This document shows positions 1 through 51,848 of a stretch of 51,848 bases of DNA, piece after piece. Within the stretch, counting starts at the first letter, position 1. Each line of letters starts with the position of its first letter. The stretch is taken from NCBI GenBank assembly GCA_045599405.1, contig JAZRVY010000097.1, forward strand, positions 1-51,848. The letters are read 5' to 3'. The DNA is from Anaeroplasmataceae bacterium (GTDB lineage: Bacteria; Bacillota_I; Bacilli_A; Acholeplasmatales; Anaeroplasmataceae). The position numbers and the translations under genes are program-made. The notes beneath the pieces are model-generated. The model worked only from the letters and a program-made list of their open reading frames with translations. It ran no database searches and was not told the origin of the DNA.

Positions 1-95
1 TGCCTCCACATTTAAAATAACTTTCCATCATTACTATTATACATTAATATTAGAAATAAAAAAACTAAGAGATTAACTCCTAGTTTTAGTATACG

Positions 96-120
96 AAAAG
101 GACTTCTAGTGAAGTCCTTT
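96..120 (-). terminator. intrinsic terminator downstream of the PFOR gene
   Basis: Minus-strand hairpin AAGGACTTC-acta-GAAGTCCTT followed by TTTTCG, starting a few nt after the stop codon at 129-131. Confidence 0.6.
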
Positions 121-128
121 GATTTATA

Positions 129-3100
129 TTACTTATTTGGATATTGCTTATCAGCAAGCTCTAAGTAATGAGCGAATCTACGTTGAGCATCAGCCTTATT
201 GAATTCTAGTAATTCCTCAGCCTTAGCTGGGTTAACCTTTGTTAATTGAGCATAACGTCCTTCGTTCATTAAGAAGTCACGATATAAATCCCACTTTGGC
301 TCTCTAGCAGAGTCTAATGTGAATGGATTCTTTCCTTCAGCAGCTAAATCAGGGTTGAATCTGAATGTTGGGAAGTATCCACACTCAGTAGCCTTAGCAG
401 CTTCAACATGTGACATGTATAATCCAGACTTAATGTTATGAGCGATACATGGAGCATAACAGATAACGATAGATGGTCCATGGTAAGCCTCAGCTTCCTT
501 AAGAGCCTTAACAACTTGGTTTTGGTTAGCTCCGTGACAAACTGTAGCTACATATACATGACCATAAGACATAGCGATAGAAGCTAAATCCTTCTTCTTT
601 GCACGCTTACCAGATGCTGTAAACTTAGCAATTGATCCTGTTCTAGAAGACTTAGATGATTGTCCTCCAGTGTTTGAGTAAACCTCAGTGTCTACAACAA
701 GGATATTAACGTCTTCGTTGTTAGCGATAACGTGGTCAAGTCCACCATATCCAATGTCATAAGCCCATCCATCTCCTCCGATGATCCATTGAGAAACCTT
801 AACTAAATAATCCTTTAATGATAAGATTTCCTTAGCAAATGGAGCATCAATAGCTTCCATTGCAGCAACGATTTTTGGAGCAAGTTCCTTAGTCTTTTCA
901 CCTTCAGCACGGTTTAATACCCATTCCTCACATAGAGCTTTAGTAGCAGCATCCATGTTGTCATAGTTATTAACCATAACTGTTTGTACTCTGTCTCTTA
1001 ATGTTTCAACAGCCATTCTCATACCGAATCCGAACTCAGCGTTGTCCTCGAATAATGAGTTAGCCCAAGCTGGTCCACGTCCTTCAGCATTAGTTGTATA
1101 AGGGCTTGATGGGAATGATCCTGAATAAATTGATGTACATCCAGTAGCATTAGCAACCATCATTCTATCTCCGAATAATTGAGATACAGCCTTAACATAT
1201 GGAGTTTCTCCACATCCACCACAAGCTCCTGAGAACTCAAATAATGGCTTAGAGAATTGTAGGTTCTTAGCGTTAGCGATTCCAGCAACCTCTCTCTTAT
1301 AAGATACGTTGTTGTAGTAGTAATCGCAAATAGCTGGCTCATTCTTTTCCTTAGCAACTGCGATTGGTTGTGGCTTAAGAGCCTTAACAACTTCTTCAAC
1401 ACCTGTTTTTGGATTAACAGCCTTAATCTTTGGATTTCCTGGACACTTAGTAATACATACTCCACATCCTGTACAATCAAGAGGTGAAACAACCATTGTA
1501 TACTTATAATCCTTGAATCCTGTTGCAGGTAATAATGCCTTTCCGTCCTTGATTTCAACTGGCATAGCAGCCTCATCCTCAGCAGATACTAAGAATGGAC
1601 GAATTGCAGCATGTGGACATGCAAATGCACATTGGTTACATTGAATACAGTTCTCAGCAGTCCATAATGGAGTATGAGTAGCAACTCCACGCTTCTCCCA
1701 AGCAGCTGTACCTTGTGGCATATGTCCATCCTTAAGCTCCTTAAATACAGATACTGGTAGAGTATCTCCCTTAATAGCGTTCATTACGTCAGCAATCTCA
1801 CGAACGAACTTTGGACGAGCCATATCAACAGTCTTAACCTCATCAGTTAAGTTAGCCCACTCTGGCTTAACCTCTACTTCAACAAGTAAAGATCCTCCTA
1901 AATCGATAGCCTTGTGGTTTTGATCAACTAATTCTTGTCCCTTTCTTAGGTAAGTTTTAGTTGCGAACTCCTTCATATGAGTCTTAGCTTCTTCATAATC
2001 CATAATATTTTGATTTAACTTGAAGAATGCTGATTGCATAACTGTATTAACTCCTAGACCAGCACGGAATCCGCACTCTCTAGCAGCAGCATATGCGTTA
2101 ATAATATAGAACTTAGCCTTCTTTTGAGCTAATAATCTCTTATACTTATTTGGTAATAGAGTTTCAATATTATCTGCAGTTGTAACTGTATTTAATAAGA
2201 AAGTTCCTCCATCACGAAGTCCATCAATCATATCAAACTTCTTTAAATATGCATCTAGAGAGCATGATACGAAGTGTGGATTGTTTACTAGGTATGTAGA
2301 CTTAATTGGGTTCTTACCGAAACGTAAATGTAAACGAGTAGATCCTCCCGACTTCTTTGAGTCATATGCAGCATATGATTGAGCATATAAATCAGTGTAG
2401 TCTCCTACAATCTTAGAAATATTCTTACAAGCTCCTACTGTTCCATCTGATCCTAATCCGAAGAATAATAACTCAGTTGTTCCAGCATCTACTACGTCGA
2501 TATGATTCTTAACATCTAATGATAAGAAGTTAACATCATCGTTGATACCAACAGTGAATCTCTTCTTTGGTGTAGCTGATGCTAAGTTTTCATAAACAGC
2601 ATTGATCATATCTGGAGTTACGTCCTTTGAAGATAATCCATAACGTCCTCCGATAATCATTGGAGCATTGTCCTCTCCATAATATAATGATTGAACATCT
2701 AGGAATAATGGCTCAGCTAATGAACCTGGCTCGATAGTTCTGTCTAATACTGCAATTCTCTTTACAGTCTTTGGCATAGCAGCCATAAAGAACTCCTTAG
2801 AGAATGGACGGTATAAGTGAACCTCAAGAATTCCGACCTTCTTACCTTGAGCTGTTAAATAATCAACAACCTCTTCAGAACATTGACAAGCAGATCCCAT
2901 AGCTACAATAACATCTGTAGCATCCTTAGCTCCGTAGAATACGAATGGAGCATAGTTTCTTCCTGTCTCCTTTGAAATCTTTGCCATGTACTCTGCAACG
3001 ATTTGTGGTACTTCCTTATATTGAGAGTTTTGTAACTCACGAGTTTGGAAGTATACGTCATCATTTTGTGCAGTTCCACGAGTCTTTGGATGAGCTGGAT

Positions 3101-3731
3101 TTAAAGCTTCTGCTCTAAACTTAGTAACTGCATCCATATCTAATAATCCTGATAACATATCAGTATCAATTGCCTCTACTGTATTAACTTCGTGTGATGT
3201 TCTGAATCCATCAAAGAAGTGTAAGAAAGGAATTGAAGACTTAATAGCAGATAAGTGTGCAACTCCTGCTAAGTCCATAACCTCTTGAACAGAGTTTGAA
3301 CACATCATAGCAAATCCTGTTTGACGACATGCCATAACGTCTTGGTGGTCACCAAAGATTGATAGTGATTGTGCAGCTAAAGCACGTGCAGCTACGTGGA
3401 TAACTCCTGGTAGGCACTCTCCTGCAATCTTATACATATTTGGTACCTTTAATAATAAACCTTGAGATGCAGTGAAAGTTGTAGTTAAAGCTCCTGCTTG
3501 AAGTGAACCGTGAACAGTTCCTACAGCTCCTGCCTCAGATTGCATTTCAACAATTTTAACAGGCATTCCAAATAAATTCTTCTTACCTTGTGAAGCCCAT
3601 TCATCAACATATTCAGCCATTGGTGTAGATGGTGTAATTGGGTAAATTCCAGCTACTTCAGTGAAGTTATATGCAGCATATGCAGCAGCATAGTTTCCGT
3701 CTATAGCCATTCTTTTTACATTCTTGCTCAT
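129..3731 (-). CDS. nifJ: pyruvate:ferredoxin (flavodoxin) oxidoreductase, single-chain PFOR
   Basis: ORF 129..3761. N-terminus MAIDGNYAAAYAAYNFTEVAGIYPITPSTPMAE, two ferredoxin-type motifs (CIQCNQCAFACP, CTGCGVCITKCP) and the TPP-binding GGDGWAYDIGYGGLDH are PFOR hallmarks. Start moved to the ATG at 3731 (MSKNVKRMAIDG): it is preceded by AGGAGGA, and the ORF-track start coincides with the predicted transcription start. Confidence 0.95.
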   Translation of the reverse strand: MSKNVKRMAIDGNYAAAYAAYNFTEVAGIYPITPSTPMAEYVDEWASQGKKNLFGMPVKIVEMQSEAGAVGTVHGSLQAGALTTTFTASQGLLLKVPNMYKIAGECLPGVIHVAARALAAQSLSIFGDHQDVMACRQTGFAMMCSNSVQEVMDLAGVAHLSAIKSSIPFLHFFDGFRTSHEVNTVEAIDTDMLSGLLDMDAVTKFRAEALNPAHPKTRGTAQNDDVYFQTRELQNSQYKEVPQIVAEYMAKISKETGRNYAPFVFYGAKDATDVIVAMGSACQCSEEVVDYLTAQGKKVGILEVHLYRPFSKEFFMAAMPKTVKRIAVLDRTIEPGSLAEPLFLDVQSLYYGEDNAPMIIGGRYGLSSKDVTPDMINAVYENLASATPKKRFTVGINDDVNFLSLDVKNHIDVVDAGTTELLFFGLGSDGTVGACKNISKIVGDYTDLYAQSYAAYDSKKSGGSTRLHLRFGKNPIKSTYLVNNPHFVSCSLDAYLKKFDMIDGLRDGGTFLLNTVTTADNIETLLPNKYKRLLAQKKAKFYIINAYAAARECGFRAGLGVNTVMQSAFFKLNQNIMDYEEAKTHMKEFATKTYLRKGQELVDQNHKAIDLGGSLLVEVEVKPEWANLTDEVKTVDMARPKFVREIADVMNAIKGDTLPVSVFKELKDGHMPQGTAAWEKRGVATHTPLWTAENCIQCNQCAFACPHAAIRPFLVSAEDEAAMPVEIKDGKALLPATGFKDYKYTMVVSPLDCTGCGVCITKCPGNPKIKAVNPKTGVEEVVKALKPQPIAVAKEKNEPAICDYYYNNVSYKREVAGIANAKNLQFSKPLFEFSGACGGCGETPYVKAVSQLFGDRMMVANATGCTSIYSGSFPSSPYTTNAEGRGPAWANSLFEDNAEFGFGMRMAVETLRDRVQTVMVNNYDNMDAATKALCEEWVLNRAEGEKTKELAPKIVAAMEAIDAPFAKEILSLKDYLVKVSQWIIGGDGWAYDIGYGGLDHVIANNEDVNILVVDTEVYSNTGGQSSKSSRTGSIAKFTASGKRAKKKDLASIAMSYGHVYVATVCHGANQNQVVKALKEAEAYHGPSIVICYAPCIAHNIKSGLYMSHVEAAKATECGYFPTFRFNPDLAAEGKNPFTLDSAREPKWDLYRDFLMNEGRYAQLTKVNPAKAEELLEFNKADAQRRFAHYLELADKQYPNK

Positions 3732-3766
3732 AATTGTCCTCCTATTAACATTAATGTACATTGTAT

Positions 3767-3795
3767 ATTATACTCTTAAATAACAATCTTTACAA
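3767..3795 (-). promoter_or_regulatory. SigA-type promoter for the PFOR gene (TTGTAA-N17-TATAAT)
   Basis: Minus strand reads TTGTAA (3795..3790), an exact 17-nt spacer, then TATAAT (3772..3767), about 35 nt upstream of the ATG at 3731. Confidence 0.5.
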
Positions 3796-3870
3796 CAAAA
3801 TTATTGTTATAGTATTAAATATAATACTACATAAAATTAATATGTGATAAAATAAGTCTAGGTGATACTA

Positions 3871-5070
3871 ATGACTTTATTGGAGAGATTTTTAAATTAT
3901 GTAAAGATAGATACTCAAAGTAAGGAAGGAACAAATCAATATCCTTCTACCTCTAAGCAATTTAATCTATTGAATTTGCTTAAGAATGAGCTGTCACAAT
4001 ATCCTATGGATATTACTGCCACAGACAATTGTATTCTATATGCTTTTTTACCTACTAACTGTAGTTCAGATAAATACGTTGGATTTATAGCTCATATGGA
4101 TACCTCTCCTGAGGCTAGTGGTGAAAATATCACACCTAATGTCATTAATAAATATGATGGCAATGTTATTATCCTTAATAATAATATAACAATAGATCCT
4201 AAGGATTTTCCTAGATTAAAGGATCAAATAAATCATACACTTATCACATCAGATGGAACAACTTTATTAGGCGCAGATGACAAGGCTGGTATAGCTGAAA
4301 TAATGAATATGCTAGATTATATTATTAAAAATAATATTCCTCACCATAATATTTGCATTGCATTCACGCCTGATGAAGAAATTGGTGAAGGTACGACAAA
4401 CTTTAATTTAGATATATTTAGAGCCAATTATGCTTATACTGTTGATGGTGGTAAATATGATGAATTTAACTACGAATGCTTCAATGCTGCTTCTGCCCAT
4501 ATTGAAATAACAGGTGTCGGAATACATCCAGGAGAGGCAAAAGATAAAATGGTTAATTCACTTAGAATAGCCACAGCATTTGATACAATTCTAGACCAAA
4601 AAATGAGGCCAGAATATACAGAAAGATATGAGGGATTTAATCATTTAGTTTCTATTAAGGGAGATGAGGTATTCACTACTCTTGACTATATAATTAGAAA
4701 TCATGATAAAAACCTTTTAGAAAAACAAAAAAGTGAATTCATAGAAATAATAAACTCACTTAAATTAAAAAATCCTAAAGCTAAAATCGAATTAACTTTA
4801 AAAGACTCATATATTAATATGAAATATGATTTAATAAATCATATGGATGTTGTAAATATAGCTCTAGATGCAATGAAAAAAGAAGGCATTACTCCTATAA
4901 TTGAACCAATTAGAGGTGGTACCGATGGAGCCAGATTAACATCCTTAGGATTACCTTGTCCTAATATGCCAACTGGTGGATATAACTACCATGGAGTTAG
5001 AGAATATGCTGATTTAAATGAGATGGAATTATGCTCTAAATACCTTATAAATATAGCAAAAGCCGAGTAA
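3871..5070 (+). CDS. pepT: peptidase T (tripeptide aminopeptidase, M20B family)
   Basis: N-terminus LLERFLNYVKIDTQS, then HMDTSPE, GADDKAGIAEIM, FTPDEEIGEG and IRGGTDGA, matching PepT metal-binding and catalytic blocks. The ORF-track start at 3862 is GTG; the ATG at 3871 follows a GGTGA ribosome-binding site. Confidence 0.9.
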   Translation: MTLLERFLNYVKIDTQSKEGTNQYPSTSKQFNLLNLLKNELSQYPMDITATDNCILYAFLPTNCSSDKYVGFIAHMDTSPEASGENITPNVINKYDGNVIILNNNITIDPKDFPRLKDQINHTLITSDGTTLLGADDKAGIAEIMNMLDYIIKNNIPHHNICIAFTPDEEIGEGTTNFNLDIFRANYAYTVDGGKYDEFNYECFNAASAHIEITGVGIHPGEAKDKMVNSLRIATAFDTILDQKMRPEYTERYEGFNHLVSIKGDEVFTTLDYIIRNHDKNLLEKQKSEFIEIINSLKLKNPKAKIELTLKDSYINMKYDLINHMDVVNIALDAMKKEGITPIIEPIRGGTDGARLTSLGLPCPNMPTGGYNYHGVREYADLNEMELCSKYLINIAKAE

Positions 5071-5091
5071 TAAACTCGGCTTTGTTTTTTT
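5061..5091 (+). terminator. intrinsic terminator between convergent pepT and typA
   Basis: Hairpin AGCCGAGT-aataa-ACTCGGCT overlaps the pepT stop codon and is followed by TTGTTTTTTT. An A-run on the other side could make it bidirectional. Confidence 0.65.
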
Positions 5092-5092
5092 A

Positions 5093-6922
5093 TTAATCAA
5101 TATCTCCAGCTCTAACGTGAGCATCATATTTCTTACGTTCTACTGTATCAAGAATCTTTTTACGAAGTCTGATATTCTTTGGAGTTACCTCAACTAATTC
5201 ATCATCATTAATAAATTCGATACACATCTCTAGAGTCATAATCTTTGGCTTCTTTAATACAACTGTTGTATCCTTAGTTGCTGAACGAGTATTTGTTTGT
5301 TGCTTAGCCTTAACTACGTTAACTGCTAAATCTAAATCCTTACCAGTTTGACCTACGATCATTCCTTCGTAAATCTCTTCTCCTGGTCCAACAAACATAA
5401 TTCCACGATCCTCTAAAGCTCCAAGTGAGTAAGCTGTAGATTGTCCTTGGGCCATAGAAACCATTGCACCTGTAGTTCTGCGTCCTACTTGCATGCTTTC
5501 CATAGGTCTATAATCTAGGAAAGTATGAGAAATCATACCATATCCTCTTGTTGCTGTTAAGAAATCAGTATTGAATCCAATAAGTCCTCTTGAAGGAATT
5601 GTATATGTAACACGTGCTTGAGTCTCAGTGTTTGTCATATTTTCCATAGTTCCCTTACGGTTTCCTAGCATTTCAATAACTGTACCGATAGTATCAGCTG
5701 GAGCATCAATAACTACATATTCATATGGCTCCATCTTAATACCATTTTCTTCTTTGATGATAGCTCTTGGTCTAGAAACTTGGAATTCATATCCTTCACG
5801 GCGCATATTTTCAATTAAGATACTTAAATGTAATTCTCCACGTCCTGAAACTACCCATTCCTCAGATGAACCAATACGTTCAACCTTTAAAGCTACATCT
5901 CTATCTACTTCCTTCATTAATCTATCTTCGATTTTTGAAGCAGTAACCATCTTTCCTTCCTTACCACAGAAAGGAGATGTATTTGTACCAAATGTCATTT
6001 GTACTGTTGGCTCTGTAATTGCGATTGGTGGTAAAGCCTCTTCTTTTCCAGGATTACAAATTGTTTCTCCTACAGAAATATCAGGTAAACCTGAAATAGC
6101 TATAATTTCTCCAGCTGTTGCTTCTTGAATTTCAATCTTATCAAGCCCCATAAATCCAAACATCTTTTGAATACGGAATTGCTTAACTGAACCATCTAAT
6201 CTTACACAGCTAACCATTTCTCCAGCCTTTACAGATCCACGAACAACTCTACCAACACCCATTCTTCCTACGAAATCATTGTAATCAATTAATGCTGGTT
6301 GGAATTGTAATGAAGCTTCCTTATCTACTTGAGGTAAAGGAATCTCCTTTAAAATTAAATCAAGAACACACTCCATGCTTTCCTTTTGAGTCGAAATATC
6401 AGGAGATAAGCTTGATGTATAATTTACAGCTGATGTATATGCGATAGGGAACTCTAATTGGTCCTCATCAGCACCTAAATCTATTAATAGCTCTAGAACC
6501 TCATCAATAACCTCTAGTGGTCTTGCAGATGGCTTATCTACCTTGTTGATAACAACAATTGGCCTTAATCCAGCTTCAAGTGCCTTCTTTAAAACAAATC
6601 TAGTTTGTGGCATTGTTCCTTCGTATGCATCTACTACTAAAATAACTCCATCAACCATTGTCATGATTCTTTCAACTTCTCCACCAAAGTCAGCATGTCC
6701 TGGTGTATCTAGAATATTGATCTTTGTATTCTTATATTGAATAGCAGTAACCTTTGCTAGAATAGTGATTCCACGTTCACGTTCAATATCATTAGAATCC
6801 ATTACACAATCTTGTACAACTTGATTGTCACGGAAGGTATGTGCAGTTTGTAATAATTTATCAACTAATGTTGTCTTTCCATGGTCTACATGGGCAATAA
6901 TTGCGACATTTCTAACATCCAT
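5093..6922 (-). CDS. typA: translational GTPase TypA/BipA
   Basis: G-domain motifs AIIAHVDHGKTTLVD, DTPGHADFGGEVER and NKVDK, with EF-G-like domain order and a BipA-type C-terminus. Likely start is MDVRNVAIIAH at 6922, preceded by AAGAAGAGGA. The ORF-track start is 6943. Confidence 0.93.
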   Translation of the reverse strand: MDVRNVAIIAHVDHGKTTLVDKLLQTAHTFRDNQVVQDCVMDSNDIERERGITILAKVTAIQYKNTKINILDTPGHADFGGEVERIMTMVDGVILVVDAYEGTMPQTRFVLKKALEAGLRPIVVINKVDKPSARPLEVIDEVLELLIDLGADEDQLEFPIAYTSAVNYTSSLSPDISTQKESMECVLDLILKEIPLPQVDKEASLQFQPALIDYNDFVGRMGVGRVVRGSVKAGEMVSCVRLDGSVKQFRIQKMFGFMGLDKIEIQEATAGEIIAISGLPDISVGETICNPGKEEALPPIAITEPTVQMTFGTNTSPFCGKEGKMVTASKIEDRLMKEVDRDVALKVERIGSSEEWVVSGRGELHLSILIENMRREGYEFQVSRPRAIIKEENGIKMEPYEYVVIDAPADTIGTVIEMLGNRKGTMENMTNTETQARVTYTIPSRGLIGFNTDFLTATRGYGMISHTFLDYRPMESMQVGRRTTGAMVSMAQGQSTAYSLGALEDRGIMFVGPGEEIYEGMIVGQTGKDLDLAVNVVKAKQQTNTRSATKDTTVVLKKPKIMTLEMCIEFINDDELVEVTPKNIRLRKKILDTVERKKYDAHVRAGDID

Positions 6923-7001
6923 AATTATGTCCTCTTCTTTCATAATCTAACAAAATAGATTATATCACTATTTAACAAGTAGTTATTTATGAAAACGTTT
7001 A

Positions 7002-8099
7002 TTACTTATCACGTTTTTGAAGTAAGATACCTAAGCAATAAACTAAATCAGAATCATTTCCTTCTGCCATTTGCTTAATTGTTTCAAGGTAGCTATAAGC
7101 TTGTGGATAATCATCTTGTGTATATTCCATACACTTCTTTAAAGAAGCAGAGAATAATGGGTGAGTCATATCCTTTAAGAATGAAACAGTCTCCTCAAGT
7201 CTTGGATTCTTTTCCATCATCTTGTAGAATTGAGTAAGTCCCTTAGGCATTCTCATATCGTTCTTAATTCTATCCTTTTCATTTCCTGTTCCCACTGGCA
7301 CAATTGCATCATATAGCTTGCATAATTGATATCCAGCACAGTAATTTAATAATTCTGTAAAATCTCTATCTCCATTAACTGATTGTCTAAGCTTAATTAA
7401 TAATTCAATACGCCAAATAAATCTTGTATTTTTCTTTGTAATATAAGCATGGCTAGAAATAAACTTACTTCTTAAATCAAGAAGCTTAGATCTAACATCA
7501 GCATCAGAGCTTAGCATACGCTCAACACTCTTTAAATCAGCAACAAGTGGTTCAACATTAGGAGCTTTAAAGCTTGCTAAACGTAATAATAAATTTGTAG
7601 ATTCATCATAATATTGTTCAACTAAATCAGCAATATTTACTTTACGTGCCTTAGTTTCCTTTTCGTAGTAAATATAGTACTTGAATTCCTTCTTAGTAAC
7701 TAAATCCTTCTTTAAAACACAGCATCCAATTCTCTGATTATCAAATACTCTTGATGCTGGATGACCTACAACGTCATTTCTAATATATTTTAATTCACGT
7801 AGTTGTCTATTTTGATTTATGTTTAAATAATTTTTGTTGTTAGTAATAACAGAATTTAAAGTATATAATGCATCAATACATACAAATAAACTTTGTAAAA
7901 TACAATATAGACGTTGAATACATCTACTCTTTGATGCATCTCCCTCCATAGTTTTCATTAATTCTTTCATCATTTCATTATTAATGTCTAATGCATTGAT
8001 AGCTGCCATAAAAGGATAATAATTAACCTCACCTGGCTTAATTAATGTACTTATTGCTTGAAGAGCATCCTCTCCTGCTTTAATCTTTTCTTCTAACAT
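7002..8099 (-). CDS. hypothetical protein with an N-terminal HEPN-like Rx4-6H motif (IRNDVVGHP)
   Basis: 370-aa ORF with no recognisable housekeeping family. Predicted mostly helical. The motif R-N-D-V-V-G-H sits about 110 residues from the N-terminus. The ORF-track start at 8114 is GTG; the first ATG is at 8099. Confidence 0.6.
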   Translation of the reverse strand: MLEEKIKAGEDALQAISTLIKPGEVNYYPFMAAINALDINNEMMKELMKTMEGDASKSRCIQRLYCILQSLFVCIDALYTLNSVITNNKNYLNINQNRQLRELKYIRNDVVGHPASRVFDNQRIGCCVLKKDLVTKKEFKYYIYYEKETKARKVNIADLVEQYYDESTNLLLRLASFKAPNVEPLVADLKSVERMLSSDADVRSKLLDLRSKFISSHAYITKKNTRFIWRIELLIKLRQSVNGDRDFTELLNYCAGYQLCKLYDAIVPVGTGNEKDRIKNDMRMPKGLTQFYKMMEKNPRLEETVSFLKDMTHPLFSASLKKCMEYTQDDYPQAYSYLETIKQMAEGNDSDLVYCLGILLQKRDK

Positions 8100-8170
8100 T
8101 TTAAACACCCACACTTCATTATTTTTTCTTTTTCTTCAATTACTTTAGTAATTTATACTAAATCATTTTA

Positions 8171-8199
8171 ATTATATCTAATTTTTTTACATTAAACAA
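8171..8199 (-). promoter_or_regulatory. possible promoter for the hypothetical gene (TTGTTT-N17-TATAAT)
   Basis: Minus strand reads TTGTTT (8199..8194), a 17-nt spacer, then TATAAT (8176..8171). This lies downstream of the pyk terminator and about 70 nt upstream of the start codon. Confidence 0.35.
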
Positions 8200-8249
8200 C
8201 ATAAAAACAGCATTTTTTTATCCGATTTTTTTATAATATTTTAATAAAT

Positions 8250-8274
8250 TAAAAAAAGCTGGCGTTACCCAGCT
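8250..8274 (-). terminator. intrinsic terminator after pyk
   Basis: Minus-strand hairpin AGCTGG-gtaacg-CCAGCT followed by TTTTTTTAATTT, just below the pyk stop at 8283. Confidence 0.65.
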
Positions 8275-8282
8275 TATTTTTA

Positions 8283-9701
8283 TTATTTCATTGTATGAAT
8301 CTTCATTGTATCAGTTACACCACAACCAATGATTGAACCTCCAAGAATTATGATCTTATCACCCTTCTTAACAAGTCCAGTTTTAGCTGCCATATCAGCT
8401 GCGTATAAGAATAATTCATCTGTCGATGATTTCATTTCAGCCTTAACAGGATATACTCCGCATTGTAATCCCAATTGATGATATGCCTTTTCATCTACAG
8501 TAACAGAAATGATAGGACATCCTGGACGATATGCAGCAAGTGTTTGAGCTGTAATACCATGGATTGTTACGCATACGATAGCTTTAGCATCAAGTTGGAA
8601 TGATGCATGAACTGCTGCATTACATACAGTAGAAACAACATCAGCTCCTAGCTCAAGATTATTGTTATAAAATCTATCCTTAAAGTTGATATCCTCTTCT
8701 GCAGCTAAAGCTATATTAGACATAGCTGTAACTGATTCAACTGGATATAACCCAGCTGCTGATTCACCAGATAGCATAATCACTGAAGTCTTATCATAAA
8801 TAGCATTAGCAACATCTGATACCTCTGCTCTTGTAGGTCTAGGATTCTTTTGCATTGAATCTAGCATTTGAGTTGCAGTTACTACAATCTTACCAGCCTT
8901 ATAGCATTTTTCAATCATTCTCTTTTGAACAGCAGGAAGATTTCTAAATGGAATCTCTACTCCTAGGTCTCCACGGGCAACCATAACACCGTCAGCCTCT
9001 TCAATAATTTCATCCATCTTTTCAACACCTTCAGTGTTTTCAATCTTACAAATAATTTTAATATCTTCTCCGCCATGAGCCTTTAATAGATTTTTCAAAT
9101 CTATAACATCTTGCTTTCTTCGTGTAAATGAAGCAGCAACATAATCTACTCCTTGTTCACATCCAAAGATTAAATCAGAAGCATCAACCTCAGAAATAAA
9201 TGGCATATCAACAACCACACCAGGAATATTAATTGATTTCTTATTTTTTAATGTTGCATTGTTAAGTACAGTACAAACAACATTATTTCCATCAATTTTC
9301 TTAACCTCAAGTCCGATTAATCCATCATCAACTAGAATCTTATCTCCAGCCTTAACAAACTTAGCTAAATGAGGATATGTTAATCCTACATGTGTATTAT
9401 CTCCAAGCTCATCAAAATTATCAGTTAAAGTAAATTCTTGCCCTTCAACCAAATCAACCTTGTCATCCTTAAAGTTTCTAACTCTAATTTCAGGTCCTTT
9501 TGTATCAAGTAGTATTGGAAGAGCAATATTCATATCATTTCTAAGTTTCTTAATAGTAGCAATTCTTTCAGCATGTTCCTCATGAGTTCCGTGAGAAAAA
9601 TTTAATCTACAGCAATTCATTCCATGCTCTACCATAACCTTTAACTTATCATATCCATCACAAGCTGGTCCTAATGTACAAATTATTTTTGTTTTACGCA
9701 T
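8283..9701 (-). CDS. pyk: pyruvate kinase
   Basis: MRKTKIICTLGPA, CRLNFSHGTHEEH, LLDTKGPEIR and MVARGDLGVEIP are canonical pyruvate kinase blocks. Likely start is at 9701, after AGAGGGTG. The ORF-track start at 9734 adds 11 non-conserved residues. Confidence 0.94.
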   Translation of the reverse strand: MRKTKIICTLGPACDGYDKLKVMVEHGMNCCRLNFSHGTHEEHAERIATIKKLRNDMNIALPILLDTKGPEIRVRNFKDDKVDLVEGQEFTLTDNFDELGDNTHVGLTYPHLAKFVKAGDKILVDDGLIGLEVKKIDGNNVVCTVLNNATLKNKKSINIPGVVVDMPFISEVDASDLIFGCEQGVDYVAASFTRRKQDVIDLKNLLKAHGGEDIKIICKIENTEGVEKMDEIIEEADGVMVARGDLGVEIPFRNLPAVQKRMIEKCYKAGKIVVTATQMLDSMQKNPRPTRAEVSDVANAIYDKTSVIMLSGESAAGLYPVESVTAMSNIALAAEEDINFKDRFYNNNLELGADVVSTVCNAAVHASFQLDAKAIVCVTIHGITAQTLAAYRPGCPIISVTVDEKAYHQLGLQCGVYPVKAEMKSSTDELFLYAADMAAKTGLVKKGDKIIILGGSIIGCGVTDTMKIHTMK

Positions 9702-9820
9702 AAAAACACCCTCTTTATTCATATCTTTAATCATATTATACCATTAAATATAAATAATATATTATTTATGTGAATATTTTCGTAAATAAATAACAATATT
9801 TTGTAGGATGTATTATTAAA

Positions 9821-9850
9821 TAAAAAAAGTATAGAACAAAATTCTATACT
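9821..9850 (-). terminator. intrinsic terminator after the tRNA cluster
   Basis: Minus-strand hairpin AGTATAGAA-ttttg-TTCTATACT followed by a T-run, about 15 nt below the 3' end of tRNA-Thr. Confidence 0.6.
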
Positions 9851-9864
9851 TTAATTAATCAAAA

Positions 9865-9940
9865 TGGTGCCGACTATAGGAATTGAACCCACAACCTACT
9901 GATTACAAGTCAGTTGCTCTACCGATTGAGCTAAGTCGGC
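9865..9940 (-). tRNA. tRNA-Thr (anticodon UGU)
   Basis: Reverse complement starts GCCGACTTAGCTCAATCGGTAGAGC, has the anticodon loop C-T-TGT-A-A in stem ACTGA/TCAGT, a T-arm GGTTCAATTCC, and ends in an encoded CCA. Confidence 0.9.
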
Positions 9941-9944
9941 ATAA

Positions 9945-10020
9945 TGGTGGAGGTTAACGGGCTCGAACCGCTGACCCTCTGCTTGTAAGGCAGATGCTCT
10001 CCCAACTGAGCTAAACCTCC
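9945..10020 (-). tRNA. tRNA-Val (anticodon UAC)
   Basis: Reverse complement starts GGAGGTTTAGCTCAGTTGGGAGAGC, has the anticodon loop C-T-TAC-A-A, a T-arm GGTTCGAGCCC, and ends in an encoded CCA. Confidence 0.9.
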
Positions 10021-10025
10021 AAAAC

Positions 10026-10102
10026 TGGCGCACCATAGAGGACTCGAACCCCTAACCTTTTGATCCGTAGTCAAACGATCTATCCAATTGATCTAATGGT
10101 GC
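10026..10102 (-). tRNA. tRNA-Arg (anticodon ACG)
   Basis: Reverse complement starts GCACCATTAGATCAATTGGATAGATC, has the anticodon loop C-T-ACG-G-A in stem TTTGA/TCAAA, a T-arm GGTTCGAGTCC, and ends in an encoded CCA. Confidence 0.88.
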
Positions 10103-10105
10103 AAG

Positions 10106-10181
10106 TGGCGGTTCGGACGGGACTTGAACCCGCGATCTCCAGTGTGACAGACTAGCATGTTAACCACTACACCACCGAACC
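10106..10181 (-). tRNA. tRNA-Asp (anticodon GUC)
   Basis: Reverse complement is GGTTCGGTGGTGTAGTGGTTAACATGCTAGTCTGTCACACTGGAGATCGCGGGTTCAAGTCCCGTCCGAACCGCCA, with the anticodon loop C-T-GTC-A-C. Confidence 0.9.
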
Positions 10182-10214
10182 ATGTTAATACCTTATTCAA
10201 TTTGCAGCAAAATT

Positions 10215-10243
10215 ATTATATCATAAGCACATATTGTATGCAA
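10215..10243 (-). promoter_or_regulatory. SigA-type promoter for the tRNA cluster (TTGCAT-N17-TGaTATAAT)
   Basis: Minus strand reads TTGCAT (10243..10238), a 17-nt spacer, then an extended -10 TGATATAAT (-10 hexamer 10220..10215), about 30 nt upstream of the 5' end of tRNA-Asp. Confidence 0.55.
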
Positions 10244-10251
10244 GTATTTTT

Positions 10252-10287
10252 TTCAAAAAGAAAAAGCCCTATCGCTAGGGCTTTTTT
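10252..10287 (-). terminator. intrinsic (possibly bidirectional) terminator after the YegP-repeat gene
   Basis: Hairpin AGCCCTA-gcga-TAGGGCT flanked by an A-run and a T-run, immediately below the stop at 10291. Confidence 0.6.
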
Positions 10288-10290
10288 GTA

Positions 10291-11778
10291 TTATTCTTGC
10301 TCTTCTTCCTTCTCTTCCAGCTGTGCTAGCTTAGCATAAGACTTGATAGAAGCAATTGTATTATTTACTTGTGCCTTTGATGAATACATTTCTCCAGCAA
10401 CAACTAATCTCATTGCAGAATTATATAATCTAAATTGGAAGTTAGCATTCTTATCCTTAACAATTAGGAATTGTCCAGAATAGCATGCATCCTTAAATCT
10501 CTCTAGTGCTTCCTTACATGAAGATATAGATGAATAATCTTGGCTTGTTACAATCTTAACTCCGTTAGCTGCAACTAGTACATAAATGTATCCATGATCA
10601 TCCTTTTCAATTTCGAAATGTCCTGTATCCTTTTCCTCATAGTCTACATGAGCAATTTCTGTTGTAAGTCCACTCGAAGCCTCCTCATCAAATACAATAT
10701 TGTCAGTTCCAGCAAACTTCATAAATGACTCTGATGCTCCTTGAGCTGTAGCCTTAGAAGTGTATGAAGCAGATTGACATAAGATACGATTTTGCTTATT
10801 ACATAATGTAAAGAAATATAGATTATGCTTATCAGCATCTACCTTAATAATTCCATCAGTAAGATTTCTCTTAATTGTTTCAATACCATCACGGCATCCC
10901 TTTTCAGACATATAAGGTTCTGATACGATTAATGATTGACCATTTGATGCTTTTAATTGATATCTAAAGAATTCATTATCCTTAGTAATTACATACTTAC
11001 CTTGATATCTAGGTGCTTGTTGTTCCTCGGTAGCAGCAACAGCAGCAACTTCTTCTTTTGCTGGTTCATCTTCAGCAGTAGGTTCTTCTTCAGCAGGTTC
11101 TTCCTCTGGAGTCTCCTCTTGAGCTGGTTCTTCATCTAGTTCATCTTTCGATAATTCCTCTTTCTCTACAGGCTCTTCTTCTGGAGTTTCCTCTTGAGCT
11201 GGTTCCTCATCTAGTTCATCTTCCGATAATTCCTCTTCCTCTACAGGCTCTTCTTCTGGAGTTTCCTCTTGAACTGGTTCCTCATCTAGTTCATCTTCTG
11301 ATAATTCCTCTTCCTCTACAGGCTCTTCTTCTGGAGTTTCCTCTTGAACTGGTTCCTCATCTAGTTCATCTTCCGATAATTCCTCTTCCTCTACAAGCTC
11401 TTCCTCTGGAGTTTCCTCTTGAGCTGGTTCCTCATCTAGTTCATCTTCTGATAATTCCTCTTCCTCTACAGGCTCTTCTTCAGCTTCTTCTTCAGCTTCC
11501 TCTTGAGCAACTGGTTCTTCATCCTCTACAGGTTCTTCTTCAGCTTCCTCTTGAGCTGGCTCTTCATCCTCTACAGGCTCTTCTTCAGCTTCCTCTTCGT
11601 TAGCAATCTCCTCTTGTGTATCCTCTACAGGCTCCTCAACAGGCTTTGCGTTCTTCCCTTCATTTTTAATTTTATTATTAGATACAAATGCCATTACTAC
11701 AAAAGCTACTAATAATGCTCCTGCAATACCACATGCTATGTATCCAACTAATGCGTCAGCTAATAATATCATATTCAA
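10291..11778 (-). CDS. membrane-anchored polyacidic protein with four YegP/DUF1508-like repeats
   Basis: N-terminal TM helix (ILLADALVGYIACGIAGALLVAFVVMAFV). About 200 aa of E/P/D-rich repeats. Four C-terminal ~50-aa units of the DUF1508 pattern (FRYQLKASNGQSLIVSEPYMSEKGCRDGIETIK; YFFTLCNKQNRILCQSASYTSKATAQGASESF; YIYVLVAANGVKIVTSQDYSSISSCKEALERF; FQFRLYNSAMRLVVAGEMYSSKAQVNNTIASI). Confidence 0.8.
   Translation of the reverse strand: MNMILLADALVGYIACGIAGALLVAFVVMAFVSNNKIKNEGKNAKPVEEPVEDTQEEIANEEEAEEEPVEDEEPAQEEAEEEPVEDEEPVAQEEAEEEAEEEPVEEEELSEDELDEEPAQEETPEEELVEEEELSEDELDEEPVQEETPEEEPVEEEELSEDELDEEPVQEETPEEEPVEEEELSEDELDEEPAQEETPEEEPVEKEELSKDELDEEPAQEETPEEEPAEEEPTAEDEPAKEEVAAVAATEEQQAPRYQGKYVITKDNEFFRYQLKASNGQSLIVSEPYMSEKGCRDGIETIKRNLTDGIIKVDADKHNLYFFTLCNKQNRILCQSASYTSKATAQGASESFMKFAGTDNIVFDEEASSGLTTEIAHVDYEEKDTGHFEIEKDDHGYIYVLVAANGVKIVTSQDYSSISSCKEALERFKDACYSGQFLIVKDKNANFQFRLYNSAMRLVVAGEMYSSKAQVNNTIASIKSYAKLAQLEEKEEEQE
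11095..11475 (-). repeat. in-frame 75-bp tandem repeat, about 5 near-identical copies, encoding EELSEDELDEEPxQEETPEEEPVEE
   Basis: The marker string tt(c/t)(c/t)gataattcctc recurs at 11146, 11221, 11296, 11371 and 11446, an exact 75-nt period, with only a few substitutions between copies. Confidence 0.85.
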
Positions 11779-11852
11779 TTACCACCTTTTCTTTTTTAGT
11801 TAATATTATTATACATTGAAATTTATTTTTTTTAAACTTATATTTTATAAAT

Positions 11853-11880
11853 ATAAAAAAAGCTTGGAAAAACCAAGCTT
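11853..11880 (-). terminator. intrinsic terminator ending the aro operon
   Basis: Minus-strand hairpin AAGCTTGG-ttttt-CCAAGCTT followed by TTTTTTTATATTT, about 13 nt below the stop at 11894. Confidence 0.7.
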
Positions 11881-11893
11881 AATTCGAATTATT

Positions 11894-13225
11894 TTATGCT
11901 AAAACAGCATCTGCTCCCTTAACCTCTTTAACGATAGTTTGAGCAACTCTCTTACCATCAACCATTGATCTAACAACAGTGTCGGCACCACGAACGATAT
12001 CTCCTCCTGCATATACATCAGCAGCTGAAGTTTGATCATCTGTAGCTACAATATAGCCATGATCTTGAGCTAGTTCATTAGCCTCAATGAAATCCTTAGC
12101 TGGAGATTGTCCAATAGCTACGATAAAGTTATTGCACTCAAGCTCCTCATAAATTCCAGTTCCTTGTGGGCTTCTACGTCCAGATTCATCTGGCTCACCA
12201 AGCTCCATCTTTTCAACCTTAAGAGCCTTAATATGTCCGTTTTCATCCTTAATAACCTCTACTGGATTAGTTAAGAAATTAAATACTACACCTTCTTCAT
12301 CAGCCTCTTTCAATTCAACCTTTGAAGCAGGAGCCTCCTCTAGACTTCTACGATAAACAATCATAACCTCTGATCCGTCACCGATTCTAACAGCTGTTCT
12401 ACAAGCATCCATAGCTACGTTTCCAGCACCTACAACAATAGTACGTCCTGTAAGCTTAACCTCTTGTCCCATACCATAAGATACATAATTATTTACCTTC
12501 TTTAATAATGAGTTTGCATCAACAACACCAGCTGCATCCTCACCAGGAATTCTCATAGCCTTAGACTTTGTTAATCCTACTGATACAAATACCTTATTGT
12601 ATCCTTGAGCCTTAAGATCCTCAACCTTAACATCCTTCATATCTGAATTGAACTTAAATTCAACACCCATAGCCTCAATATTCTTGATATGCTCATTTAA
12701 AATCTTCTTTGGTAATCTATACTCAGGAATTCCATAAGCTGTAACTCCACCTGCGTAAGATTCACGCTCGAAAATTGTTGACTTAATTCCATTCTTTGCA
12801 AGCTCTAATGCACAAGAAAGTCCTGCTGGTCCAGCACCAATAATAGCTACCTTGTAGTTATCAACAAAGTTATCTACCTTCTTTAAAGGGAATTTAGCAT
12901 TGTCACCAACATATCTCTCAAGTCCTCCTACATTAATTGGATCTTGAGTCTTCATCTTATTTCTAATACAATTTCCAATACATTGCTTTTCATGAGCACA
13001 TACTCTAGAGCAAATTGGTGATAGATTTGTCATAGTAAAAATTAATTCATATGCATCATCTAATCTATCTTCCTTAATACACTTAATAAAATCAGGAATA
13101 GGAAGTCCTGCTGGACATCCCTTCTTACAAAATGGGTTCTTGCATTGTAAGCATCTATTTGCCTCTGCCATTGCCTCTTGTTTTGTCATTGTTCTTGTAA
13201 CTTCATTAAATCCGATCTTTCCCAT
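11894..13225 (-). CDS. GltD-family NAD(P)H-dependent FAD/Fe-S oxidoreductase (glutamate synthase small-subunit-like)
   Basis: N-terminal Cys clusters CLQCKNPFCKKGCPAG and CSRVCAHEKQCIGNC. Two dinucleotide folds (VAIIGAGPAGLSCALELA; IVVGAGNVAMDA). C-terminal VYAGGD motif. The physiological substrate cannot be assigned from sequence. Confidence 0.8.
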   Translation of the reverse strand: MGKIGFNEVTRTMTKQEAMAEANRCLQCKNPFCKKGCPAGLPIPDFIKCIKEDRLDDAYELIFTMTNLSPICSRVCAHEKQCIGNCIRNKMKTQDPINVGGLERYVGDNAKFPLKKVDNFVDNYKVAIIGAGPAGLSCALELAKNGIKSTIFERESYAGGVTAYGIPEYRLPKKILNEHIKNIEAMGVEFKFNSDMKDVKVEDLKAQGYNKVFVSVGLTKSKAMRIPGEDAAGVVDANSLLKKVNNYVSYGMGQEVKLTGRTIVVGAGNVAMDACRTAVRIGDGSEVMIVYRRSLEEAPASKVELKEADEEGVVFNFLTNPVEVIKDENGHIKALKVEKMELGEPDESGRRSPQGTGIYEELECNNFIVAIGQSPAKDFIEANELAQDHGYIVATDDQTSAADVYAGGDIVRGADTVVRSMVDGKRVAQTIVKEVKGADAVLA

Positions 13226-13234
13226 AAAATTCTC

Positions 13235-14224
13235 CTACTTATATGCTTTATTAATTAAATATTGATCTGCAAGTGCAATTGCTACACATGCCTCAAGTAC
13301 TACCATAGCTCTTAAGATAATAGCCGCATCATGTCTTCCTTCGATAAGAAGTGGTGCAACCTCACCCTTTTCAAAGCTATATGTTTCTTGGGCAATACCA
13401 ATTGAAGGTGTTGGCTTAACCATAACTCTAATTGTAATATCATTACCATTAGATATACCTCCATTAATACCACCATTATTGTTTGTCTTAGTAGTACCCT
13501 TTTCATCAATAATCATATCATTAAATTGACTACCTCTTAGCTTTGCTCCTTCAAATCCTATACCAAATTCTACTCCCTTAACTCCACCTACAGAGAAAAG
13601 TAAATGTGATATTGTTGATTCTAAAGAATCAAAATAAGGCTCACCAAGACCAACTGGAACTCCACTAGCCTTAATAGATACAATTCCACCAATACTATCA
13701 TGAGCCTCAACAACCTCATTTAGAATTTGTTGAAACTTAGATGTATCTGTTTCAGCACCTAGCTGAGCTAGCTTAGTTTCAATTTTGACATTATTAATAA
13801 TCTTTTTAGCTACTACTCCAGCCGCAACGAGACCAAGTGTTAATCTACCAGAGAAATGTCCTCCACCTCTATAGTCATTAAACTCATCATATTTTGTCTT
13901 TGCAGTAAAATCCGCATGGCTTGGACGTGGTTGCTTAACAAGATTAGAATAGTCCTTACTCTTTGTGTTTGTGTTTAAGAATCTAAGTAATATAGGAGCA
14001 CCTGTTGTGTACCCATTAAATACTCCTGTATCAATAATAACCTCATCAGGCTCAATTCTTGGTGTAGTACCAATTCCTCCTGATTTTCTTCTTTGTAGAT
14101 CCTTAGAAAAATCCTCAACAGCTAGTGGAATACCTGGCTTAACACCATCAAGTAATATTCCTACTCCACCACCATGAGATTCTCCAAAAATATTAATTTG
14201 AAATAAACGACCAATATGATTCAT
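13235..14224 (-). CDS. aroC: chorismate synthase
   Basis: FQINIFGESHGGGVGILLDG, RPSHADFTAKTKY, GGGHFSGR and IEGRHDA match chorismate synthase signatures. At 329 aa it is on the short side for the family. Confidence 0.9.
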   Translation of the reverse strand: MNHIGRLFQINIFGESHGGGVGILLDGVKPGIPLAVEDFSKDLQRRKSGGIGTTPRIEPDEVIIDTGVFNGYTTGAPILLRFLNTNTKSKDYSNLVKQPRPSHADFTAKTKYDEFNDYRGGGHFSGRLTLGLVAAGVVAKKIINNVKIETKLAQLGAETDTSKFQQILNEVVEAHDSIGGIVSIKASGVPVGLGEPYFDSLESTISHLLFSVGGVKGVEFGIGFEGAKLRGSQFNDMIIDEKGTTKTNNNGGINGGISNGNDITIRVMVKPTPSIGIAQETYSFEKGEVAPLLIEGRHDAAIILRAMVVLEACVAIALADQYLINKAYK

Positions 14225-14227
14225 ATA

Positions 14228-14995
14228 TTAAATCTCTCTTTCAATTTTTTTTACTAATTCAATAGTTTGTATAGGACATTTCTTATTTTGCCAAATTTCT
14301 TGGGCCTTAATAGCTTGTCCTACTAGCATAAATAATCCATTCATTTCTGAATTAGCATACTTTAATAATAAAGTTTGCTTTGGATTAAATATTATATCCA
14401 TAACATATTTAGCTTTTGAGGCTACAGCTTCACTAATAGGTGAAGCATTAGAGTTAGGATACATTCCAACCGGAGTTGCATTAACTATTACATCTATATT
14501 AGATTTCTCTAATGTACCGTAATCTATTGTATCATTATTTTTTGGATTTCGTGATACATATTTAACATTTCCACCTAAATCGACTAAAGCCTTATATAGT
14601 GCTAATGAGGCTCCACCAGTACCAAGTATGTAGCAATCCTTATTCTTAACCTCTACACCATAGTATACTGTTTCCTCATAGAATCCATAATAATCTGTAT
14701 TAAATCCTACTACCTTATTATCAATAACCGCAATAGTATTAACACTACCTATAGCCTTAGCTTCATCTGATATTTCATCAAGATATTGCATAACCTCTAT
14801 CTTATATGGAATAGTGACATTATATCCACTATATTCTCCTGTTCTAAGCTTATTAATTATCCCTGGAATTTCTTGCTTAGTACATTCTATTTTTTCATAA
14901 GATGCATCTATACCATAGGCTTTAAATATATTTTGATGGATAAGTGGAGAGCAGCTATGAGAAAGATGCTCACCTAATAATGCATATTTTTTCAT
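14228..14995 (-). CDS. aroE: shikimate dehydrogenase
   Basis: LSHSCSPLIHQN, YNVTIPYK, VNTI...GFNTDYYGF and ILGTGGAS match AroE substrate- and NADP-binding motifs. Confidence 0.88.
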   Translation of the reverse strand: MKKYALLGEHLSHSCSPLIHQNIFKAYGIDASYEKIECTKQEIPGIINKLRTGEYSGYNVTIPYKIEVMQYLDEISDEAKAIGSVNTIAVIDNKVVGFNTDYYGFYEETVYYGVEVKNKDCYILGTGGASLALYKALVDLGGNVKYVSRNPKNNDTIDYGTLEKSNIDVIVNATPVGMYPNSNASPISEAVASKAKYVMDIIFNPKQTLLLKYANSEMNGLFMLVGQAIKAQEIWQNKKCPIQTIELVKKIEREI

Positions 14996-15279
14996 TACTT
15001 ATTCTCCATTATTTTCTTTTGATAGCTTTTAGAAGAATCTAATACACCCTTCATAAATGTTAGGTAATATTCCTCTAGCTCCTTATCATTTAATAGCTCA
15101 AGATTTTTCTTAATTAATATACCCTCTCTAGATGAATCTAGTACAGGTAAATTATTTTCAATCTTATAGGCTACGACATTTTCAACTGCCTTCATTCTTT
15201 CTTTAAATAATTCAATCATTTTCTTATCAATTTCATTGATTGTTTCTCTTGCAAGGTCTAGCTTATTCTTCATACTCAA
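14995..15279 (-). CDS. chorismate mutase (AroQ class, stand-alone)
   Basis: 94-aa all-helical protein. LARETINEIDKKMIELFKERMKAVENVVAYK matches the AroQ helix-1 pattern (R..ID..D..L..L...R). It is embedded in the aro operon with overlapping start and stop codons. Confidence 0.8.
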   Translation of the reverse strand: MSMKNKLDLARETINEIDKKMIELFKERMKAVENVVAYKIENNLPVLDSSREGILIKKNLELLNDKELEEYYLTFMKGVLDSSKSYQKKIMENK

Positions 15280-16531
15280 CTATACCTCCAACACTTTCAA
15301 AATCCTTAAAGAAATGAGGATATGATTTCTTAATAGCTCCAGCATTTAAAATTTTAATTGGCTGGTCACAGCACATAGATGCTATAGCAAGTGCCATAAC
15401 AATTCTATGGTCATTATGGCTATCTAGCTCAAGTGAATGCTTGAAACTATCTACACCAATAATTAGCATATGGTCTCCTTCGTCTGTACATAAGGCTCCT
15501 AGCTTATTTAGCTCCTGTACCATACAAGAAACTCTATCACATTCCTTGATACGAAGTCTTTCAACATTTATAAACTTACTTTCACCCTCGCTTAGTGCAG
15601 CAAGAACAGTTAGGATTGGTCCTAGGTCTGGAGATTGTGCAAAATCAATAGTTGCAGCATGTGTATATACAGTATCTGCAAATAAGCTATCTCCCTTAAA
15701 ATATACCTTACCACCAAAATCAATTATATCTTGAATAATTTTCTTATCTCCTTGATAAGAATCCTTATTCATACACTTCATTTCAATATCAGCACCAAGT
15801 GTATTAGCTACAGCCCAGAACGCAACCTGTGAATAGTCACCCTCTACTGTGTAATCACAAGGCTTGAACTCTTGATTACCCTTAATAAAGAATTTAGTAT
15901 AATCAGTAGTTTCAATAACAATACCAAATTTCTTTAAAATATCCATAGTAAGATCAATATATCCCTTACTCTCTAGCTTAGTAGTAATTATAATTTCACT
16001 ATCTCCATCAAGCATAGGAAGTGCATATAATAATCCTGTAATAAATTGACTTGAAATATCTCCTCTTACATTAAATGTACCTGGCTTTAGACCATTATAT
16101 ACCTTCATAGGTAGATAATCATCTCCAACTTCATACCTTATACCTTGTAAATCAAATATTTCAGTAAATACATTTAAAGGTCTTTTAACTAAATTATTTT
16201 TTCCAGTGAATACAATTGGACTATCTACAGTAAGTGCGATTGGAATCATAAATCTAATTGTAGATCCCGATTCATTTGCACACATCTCTGATGAAACTCT
16301 CTTAGGCTTACTACCATTAATAACTAAATAATTATCAAATTCCTCGATAGTAGCACCAAGACCTCTCATACACTCAATAGTAGCCTTAATATCCTCTGAG
16401 AATATAATATTTTTAATTGTACTTTTACCCTCAGCTAATGCTGCAGCTATAATAGCTCTATGGGATAAGCTCTTTGAAGGAGGTATTACTACACTACCCT
16501 TTAGCTTATTTGGTGTTATAGTTACGTTCAT
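15263..16531 (-). CDS. aroA: 3-phosphoshikimate 1-carboxyvinyltransferase (EPSP synthase)
   Basis: PPSKSLSHRAIIAAALAEG, NESGSTIRFM, RIKECDR and HNDHRIVMA are EPSP synthase signatures. Confidence 0.92.
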   Translation of the reverse strand: MNVTITPNKLKGSVVIPPSKSLSHRAIIAAALAEGKSTIKNIIFSEDIKATIECMRGLGATIEEFDNYLVINGSKPKRVSSEMCANESGSTIRFMIPIALTVDSPIVFTGKNNLVKRPLNVFTEIFDLQGIRYEVGDDYLPMKVYNGLKPGTFNVRGDISSQFITGLLYALPMLDGDSEIIITTKLESKGYIDLTMDILKKFGIVIETTDYTKFFIKGNQEFKPCDYTVEGDYSQVAFWAVANTLGADIEMKCMNKDSYQGDKKIIQDIIDFGGKVYFKGDSLFADTVYTHAATIDFAQSPDLGPILTVLAALSEGESKFINVERLRIKECDRVSCMVQELNKLGALCTDEGDHMLIIGVDSFKHSLELDSHNDHRIVMALAIASMCCDQPIKILNAGAIKKSYPHFFKDFESVGGIVEYEE

Positions 16532-17560
16532 TTACATCAAATCCTTTATTTCGCTTTCTTTAATCTTATAAAGAATAGGCTCTCCTATATCCTTTATAAA
16601 GATAAATCTTATTTCACCAGCAAGGTTCTTTTTATCATAAGCCATATCTGGTAAATAATCCTTATAGTTATATTCCTTAAGTGGGAAATTATATTTAACT
16701 AATATATTCTTAATTAAATCATAGCATTCTGGGTTTGTTTGACCCATATCAATACCAAATTCAAGTGCCATCAGCATACCAATAGCCACAGCCTCACCAT
16801 GTCTATATCCATGCTTAAGCTCTATCGCATGTCCAAAAGTATGACCAAAGTTTAAGAACATCCTTTCCTTTTTGTCAAACTCATCAATCTCAACAACAGC
16901 TCTTTTAACCTTTAAAGATTCCTCAACTATTTCTTCTGTTATAGTAGTAACCCTGCTAGATACTAGCTCAAGAAGCTTTCTATTTCCAATAGCTCCATGC
17001 TTAATAAGCTCTCCCATACCATTAATAAATTCCTCCTTAGGTAAGGAATCTAATGTTTTAGGATCAATTAATACTCTAAGTGGTTGCTTAAATGCTCCTA
17101 TAATATTCTTTCTATTATAGAAATCAATACCAGTCTTACCACCAATAGATGAATCCATTTGTGATAATAATGATGTAGGCACTCCAATGTAATCAATTCC
17201 TCTATACATAGTGGCTGCAACAAATCCAGTTAAATCACCAATAACTCCACCACCTAAGGCTAATAACAATTGATTTCGTCTTACCTGAAGATCAATTAGC
17301 TTTTCACAAACCAACTTATATCCATCAAATGATTTAGAAGCCTCTCCAGCAGGAATCACAACGCTCTTTACATTAAAATCCTTAGACAATGCTGCCTCTA
17401 CCTTAGTTAGGTAGATAGGAGCTACATTACTATCTGTAATGATATATACCTCTTTATTTTTATAAACCTCTTTAACATAATCATTAATATGATTTAATAA
17501 TTCATTTTCAATGATAATATCATAAGAATGATTTGTTAAATTAATTTTCATCTTTCTCAT
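16532..17560 (-). CDS. aroB: 3-dehydroquinate synthase
   Basis: LALGGGVIGDLTGFVAATMYRGIDYIGVPTSLLSQMDSSIGGKTGI and NFGHTFGHAIE match AroB NAD- and metal-binding motifs. Its start overlaps the tyrA stop (TAATG). Confidence 0.92.
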   Translation of the reverse strand: MRKMKINLTNHSYDIIIENELLNHINDYVKEVYKNKEVYIITDSNVAPIYLTKVEAALSKDFNVKSVVIPAGEASKSFDGYKLVCEKLIDLQVRRNQLLLALGGGVIGDLTGFVAATMYRGIDYIGVPTSLLSQMDSSIGGKTGIDFYNRKNIIGAFKQPLRVLIDPKTLDSLPKEEFINGMGELIKHGAIGNRKLLELVSSRVTTITEEIVEESLKVKRAVVEIDEFDKKERMFLNFGHTFGHAIELKHGYRHGEAVAIGMLMALEFGIDMGQTNPECYDLIKNILVKYNFPLKEYNYKDYLPDMAYDKKNLAGEIRFIFIKDIGEPILYKIKESEIKDLM

Positions 17561-18390
17561 TATTTATCCATCTCACTTCTATGCTTTGTAGAATTAATAA
17601 ATATTTCCTTTAAAGCTTTCTCATCATTATTTACAAGTGAATTCTTAAGCCTATCAAGCTCATATTCAAATTCATTTATCATGCCAAGTAGCTTTTCTTT
17701 ATTTTCAAAGAATAGCTCACTCCATAAAACCTCGTTGATTCTAGCAATTCTAGTTAAATCTCTATATGAATCTCCAACATAATTCTTAGTATCTTGCATT
17801 CTATCACTATTAACTAGGCTAACAGCAATAGCATGTGTTAGCTGTGATGTATAGGCAATCATTTGATCATGCTTATGTGGATCCATAACAGTTATATTTC
17901 CAAACTCCAAATCTGTACCTATTTGCTTAATAATATCTACAGCCTCTTTAGTATTTTTTTCAGTAGGACACACTAAGAAATTAGCCTTCTTAAACATATC
18001 AGTATTTGCATATGTAATTCCGCTCTTTTCTCTACCAGCCATTGGATGATGTGATAAATACTCGCATGAAAGGCCTAAGCTTTGAGCCTCATATACAAAC
18101 GAAGTTTTAATACCACATAAATCTGTAATAATTTGATTACTATTAAATAGATCCTTATTTTCTCTTAAGAAATTCATTATTAATTTAGGATATAGTCCAA
18201 TAATAATTAAATCAGCCTTATTAATAAAATCCTTAGCATTATTACTTCCATCTACTATTAAATTATTCTTCTTGGCAAATTCAATACTATCAGGATTTGT
18301 ATCAACACCATAGACTGTGTATCCCTTTTGAGATAATCCCATTGCATATGAACCACCCATTAGTCCAAGACCAACAATTAATACCTTCAT
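17560..18390 (-). CDS. tyrA: prephenate dehydrogenase
   Basis: N-terminal Rossmann fold MKVLIVGLGLMGGSYA, a HPMAG catalytic block, and operon context. Likely start is at 18390, after GGTGA. The ORF-track start is 18402. Confidence 0.85.
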   Translation of the reverse strand: MKVLIVGLGLMGGSYAMGLSQKGYTVYGVDTNPDSIEFAKKNNLIVDGSNNAKDFINKADLIIIGLYPKLIMNFLRENKDLFNSNQIITDLCGIKTSFVYEAQSLGLSCEYLSHHPMAGREKSGITYANTDMFKKANFLVCPTEKNTKEAVDIIKQIGTDLEFGNITVMDPHKHDQMIAYTSQLTHAIAVSLVNSDRMQDTKNYVGDSYRDLTRIARINEVLWSELFFENKEKLLGMINEFEYELDRLKNSLVNNDEKALKEIFINSTKHRSEMDK

Positions 18391-18462
18391 AAATATCACC
18401 ATATCATAATAAAATTATATCATAAAGATATAATAATTTCATTATTAATTATTACTCTTTAT

Positions 18463-18503
18463 ACAAAATAAAAAGGATTATACTAATAAATAGTAATAAT
18501 CCT
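18463..18503 (-). terminator. intrinsic terminator ending the giant-protein operon
   Basis: Minus-strand hairpin AGGATTAT-(14-nt loop)-ATAATCCT followed by TTTTTATTTTG, about 13 nt below the stop at 18517. Confidence 0.55.
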
Positions 18504-18516
18504 CTTATTTAAAATA

Positions 18517-21072
18517 TTAAAGTGCTGAAGATACCTTTGAAAGAATTGTTCCTGCAAATGATTCAATAGGCGCCTCCTCATTATATGAATGATATAATGC
18601 GACAACATAAATATCAACTAATAATAAAGCTCTATTTGCTTTATTTTCAGGAAGATTTGAAAGGAATACTTTAACAAATTCAACCTCTAATACATTATCT
18701 GAAAGTAGCTTCATGTTTGTCTCATTATACATCACATTATTGGCAGCGCTATTAAATTCAACTTCAGCATTTAAATATATTTGCCATAAATATACAACAT
18801 GTGTGTCTACTTCAATATTAACCTTATTGTATTCAGCTATTACTGCTGCACTAGCTTGCTCATTAGTATCACATCTTGATACAATAGAATCCTTTAATGC
18901 CTCAATTACATCAGCAAAACCAGTAACAAGTGATGCAGCTAGCTCATCAATATCAGTAACATATTTTGCTATGATTTCATCAATTTCATTGACTGATGTT
19001 GCATCATCAATAGCAGCAGCTACAGCCTCTGTTAGATTATAAATTCCTTCATCAATTATATCCCAGTCTTCATTATCTACTTCATCATTTGCATTATATG
19101 CATAAACTGCATACTTATCAATTAAATCTATTTTTTCAAGCTTAATGTTAGATAATGCTGTGAAATCATCCTCTACTGCGTCAATTAATAAGCATGCCTC
19201 ATCATAAGCATCCTTAACAGCATCCTTTGAAGTAGCTGCGTTAATTAATGCCTTTGCATCAGCAAGAGCAAAATTATATTCTGCCTCATTAACTGTATAG
19301 TTAAATGGATCTGCCACCTTATAGGTTTTTATTAAAGTAATATATTTAGCAATCTCCTCTTCAAGCTCAGATGCCTTTGTTGGAATAGAATCTATTTGAA
19401 CCTTTAATTGCTCTAATAAAATATCTACATCAGCAGGACTAGTTTGTCTATTGATTTCTGCTGTTCCATTTTCAATAATTGAGGCAATACCAACTTGATT
19501 ATCAGTTGAATAATCAGCTAAATTTACATAGCTATTTAATTCACTAATTGCAAGAGCCTTACTATCATTTAAAATCTTATCTTGATTTGTAAACTCATCT
19601 AAGAATGTTTCTAATGCATCAGCAATAATTGTATCAATATCAGTCATAGCTGTTGCAGCTTGTAATAAGTCATTTGAGCTATTATACTTAGCCTCAATAT
19701 TTGGCTTAACAGTCTTATAAACTGCTTCACTATTCATATAATATTCCTTAGCTGCTGTTAATGCTTCAAGTGACTTTGATTTATATTGTTCTAGATTAAC
19801 AAGATTTGTACATGCAGCTAAATTATCAAGCTTAAGTGCATTGTCATAAGCCTTAAATTCAACGTGTGTAAAATATGAAGAAGCTAGTGCCTTTTTAGTC
19901 ACTAAATCATTATCATAATAAACACTAATTTCCTTATCAACATGATCAATATAAAGGTAAATGCTTAGTGTCTCATTTACTGCAATATTTTCAAATACCT
20001 CAGTTCCAACCTTTAGCTTTCCATTTGGTGTAACACTAATAGAAAGTACTAAGGAATTATCATTCATTAGATTAATATAATCATAGCTACTTTCTGATAG
20101 CGGATCCTCTTCTATCTCTCTTGTTAATGTAAATGTTATATACATTAATCCTGTATTATATCCATATCCAATATTTGCATAAGCCTTATTGTTGATAATT
20201 AATTGACCATTTACATTAGTTTCCTCTGATGAATAAACACCTTTTTTAATTACAGTTTGCTTAGCGATAGTACCACTGTTGAAATTTTCATCAAGAATAA
20301 CATTAGCCTGATGTCTTATACTTTCATATAAATCTAGCTTTATCCATTTTGCATATAAAACTGTATTAGCTTCAATAGTATCATTCAAATTAGCCTTATG
20401 TACAAAATTCATTTCATAATACCATCCATCAAATGCATAATTATCCTTCTTCATGTCATTTGGAAGATTAGATAGCTTATTACCCTTATACGAATCTATA
20501 GTCGTACCATTATTAGTAACAAATGAGATATTATATATATCAGTCCATTTAGCAATAAGCTTAACATCTGATGTTATCTCATCATTTAATTGTGCCTGTG
20601 TTCCATTTTCATAGAACCAACCTTCAAATATAGCATCAGCATATGTAAGCTCTGGTAGTATTTCAATCTTTGTTGCACCAACAATAGCCTCTGGTGCTGT
20701 ACCATATTTTGTTTCATATGTAATTGTAAGCTTTTGTGTCCACTTAGCTGTTAATGTTGTATTAGCGGTAATCTTATCTCCAATATTGGCCTTTGTATTA
20801 TTTTGATAATACCATCCATCAAAATAATATCCATCATCAGTAATCTCTGGTAGGCTAGTAATTGATGTTACACCTGTAACTTGTATAGGCGCGATACCTT
20901 TGTCTGTAACGTAAGTTACTGAATATGTAGTAACAACCACAGGTGGTCCTGGTGGTGGAGGCGTTGGTGTTGGCTTTATAGTATTTTTCTTTCCACAAGA
21001 TGCTCCAGCAACTAAAATAGTTCCAGCAACCGCTAAAGACACAAATATACTTCCTAGTTTTTTCTTATTCAT
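18517..21072 (-). CDS. surface lipoprotein with three Listeria-Bacteroides (Flg_new/InlB B-repeat type) repeats, a probable lectin-like jelly-roll domain and helical repeats
   Basis: Lipoprotein signal MNKKKLGSIFVSLAVAGTILVAGAS-C, then a PTPTPPPPGPP linker. Three ~65-aa units end in FDGWYY...L.AKW. The middle region (LIINNKAYANIGYGY...VEFKAYDNALKLDNLA) looks like a beta-sandwich. The C-terminal ~400 aa is helical repeat. Confidence 0.8.
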   Translation of the reverse strand: MNKKKLGSIFVSLAVAGTILVAGASCGKKNTIKPTPTPPPPGPPVVVTTYSVTYVTDKGIAPIQVTGVTSITSLPEITDDGYYFDGWYYQNNTKANIGDKITANTTLTAKWTQKLTITYETKYGTAPEAIVGATKIEILPELTYADAIFEGWFYENGTQAQLNDEITSDVKLIAKWTDIYNISFVTNNGTTIDSYKGNKLSNLPNDMKKDNYAFDGWYYEMNFVHKANLNDTIEANTVLYAKWIKLDLYESIRHQANVILDENFNSGTIAKQTVIKKGVYSSEETNVNGQLIINNKAYANIGYGYNTGLMYITFTLTREIEEDPLSESSYDYINLMNDNSLVLSISVTPNGKLKVGTEVFENIAVNETLSIYLYIDHVDKEISVYYDNDLVTKKALASSYFTHVEFKAYDNALKLDNLAACTNLVNLEQYKSKSLEALTAAKEYYMNSEAVYKTVKPNIEAKYNSSNDLLQAATAMTDIDTIIADALETFLDEFTNQDKILNDSKALAISELNSYVNLADYSTDNQVGIASIIENGTAEINRQTSPADVDILLEQLKVQIDSIPTKASELEEEIAKYITLIKTYKVADPFNYTVNEAEYNFALADAKALINAATSKDAVKDAYDEACLLIDAVEDDFTALSNIKLEKIDLIDKYAVYAYNANDEVDNEDWDIIDEGIYNLTEAVAAAIDDATSVNEIDEIIAKYVTDIDELAASLVTGFADVIEALKDSIVSRCDTNEQASAAVIAEYNKVNIEVDTHVVYLWQIYLNAEVEFNSAANNVMYNETNMKLLSDNVLEVEFVKVFLSNLPENKANRALLLVDIYVVALYHSYNEEAPIESFAGTILSKVSSAL

Positions 21073-21100
21073 AAGATATCACTCCTTTAATTGCTAATAG

Positions 21101-21126
21101 AGGAGTATACCAAAAGGTATACCCCT
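21101..21126 (-). other. intercistronic stem-loop between the giant gene and the lipoprotein gene
   Basis: Minus-strand AGGGGTATACC-tttt-GGTATACTCCT forms 11 bp including one G-U pair. It is not followed by a T-run, so it is not a canonical terminator. Confidence 0.45.
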
Positions 21127-21132
21127 ATATTA

Positions 21133-24100
21133 TTATTCTTTTTCTGTAAGAGTTACTAAGAACTCATCAGATGTTGATAATCCCCAATTTGATTCATTCA
21201 CTTCTGCTGAAGGAATAATCTCAATATCTAAGGCTATCTTTTGCATTACGATTGATGGTGGTGGTAAGTATGCACCAGCTTCAACCGCTGTGTTATTATT
21301 TGTATTTTCTTTTCCTTGACTCGTAATAGAGAATGTTCCTGTGTATGCTCCTGGTAAGCTTACTTGGAAGTAACAATATCCACGAGGTAATGCAGGTATA
21401 GAATACTCAAACTTAAACTTCTTTACAGATCCTTCTGTAGTATCATAAATTAAGTTACATGCAATTGTCTTAGTAGTCATTTCATTTGTTTGATCATCGT
21501 AAACATTTACGATAATATTCATATAAATTGATGTTAAATCAACTGCAATTGGAGTACTAACCTCCATCTCAAAGAAGATAGTATTTGTTAAGTCAATTAA
21601 CGCAACATGATAGCACTTGAAGTGTACGCTATCCTCATTATTTAATGCATCCTCTGATAATACAATGTAAGATACATACCAGAAATGATCATCTACTGGA
21701 GTACCAAAATAATCCATGTATAGAGATCTATTTTCAGTTGGGTTACCTGCATAATCAGCAAGATTATATAATGTGTCATTATATGTCACTGACTTATCCT
21801 CATTTACGCTATCTGCAACTAAAGTTGTAGCAGCATTTGTTCCATCATAATCTGTTGTATATACCTTACCCCAAGCAGAGTCAGTATATTCAACAAGAAG
21901 GATAATTTCAGAGCTTCCGCTTACGAATGGAACATATAGTAATACACCATCATGAGTAGATAAAATTTGCTCATCTGACTTAGTTGTTGTCTTACCCTTA
22001 CCATATTCCCTTAGCTTTGTTAAAGTTGTATATTGGTAAATTTCAGAATAGCTATTAATCTTGAATGTTGGAGCATAATTAGATAGGTTAGCATTAGATA
22101 CTGTACCTACGATAAAGTAATCATGAATATAAGATTCAGGATTTGTTCCTTCATATCCATTATAATTAATCTTCTTGCTATCAACATGAATCTTGTTATT
22201 AATATCACTTTCAGTTAAGAAGCTATATAATACTTCATTACCTTCTTTTTCTTCTCCAGGTCTAACTGGTGAAGTTGGATACATAACTGTTGCAAGTGTT
22301 GAAAGCTTAACTGCAGAATCAAGGAATGTAATCTTTCCAAGTAACGCATCAGTAGAATATTGCTTTGTAATAGATACTTCAGGGAATACATACTCTCTAG
22401 TATATTCTCCATCTGTCCATGTAGCTGTATTCTTATAAATATAATTGAATACATATGTTCCTGCAGATGCAGAATCAGATACTACTGCTGTGAATCCTGA
22501 TTGAGCTAATGCTGTAACAATAGCTAAATCCTCTGGTGCAGTAATTCCGTATTCAACGTTTTCACCATCAGTATAGAATCCTGATAATGAATACTTCATT
22601 TGATATTGTGGCTCTACTCCTCTTTCAAATGAATCAGCAAACTTGTTTTGATCCATATCAGAGCTCCATGTCTTAGTAGCAGCCTTATTACCATCCTTAT
22701 ACATATCAGCATAAGTAATGTTTTCTCCACCATATGCTTCTTTTTCTCTTAGCATATGTGTATATGTATTAGTTGTTCCATCCTCTGCTGTTACAACAAT
22801 TGATACAGTATAAGTCATTAAAGATGTTGAGCTAGATAATGCCTTAGTAGCTGAAATTGTAAATGTAGCACAGTCAGAAACTGTTAATACGTTTAGATAG
22901 AAATTAGTACTTGAAGAGTCTGTTAAATCATCATAATCAAACATCTCTCCGAACTTAATTTCAGTTGTAGCTTGATAGCTTGTCCATGTAAGTGGCTTAC
23001 CCTCAAACTCAGACTCAACGATATAAGCTTGGTTAGAAGCTTCCTTAGTAAATTCTACCTTCTTTACAACTCCATAGATATCAACAACAATGTTGTAATC
23101 TCCAGCTGGAAGTGTAGAGAAAATAGTAAATCCTAGGCTAGCAATACCATTTTCATCAACAACACAATCAGTTGTTAATTCATAATCATCAAATACATCT
23201 GTTCCAGCCTTATTTTCAATATAAATATAAGGTGTAACATCAAAGTTTTCTGGTAGCTTTTCTGTATCAACAGAACCTGCTGCAGGCGATGATAATGTTA
23301 GATTAATTGTTCCATTTGTATATGGGATAGAAATTGAAGTTGCATGGCTTGATTCATATAAATCAAAGCTAATATCAATTTCTTCAATAATTAATACATA
23401 GTTTGCAATTACTGTTACATCCTCTGCAAGTACCTTAATAATGTTTGGATTTTCACCAACTGATAAATCAAATGCAGTTGTTAAATCAGTGGAATTATTC
23501 ACATATAATGTAGCATTATTAGCAATAATTGAATTATAAATCTTAACTCCATCAAGATACTCAAATCCCTTAGGAACATAATATGTAATTGTCTTGTTAT
23601 CTAGATCAATATTACTTTCTGATGAGTAAATAATTGAACCATCTGTTGCAATTAAATCTAGAGCGAATACTGTAGTAGAAATTGACTTCTTTAATTGCTT
23701 CATATCTACTAAGAATCCATAGTTAACAGAGCTTGTATCAGATACATCATTCTTTTGAGCATCTGTTGTTTCTCCCTTACCACCACGCCACGATGATGAT
23801 ACAGCAGAAATTAGCTCTGGACCATTAGATGTAATCTTATAATCAACATCCATTGAAGATAATGTTAGGTTGTCTGGTAAGAATGTACCATTCTTGATAC
23901 CTTGGCTTGATGCAAGAGCATAAATACCATATCCAGATGCAGATGTATTGATTTCTAGGTATGCCATTAAAGCATCAAACTTATTGAAATCAAATGTACC
24001 TGAATTAGAAATATATCTATACTTAGAATCAAATGATGTATTTAAAATATTAGCAAACTTAGTTTGAGAAACATTTACTGAAGTATTTAATAATGACTCA

Positions 24101-27100
24101 CTATAAATGTTTGCGTAATCTGTAGCTAAGTATGCTGATAATAATAATGCCTTGAACTTATCAGTTAGCTTAGCTGCACTATTATTCTTTAGATAAGTAA
24201 TTATTGATGAGAAGAACATTACATTTTCATCAATTAGCTCATCTGATAAAATCGTTTGAATCATTTGTGGATCTGTGAATTCATCAAACACGATATTCAT
24301 TGTCTTATTTGAATATCCTGCAAGCTTTAATAATAATGTATTGTCAGCCTTCATTGCATTTTGAAGAGCTGTTACATCAGATGTATTTCCTGTAAGTGGT
24401 ATGAAGTATACTAATAAATCTCTTAAGAAATTATTTGTATTCATCTTGCTAATGCAAGCTTGTGCATACTTACCAGTTACACCATTAATTCCATAGAAAT
24501 CAATCTTTTCAGAATCAATATTAGCAAATGGATTATAATTGTTATCTAATCTATCCTTTGCCTCAGCAAGGGTACTTCCATCATTGAAATAATGAAGTGT
24601 AATTTCCTTAGTATTAGTTACAATTTCATTATATGAATATCCATATGTAACCTTATATCTAACAGCAGTAACAGATACGTCTGTAGTTTGATCTCCTTGA
24701 TACCATGCATTATTGCTACTTAGTATATACATTGGTTTACCATAGTATGAACTAACATCTACATATCCAGATTGAACTGTGCTTCTTCTTGACATAGATT
24801 GATTTTCAAGTAATTTAGTACCCCAAGTCACTTCAGCAACAAGAGAATAATAATATGTACTAGTCTTGTAGTTATAAACTGACACACTTATTTCAGCACC
24901 AGAAATAGTTACTCCACTATGACCATTATTGGCTTCAATATCAGCAGCAAATTCTGCTAATGTTGGAACAGTAAATGAAGTTGTTGTTCTTTGATTATAT
25001 GTATTCTTTGTATATTGTAAAGTATCCGTTCCAGCATGTGGAATAATAGTTTCTGTTGTTTCAACAGCGTATGAGTAAATATCATTAATAGTTAAATTAG
25101 CTGAACCTGAAATAGTAAGCGTAGTAACATTACTTAATGTATATTCATATGATGTTCTTGCGGCAGCTGTAGTTGTACTAGTTACTCTATTTGTTAGACC
25201 TCTAGAGATTGTACCACCTGCATTATATGCAAATGTCATTGTACCAGTGGCATTATTAGATGATGCTGTTACAATAGTAAGCTTAGTTTCCTTACCTGTT
25301 AGCTTTAATGTAATCGATCCATTTGTATCAAATGAAATCGCATATTGATTTGGTGCAGTGAACTTAGTATTTGTAACAATATTAACTCCTGTTGCAGCAG
25401 TTATATTATTAAATAGATTACTAAATGTTGCATCAAAATCTGATTTATTAAATTGCCCATTTGCATCTAGATATGCAGATGGATTTGCAAGTATTTTGTT
25501 TATTGCTGTTCCATAGCCAAAATACTCTTCATATTCTGCTTGAGTCAACTTACTACCATTAATAATGATTTGGTTAACCTCTTGGAATACTGTCTTATTT
25601 GAAGAATATGCTTGAATAAGCTTATTCTTATCATTTGTAATATAAGTGCTCATTAAATATTCATATAATGTAACAACGTTTCCACCTCTATTACATTGTA
25701 AATACTTAATTGCATCTGTGTTATTAACCTTAGTTGTTGTATTGATATTAGTTAGAATAAAGCTATCAATAAATGCTTCATTTACTTGATTATTCTTTGT
25801 TCCTAGCTTCTCTAGTAAGCAGGCAATAACAACACTACGGAATTTATTTACATTAGCAGACTTACAGAAATATTCATTGAATAATCTATTGATAAGTCTT
25901 CTTTCGTCTAATGATTGAACGATATTTCCTGATGATTCATAATAATCACCAATAATACCATCAATAGTTAGCATATCATCAGCATAGTAATCAATATAAG
26001 ATGTAGTATAGACTCTAGTTCCTGATGTCTTGTTAGTCCACCACCAGTTTCCATCCTTATTCTTATATAATCCTGTGTAGCTTGTGCTATGTAGCTTTGT
26101 AGTAGCATATGCATGGTATAAAGTCTTTCCATAATTCCAAATTAAATCTGCCCATCCATGATATGTACAGTTAGTACCATTAGCACCAATGATTAGATTT
26201 GAAGCATCATGCTCTTTAGAGTTATGGTTAGAAGTATGATTTCTAGACGATGTACTATCTCCTACAATTGTAGAGAAATAGTGAATAACTCCGTTAGCAT
26301 CTGTTATATAGAAATATCCATAATAGTTAGAATCAGAATAATTTGTTCTATTAATTGTATATTTTGCTTGAGATGTAACGATGTTTGTAGAATTTTGACG
26401 ACAGTATGGAGAGATAACTCCTCCACGAGCATTAAACTCAACTCCTGCATCATCAACAAGCCATACATCCTTTAAGCTTGTCATCTGACATCCTGTAAAG
26501 TCGGTGATAATATATCCATACTTCTTACCGAAATTCTTACTTGAATCTGTATCTCCTCCACGGAAATATGGAGCCGAACCATTATAGTTTCCTAAAATCT
26601 TTACAGATGTAAATTGGTTATTTGAAGCTCCTGATCCATACTCATAGTAATATGGTGTATAGTCAGTTACATAACCATCAGCCACATACCTATCCATGAA
26701 GTCCTTATCATCAGATACGAATACTGACTTATATCCTCCTTGGTTACCATCTAAGGAAGGCGCTACAGTTGGAGTCGTACCAGCACTTCTCTTATTTCCA
26801 TTTGCATCTGTATATGGTCCGTAGTAATAAGTTTTATCAGTTACAGTAGTTGCATATGTATAAGCAACGTCTCCTGTATACTTACCATCAGTAATAGGCT
26901 CATAATCTGAACGATATGTATTACGAGTATCAATTGCAACATCATAGAATAATCTACCTGTTCCAAGTAATTCCTTTACATACTTTTGGAATGTATCAGT
27001 TGTTCTTAAATCATTATATAGGTTAACACGAGCTGTTGTTGTAGCATTGTCTGTTGAGTCACTAATTGTTGTTGAATTAGTCTTTACTTGATCAACATAG

Positions 27101-30100
27101 CTAGACATATTAGTCATGTTATATCCTTGCTCTGTAAACTCTGGGTAAATTCCTAGCTCATTATCCATTACAGAAACATATGCTTCCATGTTATCTCTAG
27201 ATGTAGATAATATATTCTTATATAGAATAAACTTTCCATCAGCATCAAGATTTGTGTATGATGCATATAGCTTTAATGATACATCATCTGCATTTTCGAT
27301 AGCTTGTCTAGCTTCAGCTGATAACGCATAGCTTAACGATGTATAGAATAAATCATCATCAATGCTTCCAAAGAAATCAACTGCTAGGTTGTATCTTTGA
27401 GCCTTATCTGCATAATTGAAGAACTTAGCTCCATTTGAAATTAAATAATCATTATAGCTACTTACAAGTGAATAAACTGTAGCATCATTAACTTGTGATA
27501 TATAGCTATTTAAAGCTGATTTTACATAAGTTTTAATTTCATTATCAGTTGTTGATGTAAGTACGTCAGCAAGTACCTCACAGTATCCATCTGCTGTAGA
27601 GAAATTAAGTAGCTCAGATCCTGTAATGATTGTAGCGTCAGTATTTAAAATATATTGAGCAATTGCTTGACGTAATTGAGTTGTGATATATACATTTTCA
27701 GCACAGTCATCAGAGAAAATGTACTTAATTGTAGCCTTTAATGTATTAACATCTGATACTGTCTTAAATAATTCAGCAATAAGGGCATCAGCATTATCAG
27801 ATGATAGATTACTTACCCATGCTCCTGTATTTAATGCAGTAGTTACATTAGCACTATATTGGCTAGAATTTAATGTATTATACTTATTAACAAAGATATT
27901 TACATATTCAAGGTTTTGAGCAAAGTCATTTGCTGCTGTTGAATATGCAATTGCACGCCATCCAATCTTATCTAGTAATACATCATTAATCTTTGTGTAT
28001 CCTACGAATTGGAAGTAGTCAGCAAGGAATGAGTCTGTTGCGTAGCTAGCATCTAATCCCTCACCATTAATTGCCTTATAGAATGCGAAATTCTCATTGA
28101 ATACTCCCCAGTAATCAGTCTTATTGTCCTTGCTACTAATTACTTGCTTCTTACCTGTTGTAAGAGGTGAGTATACCATGTTTGTATTTAAATATTTATC
28201 TACCTTATTATATCCATTTTCATATAGTAAATAAGCTGAGTACATCTTAGTTGTATCTACTACTGTTGAGTCTGGTGTTGAAGATTCAGCACCTACGAAT
28301 GGGATATAATCAAGGAAGTTAATTAAATATCTAATCTTAACGTATTGTGCATTGCTAGATCCGTTGAAGTTAACTAACGCGAAGATAGATCCTGTGAATG
28401 TTGTATTTCCATACTCTAGTTCAATCTTAGCCTTAGTAAATGTTCCAAATGTTCCACTTGCAAAGCTTACAATATTTGTATAACGAGGTCTAACTGATGT
28501 AGAATCCTTGAAGTTATTTTCTCCCTTCTCAATTTGCCATACGTTACCGTAGTTAATTGAGTTAGCTAATGATACTGAAGTTGCATTAGATGTAACCTCA
28601 TTCTTAAAGTCCTTAAAGTATACAACTCCGAAAATTCCTGAACCAGTTTCGTTACCATAGATATTTCCATAGTTTGTTGTATTCATGATATTACATAATC
28701 CCACTCCTAGTATACCAGCTGAAATTGAAGTTGGATCGTAGTCAGATGATGTAATGTTATCAATATTGTTATAAGCAATAACATCTCCATAGTTAATAGA
28801 GTATGAAATTAATTGCTTTGAATGTCCGTTATTTGTTGTGTAATCTGCATTAGCCTCTGTCTTGTTATTCTTTGCAGAAATACCTGCAGCTACTACTAGT
28901 CCCTTTTCGTTAGTTCCTGTAGCTCCTGACATATTCGCAGCTAATATAGATCCATTATTTGCACAGTTTAAAATATATGCATATTTACCAACATTTAAAA
29001 CACTTATACCAGCGGCATTAACCTCCATCTTAGTAGTTGTGCTCTTAATGTAGTTAGCTCCAAAGACATTTCCAAGATTGAATGTGTTAGTTATTACCGA
29101 TTTATTTAAATAAGTAATACCAGATACATTTACATTCTTTTCAAAATATCTAGTTGGTGCGTTTTGCATTGTATATCTATTACCGATTGTTTGTCCACCA
29201 TTTGATGATGTTACAGTTGTATTTCCATAAGAAATAGATCCAAATGCAGTTGAGTTAGTAATCTTAATTTGACCATTATTAATAGCCTTATCAAGTACTC
29301 CTACCTTCTTATTGTTATATGAAGATGAGCTTGGATTATATTGATCTAATTCAACATCAGTTAATCCATTTTCAACCTTATAGCAAATTCCGTTAAAGAA
29401 TAAATCACAAGATGCAGCCTTATCACAATCAAAGATAATATCTCCATTGTTGTATAATCCTGAAGCCTTAAATCCTGCTGAAATTTCTTGACAAATTCCA
29501 CTTACAACGATTCCATCAGCACACGTATTAAACTTATTGCTAATATCAAATGTGATACCTCCTTCATTGTAGATTCCTTCAAGATTGTAGTATTGTCCAA
29601 CAATAACTCCTGCAAGCTTATATGCTACATCTAATTGATTAATTTCAGCATTATTAGAAATATATTTAACATCTCTAAAGTTATATACTGATTTTGCATT
29701 AACTGAATGAGAATTATTTGTACCAACATTATTAATTACACCTGCATACTTATGTACATAATGTAAATTTAATGTTTGTGGAGTATTCATAAATACCTTA
29801 GATCCACTTGCTGAATACTTATATCCAAGGTTATAAATTCCTGATAATTCAGATTGGAATCCATTCTTAGAAATGATATTCATAACTCCTGCATATTCTG
29901 CTCTCTTGTTATATGTTGTAATGCTTAATGTTCCTGAGCTTGATACTCCTGAAGCATAGAACATAAACTTAGATAGCTTCTTTAATTGTGAAGCTGGAGT
30001 TTGAGTTTGTGTTGTTTGAACGTCAGCATTAATAGCTCCCGAAACATATGTATAACCATCTGCAATATTATAAATAGTAATATCTCCTTGGTTATGAATA

Positions 30101-32196
30101 TTTTGAATTTCCTTAGTAACTCCAAGTAAACGTCCAATACATCCTGCTGTATAAACACGTCCGATATTATTGTCAGTTGATGAACCAGCAATTATATTTC
30201 CTTTGTTTTCTAGGTTCTTACAGTTATTAGTATAAGCAGCTCCTACCACTCCTCCTACACTTTGGTAGATGTTTGTAGATGATGCGAACTTACCAACTGT
30301 AACTGTTGCTCCGTTTAATAATGTATCAAGGTTACAGAATGTACCATCAGAAAATCCTAGGATTCCTCCTAATGCATTTCCTTCAATAAATCCTGATGTA
30401 TTTGTGTATATAGTTGATTTATCTGTTGAATGTCCTTCACCAGCATCAATAGATCCTGATGTAGTAACTCCATTTAAAGTTCCTTGACCAGATAATACCC
30501 CTACTGCAGTACCTGCAAAGTATCTATCTACTCCAGTTAAATCTACATTAGCATATACATTAACATTTGAAACAGTACCCTTCTCTACGAATCCAGATAC
30601 AACTCCAATAGCCTTAATATTAGATTGATTTGAATTAAAATTTTTAACATCTGCTGTTTGATAGATGTTAAGATTTGAAACTGTTCCTGTTAGCCAAGGG
30701 AATACTCCATAGCAGTCAATACCTGTTGTAGTTACCTTGTTCATAACAGTCGCATCAAAGATAGTAGGATACTTAGAAGCTACACCATTCATATCATAAA
30801 CTGTTGTTCTTCCATCCTTTTCCTTACCCTTGATTGTACATCCGATATATGAATCATACTTGTAAGAAGTTGTTGGGACATTCTTTAAGTAAATATCCTC
30901 CATGATTTGATATGTAATCTTATTTGATGCAAACATCGCAGACATGTTCATAAGTTCATACATATACATGTAATCATATTCATCATAAACATCAAATGTC
31001 TTTGTTGATGCATCATAATCAAGTCCACGTAAAATTGGAGTTTCAATATTTAAGCTTGACTTTAAGTCATCTCCATAAGATGAGCTAATATACCACTTGC
31101 TAGAAGATGCAGCAACTGCATTATTTAGTTTTAACAAAGTATCTTGATACTTTAAGTCAGCTGTAACTGTATATTTTCCATTAAATGGAATTAATCCTGG
31201 CTTATATGCAATTTTTTCTATAGATCCATCATAGCTATATGTTTCAATAGACTTATCATAGAAGAATAGATTTTCTGTTTCTCCAGAGTTAATAGCAACT
31301 ATATTTTGGCTTGATAGATATCCCATGTTAATAACCGAGTGAGATATTACAATATTTACAGCTGTATAAGAATTCTTTAGTTTTCCTGTATTAGTATAAA
31401 CTAAACCAGATACTGCTACTTGTCCAGCAACAACGATTCCGGCTTCATCCTCAATTGGATCAAGGAAATCTCTTACATATGTGTATTCTACTGTACCAAC
31501 ATTGATACCAACTAGGTATGATACCGATTGAAGTCTTGACATAATTGTACTTGCATTAATTACGATAGATGGCGAAATTAATCCAAGATTTTGAATAGCT
31601 CCTGTATTCTTAGAGAACATCGCAAAGTTTTCCATTGATGAATAAGCAAGAGAGTTTTCATTTGTTAACTCAATCATCTTTAATTCATTAATTTCATATC
31701 CATTTCCATCAAACGTTCCTGAGAACGGTTCACCTGTCTTCCATCCTACAGGAATAAATTTATGTGATTCTCCATAAACACTATAATCAATATTTGTAAA
31801 TAGCTTATACTTGTATCCAAGATACTTAGCATTTGAATTACATAAAACAGAGAAAGCATAAAGCTCTTCTGGAGTTGTGATTGTAATTACATTTGAGCTA
31901 GTTACTGTTTTTGATGTAGCAGTAATTGTATCTCCACTAATTGTATAAAGCTCATTCATTGAAATAGCTGTTGTTGATGTTGCTGTGTTTGAAGCCGAAG
32001 GATTAATCTCGTTTTGGCTTCCTACATAATGCGAAACTTGTCCTGAGAATTTTTCTGTTTCTGCTTCAGACGATTGTCCTCCACTTAAAATTCTCTTCCC
32101 ACTCTTTGTACTAAATACTGATACTATAGCTAAACAAAGGATTAAAGATATCACTGATGTTAATACTATAGTTAAAATTTTTCTTTTATTTTTCAT
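21133..32196 (-). CDS. giant (3687 aa) N-terminally anchored surface protein with a GLUG-motif/parallel beta-helix-like N-terminal third
   Basis: Uninterrupted 11,064-nt ORF after the ribosome-binding site AAAGGGGGAGA. N-terminal signal/anchor KILTIVLTSVISLILCLAIVSVFS. The module ITTPEELYAFSVL...IPVGW..EPFSGTFDGNGYEINELKM...IQNLGL..., followed by many G-x-(I/V/L)-G coil repeats (GGILG, GGVVGA, AGCIGR, AGISA, AGILGVG), is typical of GLUG-type adhesins. There is no C-terminal LPxTG or hydrophobic tail. Confidence 0.85.
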   Translation of the reverse strand: MKNKRKILTIVLTSVISLILCLAIVSVFSTKSGKRILSGGQSSEAETEKFSGQVSHYVGSQNEINPSASNTATSTTAISMNELYTISGDTITATSKTVTSSNVITITTPEELYAFSVLCNSNAKYLGYKYKLFTNIDYSVYGESHKFIPVGWKTGEPFSGTFDGNGYEINELKMIELTNENSLAYSSMENFAMFSKNTGAIQNLGLISPSIVINASTIMSRLQSVSYLVGINVGTVEYTYVRDFLDPIEDEAGIVVAGQVAVSGLVYTNTGKLKNSYTAVNIVISHSVINMGYLSSQNIVAINSGETENLFFYDKSIETYSYDGSIEKIAYKPGLIPFNGKYTVTADLKYQDTLLKLNNAVAASSSKWYISSSYGDDLKSSLNIETPILRGLDYDASTKTFDVYDEYDYMYMYELMNMSAMFASNKITYQIMEDIYLKNVPTTSYKYDSYIGCTIKGKEKDGRTTVYDMNGVASKYPTIFDATVMNKVTTTGIDCYGVFPWLTGTVSNLNIYQTADVKNFNSNQSNIKAIGVVSGFVEKGTVSNVNVYANVDLTGVDRYFAGTAVGVLSGQGTLNGVTTSGSIDAGEGHSTDKSTIYTNTSGFIEGNALGGILGFSDGTFCNLDTLLNGATVTVGKFASSTNIYQSVGGVVGAAYTNNCKNLENKGNIIAGSSTDNNIGRVYTAGCIGRLLGVTKEIQNIHNQGDITIYNIADGYTYVSGAINADVQTTQTQTPASQLKKLSKFMFYASGVSSSGTLSITTYNKRAEYAGVMNIISKNGFQSELSGIYNLGYKYSASGSKVFMNTPQTLNLHYVHKYAGVINNVGTNNSHSVNAKSVYNFRDVKYISNNAEINQLDVAYKLAGVIVGQYYNLEGIYNEGGITFDISNKFNTCADGIVVSGICQEISAGFKASGLYNNGDIIFDCDKAASCDLFFNGICYKVENGLTDVELDQYNPSSSSYNNKKVGVLDKAINNGQIKITNSTAFGSISYGNTTVTSSNGGQTIGNRYTMQNAPTRYFEKNVNVSGITYLNKSVITNTFNLGNVFGANYIKSTTTKMEVNAAGISVLNVGKYAYILNCANNGSILAANMSGATGTNEKGLVVAAGISAKNNKTEANADYTTNNGHSKQLISYSINYGDVIAYNNIDNITSSDYDPTSISAGILGVGLCNIMNTTNYGNIYGNETGSGIFGVVYFKDFKNEVTSNATSVSLANSINYGNVWQIEKGENNFKDSTSVRPRYTNIVSFASGTFGTFTKAKIELEYGNTTFTGSIFALVNFNGSSNAQYVKIRYLINFLDYIPFVGAESSTPDSTVVDTTKMYSAYLLYENGYNKVDKYLNTNMVYSPLTTGKKQVISSKDNKTDYWGVFNENFAFYKAINGEGLDASYATDSFLADYFQFVGYTKINDVLLDKIGWRAIAYSTAANDFAQNLEYVNIFVNKYNTLNSSQYSANVTTALNTGAWVSNLSSDNADALIAELFKTVSDVNTLKATIKYIFSDDCAENVYITTQLRQAIAQYILNTDATIITGSELLNFSTADGYCEVLADVLTSTTDNEIKTYVKSALNSYISQVNDATVYSLVSSYNDYLISNGAKFFNYADKAQRYNLAVDFFGSIDDDLFYTSLSYALSAEARQAIENADDVSLKLYASYTNLDADGKFILYKNILSTSRDNMEAYVSVMDNELGIYPEFTEQGYNMTNMSSYVDQVKTNSTTISDSTDNATTTARVNLYNDLRTTDTFQKYVKELLGTGRLFYDVAIDTRNTYRSDYEPITDGKYTGDVAYTYATTVTDKTYYYGPYTDANGNKRSAGTTPTVAPSLDGNQGGYKSVFVSDDKDFMDRYVADGYVTDYTPYYYEYGSGASNNQFTSVKILGNYNGSAPYFRGGDTDSSKNFGKKYGYIITDFTGCQMTSLKDVWLVDDAGVEFNARGGVISPYCRQNSTNIVTSQAKYTINRTNYSDSNYYGYFYITDANGVIHYFSTIVGDSTSSRNHTSNHNSKEHDASNLIIGANGTNCTYHGWADLIWNYGKTLYHAYATTKLHSTSYTGLYKNKDGNWWWTNKTSGTRVYTTSYIDYYADDMLTIDGIIGDYYESSGNIVQSLDERRLINRLFNEYFCKSANVNKFRSVVIACLLEKLGTKNNQVNEAFIDSFILTNINTTTKVNNTDAIKYLQCNRGGNVVTLYEYLMSTYITNDKNKLIQAYSSNKTVFQEVNQIIINGSKLTQAEYEEYFGYGTAINKILANPSAYLDANGQFNKSDFDATFSNLFNNITAATGVNIVTNTKFTAPNQYAISFDTNGSITLKLTGKETKLTIVTASSNNATGTMTFAYNAGGTISRGLTNRVTSTTTAAARTSYEYTLSNVTTLTISGSANLTINDIYSYAVETTETIIPHAGTDTLQYTKNTYNQRTTTSFTVPTLAEFAADIEANNGHSGVTISGAEISVSVYNYKTSTYYYSLVAEVTWGTKLLENQSMSRRSTVQSGYVDVSSYYGKPMYILSSNNAWYQGDQTTDVSVTAVRYKVTYGYSYNEIVTNTKEITLHYFNDGSTLAEAKDRLDNNYNPFANIDSEKIDFYGINGVTGKYAQACISKMNTNNFLRDLLVYFIPLTGNTSDVTALQNAMKADNTLLLKLAGYSNKTMNIVFDEFTDPQMIQTILSDELIDENVMFFSSIITYLKNNSAAKLTDKFKALLLSAYLATDYANIYSESLLNTSVNVSQTKFANILNTSFDSKYRYISNSGTFDFNKFDALMAYLEINTSASGYGIYALASSQGIKNGTFLPDNLTLSSMDVDYKITSNGPELISAVSSSWRGGKGETTDAQKNDVSDTSSVNYGFLVDMKQLKKSISTTVFALDLIATDGSIIYSSESNIDLDNKTITYYVPKGFEYLDGVKIYNSIIANNATLYVNNSTDLTTAFDLSVGENPNIIKVLAEDVTVIANYVLIIEEIDISFDLYESSHATSISIPYTNGTINLTLSSPAAGSVDTEKLPENFDVTPYIYIENKAGTDVFDDYELTTDCVVDENGIASLGFTIFSTLPAGDYNIVVDIYGVVKKVEFTKEASNQAYIVESEFEGKPLTWTSYQATTEIKFGEMFDYDDLTDSSSTNFYLNVLTVSDCATFTISATKALSSSTSLMTYTVSIVVTAEDGTTNTYTHMLREKEAYGGENITYADMYKDGNKAATKTWSSDMDQNKFADSFERGVEPQYQMKYSLSGFYTDGENVEYGITAPEDLAIVTALAQSGFTAVVSDSASAGTYVFNYIYKNTATWTDGEYTREYVFPEVSITKQYSTDALLGKITFLDSAVKLSTLATVMYPTSPVRPGEEKEGNEVLYSFLTESDINNKIHVDSKKINYNGYEGTNPESYIHDYFIVGTVSNANLSNYAPTFKINSYSEIYQYTTLTKLREYGKGKTTTKSDEQILSTHDGVLLYVPFVSGSSEIILLVEYTDSAWGKVYTTDYDGTNAATTLVADSVNEDKSVTYNDTLYNLADYAGNPTENRSLYMDYFGTPVDDHFWYVSYIVLSEDALNNEDSVHFKCYHVALIDLTNTIFFEMEVSTPIAVDLTSIYMNIIVNVYDDQTNEMTTKTIACNLIYDTTEGSVKKFKFEYSIPALPRGYCYFQVSLPGAYTGTFSITSQGKENTNNNTAVEAGAYLPPPSIVMQKIALDIEIIPSAEVNESNWGLSTSDEFLVTLTEKE

Positions 32197-32211
32197 GATA
32201 TCTCCCCCTTT

Positions 32212-32901
32212 CTAGCTATTTAGGAATTCATCTAGATTATCAATTCCCCATACATTCGAAGCACGGTTTGCTTGAACAATATCAATCGAGAATTGAACAT
32301 TTACCATGATTGATTCACGGTAAGAAATATTTGTTTCTGGTTCTGCATAATATGTTGAGTCAACGTCAAATGAGTATGAGTGACTTTCACTTGATGCAGC
32401 AACTGGCAGTTTTAAATATGCACAGTTAGTTGAAGCATCAAACTTCCAATTTGAATCTGTGATTGCGAATGGTGAAGTCGATGGCTTATTTGTATAAGTG
32501 TTTGTAATAACTGAGTTTGTATATACCTTTCTTGAAGTCCAAGTGTCTCTTATTTGAAGTCTTACATATACAAGCGTTGTATTAGTAAATGAGAACTTTA
32601 AACCAATTTGATTTAGGTAATCATATTCAAGCTCATCTGAATATCCATGCTTCTTTGATGCATAGCATGTAATTTTTGTTTCATTTACCTCTGCAGGTGT
32701 TGACTTTCTCTTAGCATTAAAGTCATCATCTACTCCATCAGAGTAATTTAAGAATGATTTGTTATCAATAGTTAGGCTTGCAAGACCAACCTCTTCATCC
32801 TTTGTTTCTCTATGGAAATAGTATGCCGCGCTAATAACAATTGTTGTCATAACTAAAATTGCAAGTGTTAGAGGTAAAATTATAAGCATTTTCTTTTTCA
32901 T
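32212..32901 (-). CDS. small secreted protein, TasA/camelysin-like (SipW-type signal peptide), paralog 3
   Basis: Signal MKKKMLIILPLTLAILVMTTIVISAAYYF. The C-terminal strand SIMVNVQFSIDIVQAN resembles the TasA-family terminal block (..QFSFEATQ..). It lies 4 nt downstream of paralog 2. Confidence 0.6.
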   Translation of the reverse strand: MKKKMLIILPLTLAILVMTTIVISAAYYFHRETKDEEVGLASLTIDNKSFLNYSDGVDDDFNAKRKSTPAEVNETKITCYASKKHGYSDELEYDYLNQIGLKFSFTNTTLVYVRLQIRDTWTSRKVYTNSVITNTYTNKPSTSPFAITDSNWKFDASTNCAYLKLPVAASSESHSYSFDVDSTYYAEPETNISYRESIMVNVQFSIDIVQANRASNVWGIDNLDEFLNS

Positions 32902-32905
32902 AATC

Positions 32906-33514
32906 TTACTCCTCCTTTATTGCAGTCATAGCAAGTACGTAGCTATAAGTTGCGCTTAGATAATCATTGTTTGATAATGCAACCGGATTAATTCCGTATA
33001 CATAAACATAAATGTCTGCTGTATCTTGTGGAGCTAGCGACTCAATAACATACTTGTTTGTTGTAATATCAGTCATCGAATTCTTCTCTAGGTAATCAGT
33101 TACTGTAGTTACTCCATCTCTTACATCATCATTTGCTTTTGTAAAATCCTTAGTTGCAATTGCTGACTCAATATGAGCCGCCTCTAAATCAACGCCCGTC
33201 ATATTTTGGTTTATTTCAATATCGATATTTACTCGACATTCATTTCTTAAAGTCACCTTAAAGATAAATGCCATTCTTCCAAGATATTGTCCTTCCTTTG
33301 GTGCTGTCTTATCAAAGAAGGCAATATTTTCAATATCTAAAGTTTTTACGTTATTGAATCTATCATCAACCTGATACGAGAATACGATACCAGTTGTAGA
33401 CGCATCAATAGGTTGAGTCTTATAACGTCTGATATACCATGCATGAGAAATTGTTGTTCCAATGATACAAGCTATTAGCATTAATCCAATAAATACAAAT
33501 AATTTCTTTTTCAT
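32906..33514 (-). CDS. small secreted protein with a SipW-type signal peptide, paralog 2
   Basis: Signal MKKKLFVFIGLMLIACIIGTTISHAWYI. Start set at 33514, after AAAGGAGG; the ORF-track start is 33532. Similar size and organisation to its two neighbours. Confidence 0.55.
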   Translation of the reverse strand: MKKKLFVFIGLMLIACIIGTTISHAWYIRRYKTQPIDASTTGIVFSYQVDDRFNNVKTLDIENIAFFDKTAPKEGQYLGRMAFIFKVTLRNECRVNIDIEINQNMTGVDLEAAHIESAIATKDFTKANDDVRDGVTTVTDYLEKNSMTDITTNKYVIESLAPQDTADIYVYVYGINPVALSNNDYLSATYSYVLAMTAIKEE

Positions 33515-33553
33515 AGTATTGCCTCCTTTCAAATAGTTTTCTTTAATAATTCA

Positions 33554-34285
33554 CTAAGCTGTGAATGTTACGTTTAGATGGTCAATATGCATATTTTGAT
33601 ATGAATAACATGAGTTATCATCTAAATCTAAATATTCAAGTGCGAAATAACAATATTGAGCTCCACCCGATGTAATTTGTGCACCAGTTGGTCCAAGTAG
33701 TAAGTCATAGATTTCTCCTTTTTCAATTCCAGAGATATCAGCTTCCCAAGCTTCATAATCTACTCCATGACTTCCCATTGGGATTGTTGCCATCGCATGC
33801 TCGATTGCATATTCGTCATTTACGAACACTTCCCAAACATCCTGATCATTCATAGCAATATCGTATAGCACATCACCATTTTCTAATTTAACTTGATTGT
33901 TTTCGTCTATTTCAAATACTGTAACATCGTTATATACAAGAATCTTTTCAACCATATCAATTTCAAGCTCTTCAATCATCGTTGTTGATATGTCTTCAAA
34001 TTCTGCATTTACATTTACACTTGGCTGAGTTGTAGAAAGCTTAAATCTAAAATAAAATACATCTCCTGGCCACATATCCTCAAGCTCAATTTCCTCAAGG
34101 TATTCCCACTCACCCTTAACAGGATTATATGACTCTAATTGGAATGTGCATTCCTCTCCACCAATAGGAACTAGCAATCCACTTGTTGTTCTTTTATTGT
34201 TTGTAAACCAAGCAAAGCTGATTGCGAATGAAACCAAAATCACTAGGACAAACGAAATACTATAAATTATTAACTTTTTCTTCAT
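33554..34285 (-). CDS. small secreted protein, TasA/camelysin-like (SipW-type signal peptide), paralog 1
   Basis: Signal MKKKLIIYSISFVLVILVSFAISFAWFTNN, compared with TasA GGGTWAAFND and camelysin GTFAYFSD. It has an MWPGDVFYFRFKL block like the TasA LKPGD...F.F block. The ORF-track start at 34294 is GTG; the ATG at 34285 follows GAGGTGG. Confidence 0.65.
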   Translation of the reverse strand: MKKKLIIYSISFVLVILVSFAISFAWFTNNKRTTSGLLVPIGGEECTFQLESYNPVKGEWEYLEEIELEDMWPGDVFYFRFKLSTTQPSVNVNAEFEDISTTMIEELEIDMVEKILVYNDVTVFEIDENNQVKLENGDVLYDIAMNDQDVWEVFVNDEYAIEHAMATIPMGSHGVDYEAWEADISGIEKGEIYDLLLGPTGAQITSGGAQYCYFALEYLDLDDNSCYSYQNMHIDHLNVTFTA

Positions 34286-34308
34286 TTCTCCCACCTCTTT
34301 TGTTTATA

Positions 34309-34338
34309 AAAAAAGTTGCAACACAAAGTATTGCAACT
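34309..34338 (-). terminator. intrinsic terminator acting as the riboswitch expression platform
   Basis: Minus strand reads GUUGCAA-uacuuugug-UUGCAAC followed by U7. It sits between the aptamer and the ribosome-binding site of the first operon gene, not after any gene. Confidence 0.7.
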
Positions 34339-34407
34339 GGCTATCCATAATCGGACCCTTTAGCTTTGCGTCACTAGATTACTCTAGCTTTGCTAAATTA
34401 TACTTCT
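34326..34407 (-). promoter_or_regulatory. c-di-GMP-I (GEMM-I) riboswitch aptamer
   Basis: Minus strand reads AGCAAAGC-UAGA-GUAA-UCUA-GUGACGCAAAGCUAAAGGGUCCGAUUAUGGAUAGCCAG. It shows the conserved GCAAA, a GNRA-capped hairpin, the near-invariant GACGCAAAGC, and a second hairpin closed by GCUA/UAGC followed by C. This is the GEMM-I arrangement as I remember it from Vc2 and clostridial examples. Confidence 0.75.
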
Positions 34408-34474
34408 ATATTTTATAACTTATAACTATCTTTTTCAAGCCTTTTATATAGTATATATAAATATACGTACTTAA

Positions 34475-34503
34475 ATTATACCATTTTTTATATAGTATGA
34501 CAA
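34475..34503 (-). promoter_or_regulatory. near-consensus SigA promoter for the riboswitch-led operon (TTGTCA-N17-TGgTATAAT)
   Basis: Minus strand reads TTGTCA (34503..34498), an exact 17-nt spacer, then TGG plus TATAAT (34480..34475). The predicted leader is about 180 nt. Confidence 0.65.
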
Positions 34504-34515
34504 CCTTTTAGGACA

Positions 34516-34549
34516 AATAAAAATACCCCCTCACTTATAAGTGAGAGAG
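34516..34549 (-). terminator. intrinsic terminator after leuS
   Basis: Minus-strand hairpin CUCUCUCACUU / AAGUGAGGGGG (with G-U pairs) followed by UAUUUUUAUUU, about 10 nt below the leuS stop at 34559. Confidence 0.65.
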
Positions 34550-34558
34550 TATCTAGTG

Positions 34559-36961
34559 TTACTTAATTACAATGTTAACTATTTTCTTTGGAACAACAAT
34601 TGTTTTTACAATCTCATGCCCATCTGTAAACTTCTTGACTTGTTCTGAAGAAAGTGCCTTAGCTATCACATTTTCTTGAGTCTCATCTTGTGCAACCTCA
34701 ATCTTATCGCGAAGCTTTCCATTAACTTGAACAACCATGTTAACTGTCGCACTTACAAGCTTAGATTCATCGCATTTAGGCCAAGCTTCATATGCAATTG
34801 TATTGCTATGTCCAAGAATTTGCCATAGTTCCTCACAAATATGTGGAGTAATTGGAGAAAGCAATTTTACTAACCCTTCTACGTACTCAATATTAACAGC
34901 TGGAGCCTTAGTTGCTTCATTCATGAAAATCATCATTTGAGAAATTGCAGTATTAAAGTTTAATGAATCATAGTCACTAGAAACTTTCTTTACAGTTTGG
35001 TTATAAACCATATCTAGTGATGGTGTTTGATCCTTTGTAAATTTATCTGATGATGTTGTTACAAATCTATAAACTTTATCAATAAATCTACGTGCTCCAT
35101 CTAATCCTGTTGTACTCCAAGGCTTAGCTTGCTCTAGTGGTCCCATAAACATTTCATATAGACGTAATGTATCAGCTCCATAGTCTCTTACAACGTCATC
35201 TGGATTAATAACATTTCCACGTGATTTAGACATTTTTTCACCGTTTTCACCTAGAATCATTCCTTGGTGAACAAGCTTCTTAAATGGCTCCTTTACGGGT
35301 ACTATTCCCTTATCATAAAGGTAATTATTCCAGAAACGAGAGTATAATAAATGTCCTACTGCGTGCTCTGGTCCACCTAGATATAAATCTACTGGAAGCC
35401 AGTGCTTAAGTAACTCTTTATTAGCTAATTCATCATTATTTTGTGGGTCAATATAACGTAAGAAATACCAGCTTGAACCCGCAGATCCAGGCATTGTATT
35501 TGTCTCTCTTTTTCCGACCTTTCCCGTCACAGGATTAGTATATTTTTTCCATTCAGTTGCATTTTCAAGTGGTGCAGTACCATTAATTTTTGGCTTATAA
35601 TCATCTAATTCTGGTAGAACTAATGGTAGCTCAGAATCTAGTAAAGCCTCCGAATGATCATCATAATGAACAACTGGAATTGGCTCTCCCCAGTATCTTT
35701 GTCTAGCAAAAATCCACTCTCTTAAACGGTATGAAATCTTCTTAGATCCAATTCCCTTAAACTCAAGGAATTCAATCATTTTGTTGATTGCATCCTCCTT
35801 GTTAAGTCCGTTTAAGAACTCTGAATTAATATGAAGCCCATCATCCTCGTATGCGTGCTCAGAAATATCTCCACCATCAAGAACTTGGATAATTTCTAGG
35901 TTAAATTTCTTTGCAAAATCATAGTCTCTTTGGTCATGTGCAGGAACAGCCATAATAGCCCCTGTACCATATGATGCAAGTACATAATCCGAAATGTAGA
36001 TAGGAATTTCCTTACCATTAACAGGATTAATAGCATATGCTCCTGTAAAGGCTCCCGTCTTTTCTTTGTTTAATTCTGTACGCTCAAGCTCTGACTTTGA
36101 TGCGCACTCTGCCTTATATGCTTCTACTACAGCCTTTTGAGCTGCAGTTGTAATCACATCAACAAGCTTATGCTCAGGTGCCATAACACAATATGTCGCA
36201 CCAAATAATGTGTCACATCTAGTTGTAAACACAGTAAATGATTCGTTAGTATTTTTAATTTTAAATGTTACGTGAGCTCCTATTGATTTACCAATCCAGT
36301 TACGTTGCATTTCCTTAGTAGATTCAGGCCAATCTATTTCATCAAGACCATCAATTAATCTTTCAGCATACTTAGGAATATCCATAACCCATTGCTTCAT
36401 ATTTTTTCTTACAACAGGGAATCCTCCACGCTCAGATTTACCATCAATAATTTCATCATTCGCAAGAACTGTACCTAGCTCCTCACACCAGTTAACTGGC
36501 ATATCAATTTGCTTAGCTAATCCATCATTGAACAGTTGCTTAAAGATCCATTGTGTCCACTTATAGAATGATGGATCACATGTCGAAACCTCTTTAGACC
36601 AGTCAAAAGAGAATCCTAGCATCTTTAATTGTCTAGTGAATGTTTCAATGTTCTTCTTTGTAAATCCTTCAGGATGATTTCCAGTCTTAATTGCAAATTG
36701 TTCTGCAGGTAAACCAAAGGAATCATATCCCATTGGGTGAAGAACATTATATCCTTCCATTCTCTTCTTTCTACAAACTATATCTGTTGCAGTATATCCC
36801 TCTGGATGTCCAACATGTAAACCTTGTCCAGATGGATATGGGAACATATCTAACGCATAAAATTTAGGCTTAGAGAAATCCCATACATCAGTCTTAAATG
36901 TATCATTCTCTTCCCAATATTTTTGCCACTTTTTTTCTATTTCTGTATGATTGAATTCCAT
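34559..36961 (-). CDS. leuS: leucine--tRNA ligase
   Basis: [16 protein letters not shown] (HIGH-type motif), the CP1 editing domain, KMSKSRGN (KMSKS) and an 800-aa length are typical of bacterial LeuRS. Confidence 0.96.
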
Positions 36962-37017
36962 ATATAATCATCTCCATTAAAAAACACTTTAATATTTTAT
37001 CATAAAATTTATAAATT

Positions 37018-37995
37018 TTAAAGAACTAAAAGAACGAGTGGCATTGTTATAAGTGACATCATCGTTGATAGCAATACCATATCAGCTGCATACTTTTGTT
37101 CTCCGCCTATCATTTCAGCAATATTAAGGATAATAGATGCACAAGGACATGCACATAAAATTAATATACTTGATTTAAATGCAGTATCAAAATATGCTCC
37201 TGGTAGGAACCTAACTAAAAGATAGCTAAGTAGTGGGAATACAACTAGCTTTACCAAAGCTACTATATAAACACTAATATGTCCAAATAGATATTTTAAA
37301 TCTGCTGTAGCCAATCTCATTCCTAGTATAATCATACTAACTGGAGTAGTCATTTTACCCATTAATGTAATACCGTCATTAAGCACAGGACCGAAATCTC
37401 CAAAGCTTTTTTCAAACTTAAAATTAAACAAAAAAAGAATAAGCGCAACAACTGCAGTTATAGTTGTTGGATTTAAAAAAATTGGCTTAATAGAGATATA
37501 TTTTTTATTTCCACTGATTGCATATGCTCCTATTGTAAAGGCTATAAAATTCATACTAATTACAAAGACTGTAGAGTAAATCATAGCCTCTGGATGACCA
37601 GGTAAAACAGCCTTAATTATAGGTAATCCAAAGAATCCAACATTACCTAAAGCGACCCCTATCATAGGTAAATTATTAGGTTTATATTGTTCATCATCCA
37701 ACTTATTTTTATCCTTTAATTTAATTACAAAATATGCAAGTCCTACAATAATCATTTGAACAATTAAGGTGACAATTAGGAACAATATCATCTTAATTGA
37801 TAGCTCCTTACTTCTTTCAACTCCTTGGAATGCATATAATACCATACAAGGTGAAAATACATATACTAGGATAGTTGAAAGAGTCTTTAAATGATCAGCC
37901 TTAGCCATTTTAGTTTTTATCAAGATAAATCCAGGAATAGCATATATAAGCACCATTAAAACGTTAAATAACGTTGTTAAAAAGTTATCAAGCAT
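37018..37995 (-). CDS. AEC (auxin efflux carrier) family transporter
   Basis: About 10 predicted TM helices. The N-terminus LFNVLMVLIYAIPGFILIK and the two-halves organisation with a short charged central loop are typical of Mem_trans/AEC permeases. Substrate unknown. Confidence 0.75.
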   Translation of the reverse strand: MLDNFLTTLFNVLMVLIYAIPGFILIKTKMAKADHLKTLSTILVYVFSPCMVLYAFQGVERSKELSIKMILFLIVTLIVQMIIVGLAYFVIKLKDKNKLDDEQYKPNNLPMIGVALGNVGFFGLPIIKAVLPGHPEAMIYSTVFVISMNFIAFTIGAYAISGNKKYISIKPIFLNPTTITAVVALILFLFNFKFEKSFGDFGPVLNDGITLMGKMTTPVSMIILGMRLATADLKYLFGHISVYIVALVKLVVFPLLSYLLVRFLPGAYFDTAFKSSILILCACPCASIILNIAEMIGGEQKYAADMVLLSTMMSLITMPLVLLVL

Positions 37996-38016
37996 ATTAA
38001 ATCCTCCTTTTAATAT

Positions 38017-38045
38017 GTAAAAAATGTAATCACTTAGATTACATT
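38017..38045 (-). terminator. intrinsic terminator after the MscS gene
   Basis: Minus-strand hairpin AATGTAATC-taagt-GATTACATT overlaps the stop codon and is followed by TTTTTTAC. Confidence 0.5.
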
Positions 38046-38919
38046 ATTTCTTTTGATTAGAATTATCCTCTTGACCCTTTAAATTCACATCTAATTGATT
38101 GAAAGGTATTTCTATATTATTAAGCTTAAAAGCATTAAATACCTCTTCTAATAAATAGAAATGTACATCCCAATAATCTTCTGATTTAACCCATACTCTA
38201 CACACTAAATCAAGGCTAGAATCATTATGGCAGGATAATCTACAAAATGGCTTAGGATCTACAAAAATCTTATCATTTTTTGCACAAACATCAAGAATGA
38301 TAGCCTCAGCCTTTGCAAAATCAGTATCATATGAGATTGAAAACATCTCATCAACTCTTCTTGTATCCTTAATAGATTTATTTACAATAACTCCATTAGC
38401 TAAAATACCATTAGGAATTTTAACAACAACATTAGTTGTAGTTACAATATCAGTATAGCAAATATGAATATCTTCTACTGTTCCAGATTGTCCTTGTGCT
38501 TCTATAAAATCACCAATTCTAAATGGTCTTGTAATAATGATTAATAAACCACCTGCAAAGTTAGATAAGGCTCCTTGTAGGCAAAGACCAACTCCAACTC
38601 CTAAAGACGCAATTAAAGCGCTTATAGAGGCTGTTTCAATACCAATATAAGCCAAGAACATTACAAATAATAAAACCTTTAATCCTTTTGATAATAGATT
38701 GAATAAAACCCTTGATAATGTGCTATCCGCATTCTTCGCAAGAAGACGCTTTAAAATCTTTTTAGATACCACATCAACAATCTTTATACAAATTAAAAAT
38801 ACAATTAATGCACAAATAAATTTAAAGAATGGTCCCTTAATCCATGGGAAAATATTGTTATCCCAGCGTTCTTGCCACCATGCATTATCCTTCATGTCAT
38901 TAAATTTAAATAAGAACAT
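38044..38919 (-). CDS. small-conductance mechanosensitive channel (MscS family)
   Basis: Three N-terminal TM helices, then the MscS beta-domain block ITRPFRIGDFIEAQGQSGTVEDIHICYTDIVTTTNVVVKIPNG. Likely start is at 38919; the ORF-track start is 38928. Confidence 0.85.
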   Translation of the reverse strand: MFLFKFNDMKDNAWWQERWDNNIFPWIKGPFFKFICALIVFLICIKIVDVVSKKILKRLLAKNADSTLSRVLFNLLSKGLKVLLFVMFLAYIGIETASISALIASLGVGVGLCLQGALSNFAGGLLIIITRPFRIGDFIEAQGQSGTVEDIHICYTDIVTTTNVVVKIPNGILANGVIVNKSIKDTRRVDEMFSISYDTDFAKAEAIILDVCAKNDKIFVDPKPFCRLSCHNDSSLDLVCRVWVKSEDYWDVHFYLLEEVFNAFKLNNIEIPFNQLDVNLKGQEDNSNQKK

Positions 38920-38957
38920 AATAATCATTCCTTTTCTAATACTTAAATATTATAACA

Positions 38958-38984
38958 TAAAAAAAGCCCTAAATAATAGGGCTT
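38958..38984 (-). terminator. intrinsic terminator after uxaC
   Basis: Minus-strand hairpin AGCCCTA-ttatt-TAGGGCT followed by TTTTTTTATG, about 14 nt below the stop at 38998. Confidence 0.65.
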
Positions 38985-38997
38985 AATTATTTTATAA

Positions 38998-40431
38998 TTA
39001 GAATCCGAAGAATTCCTTAGCATTATTGTAGCAAACATCCTCTACAATCTTTCCAAGTGTCTCAATTTCCTCAGCAGGATATTGTCCTGACTCTACAAGG
39101 TTTCCTAACATTTGGCATAAAATACGTCTATAGTATTCATGACGAGGATAAGCTAAGAATGAACGTGAATCTGTTAACATTCCTACTGATTGGCTAACTA
39201 ATCCAACTTGCATTAATGTTTCAAGATTTTGCTTCATTCCATCTTGTTGGTCAAGGAACCACCAAGCTGTACCAACTTGAACACGTCCCTTAACTCCTTC
39301 CTTTTGGAAACATCCAGAAAGAACTGTTAAAGCGTAGTTATCTCTTGGATTTAAGCAGTAAAGAATAGTCTTTGGAAGTGCATCCTCAGCATCTAACGCT
39401 CCAAGTAATGCAGAAAGCTTTTCCATATAAACAGCATCCTCAATAGCATCGAATCCTGTATCTGGTCCAATCTTCTTTAGCATGCTCTTTGAGTTATTTC
39501 TTAAAGCTCCGATGTGGTATTGTTGTACCCAACCATGCTTAGAGTATTCCTTACCTAAGAATAATAGGATTGCTCCCTTATACTTATCTTGCTCTTCAAT
39601 TGAAATTGGTTCATTCTTCATTCCTTTTTGGAAAATAGCCTCAACTTCATCTTCAGTAGCTGGTGCATAGCAAACTACATCTAGAGCGTGGTCAGAAAGT
39701 CTTGATCCCATCTTGTGGAAGAATTCAATTCTTTCAGCTAAAGCCTTCATTAAATCCTTAGCAGAGTTAATTTCATATCCTACAACACCTGCTAATTGGT
39801 TAACCCATGATCCGAACCAATCAAGCTCAACATTGATAGCCTTGTCTGGACGGAATGCTGGACGTACATGAACCTTTAAAGTTTCATCTGCGTTCATCTT
39901 CTCATGCCACTCAAGTGAGTCAACTGGATCATCAGTAGTACAAACTGTATCTACCTTAAACTTATACATCATCTCTCTTGGAGTTAATGTCTTTAATGTC
40001 TCATTTGCGCTGTTCCAAATCTTCTCAGCGTTCTTTGCGTTGATAACATCATTAATTCCAAAATATCTTTGCATTTCTAGGTGTGACCAGTGATATAATG
40101 GGTTTCCTACAAAATATGGCATAGACTCAACGAATTGCATATACTTCTTCTTATCGCTTTCCTCTTGAGTCATTCCCTCTACGTTACCAGAAATAGAATC
40201 TTCTACATATCCTCTAGCACGTAAGCTTCTCCACTTATAGTGATCTCCATAACGGTCTCCTGCTCCTAACCAAACGTGAGCTAAATTTCTGAATGGTTGA
40301 TTCTCGAAAATCTCCTTTGGTTGTAAGTGACAGTGATAGTCAATGATTGGCATATTTTCAGCATGCTCATGATATAACTTCTTAGCTGTCTTAGTTGTTA
40401 ATAAGAAATCCTTATCCATAAACTTTTCCAT
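38998..40431 (-). CDS. uxaC: glucuronate (uronate) isomerase
   Basis: N-terminus FLLTTKTAKKLYHEHAENMPIIDYHCHL, then GDHYKWR and WWFLDQ blocks. A length of 477 aa is typical of UxaC. Confidence 0.92.
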   Translation of the reverse strand: MEKFMDKDFLLTTKTAKKLYHEHAENMPIIDYHCHLQPKEIFENQPFRNLAHVWLGAGDRYGDHYKWRSLRARGYVEDSISGNVEGMTQEESDKKKYMQFVESMPYFVGNPLYHWSHLEMQRYFGINDVINAKNAEKIWNSANETLKTLTPREMMYKFKVDTVCTTDDPVDSLEWHEKMNADETLKVHVRPAFRPDKAINVELDWFGSWVNQLAGVVGYEINSAKDLMKALAERIEFFHKMGSRLSDHALDVVCYAPATEDEVEAIFQKGMKNEPISIEEQDKYKGAILLFLGKEYSKHGWVQQYHIGALRNNSKSMLKKIGPDTGFDAIEDAVYMEKLSALLGALDAEDALPKTILYCLNPRDNYALTVLSGCFQKEGVKGRVQVGTAWWFLDQQDGMKQNLETLMQVGLVSQSVGMLTDSRSFLAYPRHEYYRRILCQMLGNLVESGQYPAEEIETLGKIVEDVCYNNAKEFFGF

Positions 40432-40450
40432 AGTAAAATATCTCCTTTAA

Positions 40451-41929
40451 TTATAGAACTACTCCATCCTTGAAGATTGAAATCTCACGGAAGTTGTTTT
40501 GTTCATTCATTGTTTGCTTCTTACCAGATGCTACATCGCAAATTAAATCGATGAAGTTCTCTAATAATTCATTCATATCCATCTTGTCTACTAAATCTCC
40601 TGCATTGAAATCAATCCAATTAGACTTCTTAGTAGCCATAGCAGTATTTGTAGCTACCTTAACAGTAGGTACAAATCCACCGAATGGAGTTCCACGTCCA
40701 GTTGTGAATAATACCATTTGGCATCCTGAACATGCAAGTGTAGTTACTGCGCATAGGTCATTACCTGGTGTACAAAGTAGATTTAATCCTTGTGCCTTGA
40801 TTCTTTCTCCCATACCCATAACTCCCATAACCTTTGCAGCTCCACCCTTTTGAGTACATCCTAAAGACTTATCCTCAAGAGTAGTGATTCCTCCAGCCTT
40901 ATTACCTGGAGATGGGTTATCATAAATAACTTGGTTATGGTTTTCAAAATATCTCTTGAAATCATTAATTAGCTTAACGATATCATTGAATGTATCCTCA
41001 TCCTTAGCACGAGCCATTAAAAGCTTTTCAGCTCCAAACATTTCAGGAACCTCTCCTAAAACTGTTGTAGCATCGTTAATAGATAAGAAATCTGAGAATC
41101 TACCTAACAATGGGTTTGCAGTGATTCCTGACATTCCATCAGATCCACCACATTTTAATCCAATACGAAGAACAGATAGAGGCTTAGTCACTCTCTTATC
41201 ATTCTTCATCTTGTCATATAATTCCTTTAATAATTCTGTACCAACTGCAACCTCGTCCTCAACATCTTGGCTTACTAGGAATCTTGTTCTATCCTCATCA
41301 TAAGCTCCAAGAGTATCCTTGAACTTGGAAACTAGGTTTTCTTCACATCCAAGACCTAAAACTAAAACTCCACCAGCATTTGGGTGCTTAACCATATCTT
41401 GAAGTAAAGTACGAGTTAACTCAAGGTCTCCTCCCATTTGAGAGCATCCAAATGGATGTTGGAATGTATAAACACCATCAATTCCTTCACAACCATACTT
41501 AGCCTTGAAGTTCTCAATAATCTTATTTGCCATTCCTGAAACACAACCTACAGTTTGTACAATCCATAATTCATTACGAATACCATATTCTCCAGTAGAA
41601 CGCTCATAAACATCAACAGTTCTATCTGATTTATATCCAAGTACATCTGGATAATTTGGCTTATATTCGTATGTGATTACTGTATCTAGGTTAGTAGCAA
41701 CGTTTTGAGTATGAACGTGCTCTCCAATATGAATATCCTTTGTTGCGTGACCAATAGGGTTTCCGTACTTCATTACGTCTTCACCCTTCTTGATTTCCTT
41801 TAATGCAACCTTATGAGCTTGAGGAATATCCTCAAGTAAAGTTACACCCTCTACTACCTCACCCTTCTTGAATGGACGAAGTACTACAGCAACATTATCA
41901 AATTCATTTATGATAATATAATCTTTCAT
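40451..41929 (-). CDS. uxaA: altronate dehydratase (UxaA/GarD family)
   Basis: N-terminal SAF domain (INEFDNVAVVL...GHKVALKEIKKGE..KYG.PIG), a large C-terminal dehydratase domain with Cys-rich blocks (GLGCE, KCGGSD, GCTQKGG), and the uxa context. Confidence 0.88.
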   Translation of the reverse strand: MKDYIIINEFDNVAVVLRPFKKGEVVEGVTLLEDIPQAHKVALKEIKKGEDVMKYGNPIGHATKDIHIGEHVHTQNVATNLDTVITYEYKPNYPDVLGYKSDRTVDVYERSTGEYGIRNELWIVQTVGCVSGMANKIIENFKAKYGCEGIDGVYTFQHPFGCSQMGGDLELTRTLLQDMVKHPNAGGVLVLGLGCEENLVSKFKDTLGAYDEDRTRFLVSQDVEDEVAVGTELLKELYDKMKNDKRVTKPLSVLRIGLKCGGSDGMSGITANPLLGRFSDFLSINDATTVLGEVPEMFGAEKLLMARAKDEDTFNDIVKLINDFKRYFENHNQVIYDNPSPGNKAGGITTLEDKSLGCTQKGGAAKVMGVMGMGERIKAQGLNLLCTPGNDLCAVTTLACSGCQMVLFTTGRGTPFGGFVPTVKVATNTAMATKKSNWIDFNAGDLVDKMDMNELLENFIDLICDVASGKKQTMNEQNNFREISIFKDGVVL

Positions 41930-41950
41930 AAAATCACCTTATATTTTTAA

Positions 41951-43474
41951 TTACTTAACAATCTTAGCAATTGCATTCTTCATTGTTGTAGTGTTGATAG
42001 CTACTAAAGCCTCAGTAACGAAATCAGTTACACCTGGGCACTCATTTAAATCAAGTCCCCAATGCTCCTTGAATCCTAAAACAGCTGTAACGATAGCCTT
42101 AGCTCCTTCAACTGTCTTTCCATCATTTGCAGCCCATAATGAAGATAATAATTCATTCCAAGCAACATTAGTATCAGATAATTCAATCTTAGATCCGTCT
42201 GATAATCTTACACCGTTATAGAATGTAATTAAAGCAGCAAGAGAGAATAATGCATGCTTTGGAAGAGCATTCTTTCTTTCCATGTATTGAAGTACTGAAG
42301 GTAAAACTCTTTCCTTATACTTAGAAGATGAATTTAATGCGATTGACATTAATAAATGGTGTACATATGGGTTCATATATCTCTCTAATACTGAATTAGA
42401 GTAAGCAATCATTTGATCCTCTGGAATATCGATTGTTGCGATAACCTCATCAAAGATGAATTCCTTAACAAACTTTCCAAGCTCAGCATCCTCAATAGTC
42501 TCCTTAACTGCATCAACACCAGCCATATATGAAACTGGAACTAATGTAGTATGTGATCCGTTAAGAATCTTAACCTTTCTTTGCTTATAAGGAACAATTG
42601 ACTCAACGAATAATACGTTTAATCCTGCCTTCTCAGTTGGGAATGCAGCCTTTAACTCAGCAAGGTTAGCAGCAGCTTGAGCCTTATCTTCAACTGTATT
42701 AGCATCGATGCACCATAAGTGGAAGATTTCTCCAACTACCATGTTTTGATCTTGGTATCCAAGGTCTAATTGGAATTGCTCAGCATCATTTCTTGGATAT
42801 CCTGGAACGATTCTATCTACTAATGTATTGAAGAACTTGTTCTCAGTTACAATCCAATTAATGAAGCTCTTGTCCATATTGTTATGCTCAGCTAGCTTAA
42901 CTAATACTTCTCTTAGCTTCTTTCCATTGTAATCAATTAGCTCACATGGAATGATATATAATCCCTTCTTACCAGCTTGATATCTCTTTTGTAAGAATGC
43001 AAGTAGCTTTCCTGGGTATGAATTAGGTGTCTTTGTGAAATCAGTATCATTCTCATCGAATGCAATACCAGCCTCAGTTGTATTAGAGATGATGAACTCT
43101 AAATCATCTGACTCTGCATAAGCTAGATACTTAGCATAGTCCTCATATGGATCTACACCATCTTGTAAGCACTTGATAACCTCATGTTGTCTAACAGCCT
43201 TACCATCTTGTAATCCTTGTAGGTATAATGTATATAATCCGTCAGCTTCCATTAACTCCTTAACACGTCCACAAACACGTCCGTTAATTTCTCTTGGGAT
43301 AGGTTGAACAACTACAACACCTGCATTGAAATCAGTTGCCTTATTAGTTGAATTTACAATCCAATCTACGAATGCACGTAAGAAGTTTCCTTCACCAAAT
43401 TGCATAATCTTTACTTTCTTAGTTTCTTTTTTGTTTACCTCATTAATTAAAGGTAATGACTTAACATCTGCCAT
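41951..43474 (-). CDS. uxaB: tagaturonate reductase (altronate oxidoreductase)
   Basis: Long-chain mannitol dehydrogenase family. N-terminal block IMQFGEGNFLRAFVDWIV, then NTLVDRIVPG. Likely start is at 43474 (MADVK), after GGAGGA. The ORF-track start is 43507. Confidence 0.88.
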   Translation of the reverse strand: MADVKSLPLINEVNKKETKKVKIMQFGEGNFLRAFVDWIVNSTNKATDFNAGVVVVQPIPREINGRVCGRVKELMEADGLYTLYLQGLQDGKAVRQHEVIKCLQDGVDPYEDYAKYLAYAESDDLEFIISNTTEAGIAFDENDTDFTKTPNSYPGKLLAFLQKRYQAGKKGLYIIPCELIDYNGKKLREVLVKLAEHNNMDKSFINWIVTENKFFNTLVDRIVPGYPRNDAEQFQLDLGYQDQNMVVGEIFHLWCIDANTVEDKAQAAANLAELKAAFPTEKAGLNVLFVESIVPYKQRKVKILNGSHTTLVPVSYMAGVDAVKETIEDAELGKFVKEFIFDEVIATIDIPEDQMIAYSNSVLERYMNPYVHHLLMSIALNSSSKYKERVLPSVLQYMERKNALPKHALFSLAALITFYNGVRLSDGSKIELSDTNVAWNELLSSLWAANDGKTVEGAKAIVTAVLGFKEHWGLDLNECPGVTDFVTEALVAINTTTMKNAIAKIVK

Positions 43475-43512
43475 TTTAATTTCCTCCATTTTCTCATTTG
43501 AAATCATTTTAT

Positions 43513-43541
43513 ATTATAACTCTATATAAATATATAGTCAA
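43513..43541 (-). promoter_or_regulatory. consensus-like SigA promoter for uxaBAC (TTGACT-N17-TATAAT) with an embedded palindrome
   Basis: Minus strand reads TTGACT (43541..43536), an exact 17-nt spacer, then TATAAT (43518..43513). The inverted repeat CTATATA-aa-TATATAG (43522..43537) occupies the spacer. Confidence 0.55.
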
Positions 43542-43553
43542 CTTACAACTAAC

Positions 43554-44033
43554 CTATTTGTGATAGGTTTCGTTATTGTTTATTTTAAATGCACGATATA
43601 TTTGTTCTAACAAAATAACCTTCATTAATTTATGTGGAAAAGTCATTTTTGAGAAGCATAATTTGTAATCTGCTCTTTTAATAACTTCACTAGATAATCC
43701 AAGTGATCCACCAATAATAAATGTTATATTTGATGAATGATAATTACATATATTTGTAATCTTAGCTGCAAGCCCTTCACTAGACAGCATTTCTCCTCTT
43801 AAATCAAGAGCTACAACATATGATTTATCATCTATCGCATTTAATATTCTAGTACCCTCAATTCTTTTAATTTCCTCATTTAAGGCCTCAGATTCCTTAT
43901 CCTTTATAGCCTCATCATTAAGAGTTACTTCTTCAATTTTAGTGTATTTACTAAGTCTTTTAGTATATTCAGCTATCGCATCCTTAAAATAGCTTTCCTT
44001 TATCTTACCAACACTTAAAATAGTTATTTTCAT
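43554..44033 (-). CDS. rlmH: 23S rRNA (pseudouridine1915-N3)-methyltransferase RlmH
   Basis: 159-aa SPOUT protein. MKITILSVGKIK...Y.KR, ITFIIGGSLGLS and SKMTFPHKLMKVILLEQIYRAF match RlmH end to end. Confidence 0.92.
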   Translation of the reverse strand: MKITILSVGKIKESYFKDAIAEYTKRLSKYTKIEEVTLNDEAIKDKESEALNEEIKRIEGTRILNAIDDKSYVVALDLRGEMLSSEGLAAKITNICNYHSSNITFIIGGSLGLSSEVIKRADYKLCFSKMTFPHKLMKVILLEQIYRAFKINNNETYHK

Positions 44034-44818
44034 AGGCTATACACCTTAGATGGAATTTGTGATGTATAAATGAATTCAATATCACTAACATCCATACCCA
44101 TTTCATTATATATTTTCTTTGCTGTTGAGCTAATTATCTCATTTAAATTACAATCCTCTGATATATGAGCATAGAATATTATTTTAGTTTTTTGACTAAT
44201 AATATGACATAAATTATATATCGCATCCTCATTTGACATATGACCCTCATCACCTATAATTCTTTGCTTTAGGAAATATGGTCTTTTTTCACATGCCATT
44301 AAAAGCTCAGGATCATGATTTGTTTCCATTACATATATATCAGCATTACTAATGATTGGAAGTAAATCACTTCTTATATATCCTGTATCTGTGATATACA
44401 CAACCTTTTTTTCATTATGCTCTATCATATAGCCATTAGGCTCATTTGCATCATGGCTAGTAGGCAATGCTGTAATAACAACATCGTTTATATTGAATTC
44501 CTCATTCTGTCCGATAAATCTAACATCAACACAATCAAGTGAGTGAGAGCCATTCTTTTTAAGGATTCCATCATATGTACCACGAGTAACATATAAAGGA
44601 CATTCTAGCTCCTTCATTAGAGTAGTAAGACCTGATATATGGTCTACATGCTCATGAGTTACCATAACGCCTGATATATTAGGTTCTATATTATTTTCTT
44701 CTAAATATGAAATTATTCTTTTCTTACTAATTCCAGCATCAATAATAAGCTTAGTATTACCTGCTTTAATATAGCAGCTATTACCCTTAGAACCGGAAGC
44801 AATAATTCCTATCTCCAT
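44030..44818 (-). CDS. MBL-fold metallo-hydrolase, YycJ/WalJ-like
   Basis: SGSKGNSCYI, the HxHxDH motif (THEHVDHISG) and a later D/H ligand region. It overlaps rlmH by 4 nt. Size and sequence pattern resemble Firmicute YycJ. Confidence 0.85.
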   Translation of the reverse strand: MEIGIIASGSKGNSCYIKAGNTKLIIDAGISKKRIISYLEENNIEPNISGVMVTHEHVDHISGLTTLMKELECPLYVTRGTYDGILKKNGSHSLDCVDVRFIGQNEEFNINDVVITALPTSHDANEPNGYMIEHNEKKVVYITDTGYIRSDLLPIISNADIYVMETNHDPELLMACEKRPYFLKQRIIGDEGHMSNEDAIYNLCHIISQKTKIIFYAHISEDCNLNEIISSTAKKIYNEMGMDVSDIEFIYTSQIPSKVYSL

Positions 44819-44844
44819 AAATAATCACCTAGTAAATTATATCA

Positions 44845-44876
44845 TAAAAAAAAGGATTAAGCATTGCTTAACCCTT
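44845..44876 (-). terminator. intrinsic terminator after the PrsA-like gene pair
   Basis: Minus-strand hairpin AAGGGTTAAGCA/TGCTTAATCCTT followed by a T-run of about 8, below the stop at 44884. Confidence 0.65.
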
Positions 44877-44883
44877 ATTTCTA

Positions 44884-47718
44884 TTAATTTAATTCAATTG
44901 ACCAATCGTATGCAGATGTAATCCAATCTTGGAATAAAGTATATTCAGAATATGTATAGCTGAATAACTCTCTTTCAAGCTTTGCAATATAAGTATCCAT
45001 CTTACTAGCATCATCAGTAAATGTGATACTAATTTGGTTCTTTAGCATTCTCCACTCCTTGAAGTTAGAGTTGTTATACATATTAACCATTTCACCAAAT
45101 AGCTTAGATATATTACTTGTTACACTTGATGGTAACGACTTAACAGAACCACCATTTGTAGTCTCATAATAATAAATGAATAATTGGCTAGTTGAAGCAT
45201 AAACTGACTTATCATTATAAGCATCAGCGTATAATACTAATTCAGGATCATCATCCTTATCACCATTATAATCAATATCAGCCTCTACAATAATTTCTCT
45301 ATGCTCATATACCTTATATTGTGGATCAGTTCTATCTGAATCATCCTTATCATCATCTTTAGAATATGATGCAGAAGATAGCTCACCAATCTTATAAACA
45401 TTTAGCATATGATATCCATATACTGTCTTACAGCACTTGTCATAGAAATCCTCAACGCTAGCGAAGTTTGTACTATATTCAAATACTCCCTTATCCTCAA
45501 CGTCAGACTCCTTAATAGTTCCGTCCTTTACAGCCTTATAAAGCTTCTTTGCAGCATCATCAAACTCTGACATATAAGATCCAGCATTAGATGTTGAAAT
45601 CTCATTTAAATCCTCAGCCTTTAATGAAATTGGGAATTCATTCTTATATTCATCCCAATATACAGCAGTACCTTGGTTATAAGATGCCGAACCAACCTTA
45701 AGGTTATTATTATAAGCATTAACGATATAAGCTAAAACATCCTTAATATTCTTATAATTCTTTAAAGTATTAACCTCATCAATAATAGTATTAGCAAGTC
45801 TTAAAATAGTAGCATCAAACTTAGTCTTTAATGCTTCACTTGAAAGATTATCTCTATAAACTGAAGGGTCAGTATAATTTCCAGTTCCCTCTTCATCAAC
45901 TCCAATAAGAATATGAGAAATAGATGCACTGAAATAATTATCATATTGCTTCTTATAGATAGATGCTAGATTAGTAAATACCTTATCCTCTGTATTAAAT
46001 GACTCAGCATCATCAGCCTTAGCGTGATTTCCATTATAAGCCATAGCAAGTGTCTTAATTAATGAAGCCTTATAATTATCAAGAACCTCTTCCTTAGTGC
46101 TTACACCATAAGCAAGTTGTAGGTAGTTAGCTACCCCAATCTTCTTTGAGTAGTCCTTCTTTCCTTGATTAAACTTCTTAATTTCCTTATTTAATTCTGA
46201 CTTATAATCATCAAATCCATCATTATCAATCTTCTTAGATATATTTTCTAATGATAAATAGTATTGATTTGATAAATAATTAATAGCCTTAGCTGTACCT
46301 AATTTAGGCTCTAGCTTTTCATATAGTTTCTCTACTGATAAATCATAAGTAACATTTTCATAAGTAAACTTATAAACTAAATCATTATTAGCAACACTAG
46401 TTAAATCATAATCATCATATGATGACTTAAACTTAACAGCGTACACTGGATCATAAATCTCAATGTTCTTTTCGATAATCTCATCATATCTATCATTCTC
46501 TAGTTTACTTACTAAAGTTGAAATAGCTTTATTTTCAATTGCCTTTTCTAATGTTTTATTATAAATATTATCAGCAACTTCAGGATTCTTATCATTATCT
46601 GTTAGCTCATCCCATTCAACTATATCTTGCTTTTCAATTACATAAACCATGTAATATGATCCATCAAAGTTAAATGGCTCTGCTAAATATGTTCCAGCAG
46701 TAACATCATCATTCTTAATATATGATTGAACTTGAACTGGAAGAGATGTGAATCTCTTATTCTTTGGAGTTTCACTTAAATTAGTATAATAATTATCTTG
46801 ATAATTAGAAACTGTTAAATCATCTCTAGTTACATATCTTAAATTATAAATACTTAAATATGATTCTAATGCATTAGCATCTGTAATTTGTGTATCTCCA
46901 ATTGCAGATTTAATGATTCTTTCAGCTTGAGCTTGGCTTGTAAACTTAATTACAATTCCCTTATAGTCTCTAAATGATTTATAAACATCATTATAGAATT
47001 TTTTAACATCATTTTTCTTATCTGCTATATCTGTATTAATATAATATGGATTCTTTCCCTCACCCTTAATATATTCATTCTTGAAATAATATTTAGAGTT
47101 AGGATTCTTGATTTGTGATAATGCATATTTTTCCATAGCCTTACCATAAATTGAGCTTTCATATAACTCCTTAGGGAATTGTGCAGTAAATGCATCATTT
47201 CCATATTCATGATATCCTGTAGTAATCTCAATAGACTTAATATCATCTACAGTAAAGAAGGTTCCATCTGCCTTCTTTGTTCCAGCAGCAAATAAACCAT
47301 CAACATACTTTTGAATTTTAGTATTAACTTCCTTACTAAAAGTCTTAGTAGCGAAATCAATCTTTAAATTATTAAATGATTCAGCATCATTTACTCCATA
47401 GATGCTACCAACAAGATTATTATTGATATAATAATGATCCTCTAAATTATTAGCATAATCAAAATACTCAGTATTTGTTAATACATCTGAGAACAAATCC
47501 TTCTTAATGCTGTCTGTTACTGTTGAATAACCATCAGCACGCATTAAATCATATAGCTTCTTTTGAGATATAGACTTATCTCCTAGTGTTGCATAGCTCT
47601 TTGTATCACTTAAATTTCCATAAGAAGCTTGTGAATTAACCTTTGCTCCACTACCACAAGAGGCAAGAGATAAAGCGATGCATCCTGCGATAGGTAAAAA
47701 TAATAATTTCTTATTCAT
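44884..47718 (-). CDS. giant PrsA-like foldase lipoprotein (expanded parvulin-type PPIase domain, both conserved His retained)
   Basis: Lipoprotein signal LFLPIAGCIALSLAS-C. The parvulin blocks SASISHILIG ... MSEFDDAAKKLY ... TVYGYHMLNV are separated by long insertions. Confidence 0.75.
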   Translation of the reverse strand: MNKKLLFLPIAGCIALSLASCGSGAKVNSQASYGNLSDTKSYATLGDKSISQKKLYDLMRADGYSTVTDSIKKDLFSDVLTNTEYFDYANNLEDHYYINNNLVGSIYGVNDAESFNNLKIDFATKTFSKEVNTKIQKYVDGLFAAGTKKADGTFFTVDDIKSIEITTGYHEYGNDAFTAQFPKELYESSIYGKAMEKYALSQIKNPNSKYYFKNEYIKGEGKNPYYINTDIADKKNDVKKFYNDVYKSFRDYKGIVIKFTSQAQAERIIKSAIGDTQITDANALESYLSIYNLRYVTRDDLTVSNYQDNYYTNLSETPKNKRFTSLPVQVQSYIKNDDVTAGTYLAEPFNFDGSYYMVYVIEKQDIVEWDELTDNDKNPEVADNIYNKTLEKAIENKAISTLVSKLENDRYDEIIEKNIEIYDPVYAVKFKSSYDDYDLTSVANNDLVYKFTYENVTYDLSVEKLYEKLEPKLGTAKAINYLSNQYYLSLENISKKIDNDGFDDYKSELNKEIKKFNQGKKDYSKKIGVANYLQLAYGVSTKEEVLDNYKASLIKTLAMAYNGNHAKADDAESFNTEDKVFTNLASIYKKQYDNYFSASISHILIGVDEEGTGNYTDPSVYRDNLSSEALKTKFDATILRLANTIIDEVNTLKNYKNIKDVLAYIVNAYNNNLKVGSASYNQGTAVYWDEYKNEFPISLKAEDLNEISTSNAGSYMSEFDDAAKKLYKAVKDGTIKESDVEDKGVFEYSTNFASVEDFYDKCCKTVYGYHMLNVYKIGELSSASYSKDDDKDDSDRTDPQYKVYEHREIIVEADIDYNGDKDDDPELVLYADAYNDKSVYASTSQLFIYYYETTNGGSVKSLPSSVTSNISKLFGEMVNMYNNSNFKEWRMLKNQISITFTDDASKMDTYIAKLERELFSYTYSEYTLFQDWITSAYDWSIELN

Positions 47719-47730
47719 GCTTATCTCCTC

Positions 47731-50700
47731 CTACTTTAAAATCTCTATCCACCAATTAGGGAAGTCGAAATATTCATCTTGAGTATATCCATCGATATAT
47801 TCAGCATAGTTAACGTATTCATCAGATATTCTTTGGTTAACCTTTCTAATCTTCTCTAATCTAGCATTATTTTCAGGGTTGTCAATAAATTGAACTGAAT
47901 TAGATAATAGCTTATTTAATAATAGTTCTAATTGAGTTTGTGTTCCTGTATATTTTGTATAAACAGGCATAATATAGCTTGTAATATAATCTTGAATTGA
48001 GCTTGGGAATAATGTACTTGTATTGTAATTTAAATATTCATAAATGAATAATTGGATTTGATCAAGAGTTGCCTCATCCTTAAGATCATTATAAATATTT
48101 CCAATTACAGCAGTATCATCCTCATATCTTACAAAGATATTAGTATAAATACCAGCAATATCATCCTTCTCTTCAAACTTAGCAGTATTTCTTACTGTAG
48201 CGCTTGAAATAACTAATAGCTCATATCCCTTTTCTGTTTTCCATCCATCATTTCCAGCAGCATATGGCTCGAAATCAACGTATTCGCTTGGATATAAATC
48301 CTTCATAGAAATTGAATTATATAAATCCTTAACCTTTTCCTTAACATACATAGCATTGTCAGTGTCTGTTAATTCATTGCTAACAGCATCATGTGTGTTA
48401 ATTGACATATATAATCCAGCTCTCTTATACTCAGCCCAAATAGTTTCTGGTTGAGTTGGATCATAATCATCCATTCCAGGTCCTGTATATTCATCAATAC
48501 CATTTGTAAATCTTTGACTATTCTTATACTCATCAACAATTGATTCAAGAGTTGATAATTGGTTAGCCTCATTCTTCATTCTAGTTAATGTATATCTAAT
48601 TAACTTTAATGCAAGCTCACTATATGTAATAGGAGCTGATGATGTTGGAACTTGTGTATTCCAATCAAAATCCTTATCCTCTTTTCCATCCTCATCCATA
48701 TCAACATAAACTGTTAATCTTGAAGCACTTGCAGTGAAATCTTGATTATAAGCTAGCTTGGCGTATGATTGAACCATTTCATAGAATGCCGTATTGTTAG
48801 CATAGTTAGTTAAAATCTTAGCTGAAGCAGCATTTACACGATAATAATTTGCAACAATCTTATCTACATCTGCAGTATGGAAATATAACATTAAGAAATT
48901 ATACTTACCAATTGATGAATCATACTCACTTAAAGATCCATTAGCAAAATAAGCTAATAATAAATCTAGAGTATTCTTGTAATCTTTAATATCATCCTTA
49001 GTATCATTATACTCTGGTGTATCCTTAATAGCCTTCTTTGAAAGCATATCTACAGCCTTAGTAACACCACTACCCTTTTCAAGTTGCTCAAATAACTCAT
49101 CAATTGTGATGTTATAAGCTTTCTTTGAAGTATGAGAGTTCTTTCCAGAATACTTAAGAGTAATTGCTACATTTGACTTAGGTGCATTCTTATGAGTCTT
49201 TGAATATGAGCTTACTCCTGTAGAGTAAAGAATCTCAAGTCCACTATCATAAATGTAAGCCTTAGTCTTTTCAGTTGCAGCTCTAACAGCAAGGTTGATT
49301 GCAGTTTGATCTACCTCATCCCACATCATTTCTTCCTTAAGCTCCGCAACTAAATCTTCATGTCCATTAATTACTGTATCCTCATATGGATCATTTAATA
49401 GCTCATAATAGCTATCAATTTCACCTTGATCAATTTTGAAAGCCATATAATAGAAATTATTATAGTTCTTTCCAGAAGTAGAATAACGAGCCTCACCCTC
49501 TGAATAAACAGGAATTGTTCTAAGCTCCTTATTAATATAGAACTTTAGGTTTGTATCAATATCATCAAGTCCATCTTGAGTATATGTAATAGACTCCTTA
49601 ACATCATTAGCCCATGATGAAATAATGTCTGATGCATCCTTATAATCTTCATCTGCCATATTTACATACTTAACAACGATAGATTCAGTTACATCACGAC
49701 AATTTGATGATGTAAATGCAGATGAAATTACACCTGGCTCAACTGGTAATGAATCTCTATATGCATAAATGTAGTTGTACATTTGAACATATAATTCGAA
49801 TACAGCTGTTTCTCCACCAATTGTAGATAAATTAAAACACTTTTCAGAATCTGATGCAGCATTAATCTTAAAATCATCATAGTATTCATTATATTCAGTA
49901 TTAGTCTTTCCATTTTGAGGAATAAAATAGAATGTATCATTATAAGCCTTGATACCAAAAGCCTTTAATGTTGAATTAATTTCATCCTCATTATTAAATC
50001 TAATCATGATAGCTTGGCTATCTGCAGACCATTGATAATGCTCTGAATGATATTGAATAATTTCCTTATCTGTATAATATGGATCCTCATCTGAAGACTT
50101 ATTCTTATCATGCTTAGCTATATCATCTACCTTTTGGTAATATGCATATAGCTTTTGAGCTCCTGAATACTTGAAATTCTCATAGTAATTGTAAAGATAA
50201 TATTTTGTTTCTAAATTAGTTCCAGCGAATAATGTAATAGCATTGTTTTCTAAATTCTCATAATTCATAAACTCATTTAGAGTATATTCCTTACCCTCAG
50301 CAACATATGCAGTATCAATATAAGTTTGAACTGATTTAGTTACACTCTTAATCTCATTCTTCTTTAATTTTTCCATATTAGTAGTAGCATAAATACCAAT
50401 AAATGCTTGTTCTTCTAGATAATCAAAGATTAGCTTTTGCATGTGTGTAGAAATCGAAGATGTTCCCTTAATACCATTTAAAGCTTCTTCAATTTCAGCA
50501 ATACATTCACCCATCAAATATTTAGTCATGTGCTCATTTATTGCATCTGATGCTTCCCACTTTAATTCTTCCCAAAGTTCTCCCTTTGTTACTGTATATG
50601 TCTTTCCACCATATGTAGCTTGGGCATAAATATCCTTAGCTCCAATAGACTTTGTTGAAGTCTTTTTACATGATGTAAGTCCTACAACAGATAATACTGC

Positions 50701-50745
50701 AAGAGAACCTAATAGAATTGTCTTAATTTTAGTTCTTTTATACAT
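47731..50745 (-). CDS. giant PrsA-like lipoprotein paralog with a degenerate parvulin domain
   Basis: Lipoprotein signal MYKRTKIKTILLGSLAVLSVVGLTS-C. It is paralogous to its downstream neighbour (FTASASRLTVYVDMDEDG vs FSASISHILIGVDEEG; TEKGYELLVI vs TVYGYHMLNV). Start set at 50745, after AAGGAGA. The ORF-track start is 50802. Confidence 0.75.
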   Translation of the reverse strand: MYKRTKIKTILLGSLAVLSVVGLTSCKKTSTKSIGAKDIYAQATYGGKTYTVTKGELWEELKWEASDAINEHMTKYLMGECIAEIEEALNGIKGTSSISTHMQKLIFDYLEEQAFIGIYATTNMEKLKKNEIKSVTKSVQTYIDTAYVAEGKEYTLNEFMNYENLENNAITLFAGTNLETKYYLYNYYENFKYSGAQKLYAYYQKVDDIAKHDKNKSSDEDPYYTDKEIIQYHSEHYQWSADSQAIMIRFNNEDEINSTLKAFGIKAYNDTFYFIPQNGKTNTEYNEYYDDFKINAASDSEKCFNLSTIGGETAVFELYVQMYNYIYAYRDSLPVEPGVISSAFTSSNCRDVTESIVVKYVNMADEDYKDASDIISSWANDVKESITYTQDGLDDIDTNLKFYINKELRTIPVYSEGEARYSTSGKNYNNFYYMAFKIDQGEIDSYYELLNDPYEDTVINGHEDLVAELKEEMMWDEVDQTAINLAVRAATEKTKAYIYDSGLEILYSTGVSSYSKTHKNAPKSNVAITLKYSGKNSHTSKKAYNITIDELFEQLEKGSGVTKAVDMLSKKAIKDTPEYNDTKDDIKDYKNTLDLLLAYFANGSLSEYDSSIGKYNFLMLYFHTADVDKIVANYYRVNAASAKILTNYANNTAFYEMVQSYAKLAYNQDFTASASRLTVYVDMDEDGKEDKDFDWNTQVPTSSAPITYSELALKLIRYTLTRMKNEANQLSTLESIVDEYKNSQRFTNGIDEYTGPGMDDYDPTQPETIWAEYKRAGLYMSINTHDAVSNELTDTDNAMYVKEKVKDLYNSISMKDLYPSEYVDFEPYAAGNDGWKTEKGYELLVISSATVRNTAKFEEKDDIAGIYTNIFVRYEDDTAVIGNIYNDLKDEATLDQIQLFIYEYLNYNTSTLFPSSIQDYITSYIMPVYTKYTGTQTQLELLLNKLLSNSVQFIDNPENNARLEKIRKVNQRISDEYVNYAEYIDGYTQDEYFDFPNWWIEILK

Positions 50746-50846
50746 AAAAAAGTCTCCTTTTTTGGCGAAATAATACAATTCACGCATTATATATAATATC
50801 ATTATATCTTTTAAAAATCAAGGAATATCTCAATTTATCATACTAA

Positions 50847-50872
50847 TAAAAAAAAGCCTTTTTTCAAGGCTT
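50847..50872 (-). terminator. intrinsic terminator after the YhaM-like gene
   Basis: Minus-strand hairpin AAGCCTT-gaaaa-AAGGCTT overlaps the stop codon and is followed by TTTTTTTTATTAG. Confidence 0.6.
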
Positions 50873-51788
50873 AATTCTTTCTCTTATAAAACTTTGTTTT
50901 ATCCATTACACCAATGGCTTCAGTAAACTTTCCAGGCTCAGTCTTTGCAAGCTCTTCACCTAAAACTCTAAACTTAGAATCTATAGTGTCTATATACCAT
51001 AATAACGCAGCCTCTGCTACTGCTGGCTTTTTAATAGCTCCGAATAATGGTTGCCCATGATGTGAGGCTATCATATGCTCAAGGATTAGAACCTCTTCTT
51101 TACCATCATATCCTAGGCTAGCTGCAACACCTTTTATTTCTGTACAACCCATTAATAAATGACCTAGTAATTGACCTTCTATAGTATATTCTGTATTCTC
51201 AATACCACTAAACTCAGATACCTTTCCTATATCATGAAGTATAATACCTGCATACATATAGTTCTTATCAATGTAATCATAATTTGCAGCAAGACCATCT
51301 ACAAGATTTAGCATACCAAGTGTATGATATGCTAGCCCACCAACATACGCATGATGTAGCTTAGATGCTGCAGGATATAAATAAAATTCCTTATCATATT
51401 TATCTAATAAAGCTTTTGTAATATCAAATAAAATCTTATTATCAATCTTATTTAAATATCCTTGGATACTCTTTTTTAAATTACTATAATCTATAGGAGC
51501 CGATTTTATAAACTCTCTATATATATCATTTTGTAAATTAGCATCCTCTATATCTGTTACTGATTTAAATTCATTAACATATCCTATATTACGCTCAGTA
51601 TTTCTATACTTTGCAATATTAAACCAATAGATACAATTAACGTAAATACCATTAGCTCTTTCTGCCTCTAGCTTTAAATTTATCTTTTCACTTGATTTTG
51701 GTTGTGAAACAATAAGATTAATCATATTATCAGAATTCATTATTTGATCTACCTTTGCATATAGATCTATCTTTTCAATATCTTCCAT
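50871..51788 (-). CDS. yhaM: HD-domain 3'-5' exoribonuclease, YhaM-like
   Basis: HHAYVGGLAYHTLGM, the HD motif ILHDIGKV, GHLLMG and MIASHHG match the YhaM-type HD phosphohydrolase core. The ATG at 51788 follows AAGGAAGAG, but the frame stays open to the window edge, so the true start could lie outside the window. Confidence 0.8.
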   Translation of the reverse strand: MEDIEKIDLYAKVDQIMNSDNMINLIVSQPKSSEKINLKLEAERANGIYVNCIYWFNIAKYRNTERNIGYVNEFKSVTDIEDANLQNDIYREFIKSAPIDYSNLKKSIQGYLNKIDNKILFDITKALLDKYDKEFYLYPAASKLHHAYVGGLAYHTLGMLNLVDGLAANYDYIDKNYMYAGIILHDIGKVSEFSGIENTEYTIEGQLLGHLLMGCTEIKGVAASLGYDGKEEVLILEHMIASHHGQPLFGAIKKPAVAEAALLWYIDTIDSKFRVLGEELAKTEPGKFTEAIGVMDKTKFYKRKN

Positions 51789-51848
51789 CTTTAACTCTTC
51801 CTTTAAATATTTAATAATATCTTTTTCACCATTCTTTAATTTACCATC

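Follow-up and report, generated by a model that had tools for sequence, protein, structure and literature searches.

What does a c-di-GMP riboswitch control when it stands ahead of a run of genes for small secreted-looking proteins and a giant surface protein, and which of these genes form one system? We addressed this question for a locus from an Anaeroplasmataceae bacterium, within a stretch of 51,848 nucleotides (the window, analysed at its full length). A sequence-only reading had proposed that the messenger gates a surface fibre and adhesion system made by five genes. The analysis supports a riboswitch with four conserved genes and, moderately, a distant relationship of the first gene product to the fibre protein TasA.

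Organisation of the locus

Five ORFs follow one another on the minus strand, encoding the small proteins S1, S2 and S3, a 3687-aa giant and an 851-aa lipoprotein, in that order (Table 1). The gaps between them are exactly 39, 4, 15 and 60 nt; a Shine-Dalgarno sequence precedes every gene. The promoter, the top site of an 18.5-kb scan, matches at 11 of 12 positions, has an extended TG and sits immediately 3′ of the leuS terminator (34554..34521), which was found by the terminator scan. That scan gave no other minus-strand terminator-like sites within the unit, and none from S1 to the end of the giant. Promoter, same-strand genes, gaps and closing hairpin were all located as first described. Sugar-acid catabolism genes lie upstream of the unit in the window.

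Table 1 Features of the riboswitch-controlled locus, in order of transcription.
Feature	Position	Strand	Characteristics
Sigma-70-type promoter	34475..34503	-	TTGTCA, 17 nt spacer with TG, TATAAT
c-di-GMP-I (GEMM-I) riboswitch aptamer	34329..34404	-	Rfam RF01051
Expression-platform intrinsic terminator	34305..34338	-	11-bp stem and U7 run; terminator scan and MFE fold
S1, 243 aa from ATG	33554..34285	-	N-terminal helix, AWF-TNN motif, linker, beta-sandwich domain
S2, 202 aa	32906..33514	-	N-terminus ..SHAWYIRR.., like that of S1
S3, 229 aa	32212..32901	-	Related N-terminus ..SAAYYF..; C-terminal VQFS-DIVQANRA-VWG motif
Giant surface protein, 3687 aa	21133..32196	-	N-terminal signal-anchor helix, repeat region, long C-terminal region
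16-bp stem-loop	21095..21132	-	Directly 3′ of the giant's stop codon; no U run
Lipoprotein, 851 aa	18517..21072	-	Lipobox LVAGASC; three Listeria-Bacteroides repeats (Pfam Flg_new 3.9e-26)
Closing terminator (probable)	18463..18503	-	AT-rich hairpin then TTTTTATTTT

The hairpin at the far end (dG -14.5, z -3.67) is a probable transcription-unit terminator on the strength of its sequence and predicted fold; with fewer than three G-C pairs in its stem, it escaped the consensus scan. The stem-loop after the giant is stronger (dG -20.6 kcal/mol, z -4.98; 0 of 200 shuffles folded equally well) and may be an mRNA 3′-end stabiliser or a partial unit boundary, which makes co-transcription of the lipoprotein gene less certain than that of the other four genes.

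The riboswitch and its expression platform

The riboswitch named in the sequence-only reading is real: the full-length RF01051 model (positions 1-87) matches with 51.5 bits against a gathering score of 35 (E 2.9e-7, calculated over the entire window). The platform terminator overlaps the aptamer at its 3′ strand; the 5′ arm of this terminator, AGUUGCAAUAC, includes both AGUU, the 3′ strand of the aptamer's closing helix, and AUACU, the candidate P1 3′ strand. This sharing of the terminator 5′ arm with the aptamer 3′ strand is found in the window and in nearly all related loci. From the overlap we infer an ON switch, in which bound c-di-GMP would prevent termination, consistent with the suggestion that the genes are expressed when c-di-GMP is high.

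Among related loci with enough upstream DNA, about 20 of 22 have the aptamer ahead of the unit at the same position. The aptamer scan of related loci detected it in 17 of 19, and in L095, L114 and L097 its core or 3′ end was recognised by pattern; L083 and L110 contain the module, with no aptamer found by scan or pattern. Some relatives have tandem aptamers, three in L084 and L086 and two in L100 and L101. L108 has a second riboswitch, which drives a protein of 2067 aa whose N-terminus is of the type seen in the small proteins of the module; this links the N-terminal type to large surface proteins.

Conservation of a four-gene unit

Copies of the four-gene unit were found on 4 genome-derived contigs (MAGs) and on about 36 from metagenomes. 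L003, L004, L005 and about 30 of the 36 loci from metagenomes keep the order riboswitch-S1-S2-S3-giant, those metagenome loci all having 27-32% GC. For four genes the order thus extends well beyond this strain and survives the refutation that the sequence-only reading had set for itself; the proposed five-gene version fails, as none of the related loci has an orthologue of the lipoprotein gene 3′ of the giant. Judged by this comparison of loci, the conserved unit is the riboswitch with S1, S2, S3 and the giant, and the lipoprotein is a strain-specific passenger outside it. We found no description of the four-gene unit in the databases.

The nearest homologues of the window proteins share 28-36% identity, and the four genome-derived ones come from MAGs deposited under the names Acholeplasmatales, Anaeroplasma, Anaeroplasmataceae and "Bacillales". 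On these sequence relationships, the module belongs to a clade of bacteria with low GC from gut and rumen, and its host, an uncultured bacterium, is probably a wall-less relative of Acholeplasma. Acholeplasma laidlawii has no wall and encodes 14 GGDEF/EAL proteins (PMC2408644).

S1 is a candidate distant relative of TasA

The AF2 model of S1 (pLDDT 90.4, pTM 0.78) comprises a continuous, high-confidence helix (residues 2-30) containing a hydrophobic stretch of ~21 residues, a segment of low model confidence that is conserved across the family (31-42), and a beta domain (46-242). When the model was compared with 350,542 PDB chains using Foldseek, the top match was the TasA fibre 8aur_A. This match is weak (E 6.8e-3, prob 0.92, TM 0.32, rmsd 9.4 A), no PDB chain scores E 1e-3 or better, and the same list holds carbohydrate-binding modules and ConA-type lectins with E-values near that of TasA. 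Profile comparison with hhalign aligned S1 with TasA/CalY over 180 collinear columns, from the signal peptide through the last strand (E 6.3e-5, probability 64.5%; reversed-profile control, E 0.41). The alignment pairs A-W-F with A-x-F, N-i-x-P-G-D with N-L-K-P-G-D, Y-F-A-L-E-F-N with F-x-F-x-D and N-x-Y-x-Y-Q with Q-N-x-F-Q-G. These converging lines suggest, with moderate confidence, that S1 is a distant TasA relative.

Curated models did not recognise these proteins. The search with S1 yielded 52 cluster representatives, none assigned a Pfam family; S1, S2, S3 and 45 S1 relatives gave no meaningful E-value against Pfam Peptidase_M73/TasA, NCBIfam TasA or TIGR04088, the last matching 1 of the 45 relatives at E 0.04. 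The "TasA/camelysin-style signal peptides" of the first reading are accordingly reduced to a motif resemblance, A-W-[YF]-T-N against A-[YF]-F-S-D, in window proteins that TIGR04088 does not match. In S1 and S2, few blocks are as well conserved as A-W-[YF]..N, and the residues at the putative cleavage sites (-3/-1; S-F-A, S-H-A and S-A-A) fit signal-peptidase rules.

S2, S3 and the giant

The S2 family comprises 30 sequences. S1 and S2 profiles align over ~103 columns, about the first 100 residues (hhalign, 96.6%, E 5e-10); S2 against TasA gave E 0.017, so that its profile ties it to TasA only by way of S1. S3 (38 sequences) is joined to S1 and S2 by profiles over the N-terminal 35-55 residues only. 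Its C-terminal motif is strongly conserved, its AF2 model has a pLDDT of 67, its weak Foldseek matches are jelly-roll and ConA-type lectins, and hhalign against TasA gave E 0.049, no specific TasA signal. S3 is a generic beta-sandwich of uncertain affinity, to judge from this model. The label "TasA-like" therefore holds moderately for S1 and indirectly for S2, and is unsupported for S3. By BLASTP, the three proteins have just the signal segment in common; the longer similarity of S1 and S2 comes from the profiles. In relatives, S3 often abuts or overlaps the start codon of the giant.

The giant has a single hydrophobic segment (residues 5-33), in agreement with the proposed N-terminal anchoring, and lacks an LPXTG motif and a C-terminal anchor. 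It is homologous end to end to proteins of 3218-4126 aa in L002-L005. Residues ~600-1290 hold ~40-residue GLUG-like repeats (N-x-G-x-[IV] ... [AG]G[IVC]xG), seen by eye only: the giant, whole or cut into ten pieces, has no match in Pfam or NCBIfam, nor any among PDB sequences. Because these Pfam and NCBIfam models gave zero matches to S1, S2, S3 or the giant, "GLUG" and "three paralogues" are unproven labels.

Signal-peptidase, sortase and secretion-ATPase families matched 0 of the 28 window ORFs of at least 100 aa that were scanned, bearing out the earlier remark that the window encodes no SipW-type peptidase, sortase, TapA or secretion ATPase. Next to the unit, neither the window nor the related-locus flanks examined contain a SipW-type peptidase, sortase or TapA homologue, and no peptidase family occurs among the flanking genes examined. 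With no SipW-type peptidase nearby, cleavage of the N-terminal helices may not take place, leaving them as membrane anchors.

A model for the module and its alternatives

We lean, at somewhat better than even likelihood, towards a c-di-GMP-induced cell-surface module with a TasA-like candidate fibre and a giant adhesive component. Transcription would start from a constitutive-looking promoter. Without ligand, the terminator hairpin would take the aptamer 3′ strand and stop transcription before S1; with c-di-GMP bound, the aptamer would keep this strand, no terminator would form and S1, S2, S3 and the giant would be transcribed. S1, and S2 by its homology to S1, would be very distant beta-sandwich proteins of the TasA/camelysin superfamily, each with a TasA-type N-terminal signal or anchor followed by a conserved segment outside the folded monomer domain. 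In TasA, the donor strand is residues 28-38, directly after the SipW cleavage site (PMC9674648). By analogy, the post-signal segment could insert into a neighbouring subunit, so that S1 would build a short fibre or stalk; S2 and S3 would then contribute in a minor, initiating or adaptor role. The giant would be membrane-held through its N-terminal helix, with ~3,650 residues predicted from sequence to face outward, and would presumably act in adhesion, possibly displayed on the fibre. The downstream lipoprotein gene would be a local addition, and any processing would need a peptidase encoded elsewhere.

The main competitor, which we consider possible though unlikely, leaves the riboswitch logic unchanged and makes S1-S3, instead of fibre subunits, bitopic membrane proteins whose N-terminal helix is retained. 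With the aromatic A-W-Y motif at the membrane interface, they would assemble close to the membrane into a scaffold or chaperone complex, one per giant, that exports, folds or holds it. A ~21-residue hydrophobic stretch can span a membrane, the helix is modelled as continuous, no dedicated peptidase gene is at hand in the window or related-locus flanks, and similarity to TasA is weak; the fixed gene order and the abutment of S3 and the giant suggest stoichiometric co-production. Against this stand the -3/-1 residues, which obey signal-peptidase rules, the conserved unstructured segment after the helix, which is how a donor strand looks in a monomer model, and the collinear TasA profile match spanning both the signal region and the last strand.

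It is improbable that the locus instead encodes a general surface coat or nutrient-binding apparatus, in which the giant and the beta-sandwich proteins bind polysaccharide, c-di-GMP acts as a lifestyle switch and there is no fibre. Such a role would suit the carbohydrate-binding modules and ConA-type lectins in the Foldseek lists of S1 and S3, whose E-values resemble that of the TasA match, as well as the Listeria-Bacteroides repeats of the lipoprotein and the sugar-acid genes upstream; yet the TM of these Foldseek matches, about 0.25 or lower, is typical of any beta-sandwich. In the flanks of related loci, neither a glycoside hydrolase nor a transporter is conserved beside the module, and flanking genes vary from locus to locus. 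Least of all do we expect an incidental grouping in which the riboswitch controls S1 only and the genes have no function in common. The hairpin after the giant does show that RNA structure can punctuate the unit, but about 35 loci whose flanks are unrelated keep the four genes in one order, the gaps are tiny or the genes overlap, and there is no terminator-like site from S1 to the end of the giant.

Comparison with known systems

One close parallel to the candidate fibre module is the TasA/TapA/SipW biofilm fibre system of B. subtilis, together with CalY/TasA in the B. cereus group. Shared features are an N-terminal signal ending in small-x-A and followed by aromatics, the motif succession N-L-x-P-G-D, F-x-F-x-[DN] and N-x-[FY]-Q, a beta-sandwich (the best PDB match of S1 being a TasA fibre), and several related small proteins per operon; the conserved post-signal segment of S1 occupies the position of the TasA donor strand (PMC9674648). 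In contrast, sipW is absent from the module operon and its vicinity, curated TasA, camelysin and SipW-signal models do not match the module proteins, and identity to TasA is about 10%. The module has three divergent small-protein families in place of TasA and TapA, is always coupled to an N-anchored giant of >3,200 aa, and is controlled by a c-di-GMP riboswitch rather than SinR. Unlike in TasA systems, a probably wall-less host offers no peptidoglycan for anchoring. Archaeal bundling pili (AbpA) reportedly show that a TasA-like fold can polymerise without a chaperone-usher machine; they and other TasA-like donor-strand filaments are likened to the module by description of this fold, and were absent from the best 50 Foldseek matches listed for S1.

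The sipW-bsaABC operon of Clostridium perfringens encodes BsaA, BsaB and BsaC, one of which forms a polymer that the others improve (PMC7395162). By description, it too has several small secreted proteins in one operon; it differs in having sipW first and a two-component system, with no giant and no riboswitch.

Control of surface proteins by this riboswitch class has precedent in the B. cereus group, where the Bc2 c-di-GMP-I riboswitch precedes a collagen adhesin. There, the Bc3-5 triple tandem stands before cspABCDE, and relatives of the module likewise have double or triple aptamers. Such riboswitches, including the triple tandem, precede surface-protein operons in Bacillus thuringiensis (PMC4759541). 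Those operons and the module share the riboswitch class, its place in the 5′ leader, a terminator platform and surface proteins as products; the B. cereus group products are LPXTG, sortase-anchored wall proteins, whereas those of the module lack LPXTG, have N-terminal anchoring and belong to unrelated families.

Organisation and conservation of the gene module

Five open reading frames lie head to tail on the minus strand of the window, each behind a Shine-Dalgarno sequence, and encode three small secreted or anchored proteins (S1, S2 and S3), a giant protein and a lipoprotein. The sequence-only reading had treated them as one transcription unit bracketed by a promoter and a terminator, and its layout holds: re-measurement gave the same intergenic gaps of 39, 4, 15 and 60 nt, the proposed promoter is the best-ranking promoter-like site of the region, and the expected hairpin is present at the end of the unit. 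A terminator scan of the minus strand found no further site inside the unit besides the hairpin in the leader. Upstream lies leuS, which has its own terminator (34554..34521), and downstream are aromatic amino-acid biosynthesis genes (prephenate dehydrogenase, dehydroquinate synthase and EPSP synthase). The very stable stem-loop directly behind the giant gene may be an mRNA 3′-end stabiliser, or a processing site that sets the lipoprotein gene apart.

Features of the riboswitch-led unit in the window
Feature	Coordinates	Strand	Description
Promoter-like site	34503..34475	minus	top of region in promoter scan
c-di-GMP-I aptamer	34329..34404	minus	Rfam RF01051, model positions 1-87
Leader terminator	34338..34305	minus	hairpin with 11-bp stem and U run
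S1	33554..34285	minus	243 aa from ATG behind GAGGTGG
S2	32906..33514	minus	202 aa
S3	32212..32901	minus	229 aa
Giant	21133..32196	minus	3687 aa
Stem-loop	21095..21132	minus	16 bp, directly 3′ of giant stop codon, without U run; dG -20.6, z -5
Lipoprotein	18517..21072	minus	851 aa
Closing hairpin	~18503..18463	minus	AT-rich, followed by TTTTTATTTT; ends the unit

Relatives of the unit were recovered by several routes. A word-indexed protein search with S1 as query returned S1 itself as the sole match, and the concatenated S1, S2 and S3 alignment gave none; the same kind of search with residues 1-1200 of the giant identified one relative. An alignment of these residues with that relative, used as query in a scan of one genome per species, detected full-length giant relatives on four contigs of metagenome-assembled genomes (MAGs), deposited as uncultured Bacillales (L002), Acholeplasmatales (L003), Anaeroplasma (L004) and Anaeroplasmataceae (L005). 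Upstream of the giant, L003-L005 each have three small ORFs that are collinear with S1, S2 and S3 (23-36% identity), and Rfam recognises a c-di-GMP-I aptamer ahead of the first of them. A metagenome scan with the S3 alignment added 36 contigs of 27-32% GC. Hidden Markov models of the small families assign the ORFs cleanly to S1, S2 and S3, which occur in this order and have a large homologue of the giant behind them.

The flanking genes of the related loci vary and are of housekeeping type, with no family occurring more than twice among 42 flanking ORFs. An orthologue of the lipoprotein was found in none of the related loci; where a contig includes the end of the giant gene, the gene that comes next is a different one or lies on the opposite strand. 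Since the order S1-S2-S3-giant recurs with the aptamer and the lipoprotein does not, the conserved unit comprises the riboswitch, S1, S2, S3 and the giant. The five-gene order proposed earlier is thus conserved across MAG and metagenome loci for its first four genes and the riboswitch, but not for the lipoprotein. S1, S2, S3 and the giant family of 3,200-4,100 aa, which lack a Pfam or NCBIfam model, could now be defined and annotated.

Several loci depart from this plan. L106 (628-1191) has an extra 187-aa ORF with an internal start between the riboswitch and S1; its N-terminus is of the same type (MKKISILAILSIFTILICTAVTFASVLF..), making it a fourth small family member at that locus. In a variant on L095 (2221-10624), S1 and S2 are missing and an aptamer core (9331) directly precedes S3 and the giant; upstream, two genes encode large secreted proteins of 1321 and 971 aa. 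Group II intron RNA domains surround a 426-aa intron-encoded ORF a few kb upstream of the module in L096 (718-2534). The giant frame is split into two ORFs on four metagenome contigs (L001:71-7281, L082:1237-4152, L083:10778-20736 and L086:6757-14904), which could reflect frameshift, assembly error, pseudogene formation or phase variation.

A c-di-GMP riboswitch with a mutually exclusive terminator

The c-di-GMP riboswitch that the sequence-only reading placed ahead of the operon is a complete aptamer by the Rfam covariance model (51.5 bits against a gathering threshold of 35), located in the 5′ leader between the promoter and S1. In the Rfam alignment the second helix of the aptamer is closed by AGCU (5′) pairing with AGUU at 34338..34335, and a further 5-bp P1 candidate pairs AGUAU with AUACU. 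Both AGUU and AUACU lie inside the 5′ arm of the leader terminator (AGUUGCAAUAC), so that the aptamer and the terminator are mutually exclusive. The window and nearly all related loci share this overlap of the aptamer 3′ strand with the terminator 5′ arm. It is plainer in the other loci, where the terminator stem, typically (G)AUAGCCAGUUGC with its complement followed by U5-8, uses up the aptamer 3′ strand. From the observed overlap we infer the direction of switching: the leader would act as an ON switch through anti-termination.

The aptamer was detected in 17 of the 19 loci scanned. A pattern search also located the aptamer core in L095 and L114 and the aptamer 3′ end in the cut-off L097; by the same search, two loci with a complete S1-S2-S3-giant series, L083 (7600-8470) and L110 (1400-1935), have no recognisable aptamer upstream. 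Tandem aptamers scoring 54-71 bits each precede S1 at four loci, as triplets in L084 (86-343) and L086 (3144-3396) and as doublets in L100 (7291-7453) and L101 (2004-2166), adding natural examples of multi-aptamer c-di-GMP control.

Families and N-termini of the small proteins

No Pfam or NCBIfam model matched S1, S2 or S3. Searched exhaustively with phmmer, 1.84 billion cluster representatives yielded 52 S1 relatives, all of the S1 family; Pfam and NCBIfam gave no assignment for the 45 that were scanned. S1, S2 and S3 all start with M-K-K-K, followed by ~21 hydrophobic residues and a conserved aromatic motif (A-W-[YF]-x-x-N in S1, A-W-Y-T-N in S2 and A-A-F-x-F in S3). In S1 and S2 this motif ranks with the best-conserved blocks. 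Pairwise BLASTP confined the likeness to the N-terminal segment of S1 and S2, and comparison of family profiles, made from 22-38 sequences, aligned S1 with S2 over 103 columns (96.6%, E 5e-10). The S3 profile joins them over the N-terminal 35-55 residues alone; the bodies do not align. As for the description of the three proteins as paralogues, S1 and S2 are homologous over these 103 columns, and the likeness of S3 extends only to the N-terminus.

Two other classes of surface structure were considered and rejected. A type IV pilin or pseudopilin signal does not fit, as the proteins lack a G-F-T-L-I-E-type motif and carry their charged residues ahead of the hydrophobic stretch, not behind a cleavage site. 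A sortase-dependent (LPXTG) pilus or adhesin was dismissed because none of the five proteins has a C-terminal sorting signal and the window holds no sortase.

A probable distant relationship of S1 to TasA

The curated TasA/camelysin models (Pfam Peptidase_M73 and the NCBIfam TasA family) matched neither S1, S2 and S3 nor the 45 S1 relatives. Likewise, S1 and S3 family profiles did not retrieve TasA from PDB sequences, and tblastn of TasA against the related loci gave no match. The signal peptides had been called TasA/camelysin-style, which the corresponding model did not bear out: TIGR04088 had no match among the window proteins, and one of the 45 relatives matched at E 0.04.

For S1, structure and profile comparisons gave moderate indications of a link to TasA. 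An AlphaFold2 model of S1, computed from an alignment of 45 of the 52 phmmer-found relatives (pLDDT 90.4, pTM 0.78), comprises a helix (residues 2-30), a low-confidence segment (31-42) that is conserved but unstructured in the prediction, and a beta-rich domain (46-242). In a Foldseek search of 350,542 PDB chains the first match was the cryo-EM TasA fibre 8aur_A (probability 0.92), a weak match with E 6.8e-3 and a TM-score of 0.32; no match reached E 1e-3. For hhalign we used a TasA/CalY profile of six sequences, namely mature TasA, checked against the PDB, and five B. cereus-group TasA-family genes from plasmid records. S1 aligned with this profile at E 6.3e-5 (probability 64.5%) over 180 collinear columns, from the signal peptide to the last strand, with the hallmark motifs in register; a reversed-profile control gave E 0.41. 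S2 and S3 gave E values of 0.017 and 0.049, respectively. With a single TasA sequence in place of the profile, hhalign aligned the N-L-K-P-G-D patch alone. The S3 model was mediocre (pLDDT 67), and its Foldseek matches were generic jelly-roll lectins.

These comparisons make it likely that S1 is a very distant member of the TasA superfamily, annotatable as an outlying branch, and by way of S1 its sequence relative S2 is probably a member too. The TasA-like character first ascribed to all three small proteins thus finds backing for S1, in the profile match and the top, albeit weak, fold match, but not for S3.

The giant protein and the lipoprotein

The giant has a single hydrophobic helix, at residues 5-33, in agreement with the N-terminal anchor proposed for it, and contains no LPXTG motif. 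Of its residues, 37% are Thr, Ser, Asn or Tyr. An F-S-G-T-F-D-G-N-G module at residues ~100-280 is widespread in many bacterial and archaeal surface proteins, and residues ~600-1290 carry a ~40-residue repeat with N-x-G-x-[IV] and [AG]G[IVC]xG. This pattern looks GLUG-like by eye, which is as much of the earlier "GLUG-type" label as stood: up to E 1, neither the full-length giant nor any of ten pieces of it matched a Pfam model, GLUG (PF07581) included. PDB sequences gave no match either. The relatives are homologous over the whole length, and the N-termini of 38 giants share the signal-anchor and a conserved stretch after it, with the A-W-Y motif absent.

A second c-di-GMP-I aptamer (6977-7055, 58.7 bits) in L108 (626-7055, locus minus strand) faces away from the S1 operon and stands ahead of a gene for a divergent 2067-aa protein. 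The N-terminus of this protein (..SITAIIYAAIASTSTRGDIEVS..) belongs to the S3/TasA-signal type, which supports a tie between S3-type N-termini and large surface proteins. Behind this gene, at the contig end (3..605), lies a weak S3-like ORF fragment.

The window lipoprotein has the lipobox LVAGAS-C and three repeats of Pfam PF09479 (Flg_new, 3.9e-26), with a TIGR02543 match at 1.9e-12; by repeats and lipobox it is a Listeria-Bacteroides repeat lipoprotein. A comparison with PDB sequences gave nothing useful.

Proposed mechanism and comparison with known systems

The mechanism that we propose, as somewhat more likely than not, is that high c-di-GMP prevents termination and that S1-S3 and the giant are made together. 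S1, with S2, would then assemble by insertion of the conserved post-signal segment into a neighbouring subunit, by analogy with TasA; the one indirect sign of such donor-strand exchange is the conserved, unstructured segment at residues 31-42 of the S1 model. S3 could serve as initiator or adaptor, like TapA in role and not in sequence, and the giant would be an adhesin anchored in the membrane. A bolder and less likely reading takes the module for a hitherto undescribed donor-strand fibre, made independently of SipW on the bare membrane of wall-less, Acholeplasma-like gut bacteria, with S1 as the shaft, S2 and S3 as initiator and adaptor, and the N-anchored giant as adhesive payload.

In the chief rival explanation S1-S3 would retain their helices and act as a membrane scaffold for the giant. 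Bearing on processing, the -3/-1 residues before the aromatic motif in the window proteins are S-F-A, S-H-A and S-A-A, which would suit a signal peptidase at a putative cleavage site, predicted in S1 as SFA|WFTNN with Trp26 as the first mature residue; TasA is cleaved directly before its A-F-N-D donor strand (PMC9674648). As the sequence-only reading had noted, a SipW-type peptidase, sortase and secretion ATPase are missing from the window: signal-peptidase (including S24/S26), sortase and secretion-ATPase families had no match among 28 scanned ORFs with lengths of 100 aa or more. None of these functions is conserved beside the related modules, and no peptidase is among the 25 families listed for their 42 flanking ORFs.

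The closest known systems are tapA-sipW-tasA and calY/tasA, which resemble the module in the putative fold and motifs of S1 and in the presence of several small subunits. In contrast to these, the module lacks sipW and a curated-model match, includes a giant protein, is under riboswitch control and probably sits in a wall-less host. In second place come the c-di-GMP-I surface-protein operons of the B. cereus group, which include a triple-tandem leader (PMC4759541); the proteins they control are LPXTG-anchored and unrelated to those of the module. C. perfringens sipW-bsaABC offers a parallel in having several small subunits per operon (PMC7395162).

A riboswitch that turns on a conserved surface module would give c-di-GMP a concrete role in little-known gut and rumen bacteria. 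We know of no defined output for the many GGDEF/EAL proteins of Acholeplasma-type mollicutes. Full-text literature searches found no paper joining c-di-GMP, riboswitch and Acholeplasma; the wall-less A. laidlawii has 14 GGDEF/EAL proteins (PMC2408644). If correct, the donor-strand fibre would be the first c-di-GMP signalling output identified in the Mollicutes lineage, and TasA-type polymerisation would have been adapted to carry very large adhesins, to which the riboswitch-controlled 2067-aa protein of L108 points likewise. Polymerisation of S1 without SipW and a cell wall would also widen what is known of how chaperone-free donor-strand fibres are made and anchored.

Other genes in the window

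An HD-domain protein (50871..51788) was considered as an HD-GYP phosphodiesterase and set aside; by eye it resembles a YhaM-type nuclease. Two adjacent minus-strand lipoproteins of 944 and 1023 aa (44884..47718 and 47731..50802), with lipoboxes LASC and LTSC, belong to no Pfam family. A 495-aa protein at 10291..11778 (minus) begins with a membrane helix and has two DUF1508 repeats and a long low-complexity stretch that is acidic and rich in E and P; it adjoins a cluster of four tRNA genes (9868..10181, minus).

Follow-up and report, generated by a model that had tools for sequence, protein, structure and literature searches.

In TasA of Bacillus subtilis, the donor strand comprises residues 28–38, which directly follow the SipW cut, and polymerises the β-sandwich subunits (PMC9674648). 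The TasA family is extremely divergent, with 632 of its 2,172 members assigned to the M73 InterPro family (PMC11580942). The sipW-bsaA-bsaB-bsaC operon of Clostridium perfringens encodes several TasA-like small proteins followed by a larger protein. The signal peptides of these Bsa proteins are thought to be cut by SipW, their sequences are too divergent for BLAST, and BsaA polymerises by donor-strand exchange while staying attached to the membrane (PMC11580942). The archaeal bundling pili AbpA/AbpX are described as TasA-type donor-strand fibres processed by an ER/archaeal-type signal peptidase, far outside Bacillus (PMC9245690, bioRxiv 10.64898/2026.01.04.697558). With respect to regulation, c-di-GMP riboswitches of Firmicutes typically target adhesins and pili (PMC6366702, PMC6200980), and an ON logic based on competition between terminator and aptamer has been demonstrated for Bc2-cap (PMC4933901).

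The locus described here lies in a 51.8-kb stretch of DNA from the Anaeroplasmataceae, a wall-less lineage (we refer to the whole stretch that was analysed as the window). Anaeroplasma is a common gut and rumen commensal, and our literature search returned no paper that connects the group with TasA-like proteins or with riboswitches for c-di-GMP. The operon probably encodes an unannotated adhesion or fibre system, since it combines small exported proteins with a 3,687-residue membrane protein behind a c-di-GMP riboswitch. We propose, as a reading whose prospects we judge to be evenly balanced, that c-di-GMP induces this conserved operon, that the genes for the three small proteins P1, P2 and P3 form its front end, and that it builds a surface structure by a donor-strand mechanism.

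Gene content and conservation of the operon

The first-pass annotation of this DNA had described three co-oriented small open reading frames. All three are found on the minus strand, with N-termini identical to those quoted there, and they are followed by two larger genes (↓ marks the junction discussed below):

33554–34285, minus strand: P1, 243 aa from the ATG; MKKK and 21 hydrophobic residues lead up to the junction SFA↓WF
32906–33514, minus strand: P2, 202 aa; junction SHA↓WY
32212–32901, minus strand: P3, 229 aa; junction SAA↓YY (family consensus VFA↓AF)
21133–32196, minus strand: giant protein of 3,687 aa, anchored in the membrane at its N-terminus; always the fourth cassette gene
18517–21072, minus strand: lipoprotein, 851 aa; lipobox LVAGASC and Listeria-Bacteroides (Flg_new) repeats

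An AGGAGG-type ribosome-binding site precedes each of the three small genes (GGAGG ahead of the P2 ATG at 33514), and the giant gene, which has its own site, starts 15 nt past the P3 stop. The gene order P1-P2-P3-giant is constant in 14 loci (the window, L001–L012 and L014), all from Anaeroplasmataceae/Acholeplasmatales, and giant orthologues of 3,200–3,700 aa follow P3 in every one of them. Across these loci, at 20–45% identity, the order and spacing of the genes, their ribosome-binding sites and the motifs are all kept, and the four genes form a tight operon. The P1 family has 52 representatives. All four proteins are listed as hypothetical in public databases, including those of the type strain Anaeroplasma bactoclasticum ATCC 27112.

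The compositional bias reported earlier is real: the mature part of P1 is very acidic (pI 4.05), the other two mature proteins have pI values of 4.6 and 4.8, and Ser, Thr and Asn account for 29% of P3. The internal blocks quoted at that stage, MWPGDVFYFRFKL in P1, VQFSIDIVQAN in P3 and LAIVSVFSTKSGK in the giant protein, are likewise present in the translations. Family alignments reveal an N-x-x-PGD-x-x-YFR block in P1, and conserved T-x-x-IDA-x-T-x-GI-x-F-x-Y and FFDID blocks past the junction of P2. P3, the most conserved of the three small proteins, has a G-x-I-x-I-x-SK motif past its junction and an invariant C-terminal DIVQANRA block.

Searches for described relatives returned little. P2 matched no family and no PDB entry, and the giant protein had no match in Pfam, NCBIfam or PDB sequences. 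PDB sequence and profile searches with P1, P2, P3 and the giant protein gave nothing relevant. In word-indexed protein searches, P1 as a single sequence found only itself, and a concatenated alignment of P1, P2 and P3 found no matches.

The three small proteins had been called paralogs. This holds, weakly, for P1 and P2 only. In BLASTP their likeness is limited to the first 33 residues, and profile–profile comparison after removal of the signal peptides gives an E-value of 0.012 over 77 columns; the same procedure gives nothing for P1–P3 or P2–P3.

The leader carries a c-di-GMP-I riboswitch

The strongest functional clue to the operon is a c-di-GMP-I riboswitch directly upstream of P1, an element that the first-pass annotation had not mentioned. 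The leader contains the following features:

34475–34503, minus strand: σ70-like promoter, TTGTCA-17-TATAAT with an upstream TG; follows the LeuRS terminator hairpin at 34521–34554
34329–34404, minus strand: c-di-GMP-I (GEMM-I) riboswitch aptamer, RF01051, in the 5′ leader of P1
34304–34338, minus strand: intrinsic-terminator-like hairpin of 11 bp with a U7 tract; expression platform

The promoter is the best match in a 16-kb scan (11/12) and is putative, being assigned by consensus match. The aptamer scores 51.5 bits (gathering score 35), covers the full model (positions 1–87) with E-values of 8e-10 to 3e-7, and ends 43 nt before the P1 ATG. Of the 13 loci for which upstream sequence is available, 12 likewise have RF01051 ahead of their first P1-like gene, with orthologous matches of 47–64 bits. 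This conserved arrangement of riboswitch and operon points to a function in surface adhesion or biofilm formation.

The 5′ arm of the terminator (AGUU...) is part of the 3′ helix strand of the aptamer. The overlap is conserved: in the window and at least 10 further loci, the aptamer 3′ strand AGCCAGUUGC also serves as the 5′ arm of a hairpin that has a U-tract behind it. Since aptamer and terminator share a strand, the two folds are mutually exclusive, and we infer that the riboswitch acts as an ON switch.

The arrangement resembles the c-di-GMP-I-controlled adhesin genes of Bacillus thuringiensis (Bc2-cap) and Clostridium difficile (CD2831, pilA1 and others), which share the GEMM-I leader and the terminator/aptamer ON logic; there, too, a very large surface or adhesion gene has the aptamer in its 5′ leader. 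However, the targets in those species are sortase-anchored wall proteins or type IV pili, whereas the operon described here encodes three small orphan proteins and a membrane-anchored giant in a wall-less lineage.

The signal-peptide junction

All three small proteins begin with MKKK, followed by a hydrophobic segment of approximately 21 residues and then the junction, described earlier as S-x-A-aromatic-aromatic. This pattern is present in P1, P2 and P3 and is conserved in their orthologues. In general form it reads [small/aliphatic]-x-[A/G]↓[W/A/Y]-[Y/F], approximately 25 residues from the initial Met, and both the orthologues of 13 other loci and a 45-member P1 family keep it. The family patterns are x-x-A↓W-[YF]-x-x-N for P1, [STI]-[YFH]-[AG]↓W-[YF] for P2 and [VI]-[FYS]-[AG]↓A-[FY] for P3. 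Because the distance from Met is equal in all three proteins and the junction is conserved in orthologues, it is not a chance feature. It satisfies the −3/−1 rule, with a small or aliphatic residue at −3, a bulky one at −2 and almost always Ala or Gly before the aromatic pair.

The signal region is among the best-conserved blocks of P1, at 2.3–2.6 bits per column. Most later 10-residue blocks have 0.9–2.0 bits, the PGD and C-terminal blocks being the only ones to reach the same level. SipW-cognate signals are likewise conserved. Past the junction, P1 remains conserved at 1.87 bits per column.

A similar end had also been ascribed to the anchor of the giant protein, and this did not withstand comparison of the orthologues. 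In these, the N-terminus is simply a hydrophobic anchor, and no [AG]-aromatic-aromatic motif is conserved; a junction of the AW[YF] type shared by the giant protein is thereby ruled out.

Comparison with TasA and CalY

The signals of P1–P3 match those of the bona fide SipW substrates TasA and CalY in length and pattern. As in the B. subtilis tapA-sipW-tasA operon (8AUR, 5OF1), a signal of this length ends in small-x-A and is followed by Ala or an aromatic residue and then an aromatic residue. In agreement with the likeness noted in the first-pass annotation, mature TasA (8AUR) starts at A28 (AFND...) after ...GGGTWA, and CalY (camelysin) of the Bacillus cereus group has GGGT[YF]A↓YFSD, with two aromatic residues after the Ala as in P1 and P2. 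An alignment of the P1 family with TasA/CalY in hhalign, signal included, has a probability of 53% and an E-value of 1.3e-4 over 74 columns. It sets both the junction and the N-I-x-PGD block in register (N-L/I-x-PGD when TasA is considered by itself), which bears out the earlier description of the P1 block as TasA-like; CalY shares the block as well. Furthermore, the N-terminal 47 residues of P3 align without gaps to TasA residues 3–49 (pairwise E 0.016).

When the signal peptide is removed, P1 aligns with TasA/CalY at an E-value of 0.015 over 25 columns, i.e. the PGD block, with 0.095 for the reversed control; mature P2 and P3 give E-values above 0.2 in hhalign. At the level of profile comparison, the similarity of the mature domains is not significant and the full-length similarity lies mostly in the signal peptide. 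The HMM searches that had been put forward as a check, with a lack of significant matches named in advance as counting against the idea, were negative: neither P1, P2 and P3 nor the three family consensus sequences match Peptidase_M73 (PF12389) or the SipW-dependent signal-peptide model TIGR04088 at E ≤ 10. Among 45 members of the P1 family, one has a sub-threshold M73 match (E 0.054) and one a sub-threshold TIGR04088 match (E 0.041). CalY, in contrast, matches the M73 and TasA models, and P1–P3 lack the GGG helix breaker of its signal.

The AF2 model of P1 (pLDDT 90.4) has a helix at residues 2–30, a disordered stretch at residues 31–42 (pLDDT 43) and then a β-sandwich. Its top PDB match in Foldseek, among 350,542 chains, is the TasA fibre 8AUR_A. 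The match has a probability of 0.92 and is weak, with an E-value of 6.8e-3, TM-scores of 0.32/0.33 and an rmsd of 9.4 Å. The donor-strand pilins CfaB and CS17 come next in the list, and monomeric TasA (5OF1) is outside the top 50 P1 matches. Carbohydrate-binding modules and Ig-like adhesin domains also occur in the structural match lists. The model of P3, built from five sequences, has a pLDDT of only 63.6, and its fold search consequently returned noise and nothing meaningful. The helix-plus-β-domain shape led us to consider a type IV pilin or pseudopilin, which we rejected: a leader and a G↓F/M-x-x-x-E motif are both lacking, and MKKK runs straight into the hydrophobic segment.

The evidence for P1–P3 as members of the TasA family is mixed, with a TasA-like junction and a weak fold match on one side and no match to the family models on the other. 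As a whole, the earlier interpretation is partly supported, and we regard the operon as a candidate variant of the TasA/SipW theme in which cleavage and polymerisation are predictions.

The gene arrangements show both parallels and differences. In B. subtilis, the N-terminal strand is common to TasA and its accessory protein TapA; here, several different proteins would likewise have one in common. Unlike the B. subtilis operon, ours contains no sipW and encodes three dissimilar small subunits, with mature domains that are not detectably homologous to TasA by sequence, together with a 3,687-aa protein. The host is wall-less, and control is exerted by a c-di-GMP riboswitch, whereas B. subtilis uses SinR. 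The bsa operon of C. perfringens likewise combines small TasA-like proteins with a larger protein, but sipW is its first gene, and BsaC is a 70-kDa vWA protein rather than a giant orphan. We looked for the N-E-K isopeptide triad of BsaA in the P1 family and found a near-invariant N30 with no conserved Lys or Glu partners. AbpA and AbpX differ in being archaeal homopolymers.

Signal peptidase

The proposal that one dedicated peptidase serves all four products finds support in one part and fails in another. A SipW-like enzyme (WP_119016633.1) exists in the genus: in A. bactoclasticum, a gene at L008:1589–2329, 5.3 kb upstream of the cassette, matches TIGR02228 with 80 bits (cutoff 51.85). The gap between this gene and the cassette is filled by an AAA_21/RloB plus AAA_14 defence-like block that looks inserted. 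On the other hand, the 51.8-kb window contains no gene for an ER/archaeal-type signal peptidase, and the giant protein lacks the motif. Across the window and the fetched flanks, a SipW gene is absent from 13 of the 14 cassette loci. When metagenomes were scanned with the A. bactoclasticum enzyme for linkage to AW[YF]-type genes, the only return was an unrelated, archaeal-looking contig of high GC content.

Proposed mechanism and alternative explanations

We propose the following mechanism. High c-di-GMP would stabilise the aptamer and block the terminator, turning the operon on. P1–P3 would be exported by the Sec system and cut after Ala or Gly by a type I signal peptidase, probably one of the ER/archaeal (SipW-like) kind that the genus possesses. 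The cut would expose an aromatic N-terminus, and this end together with the next 12–18 conserved residues would serve as a donor strand, completing the β-sandwich of an adjacent subunit in the manner of TasA, BsaA and AbpA. A short, heteromeric fibre or stalk may result, acting together with the giant protein. Since the giant protein retains its membrane anchor, it would tether the structure to a cell without a wall. In its most specific form, the proposal is of a new c-di-GMP-induced appendage, with three extremely diverged TasA-like subunits, ER-type cleavage, strand donation and an anchored partner of approximately 3,700 residues; we put this forward tentatively.

The hydrophobic segments might instead be signal anchors that are never cut. 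P1–P3 would then be membrane-tethered accessory subunits of the giant surface protein, acting for instance in its assembly or secretion or as a docking platform, an explanation that we consider possible though somewhat unlikely. The conserved A-W-[YF] would in this case be neither cleavage site nor donor strand; it would form an interfacial aromatic belt or serve in helix packing, which we hold to be doubtful to the same degree. The run of approximately 21 hydrophobic residues has no Gly or Pro helix breaker ahead of the junction and AF2 draws one confident helix through to P1 residue 30, so the segment could be an uncleaved anchor. Its conserved polar positions in P1 (S-I-x-S-L-x-x-T-x-x-L-L-I) suggest specific helix contacts. 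Wall-less cells need membrane anchoring, the window holds no linked peptidase, and the SipW-signal models give no match. Nevertheless, Ala or Gly before the aromatic pair, with a small or aliphatic −3 and a bulky −2 residue, is the pattern of a signal-peptidase site and not something that an anchor requires. The signals of TasA and CalY are equally long and equally conserved, yet they are cleaved, and a helix is what AF2 produces for cleavable signal peptides too. In a simple anchor, it is hard to see what the conserved, disordered residues past the junction would do.

An ordinary origin of the signals appears improbable. P1–P3 would then carry standard Sec signal peptides cut by the general signal peptidase and would be monomeric β-sandwich proteins, secreted or on the surface (for instance binding modules that accompany a giant adhesin), with a convergent likeness to TasA. 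The mature domains, which have no significant sequence similarity to TasA/CalY, would fit this explanation, as would the weak structural matches, carbohydrate-binding modules and Ig-like adhesin domains among them, and most loci lack a linked dedicated peptidase. However, ordinary signal peptides do not belong to the best-conserved parts of a family, and here the signal does. The junction also recurs on three otherwise unrelated-looking proteins and, as AWY, on a 1,239-aa Flg_new protein within the riboswitch-controlled operon of locus L004. This recurrence on dissimilar proteins points to a shared function in recognition or assembly. Moreover, the TasA fibre, which topped the 350,542 PDB chains, had been named beforehand. 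Chance resemblance or mis-called reading frames without a functional unit, for which only the absence of database annotation speaks, can be dismissed, being refuted by the conservation of order, spacing, ribosome-binding sites and motifs in 14 loci at 20–45% identity, by the conserved riboswitch and by the confident fold prediction for P1.

If the donor-strand reading is correct, TasA-type matrix and fibre assembly would extend to wall-less gut bacteria, and the operon would show how fibres could be anchored without a cell wall. A peptidoglycan-free cell would possess an organelle built on the TasA principle, in a lineage from which no fibres and no control by c-di-GMP have been described. The riboswitch, the three small subunits and the giant adhesin-like protein would provide a handle on surface attachment in Anaeroplasma. 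Should the link to TasA fail, a conserved operon with predicted c-di-GMP-ON control and a giant orphan protein would still be a clear unit of surface biology.

The operon possibly has a fifth member, the 851-aa lipoprotein, whose gene is situated 60 nt downstream of the giant gene.

Organization and conservation of the cassette

The small ORFs P1, P2 and P3 head a minus-strand cassette whose fourth gene encodes a membrane-anchored giant protein. The N-termini quoted for the three small ORFs in the first-pass annotation match the ORF translations exactly.

Features of the cassette and its leader
34559-36961: leucyl-tRNA synthetase (LeuRS), upstream of P1-P3 and the two large ORFs
34554-34521, minus: LeuRS terminator hairpin, upstream border of the P1 leader
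34503-34475, minus: promoter-like site, strongest such match of the region
34404-34329, minus: full-length c-di-GMP-I riboswitch aptamer (RF01051, 51.5 bits versus a gathering score of 35)
34338-34314, minus: terminator-like 11-bp hairpin with U7 tract, downstream of the aptamer and before P1
33554-34285, minus: P1, ORF of 243 aa from ATG
32906-33514, minus: P2, ORF of 202 aa
32212-32901, minus: P3, ORF of 229 aa
21133-32196, minus: giant gene, ORF of 3,687 aa
18517-21072, minus: lipoprotein gene after the giant gene, ORF of 851 aa; the product has Flg_new repeats (Listeria-Bacteroides) and, behind the lipobox, a linker rich in Pro and Thr

From P1 through the 851-aa ORF, the intergenic gaps are 21, 4, 15 and 60 nt, and each gene is preceded by an AGGAGG-type ribosome-binding site of its own; the lipoprotein gene may belong to the same transcript as the cassette. 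On either side lie genes of housekeeping function (shikimate pathway, uronate catabolism, aminoacyl-tRNA synthetase), and the GC content is ~33%.

A word-indexed protein collection contains four relatives of P3, whose contigs keep the order P1-P2-P3-giant gene. Scanning species-representative genomes with a P3 alignment yielded 13 loci labelled Anaeroplasma, Anaeroplasmataceae, Acholeplasmatales or as loosely named MAGs, the cultured Anaeroplasma bactoclasticum ATCC 27112 among them. The full cassette is present in 14 loci, where the fourth gene has 3,200-3,700 codons, and an exhaustive HMMER search with P1 as query gave a family of 52 representatives. We are highly confident that the cassette works as a genuine functional unit outside the cytoplasm, under c-di-GMP control.

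A c-di-GMP riboswitch precedes P1

In the P1 leader, which the first-pass annotation had passed over, the promoter-like site is followed by the aptamer and then by the hairpin with its U7 tract. Of the 13 other loci with upstream sequence, 12 have an RF01051 match (47-64 bits) directly before their first P1-like gene; the exception is L011. In the window and at least 10 loci, AGCCAGUUGC, the aptamer's conserved 3' strand, doubles as 5' arm of the hairpin that follows with its U-tract. Since this strand is common to aptamer and terminator, the two folds are mutually exclusive, and from the sequence we infer an ON switch for c-di-GMP. The same logic has been demonstrated experimentally for the Bc2 riboswitch of Bacillus thuringiensis, situated before a collagen adhesion gene (PMC4933901), and typical targets of c-di-GMP riboswitches in Firmicutes are adhesins, pili and flagella (PMC6366702, PMC6200980). 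Apart from any TasA argument, this assigns the operon to the biology of surface adhesion or biofilms.

Locus L009 carries a second c-di-GMP-I riboswitch (6978-7055, minus strand; 58.1 bits) that faces the opposite way, divergent from that of the cassette, and points to a very large ORF of ~2,090 codons (567-6830, minus strand); this locus would thus have two giant genes under c-di-GMP control, facing away from each other. In L015, the complete chromosome of a 'Clostridium sp.' MAG (8217-20355), the riboswitch is kept, only a P3 fragment matches and the giant gene is split into many short ORFs, which suggests that this copy of the cassette is in decay.

A conserved signal-peptide junction

The junction pattern is x-x-A↓W-[YF]-x-x-N in P1 (cassette loci and the 52 representatives), [STI]-[YFH]-[AG]↓W-[YF] in P2 and [VI]-[FYS]-[AG]↓A-[FY] in P3 (both from cassette-locus orthologs), where the arrow marks the predicted cleavage point. 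It always stands behind MKKK and ~21 hydrophobic residues, with the A/G at position 24-29, and corresponds to the -3/-1 pattern of type I signal-peptidase sites. Kept at a fixed place across the loci and the P1 family, the S-x-A-aromatic-aromatic-like junction is real, beyond chance. The first 30 residues of the P1 family, at 2.3-2.6 bits per column, surpass most 10-residue blocks of the mature domain, which score 0.9-2.0; the only mature blocks as conserved are PGD (2.61) and the C-terminal YFALE (2.73) and YxYQ (2.30).

The description of P1-P3 as paralogs did not hold up, BLASTP similarity being limited to the first 33 residues of P1 and P2. Profile-profile comparison without signal peptides aligned P1 and P2 over 77 columns (E = 0.012) and revealed no similarity of P3 to either. 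The anchor of the giant protein, said to end similarly, has a conserved [AG]-aromatic-aromatic motif in none of its orthologs.

In L004, an Anaeroplasma MAG (3506-8151), the riboswitch is followed by an extra P1-like gene (3653-4408) and the gene of a 1,239-aa Listeria-Bacteroides-repeat protein, whose N-terminus bears the P1-type junction (...TSYA↓WYTN); the usual P1-P2-P3-giant cassette comes next, without a second riboswitch.

Relation to TasA and SipW

The first-pass annotation had likened the P1-P3 junctions to those of TasA and camelysin and suggested a shared dedicated peptidase. Family models did not bear out the likeness: Pfam Peptidase_M73 (camelysin/TasA) and NCBIfam TIGR04088 (SipW-dependent-type signal peptide) matched neither P1, P2 and P3 at E <= 10 nor the three family consensus sequences. 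The 45 P1 relatives gave one sub-threshold M73 (E 0.054) and one sub-threshold TIGR04088 (E 0.041) hit, neither of which counts as a match; both families, named beforehand, stand among a few dozen noise matches. The TasA family is highly divergent, with M73 taking in only ~30% of members and BLAST missing BsaA (PMC11580942); the failed models therefore weaken membership of M73 more than a TasA-like way of working.

Six annotated Bacillus plasmid genes served to make a TasA/CalY profile. With signal peptides kept, its alignment with the P1 family spans 74 columns (probability 53%, E 1.3e-4), junction and N-[IL]-x-PGD block both in register; without them, the PGD block alone is left (E 0.015; reversed control 0.095), and P2 and P3 show no similarity. 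The N-terminus of P3 gives an ungapped alignment with TasA 3-49 that takes in G-x-[IL]-x-[IL]-x-[SA]-K. The TasA sequence used is identical to PDB 8AUR over residues 28-261, and mature TasA thus starts AFND.

The AlphaFold2 model of P1 (45 sequences) is confident (pLDDT 90.4, pTM 0.78) and comprises a helix (2-30), a disordered yet conserved stretch (31-42) and a beta-sandwich. Of 350,542 PDB chains, the TasA fibre solved by cryo-EM, 8AUR_A, ranks first (probability 0.92), a weak match with E 6.8e-3, TM 0.32/0.33 and an rmsd of 9.4 Å. Next in rank come donor-strand pilins (CfaB, CS17) together with carbohydrate-binding modules, and monomeric TasA 5OF1 is absent from the top 50. The P3 model, from five sequences, has a pLDDT of 63.6, and its structural matches are noise.

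The window has no signal peptidase gene. A. bactoclasticum has a gene for an archaeal/ER-type signal peptidase I, oriented like the cassette and 5.3 kb upstream of it; the enzyme reaches 80 bits on TIGR02228 (cutoff 51.85), and its best model is SipW (82.8 bits, under the equivalog cutoff). The fetched flanks of the remaining loci contain no archaeal/ER-type signal peptidase gene. At the A. bactoclasticum locus (1589-7050), an AAA_21 + RloB pair and an AAA_14 ATPase gene stand between peptidase gene and cassette and look like an inserted defence or mobile block; a borderline group II intron fragment match (RF02001, 32.2 versus 32 bits) lies in the same interval.

Proposed function

The donor strand of TasA (residues 28-38; F29, I32, F39) lies right behind the SipW cut and polymerises the subunits, and TapA has the same donor strand (PMC9674648). 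Here, a conserved aromatic pair likewise comes straight behind the conserved A/G, the next 12-18 conserved residues are unstructured in the AlphaFold monomer, and one N-terminal module is borne by dissimilar proteins, including the 1,239-aa repeat protein. Cleavage and polymerisation by the TasA principle would fit this pattern. The best explanation, to which we give roughly even odds, is that c-di-GMP switches the operon on through the riboswitch; P1-P3 would be exported, fold as beta-sandwiches and share a TasA/CalY-type signal and donor-strand module. A signal peptidase, probably of the SipW type, would cut them, and with the membrane-anchored giant protein they would build a fibre or adhesion complex at the surface.

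A long hydrophobic helix without a breaker suits uncleaved anchors equally, and P1-P3 forming a platform in the membrane for the giant protein is a possible, if somewhat unlikely, arrangement. That they are monomeric binding proteins secreted by way of ordinary signal peptides, their TasA-like junction having arisen by convergence, we regard as improbable. Chance resemblance is hardly credible.

Among known systems, the cassette comes closest to tapA-sipW-tasA, sipW-bsaA-bsaB-bsaC and riboswitch-controlled adhesins; it differs from them in lacking an operon-encoded peptidase and in its three dissimilar small subunits, giant orphan partner protein, riboswitch control and wall-less host. A literature search found nothing tying TasA-like proteins or c-di-GMP riboswitches to Anaeroplasma or relatives, and the orthologs in the A. 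bactoclasticum type strain are labelled 'hypothetical protein' in NCBI and UniRef.

Elsewhere in the window, adjoining minus-strand genes (44884-47718 and 47731-50802) encode large predicted lipoproteins of 944 and 1,023 aa with lipoboxes LSLASCG and GLTSCK and no Pfam match. A 495-aa protein (10291-11778, minus strand) combines a hydrophobic N-terminal segment with three DUF1508 repeats, and a four-tRNA cluster (9868-10181) lies just downstream of its gene.

Follow-up and report, generated by a model that had tools for sequence, protein, structure and literature searches.

The gap behind leuS and the genes that follow it

We analysed a stretch of DNA of 51,848 nucleotides from an Anaeroplasmataceae bacterium (the window), in which the minus strand carries leuS, a gap of 264 nt up to the next open reading frame (GTG at 34294), and a series of genes for proteins with export signals. 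The features of the locus, in the direction of transcription, are:

34559..36961, minus strand: leuS, with the end of its stop codon at 34559
34521..34554, minus strand: leuS intrinsic terminator directly 3′ of the leuS stop codon (34559), a 15-pair stem with 5 G-C pairs and then a T-run
34475..34503, minus strand: putative sigma-70-type promoter TTGTCA-17-TGgTATAAT, 11/12 matches, with an extended −10 TG
34410..34438, minus strand: second, weaker promoter-like site TTGAAA-17-TAAAAT, 10/12 matches
34329..34404, minus strand: c-di-GMP-I (GEMM-I) aptamer in the GYRA-tetraloop 'type II' form (RF01051, 51.5 bits)
34308..34338, minus strand: leader intrinsic terminator (expression platform) with an 11-bp stem AGUUGCAAUAC/GUGUUGCAACU, a UUU loop and U7, from a terminator scan and fold
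34283..34299, minus strand: ribosome-binding site (RBS) AAGAGGTGG at 34299..34291 and the ATG of gene 1 at 34285, read from the sequence
33554..34285, minus strand: gene 1, 243 aa, an N-terminal signal anchor and an all-beta domain; belongs to a small family without annotation (phmmer and profile family)
32906..33514, minus strand: gene 2, 202 aa, with an N-terminal signal anchor
32212..32901, minus strand: gene 3, 229 aa, with a signal anchor; the best conserved small gene (23-47% identity)
21133..32196, minus strand: giant gene, 3687 aa, with an N-terminal membrane anchor; homologues, 3720-3849 aa long, are found at the same place in their operons
18517..21072, minus strand: gene for an 851-aa lipoprotein with three Listeria-Bacteroides (Flg_new) repeats and the lipobox LVAGASC

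The first-pass annotation of this DNA had described the 264-nt gap as holding the leuS terminator and the promoter TTGTCA-17-TGgTATAAT, and both were found on the minus strand where it had placed them. We infer that this promoter functions and that transcription starts near 34468. A start from the second promoter-like site would lie near 34403, the first nucleotide of the 5′ strand of aptamer helix P1; this site may be a chance occurrence, since the background is AT-rich and five such sites were found where 4.2 are expected. Terminator-like sites numbered two in 1 kb, against 0.3 expected. Judged by its sequence context, gene 1 more likely begins at the ATG at 34285, 5 nt past the RBS AAGAGGTGG, than at the GTG at 34294.

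Genes 1-3 and the giant gene gave no sequence match in Pfam, NCBIfam or the PDB. The predicted structure of the gene 1 product (pLDDT 87.2) consists of an N-terminal helix and an all-beta domain, and its comparison with PDB folds returned no significant match. The best fold was that of the TasA fibre (E 0.012, TM 0.22), and a single family member had a weak match to Peptidase_M73 (E 0.054); a TasA/camelysin identity of the small proteins is thus unsupported and serves as a lead only. The three small proteins share an F-A-W-[YF]..N signal-anchor N-terminus. Paralogy among them was considered and rejected, because only their first ~50 residues align; gene 2 has nothing beyond that N-terminal part in common with gene 1.

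The lipoprotein gene is possibly the last gene of the unit. It is followed by aro genes, and no terminator turned up in the scan, either between the giant gene and the lipoprotein gene or between the latter and tyrA. Signal anchors, a lipobox and the regulatory logic described below together suggest that the operon produces a surface or fibre apparatus. The earlier label of a 'surface-protein' operon is plausible on the first two of these grounds, with no family to which the proteins could be assigned.

A GEMM-I aptamer whose 3′ side is the terminator's 5′ arm

The gap had also been proposed to encode a GEMM-I riboswitch, with a search against RF01051 as the way to check it. We scanned the whole 51.8-kb window on both strands with cmscan against Rfam 15. 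The sole riboswitch match was RF01051 (c-di-GMP-I/GEMM-I) at 34329..34404 on the minus strand, scoring 51.5 bits where the gathering score is 35 (E 2.9e-7), with an untruncated alignment to model positions 1-87 of 87, which bears the proposal out. The string quoted for the leader, AGCAAAGC-UAGA-GUAA-UCUA-GUGACGCAAAGCUAAAGGGUCC-GAUUAU-GGAUAGCCAG, is exact. A lineage model, R1, scores the window aptamer at 96.5 bits, a value that is not independent, the window being among the eight source sequences of R1. The elements of the aptamer are (P2 and P3 in Vc2 numbering):

34394, minus strand: position-20 equivalent, an A (RF01051 alignment), 27 nt 5′ of the A47 equivalent (34367)
34368..34393, minus strand: first hairpin (P2) GC-AAA-GCUAGA-GUAA-UCUAGU-GAC-GC (sequence and RF01051 alignment)
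34367, minus strand: A47 equivalent (intercalating adenine), inside the invariant GACGCAAAGC (34372..34363) (RF01051 alignment and eight-leader alignment)
34335..34365, minus strand: second hairpin (P3) AGCU-AAA-GGGUCC-GAUUAU-GGAU-AG-CC-AGUU (RF01051 alignment and covariation)
34333, minus strand: C92 equivalent, within the terminator 5′ arm (RF01051 alignment, model ..cUgCC.. against window ..GUUGCA..)

The first hairpin carries a GNRA-type tetraloop, GUAA at 34382..34379, and is closed by the equivalents of the G21-C46 and C22-G45 pairs. The conserved junction ACGCAAAGC is present with its A47 and C44 equivalents, the latter at 34370. In the second hairpin, an AG bulge at 34342-34341 places the G83 equivalent at 34341, so that both partners of the predicted C44/G83 tertiary pair are at hand. 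C92 makes the Watson-Crick contact to G-beta of the ligand in characterised RNAs (PMC6140456). The conserved G directly 5′ of the first GC pair is replaced by A in the window (34394); all other conserved positions are intact, as are 18/18 modelled pairs. By its sequence, then, the RNA in the leuS gap is a genuine member of the class-I cyclic-di-GMP riboswitch family.

GEMM-I RNAs fall into type I, with tetraloop-receptor docking, and type II, with a GYRA tetraloop and no receptor (PMC11218506). The GUAA loop of the window fits GYRA, and its P3 is short and lacks the 11-nt receptor, features of type II. The RNA resembles Vc2 of Vibrio cholerae, the structural reference for GEMM-I, in its architecture, the 27-nt spacing, the C44/G83 equivalents, C92 and the ACGCAAAGC junction. 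It differs in carrying A20, GUAA and a short receptorless P3, whereas Vc2, a type I RNA of picomolar affinity, combines G20 with a GAAA tetraloop and its receptor.

The aptamer sits in a 5′ leader, with the promoter upstream, a terminator overlapping it, and the RBS and ATG downstream. The terminator that the first-pass annotation had described as GUUGCAA-N9-UUGCAAC-U7 is present and is stronger than described: its stem has 11 bp, AGUUGCAAUAC/GUGUUGCAACU, the stem-loop spans 34338..34314 and the U-run extends to 34308. Its 5′ arm, AGUUGCAAUAC, is composed of the 3′ strand of P3 (AGUU), G91, C92 and the 3′ strand of P1. Indeed, in the unconstrained minimum free energy (MFE) fold of the window leader, 11 nt of the 3′ side of the aptamer pair downstream as the terminator. 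Forcing the aptamer helices to form costs 5.6 kcal/mol and leaves of the terminator a 7-bp hairpin, with AAC between it and the U-run.

The exclusion of the terminator by the aptamer had been ascribed to P1, through pairing of GUUGCAA with the 5′ flank GUAUAAUUU. We found that the exclusion holds and that its path is another. Only AAUAC can take part in P1 (as GUAU/AUAC, or as U19-A93 and U18-A94), and GUUGC is part of P3, G91 and C92. In the window P1 is weak, and among the relatives described below it is not conserved. Mutual exclusion would thus depend chiefly on C92 and the base of P3, not on a strong P1.

The folds suggest the following course of events. Transcription would start from the near-consensus promoter, or possibly from the weaker site just 5′ of the aptamer. 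With no ligand, the 11-nt AGUUGCAAUAC would pair with GUGUUGCAACU, forming the terminator that, with U7, stops RNA polymerase before the RBS. With ligand bound, AGUU would close P3, the C92 equivalent would pair with one of the ligand's guanines, and AA(UAC) would help to close the short P1. The base of the terminator, beside the U-tract, could then not form, and the polymerase would read through into the three small signal-anchored proteins, the 3687-aa membrane-anchored giant and, probably, the 851-aa lipoprotein. High levels of cyclic dinucleotide should accordingly be the condition that turns the operon on, suggesting that it has a role in surface attachment.

An opposite sign, or control of translation instead of transcription, has some precedent, in that Bc1 is an OFF-acting GEMM-I member (PMC11218506) and the RBS AAGAGGTGG of gene 1 lies only ~9 nt downstream of the terminator U-run. 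We regard either as scarcely credible here. The 3′ strand of the aptamer itself serves as the terminator 5′ arm, so that a ligand-bound aptamer rules out the terminator; the leader offers no other antiterminator for the ligand to disrupt; neither fold pairs the RBS; and the same layout recurs in all relatives.

The closest parallel to such an ON switch is Bc2 of Bacillus thuringiensis: this GEMM-I RNA, validated as an ON switch through competition between terminator and antiterminator, lies upstream of a collagen adhesin (PMC4933901; PMC11218506). Both systems (Bc2 precedes the cap gene in Bacillus thuringiensis/cereus) combine a class-I aptamer, an intrinsic terminator, ON control and a large surface or adhesion protein in Bacillota. 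The window differs in coming from a wall-less gut Anaeroplasmataceae, in preceding an operon of four to five genes, in the 3687-aa protein without a family, and in A20.

Copies of the operon and of its leader

We compared the locus with its relatives, beginning from leuS. LeuS is 87% and 82% identical to that of two Anaeroplasmataceae MAGs and 66-77% identical to that of other gut Anaeroplasmataceae/'Tenericutes' MAGs. The contig of the closest LeuS relative (L002, 87%) stops 91 nt past leuS; a second locus of the same MAG, L083, carries the operon with a leader that has no riboswitch. In L003 (82%) the same operon lies directly after leuS, as seen from tblastn synteny, and its leader also has no riboswitch. 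In L006 (77%), tblastn showed leuS followed by DAHP synthase and aro genes, with no operon, from which the operon appears to be an accessory insertion of ~16 kb. An Rfam scan of the eight nearest leuS loci (L002-L009) returned no GEMM-I, a GEMM-I motif screen found none in the 81 loci fetched up to then, and model R1 had no match in the leuS loci searched.

Word-index searches with gene 1 and with the N-terminus of the giant returned almost nothing, namely a single giant homologue on a contig that begins at the gene. An exhaustive phmmer search with gene 1 revealed a small family (52 clusters), and a profile search gave 34 proteins, 11 of whose contigs were fetched. Ten of these 11 carry the module, that is, a member of the gene 1 family, two further small genes and a giant of 3720-3849 aa. 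The copies lie in unrelated genomic neighbourhoods; operon loci number 13 in all. Module proteins are 23-47% identical to those of the window in every copy; the gene 1 homologue was unmatched in two copies and gene 2 in two to three.

The aptamer accompanies most of these copies. RF01051 matched six leaders (L082, L084, L085, L086, L087 and L088) with 53.8-61.3 bits, 40-56 nt upstream of the gene 1 homologues. Three contigs (L089-L091) begin inside the aptamer and gave 5′-truncated matches to R1; such breaks suggest that a genome holds several copies. L155, a metagenomic copy, carries the aptamer as well. In all, it is present in 11/13 operon copies and absent only in L003 and L083. Since these two are the closest operon-bearing LeuS relatives of the window, riboswitch control is dispensable in this clade.

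We aligned the eight full-length aptamers (the window and seven relatives; alignment A2) and scored covariation. Paired cells made up 99.3%, and 7/18 pairs showed compensatory changes; none of 500 shuffles reached the observed score, and controls slid along the alignment were 21-43% paired. Most of the changes fall in the first hairpin, where 5/6 stem pairs and 1/2 closing pairs are compensatory across the eight homologous leaders. In helices 3 and 4 pairing is at 98-100%; one pair there is compensatory, and two others vary on a single side. The P3 AG bulge and GACGCAAAGC are invariant in all eight.

The overlap of aptamer and terminator recurs as well. In the MFE folds of the window and 6/7 full-length relatives, 10-15 nt of the 3′ side of the aptamer pair downstream, with terminator sequences that differ from copy to copy. 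In L085, the terminator 3′ arm CAAAUAGGAC-U8 captures the 5′ arm of P3 instead. The leader of L082b, the additional copy in L082, has another long-range fold as its MFE, and the overlap there shows only when the sequence is read. An architecture that is kept without conservation of its sequence supports a ligand-ON transcriptional switch, and the recurrence of the overlap in every relative's leader argues that the ON logic is conserved among the operon relatives. The ON direction that had been suggested for the window on its own is thus strengthened, the terminator sharing nucleotides with the aptamer 3′ side in all homologous leaders.

The score shows that the RNA belongs to the family, its placement is conserved, its pairs covary, and aptamer and terminator physically overlap; with this established, we think it probable that the leader is a class-I cyclic-di-GMP riboswitch (GEMM-I, GYRA form) acting as a transcriptional ON switch, with c-di-GMP as its most likely ligand. 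The ON direction in vivo and the extent of the unit it would control, like the use of the promoter, are what the folds and the gene order suggest. As an RNA it is ordinary, a new aptamer of a known riboswitch class with a known mode of action; what it adds is the link to a conserved giant-protein operon, the A20 state and the nearest relatives' loss of the riboswitch. It also offers a regulatory handle on a conserved unannotated operon, including a protein of ~3,700 aa, in an uncultured wall-less gut lineage.

Position 20 and the identity of the ligand

The one departure from the conserved aptamer lies at a position that governs ligand selectivity. G20 recognises the ligand's G-alpha and sets selectivity for c-di-GMP, and GEMM-Ib sensors of cGAMP carry A in its place (PMC6140456). 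A20 marks bispecific GEMM-Ib RNAs as well. The assignment of 34394 to position 20 agrees with the spacing to A47, which is 27 nt likewise in Vc2 (20/47), Vc1 (12/39) and Bc1 (11/38). In a MAFFT alignment the A of the window stands ungapped opposite G in 7/7 full-length relatives, and L155 also has G; among the nine operon leaders with a readable position 20, G is thus found in eight and A in the window alone.

Beyond the operon, A20 is common. We scanned metagenomes with a DNA pattern for the core of this subtype and obtained 126 similar aptamers from many environments, with G at position 20 in 94 and A in 32 (25%). A20 is, on this distribution, normal variation within RF01051, bearing on ligand selectivity and not on family membership.

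Characterised RNAs indicate what the change may do. Mutation of G20 in Vc2 lowers c-di-GMP binding by up to 30,000-fold. Vc2 G20A binds c-di-GMP at 53 nM (not picomolar) and cGAMP at 120 nM, and Cbe 1-2, a Clostridium aptamer with a natural A20, binds them at 30 nM and 463 nM, respectively (PMC6140456). By analogy, A20 of the window would lower the affinity for c-di-GMP and admit 3′,3′-cGAMP. Cbe 1-2 (Clostridium beijerinckii), like the window RNA a Bacillota GEMM-I with A20, is the nearest characterised model of the binding pocket, the likeness being one of A20 state.

The ligand of the window RNA could therefore be c-di-GMP, 3′,3′-cGAMP or both, and we favour c-di-GMP with relaxed specificity, because the homologous operons carry canonical G20 aptamers. 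A sensor like GEMM-Ib, in which A20 has rewired this one copy to 3′,3′-cGAMP, or to an equal response to cGAMP and c-di-GMP, through the same ON terminator, seems to us rather unlikely. Its binding-site signature at positions 20/47/92, A-A-C, does match that of cGAMP riboswitches, whose G20 is replaced by A (PMC6140456), and a single A20G change makes a Geobacter GEMM-Ib RNA selective for c-di-GMP (PMC6456294), which together with the dual binding of Vc2 G20A speaks for such a sensor. Yet G20 in the homologous operons implies that the ancestral signal was c-di-GMP, the natural A20 of Cbe 1-2 goes with a preference for c-di-GMP, and a quarter of similar aptamers have A20. Also to be counted against a cGAMP sensor, we know of no cGAMP synthase for this lineage. 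Moreover, selectivity for cGAMP is, to date, linked with RNAs of the Geobacter type that have further determinants in P1 (PMC6140456). These RNAs (for example Gs1761/pgcA) share with the window A20 and an ON switch with a terminator; they differ in being up to ~1200-fold selective for cGAMP and in serving a Hypr-GGDEF (GacA) pathway and exoelectrogenesis genes, whereas the window's relatives are canonical G20 aptamers in an unrelated context.

The same substitution could mark a relic: in a clade on its way to losing riboswitch control, G20A would have crippled ligand binding, and the leader would now serve only as a constitutive attenuator or leaky terminator. That the window has the only A among nine leaders, that its nearest relatives L003 and L083 lost or never had the riboswitch, and that G20 mutations can cut affinity strongly would all fit. 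We nevertheless hold decay to be very unlikely, given that the other conserved positions and all 18 modelled pairs are intact and that the score clears the gathering score by a wide margin. The terminator is strong, and a dead ON switch would silence the 16-kb operon, yet the giant 3687-codon ORF is intact. A20 variants are, besides, common and functional in nature, and two further loci, L161 and L162, have a near-identical A20 aptamer.

We put forward only tentatively the combined proposal that the four-gene module is a previously undescribed surface structure of wall-less gut Anaeroplasmataceae, induced by cyclic dinucleotides, and that G20A has retuned the window's copy to a different input. 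If so, the module could be an adhesion or fibre apparatus standing in for cell-wall-anchored adhesins. G20A would mean a lower sensitivity to c-di-GMP or cross-talk with cGAMP and, together with the loss of the riboswitch in sister lineages, would provide a snapshot of specificity and regulon turnover. The set of 13 copies (11 with and two without the aptamer; eight G20 and one A20) is suited to the study of riboswitch specificity and regulon change.

As for enzymes of c-di-GMP turnover, the 51.8-kb window has no GGDEF, EAL or HD-GYP genes. An HD protein at 50871..51788 was considered as an HD-GYP phosphodiesterase and rejected, its motifs (HHAYVGGLAYHT, HDIGK and SHHG) fitting a YhaM-type nuclease with no GYP. 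A scan for the GGDEF motif (motif only) found none in the 1.58 Mb of fetched loci, which are small neighbourhoods rather than whole genomes. In the related wall-less order Acholeplasmatales, Acholeplasma laidlawii has 14 GGDEF/EAL proteins (PMC2408644).

GEMM-I aptamers beyond the giant operon

In locus L082, which carries an aptamer-led copy of the giant operon, a second RF01051 aptamer (827-901, 56.3 bits, with G20 at the ligand-contact position) lies 4 kb upstream of the operon's own riboswitch. It is followed by five small unannotated genes (954-4489; 238, 161, 261, 257 and 215 aa), one of which has a faint LRR_4 match. The cyclic-dinucleotide regulon of these bacteria thus extends beyond the giant operon.

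Three independent contigs carrying operon copies each start inside a GEMM-I aptamer (L089, 1-60; L090, 1-43; L091, 1-43), and the contig of L002, the closest LeuS relative of the window, ends 91 nt past leuS (12404-12494). Because assemblies thus seem to break at the aptamer sequence, these results suggest that each genome holds several near-identical copies of the riboswitch.

Tandem arrays of two or three aptamers, spaced 40-120 nt, were also seen on several metagenomic contigs.

Tandem GEMM-I aptamers
L153, 7298-7568
L172, 101-380
L164, minus strand, two to three copies
L105
L142

Operon leaders with and without the riboswitch

In the window, a very AU-rich spacer of ~65 nt (34405-34468, minus strand) lies between the strong promoter and the aptamer. 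A single-sequence prediction with the aptamer fold enforced allows base pairing of AGAAGU, at the 3′ end of the spacer, with ACUUUU in the terminator 3′ arm and U-tract, a pairing that may reinforce antitermination.

The riboswitch-less operon leaders of L003 (12500-12659) and L083 (4900-5003), compared by eye, have in common GUAUAAUUAyAAUGAGAUrG and the ribosome-binding site AGAGGGGAG. Since the two leaders look homologous to one another, this suggests that the riboswitch leader was lost or replaced once, in the clade nearest the window.

Gene neighbourhoods and putative surface proteins

In the window, a gap of 56 nt (36962-37017) lies between leuS and the membrane-transporter gene that precedes it, and leuS has no T-box leader; in more distant relatives a T-box is found upstream of leuS (L007, 9759-9958; L008, 9440-9622). 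The tRNA cluster of the window recurs ~8 kb from leuS in L006, a leuS locus lacking the operon, which helped to show that the giant operon is an insertion.

Further features of the window
9868-10181, minus strand, cluster of four tRNA genes
10291-11778, minus strand, 495-aa protein with two DUF1508 repeats, adjoining the tRNA cluster
44884-47718, minus strand, 944-aa lipoprotein, lipobox LASCG
47731-50802, minus strand, 1023-aa lipoprotein, lipobox LTSCK

The two large lipoprotein genes adjoin each other; neither product matched a Pfam family, and homologues occupy the equivalent position in related MAGs.

Homologues of operon genes 1 and 2 also occur with neither the giant gene nor the riboswitch (L092, 1-395 and 5001-6266). 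A putative signal peptidase I gene (Peptidase_S26, weak match) lies 4.6 kb upstream there, making a link to SipW/TasA-like processing possible.
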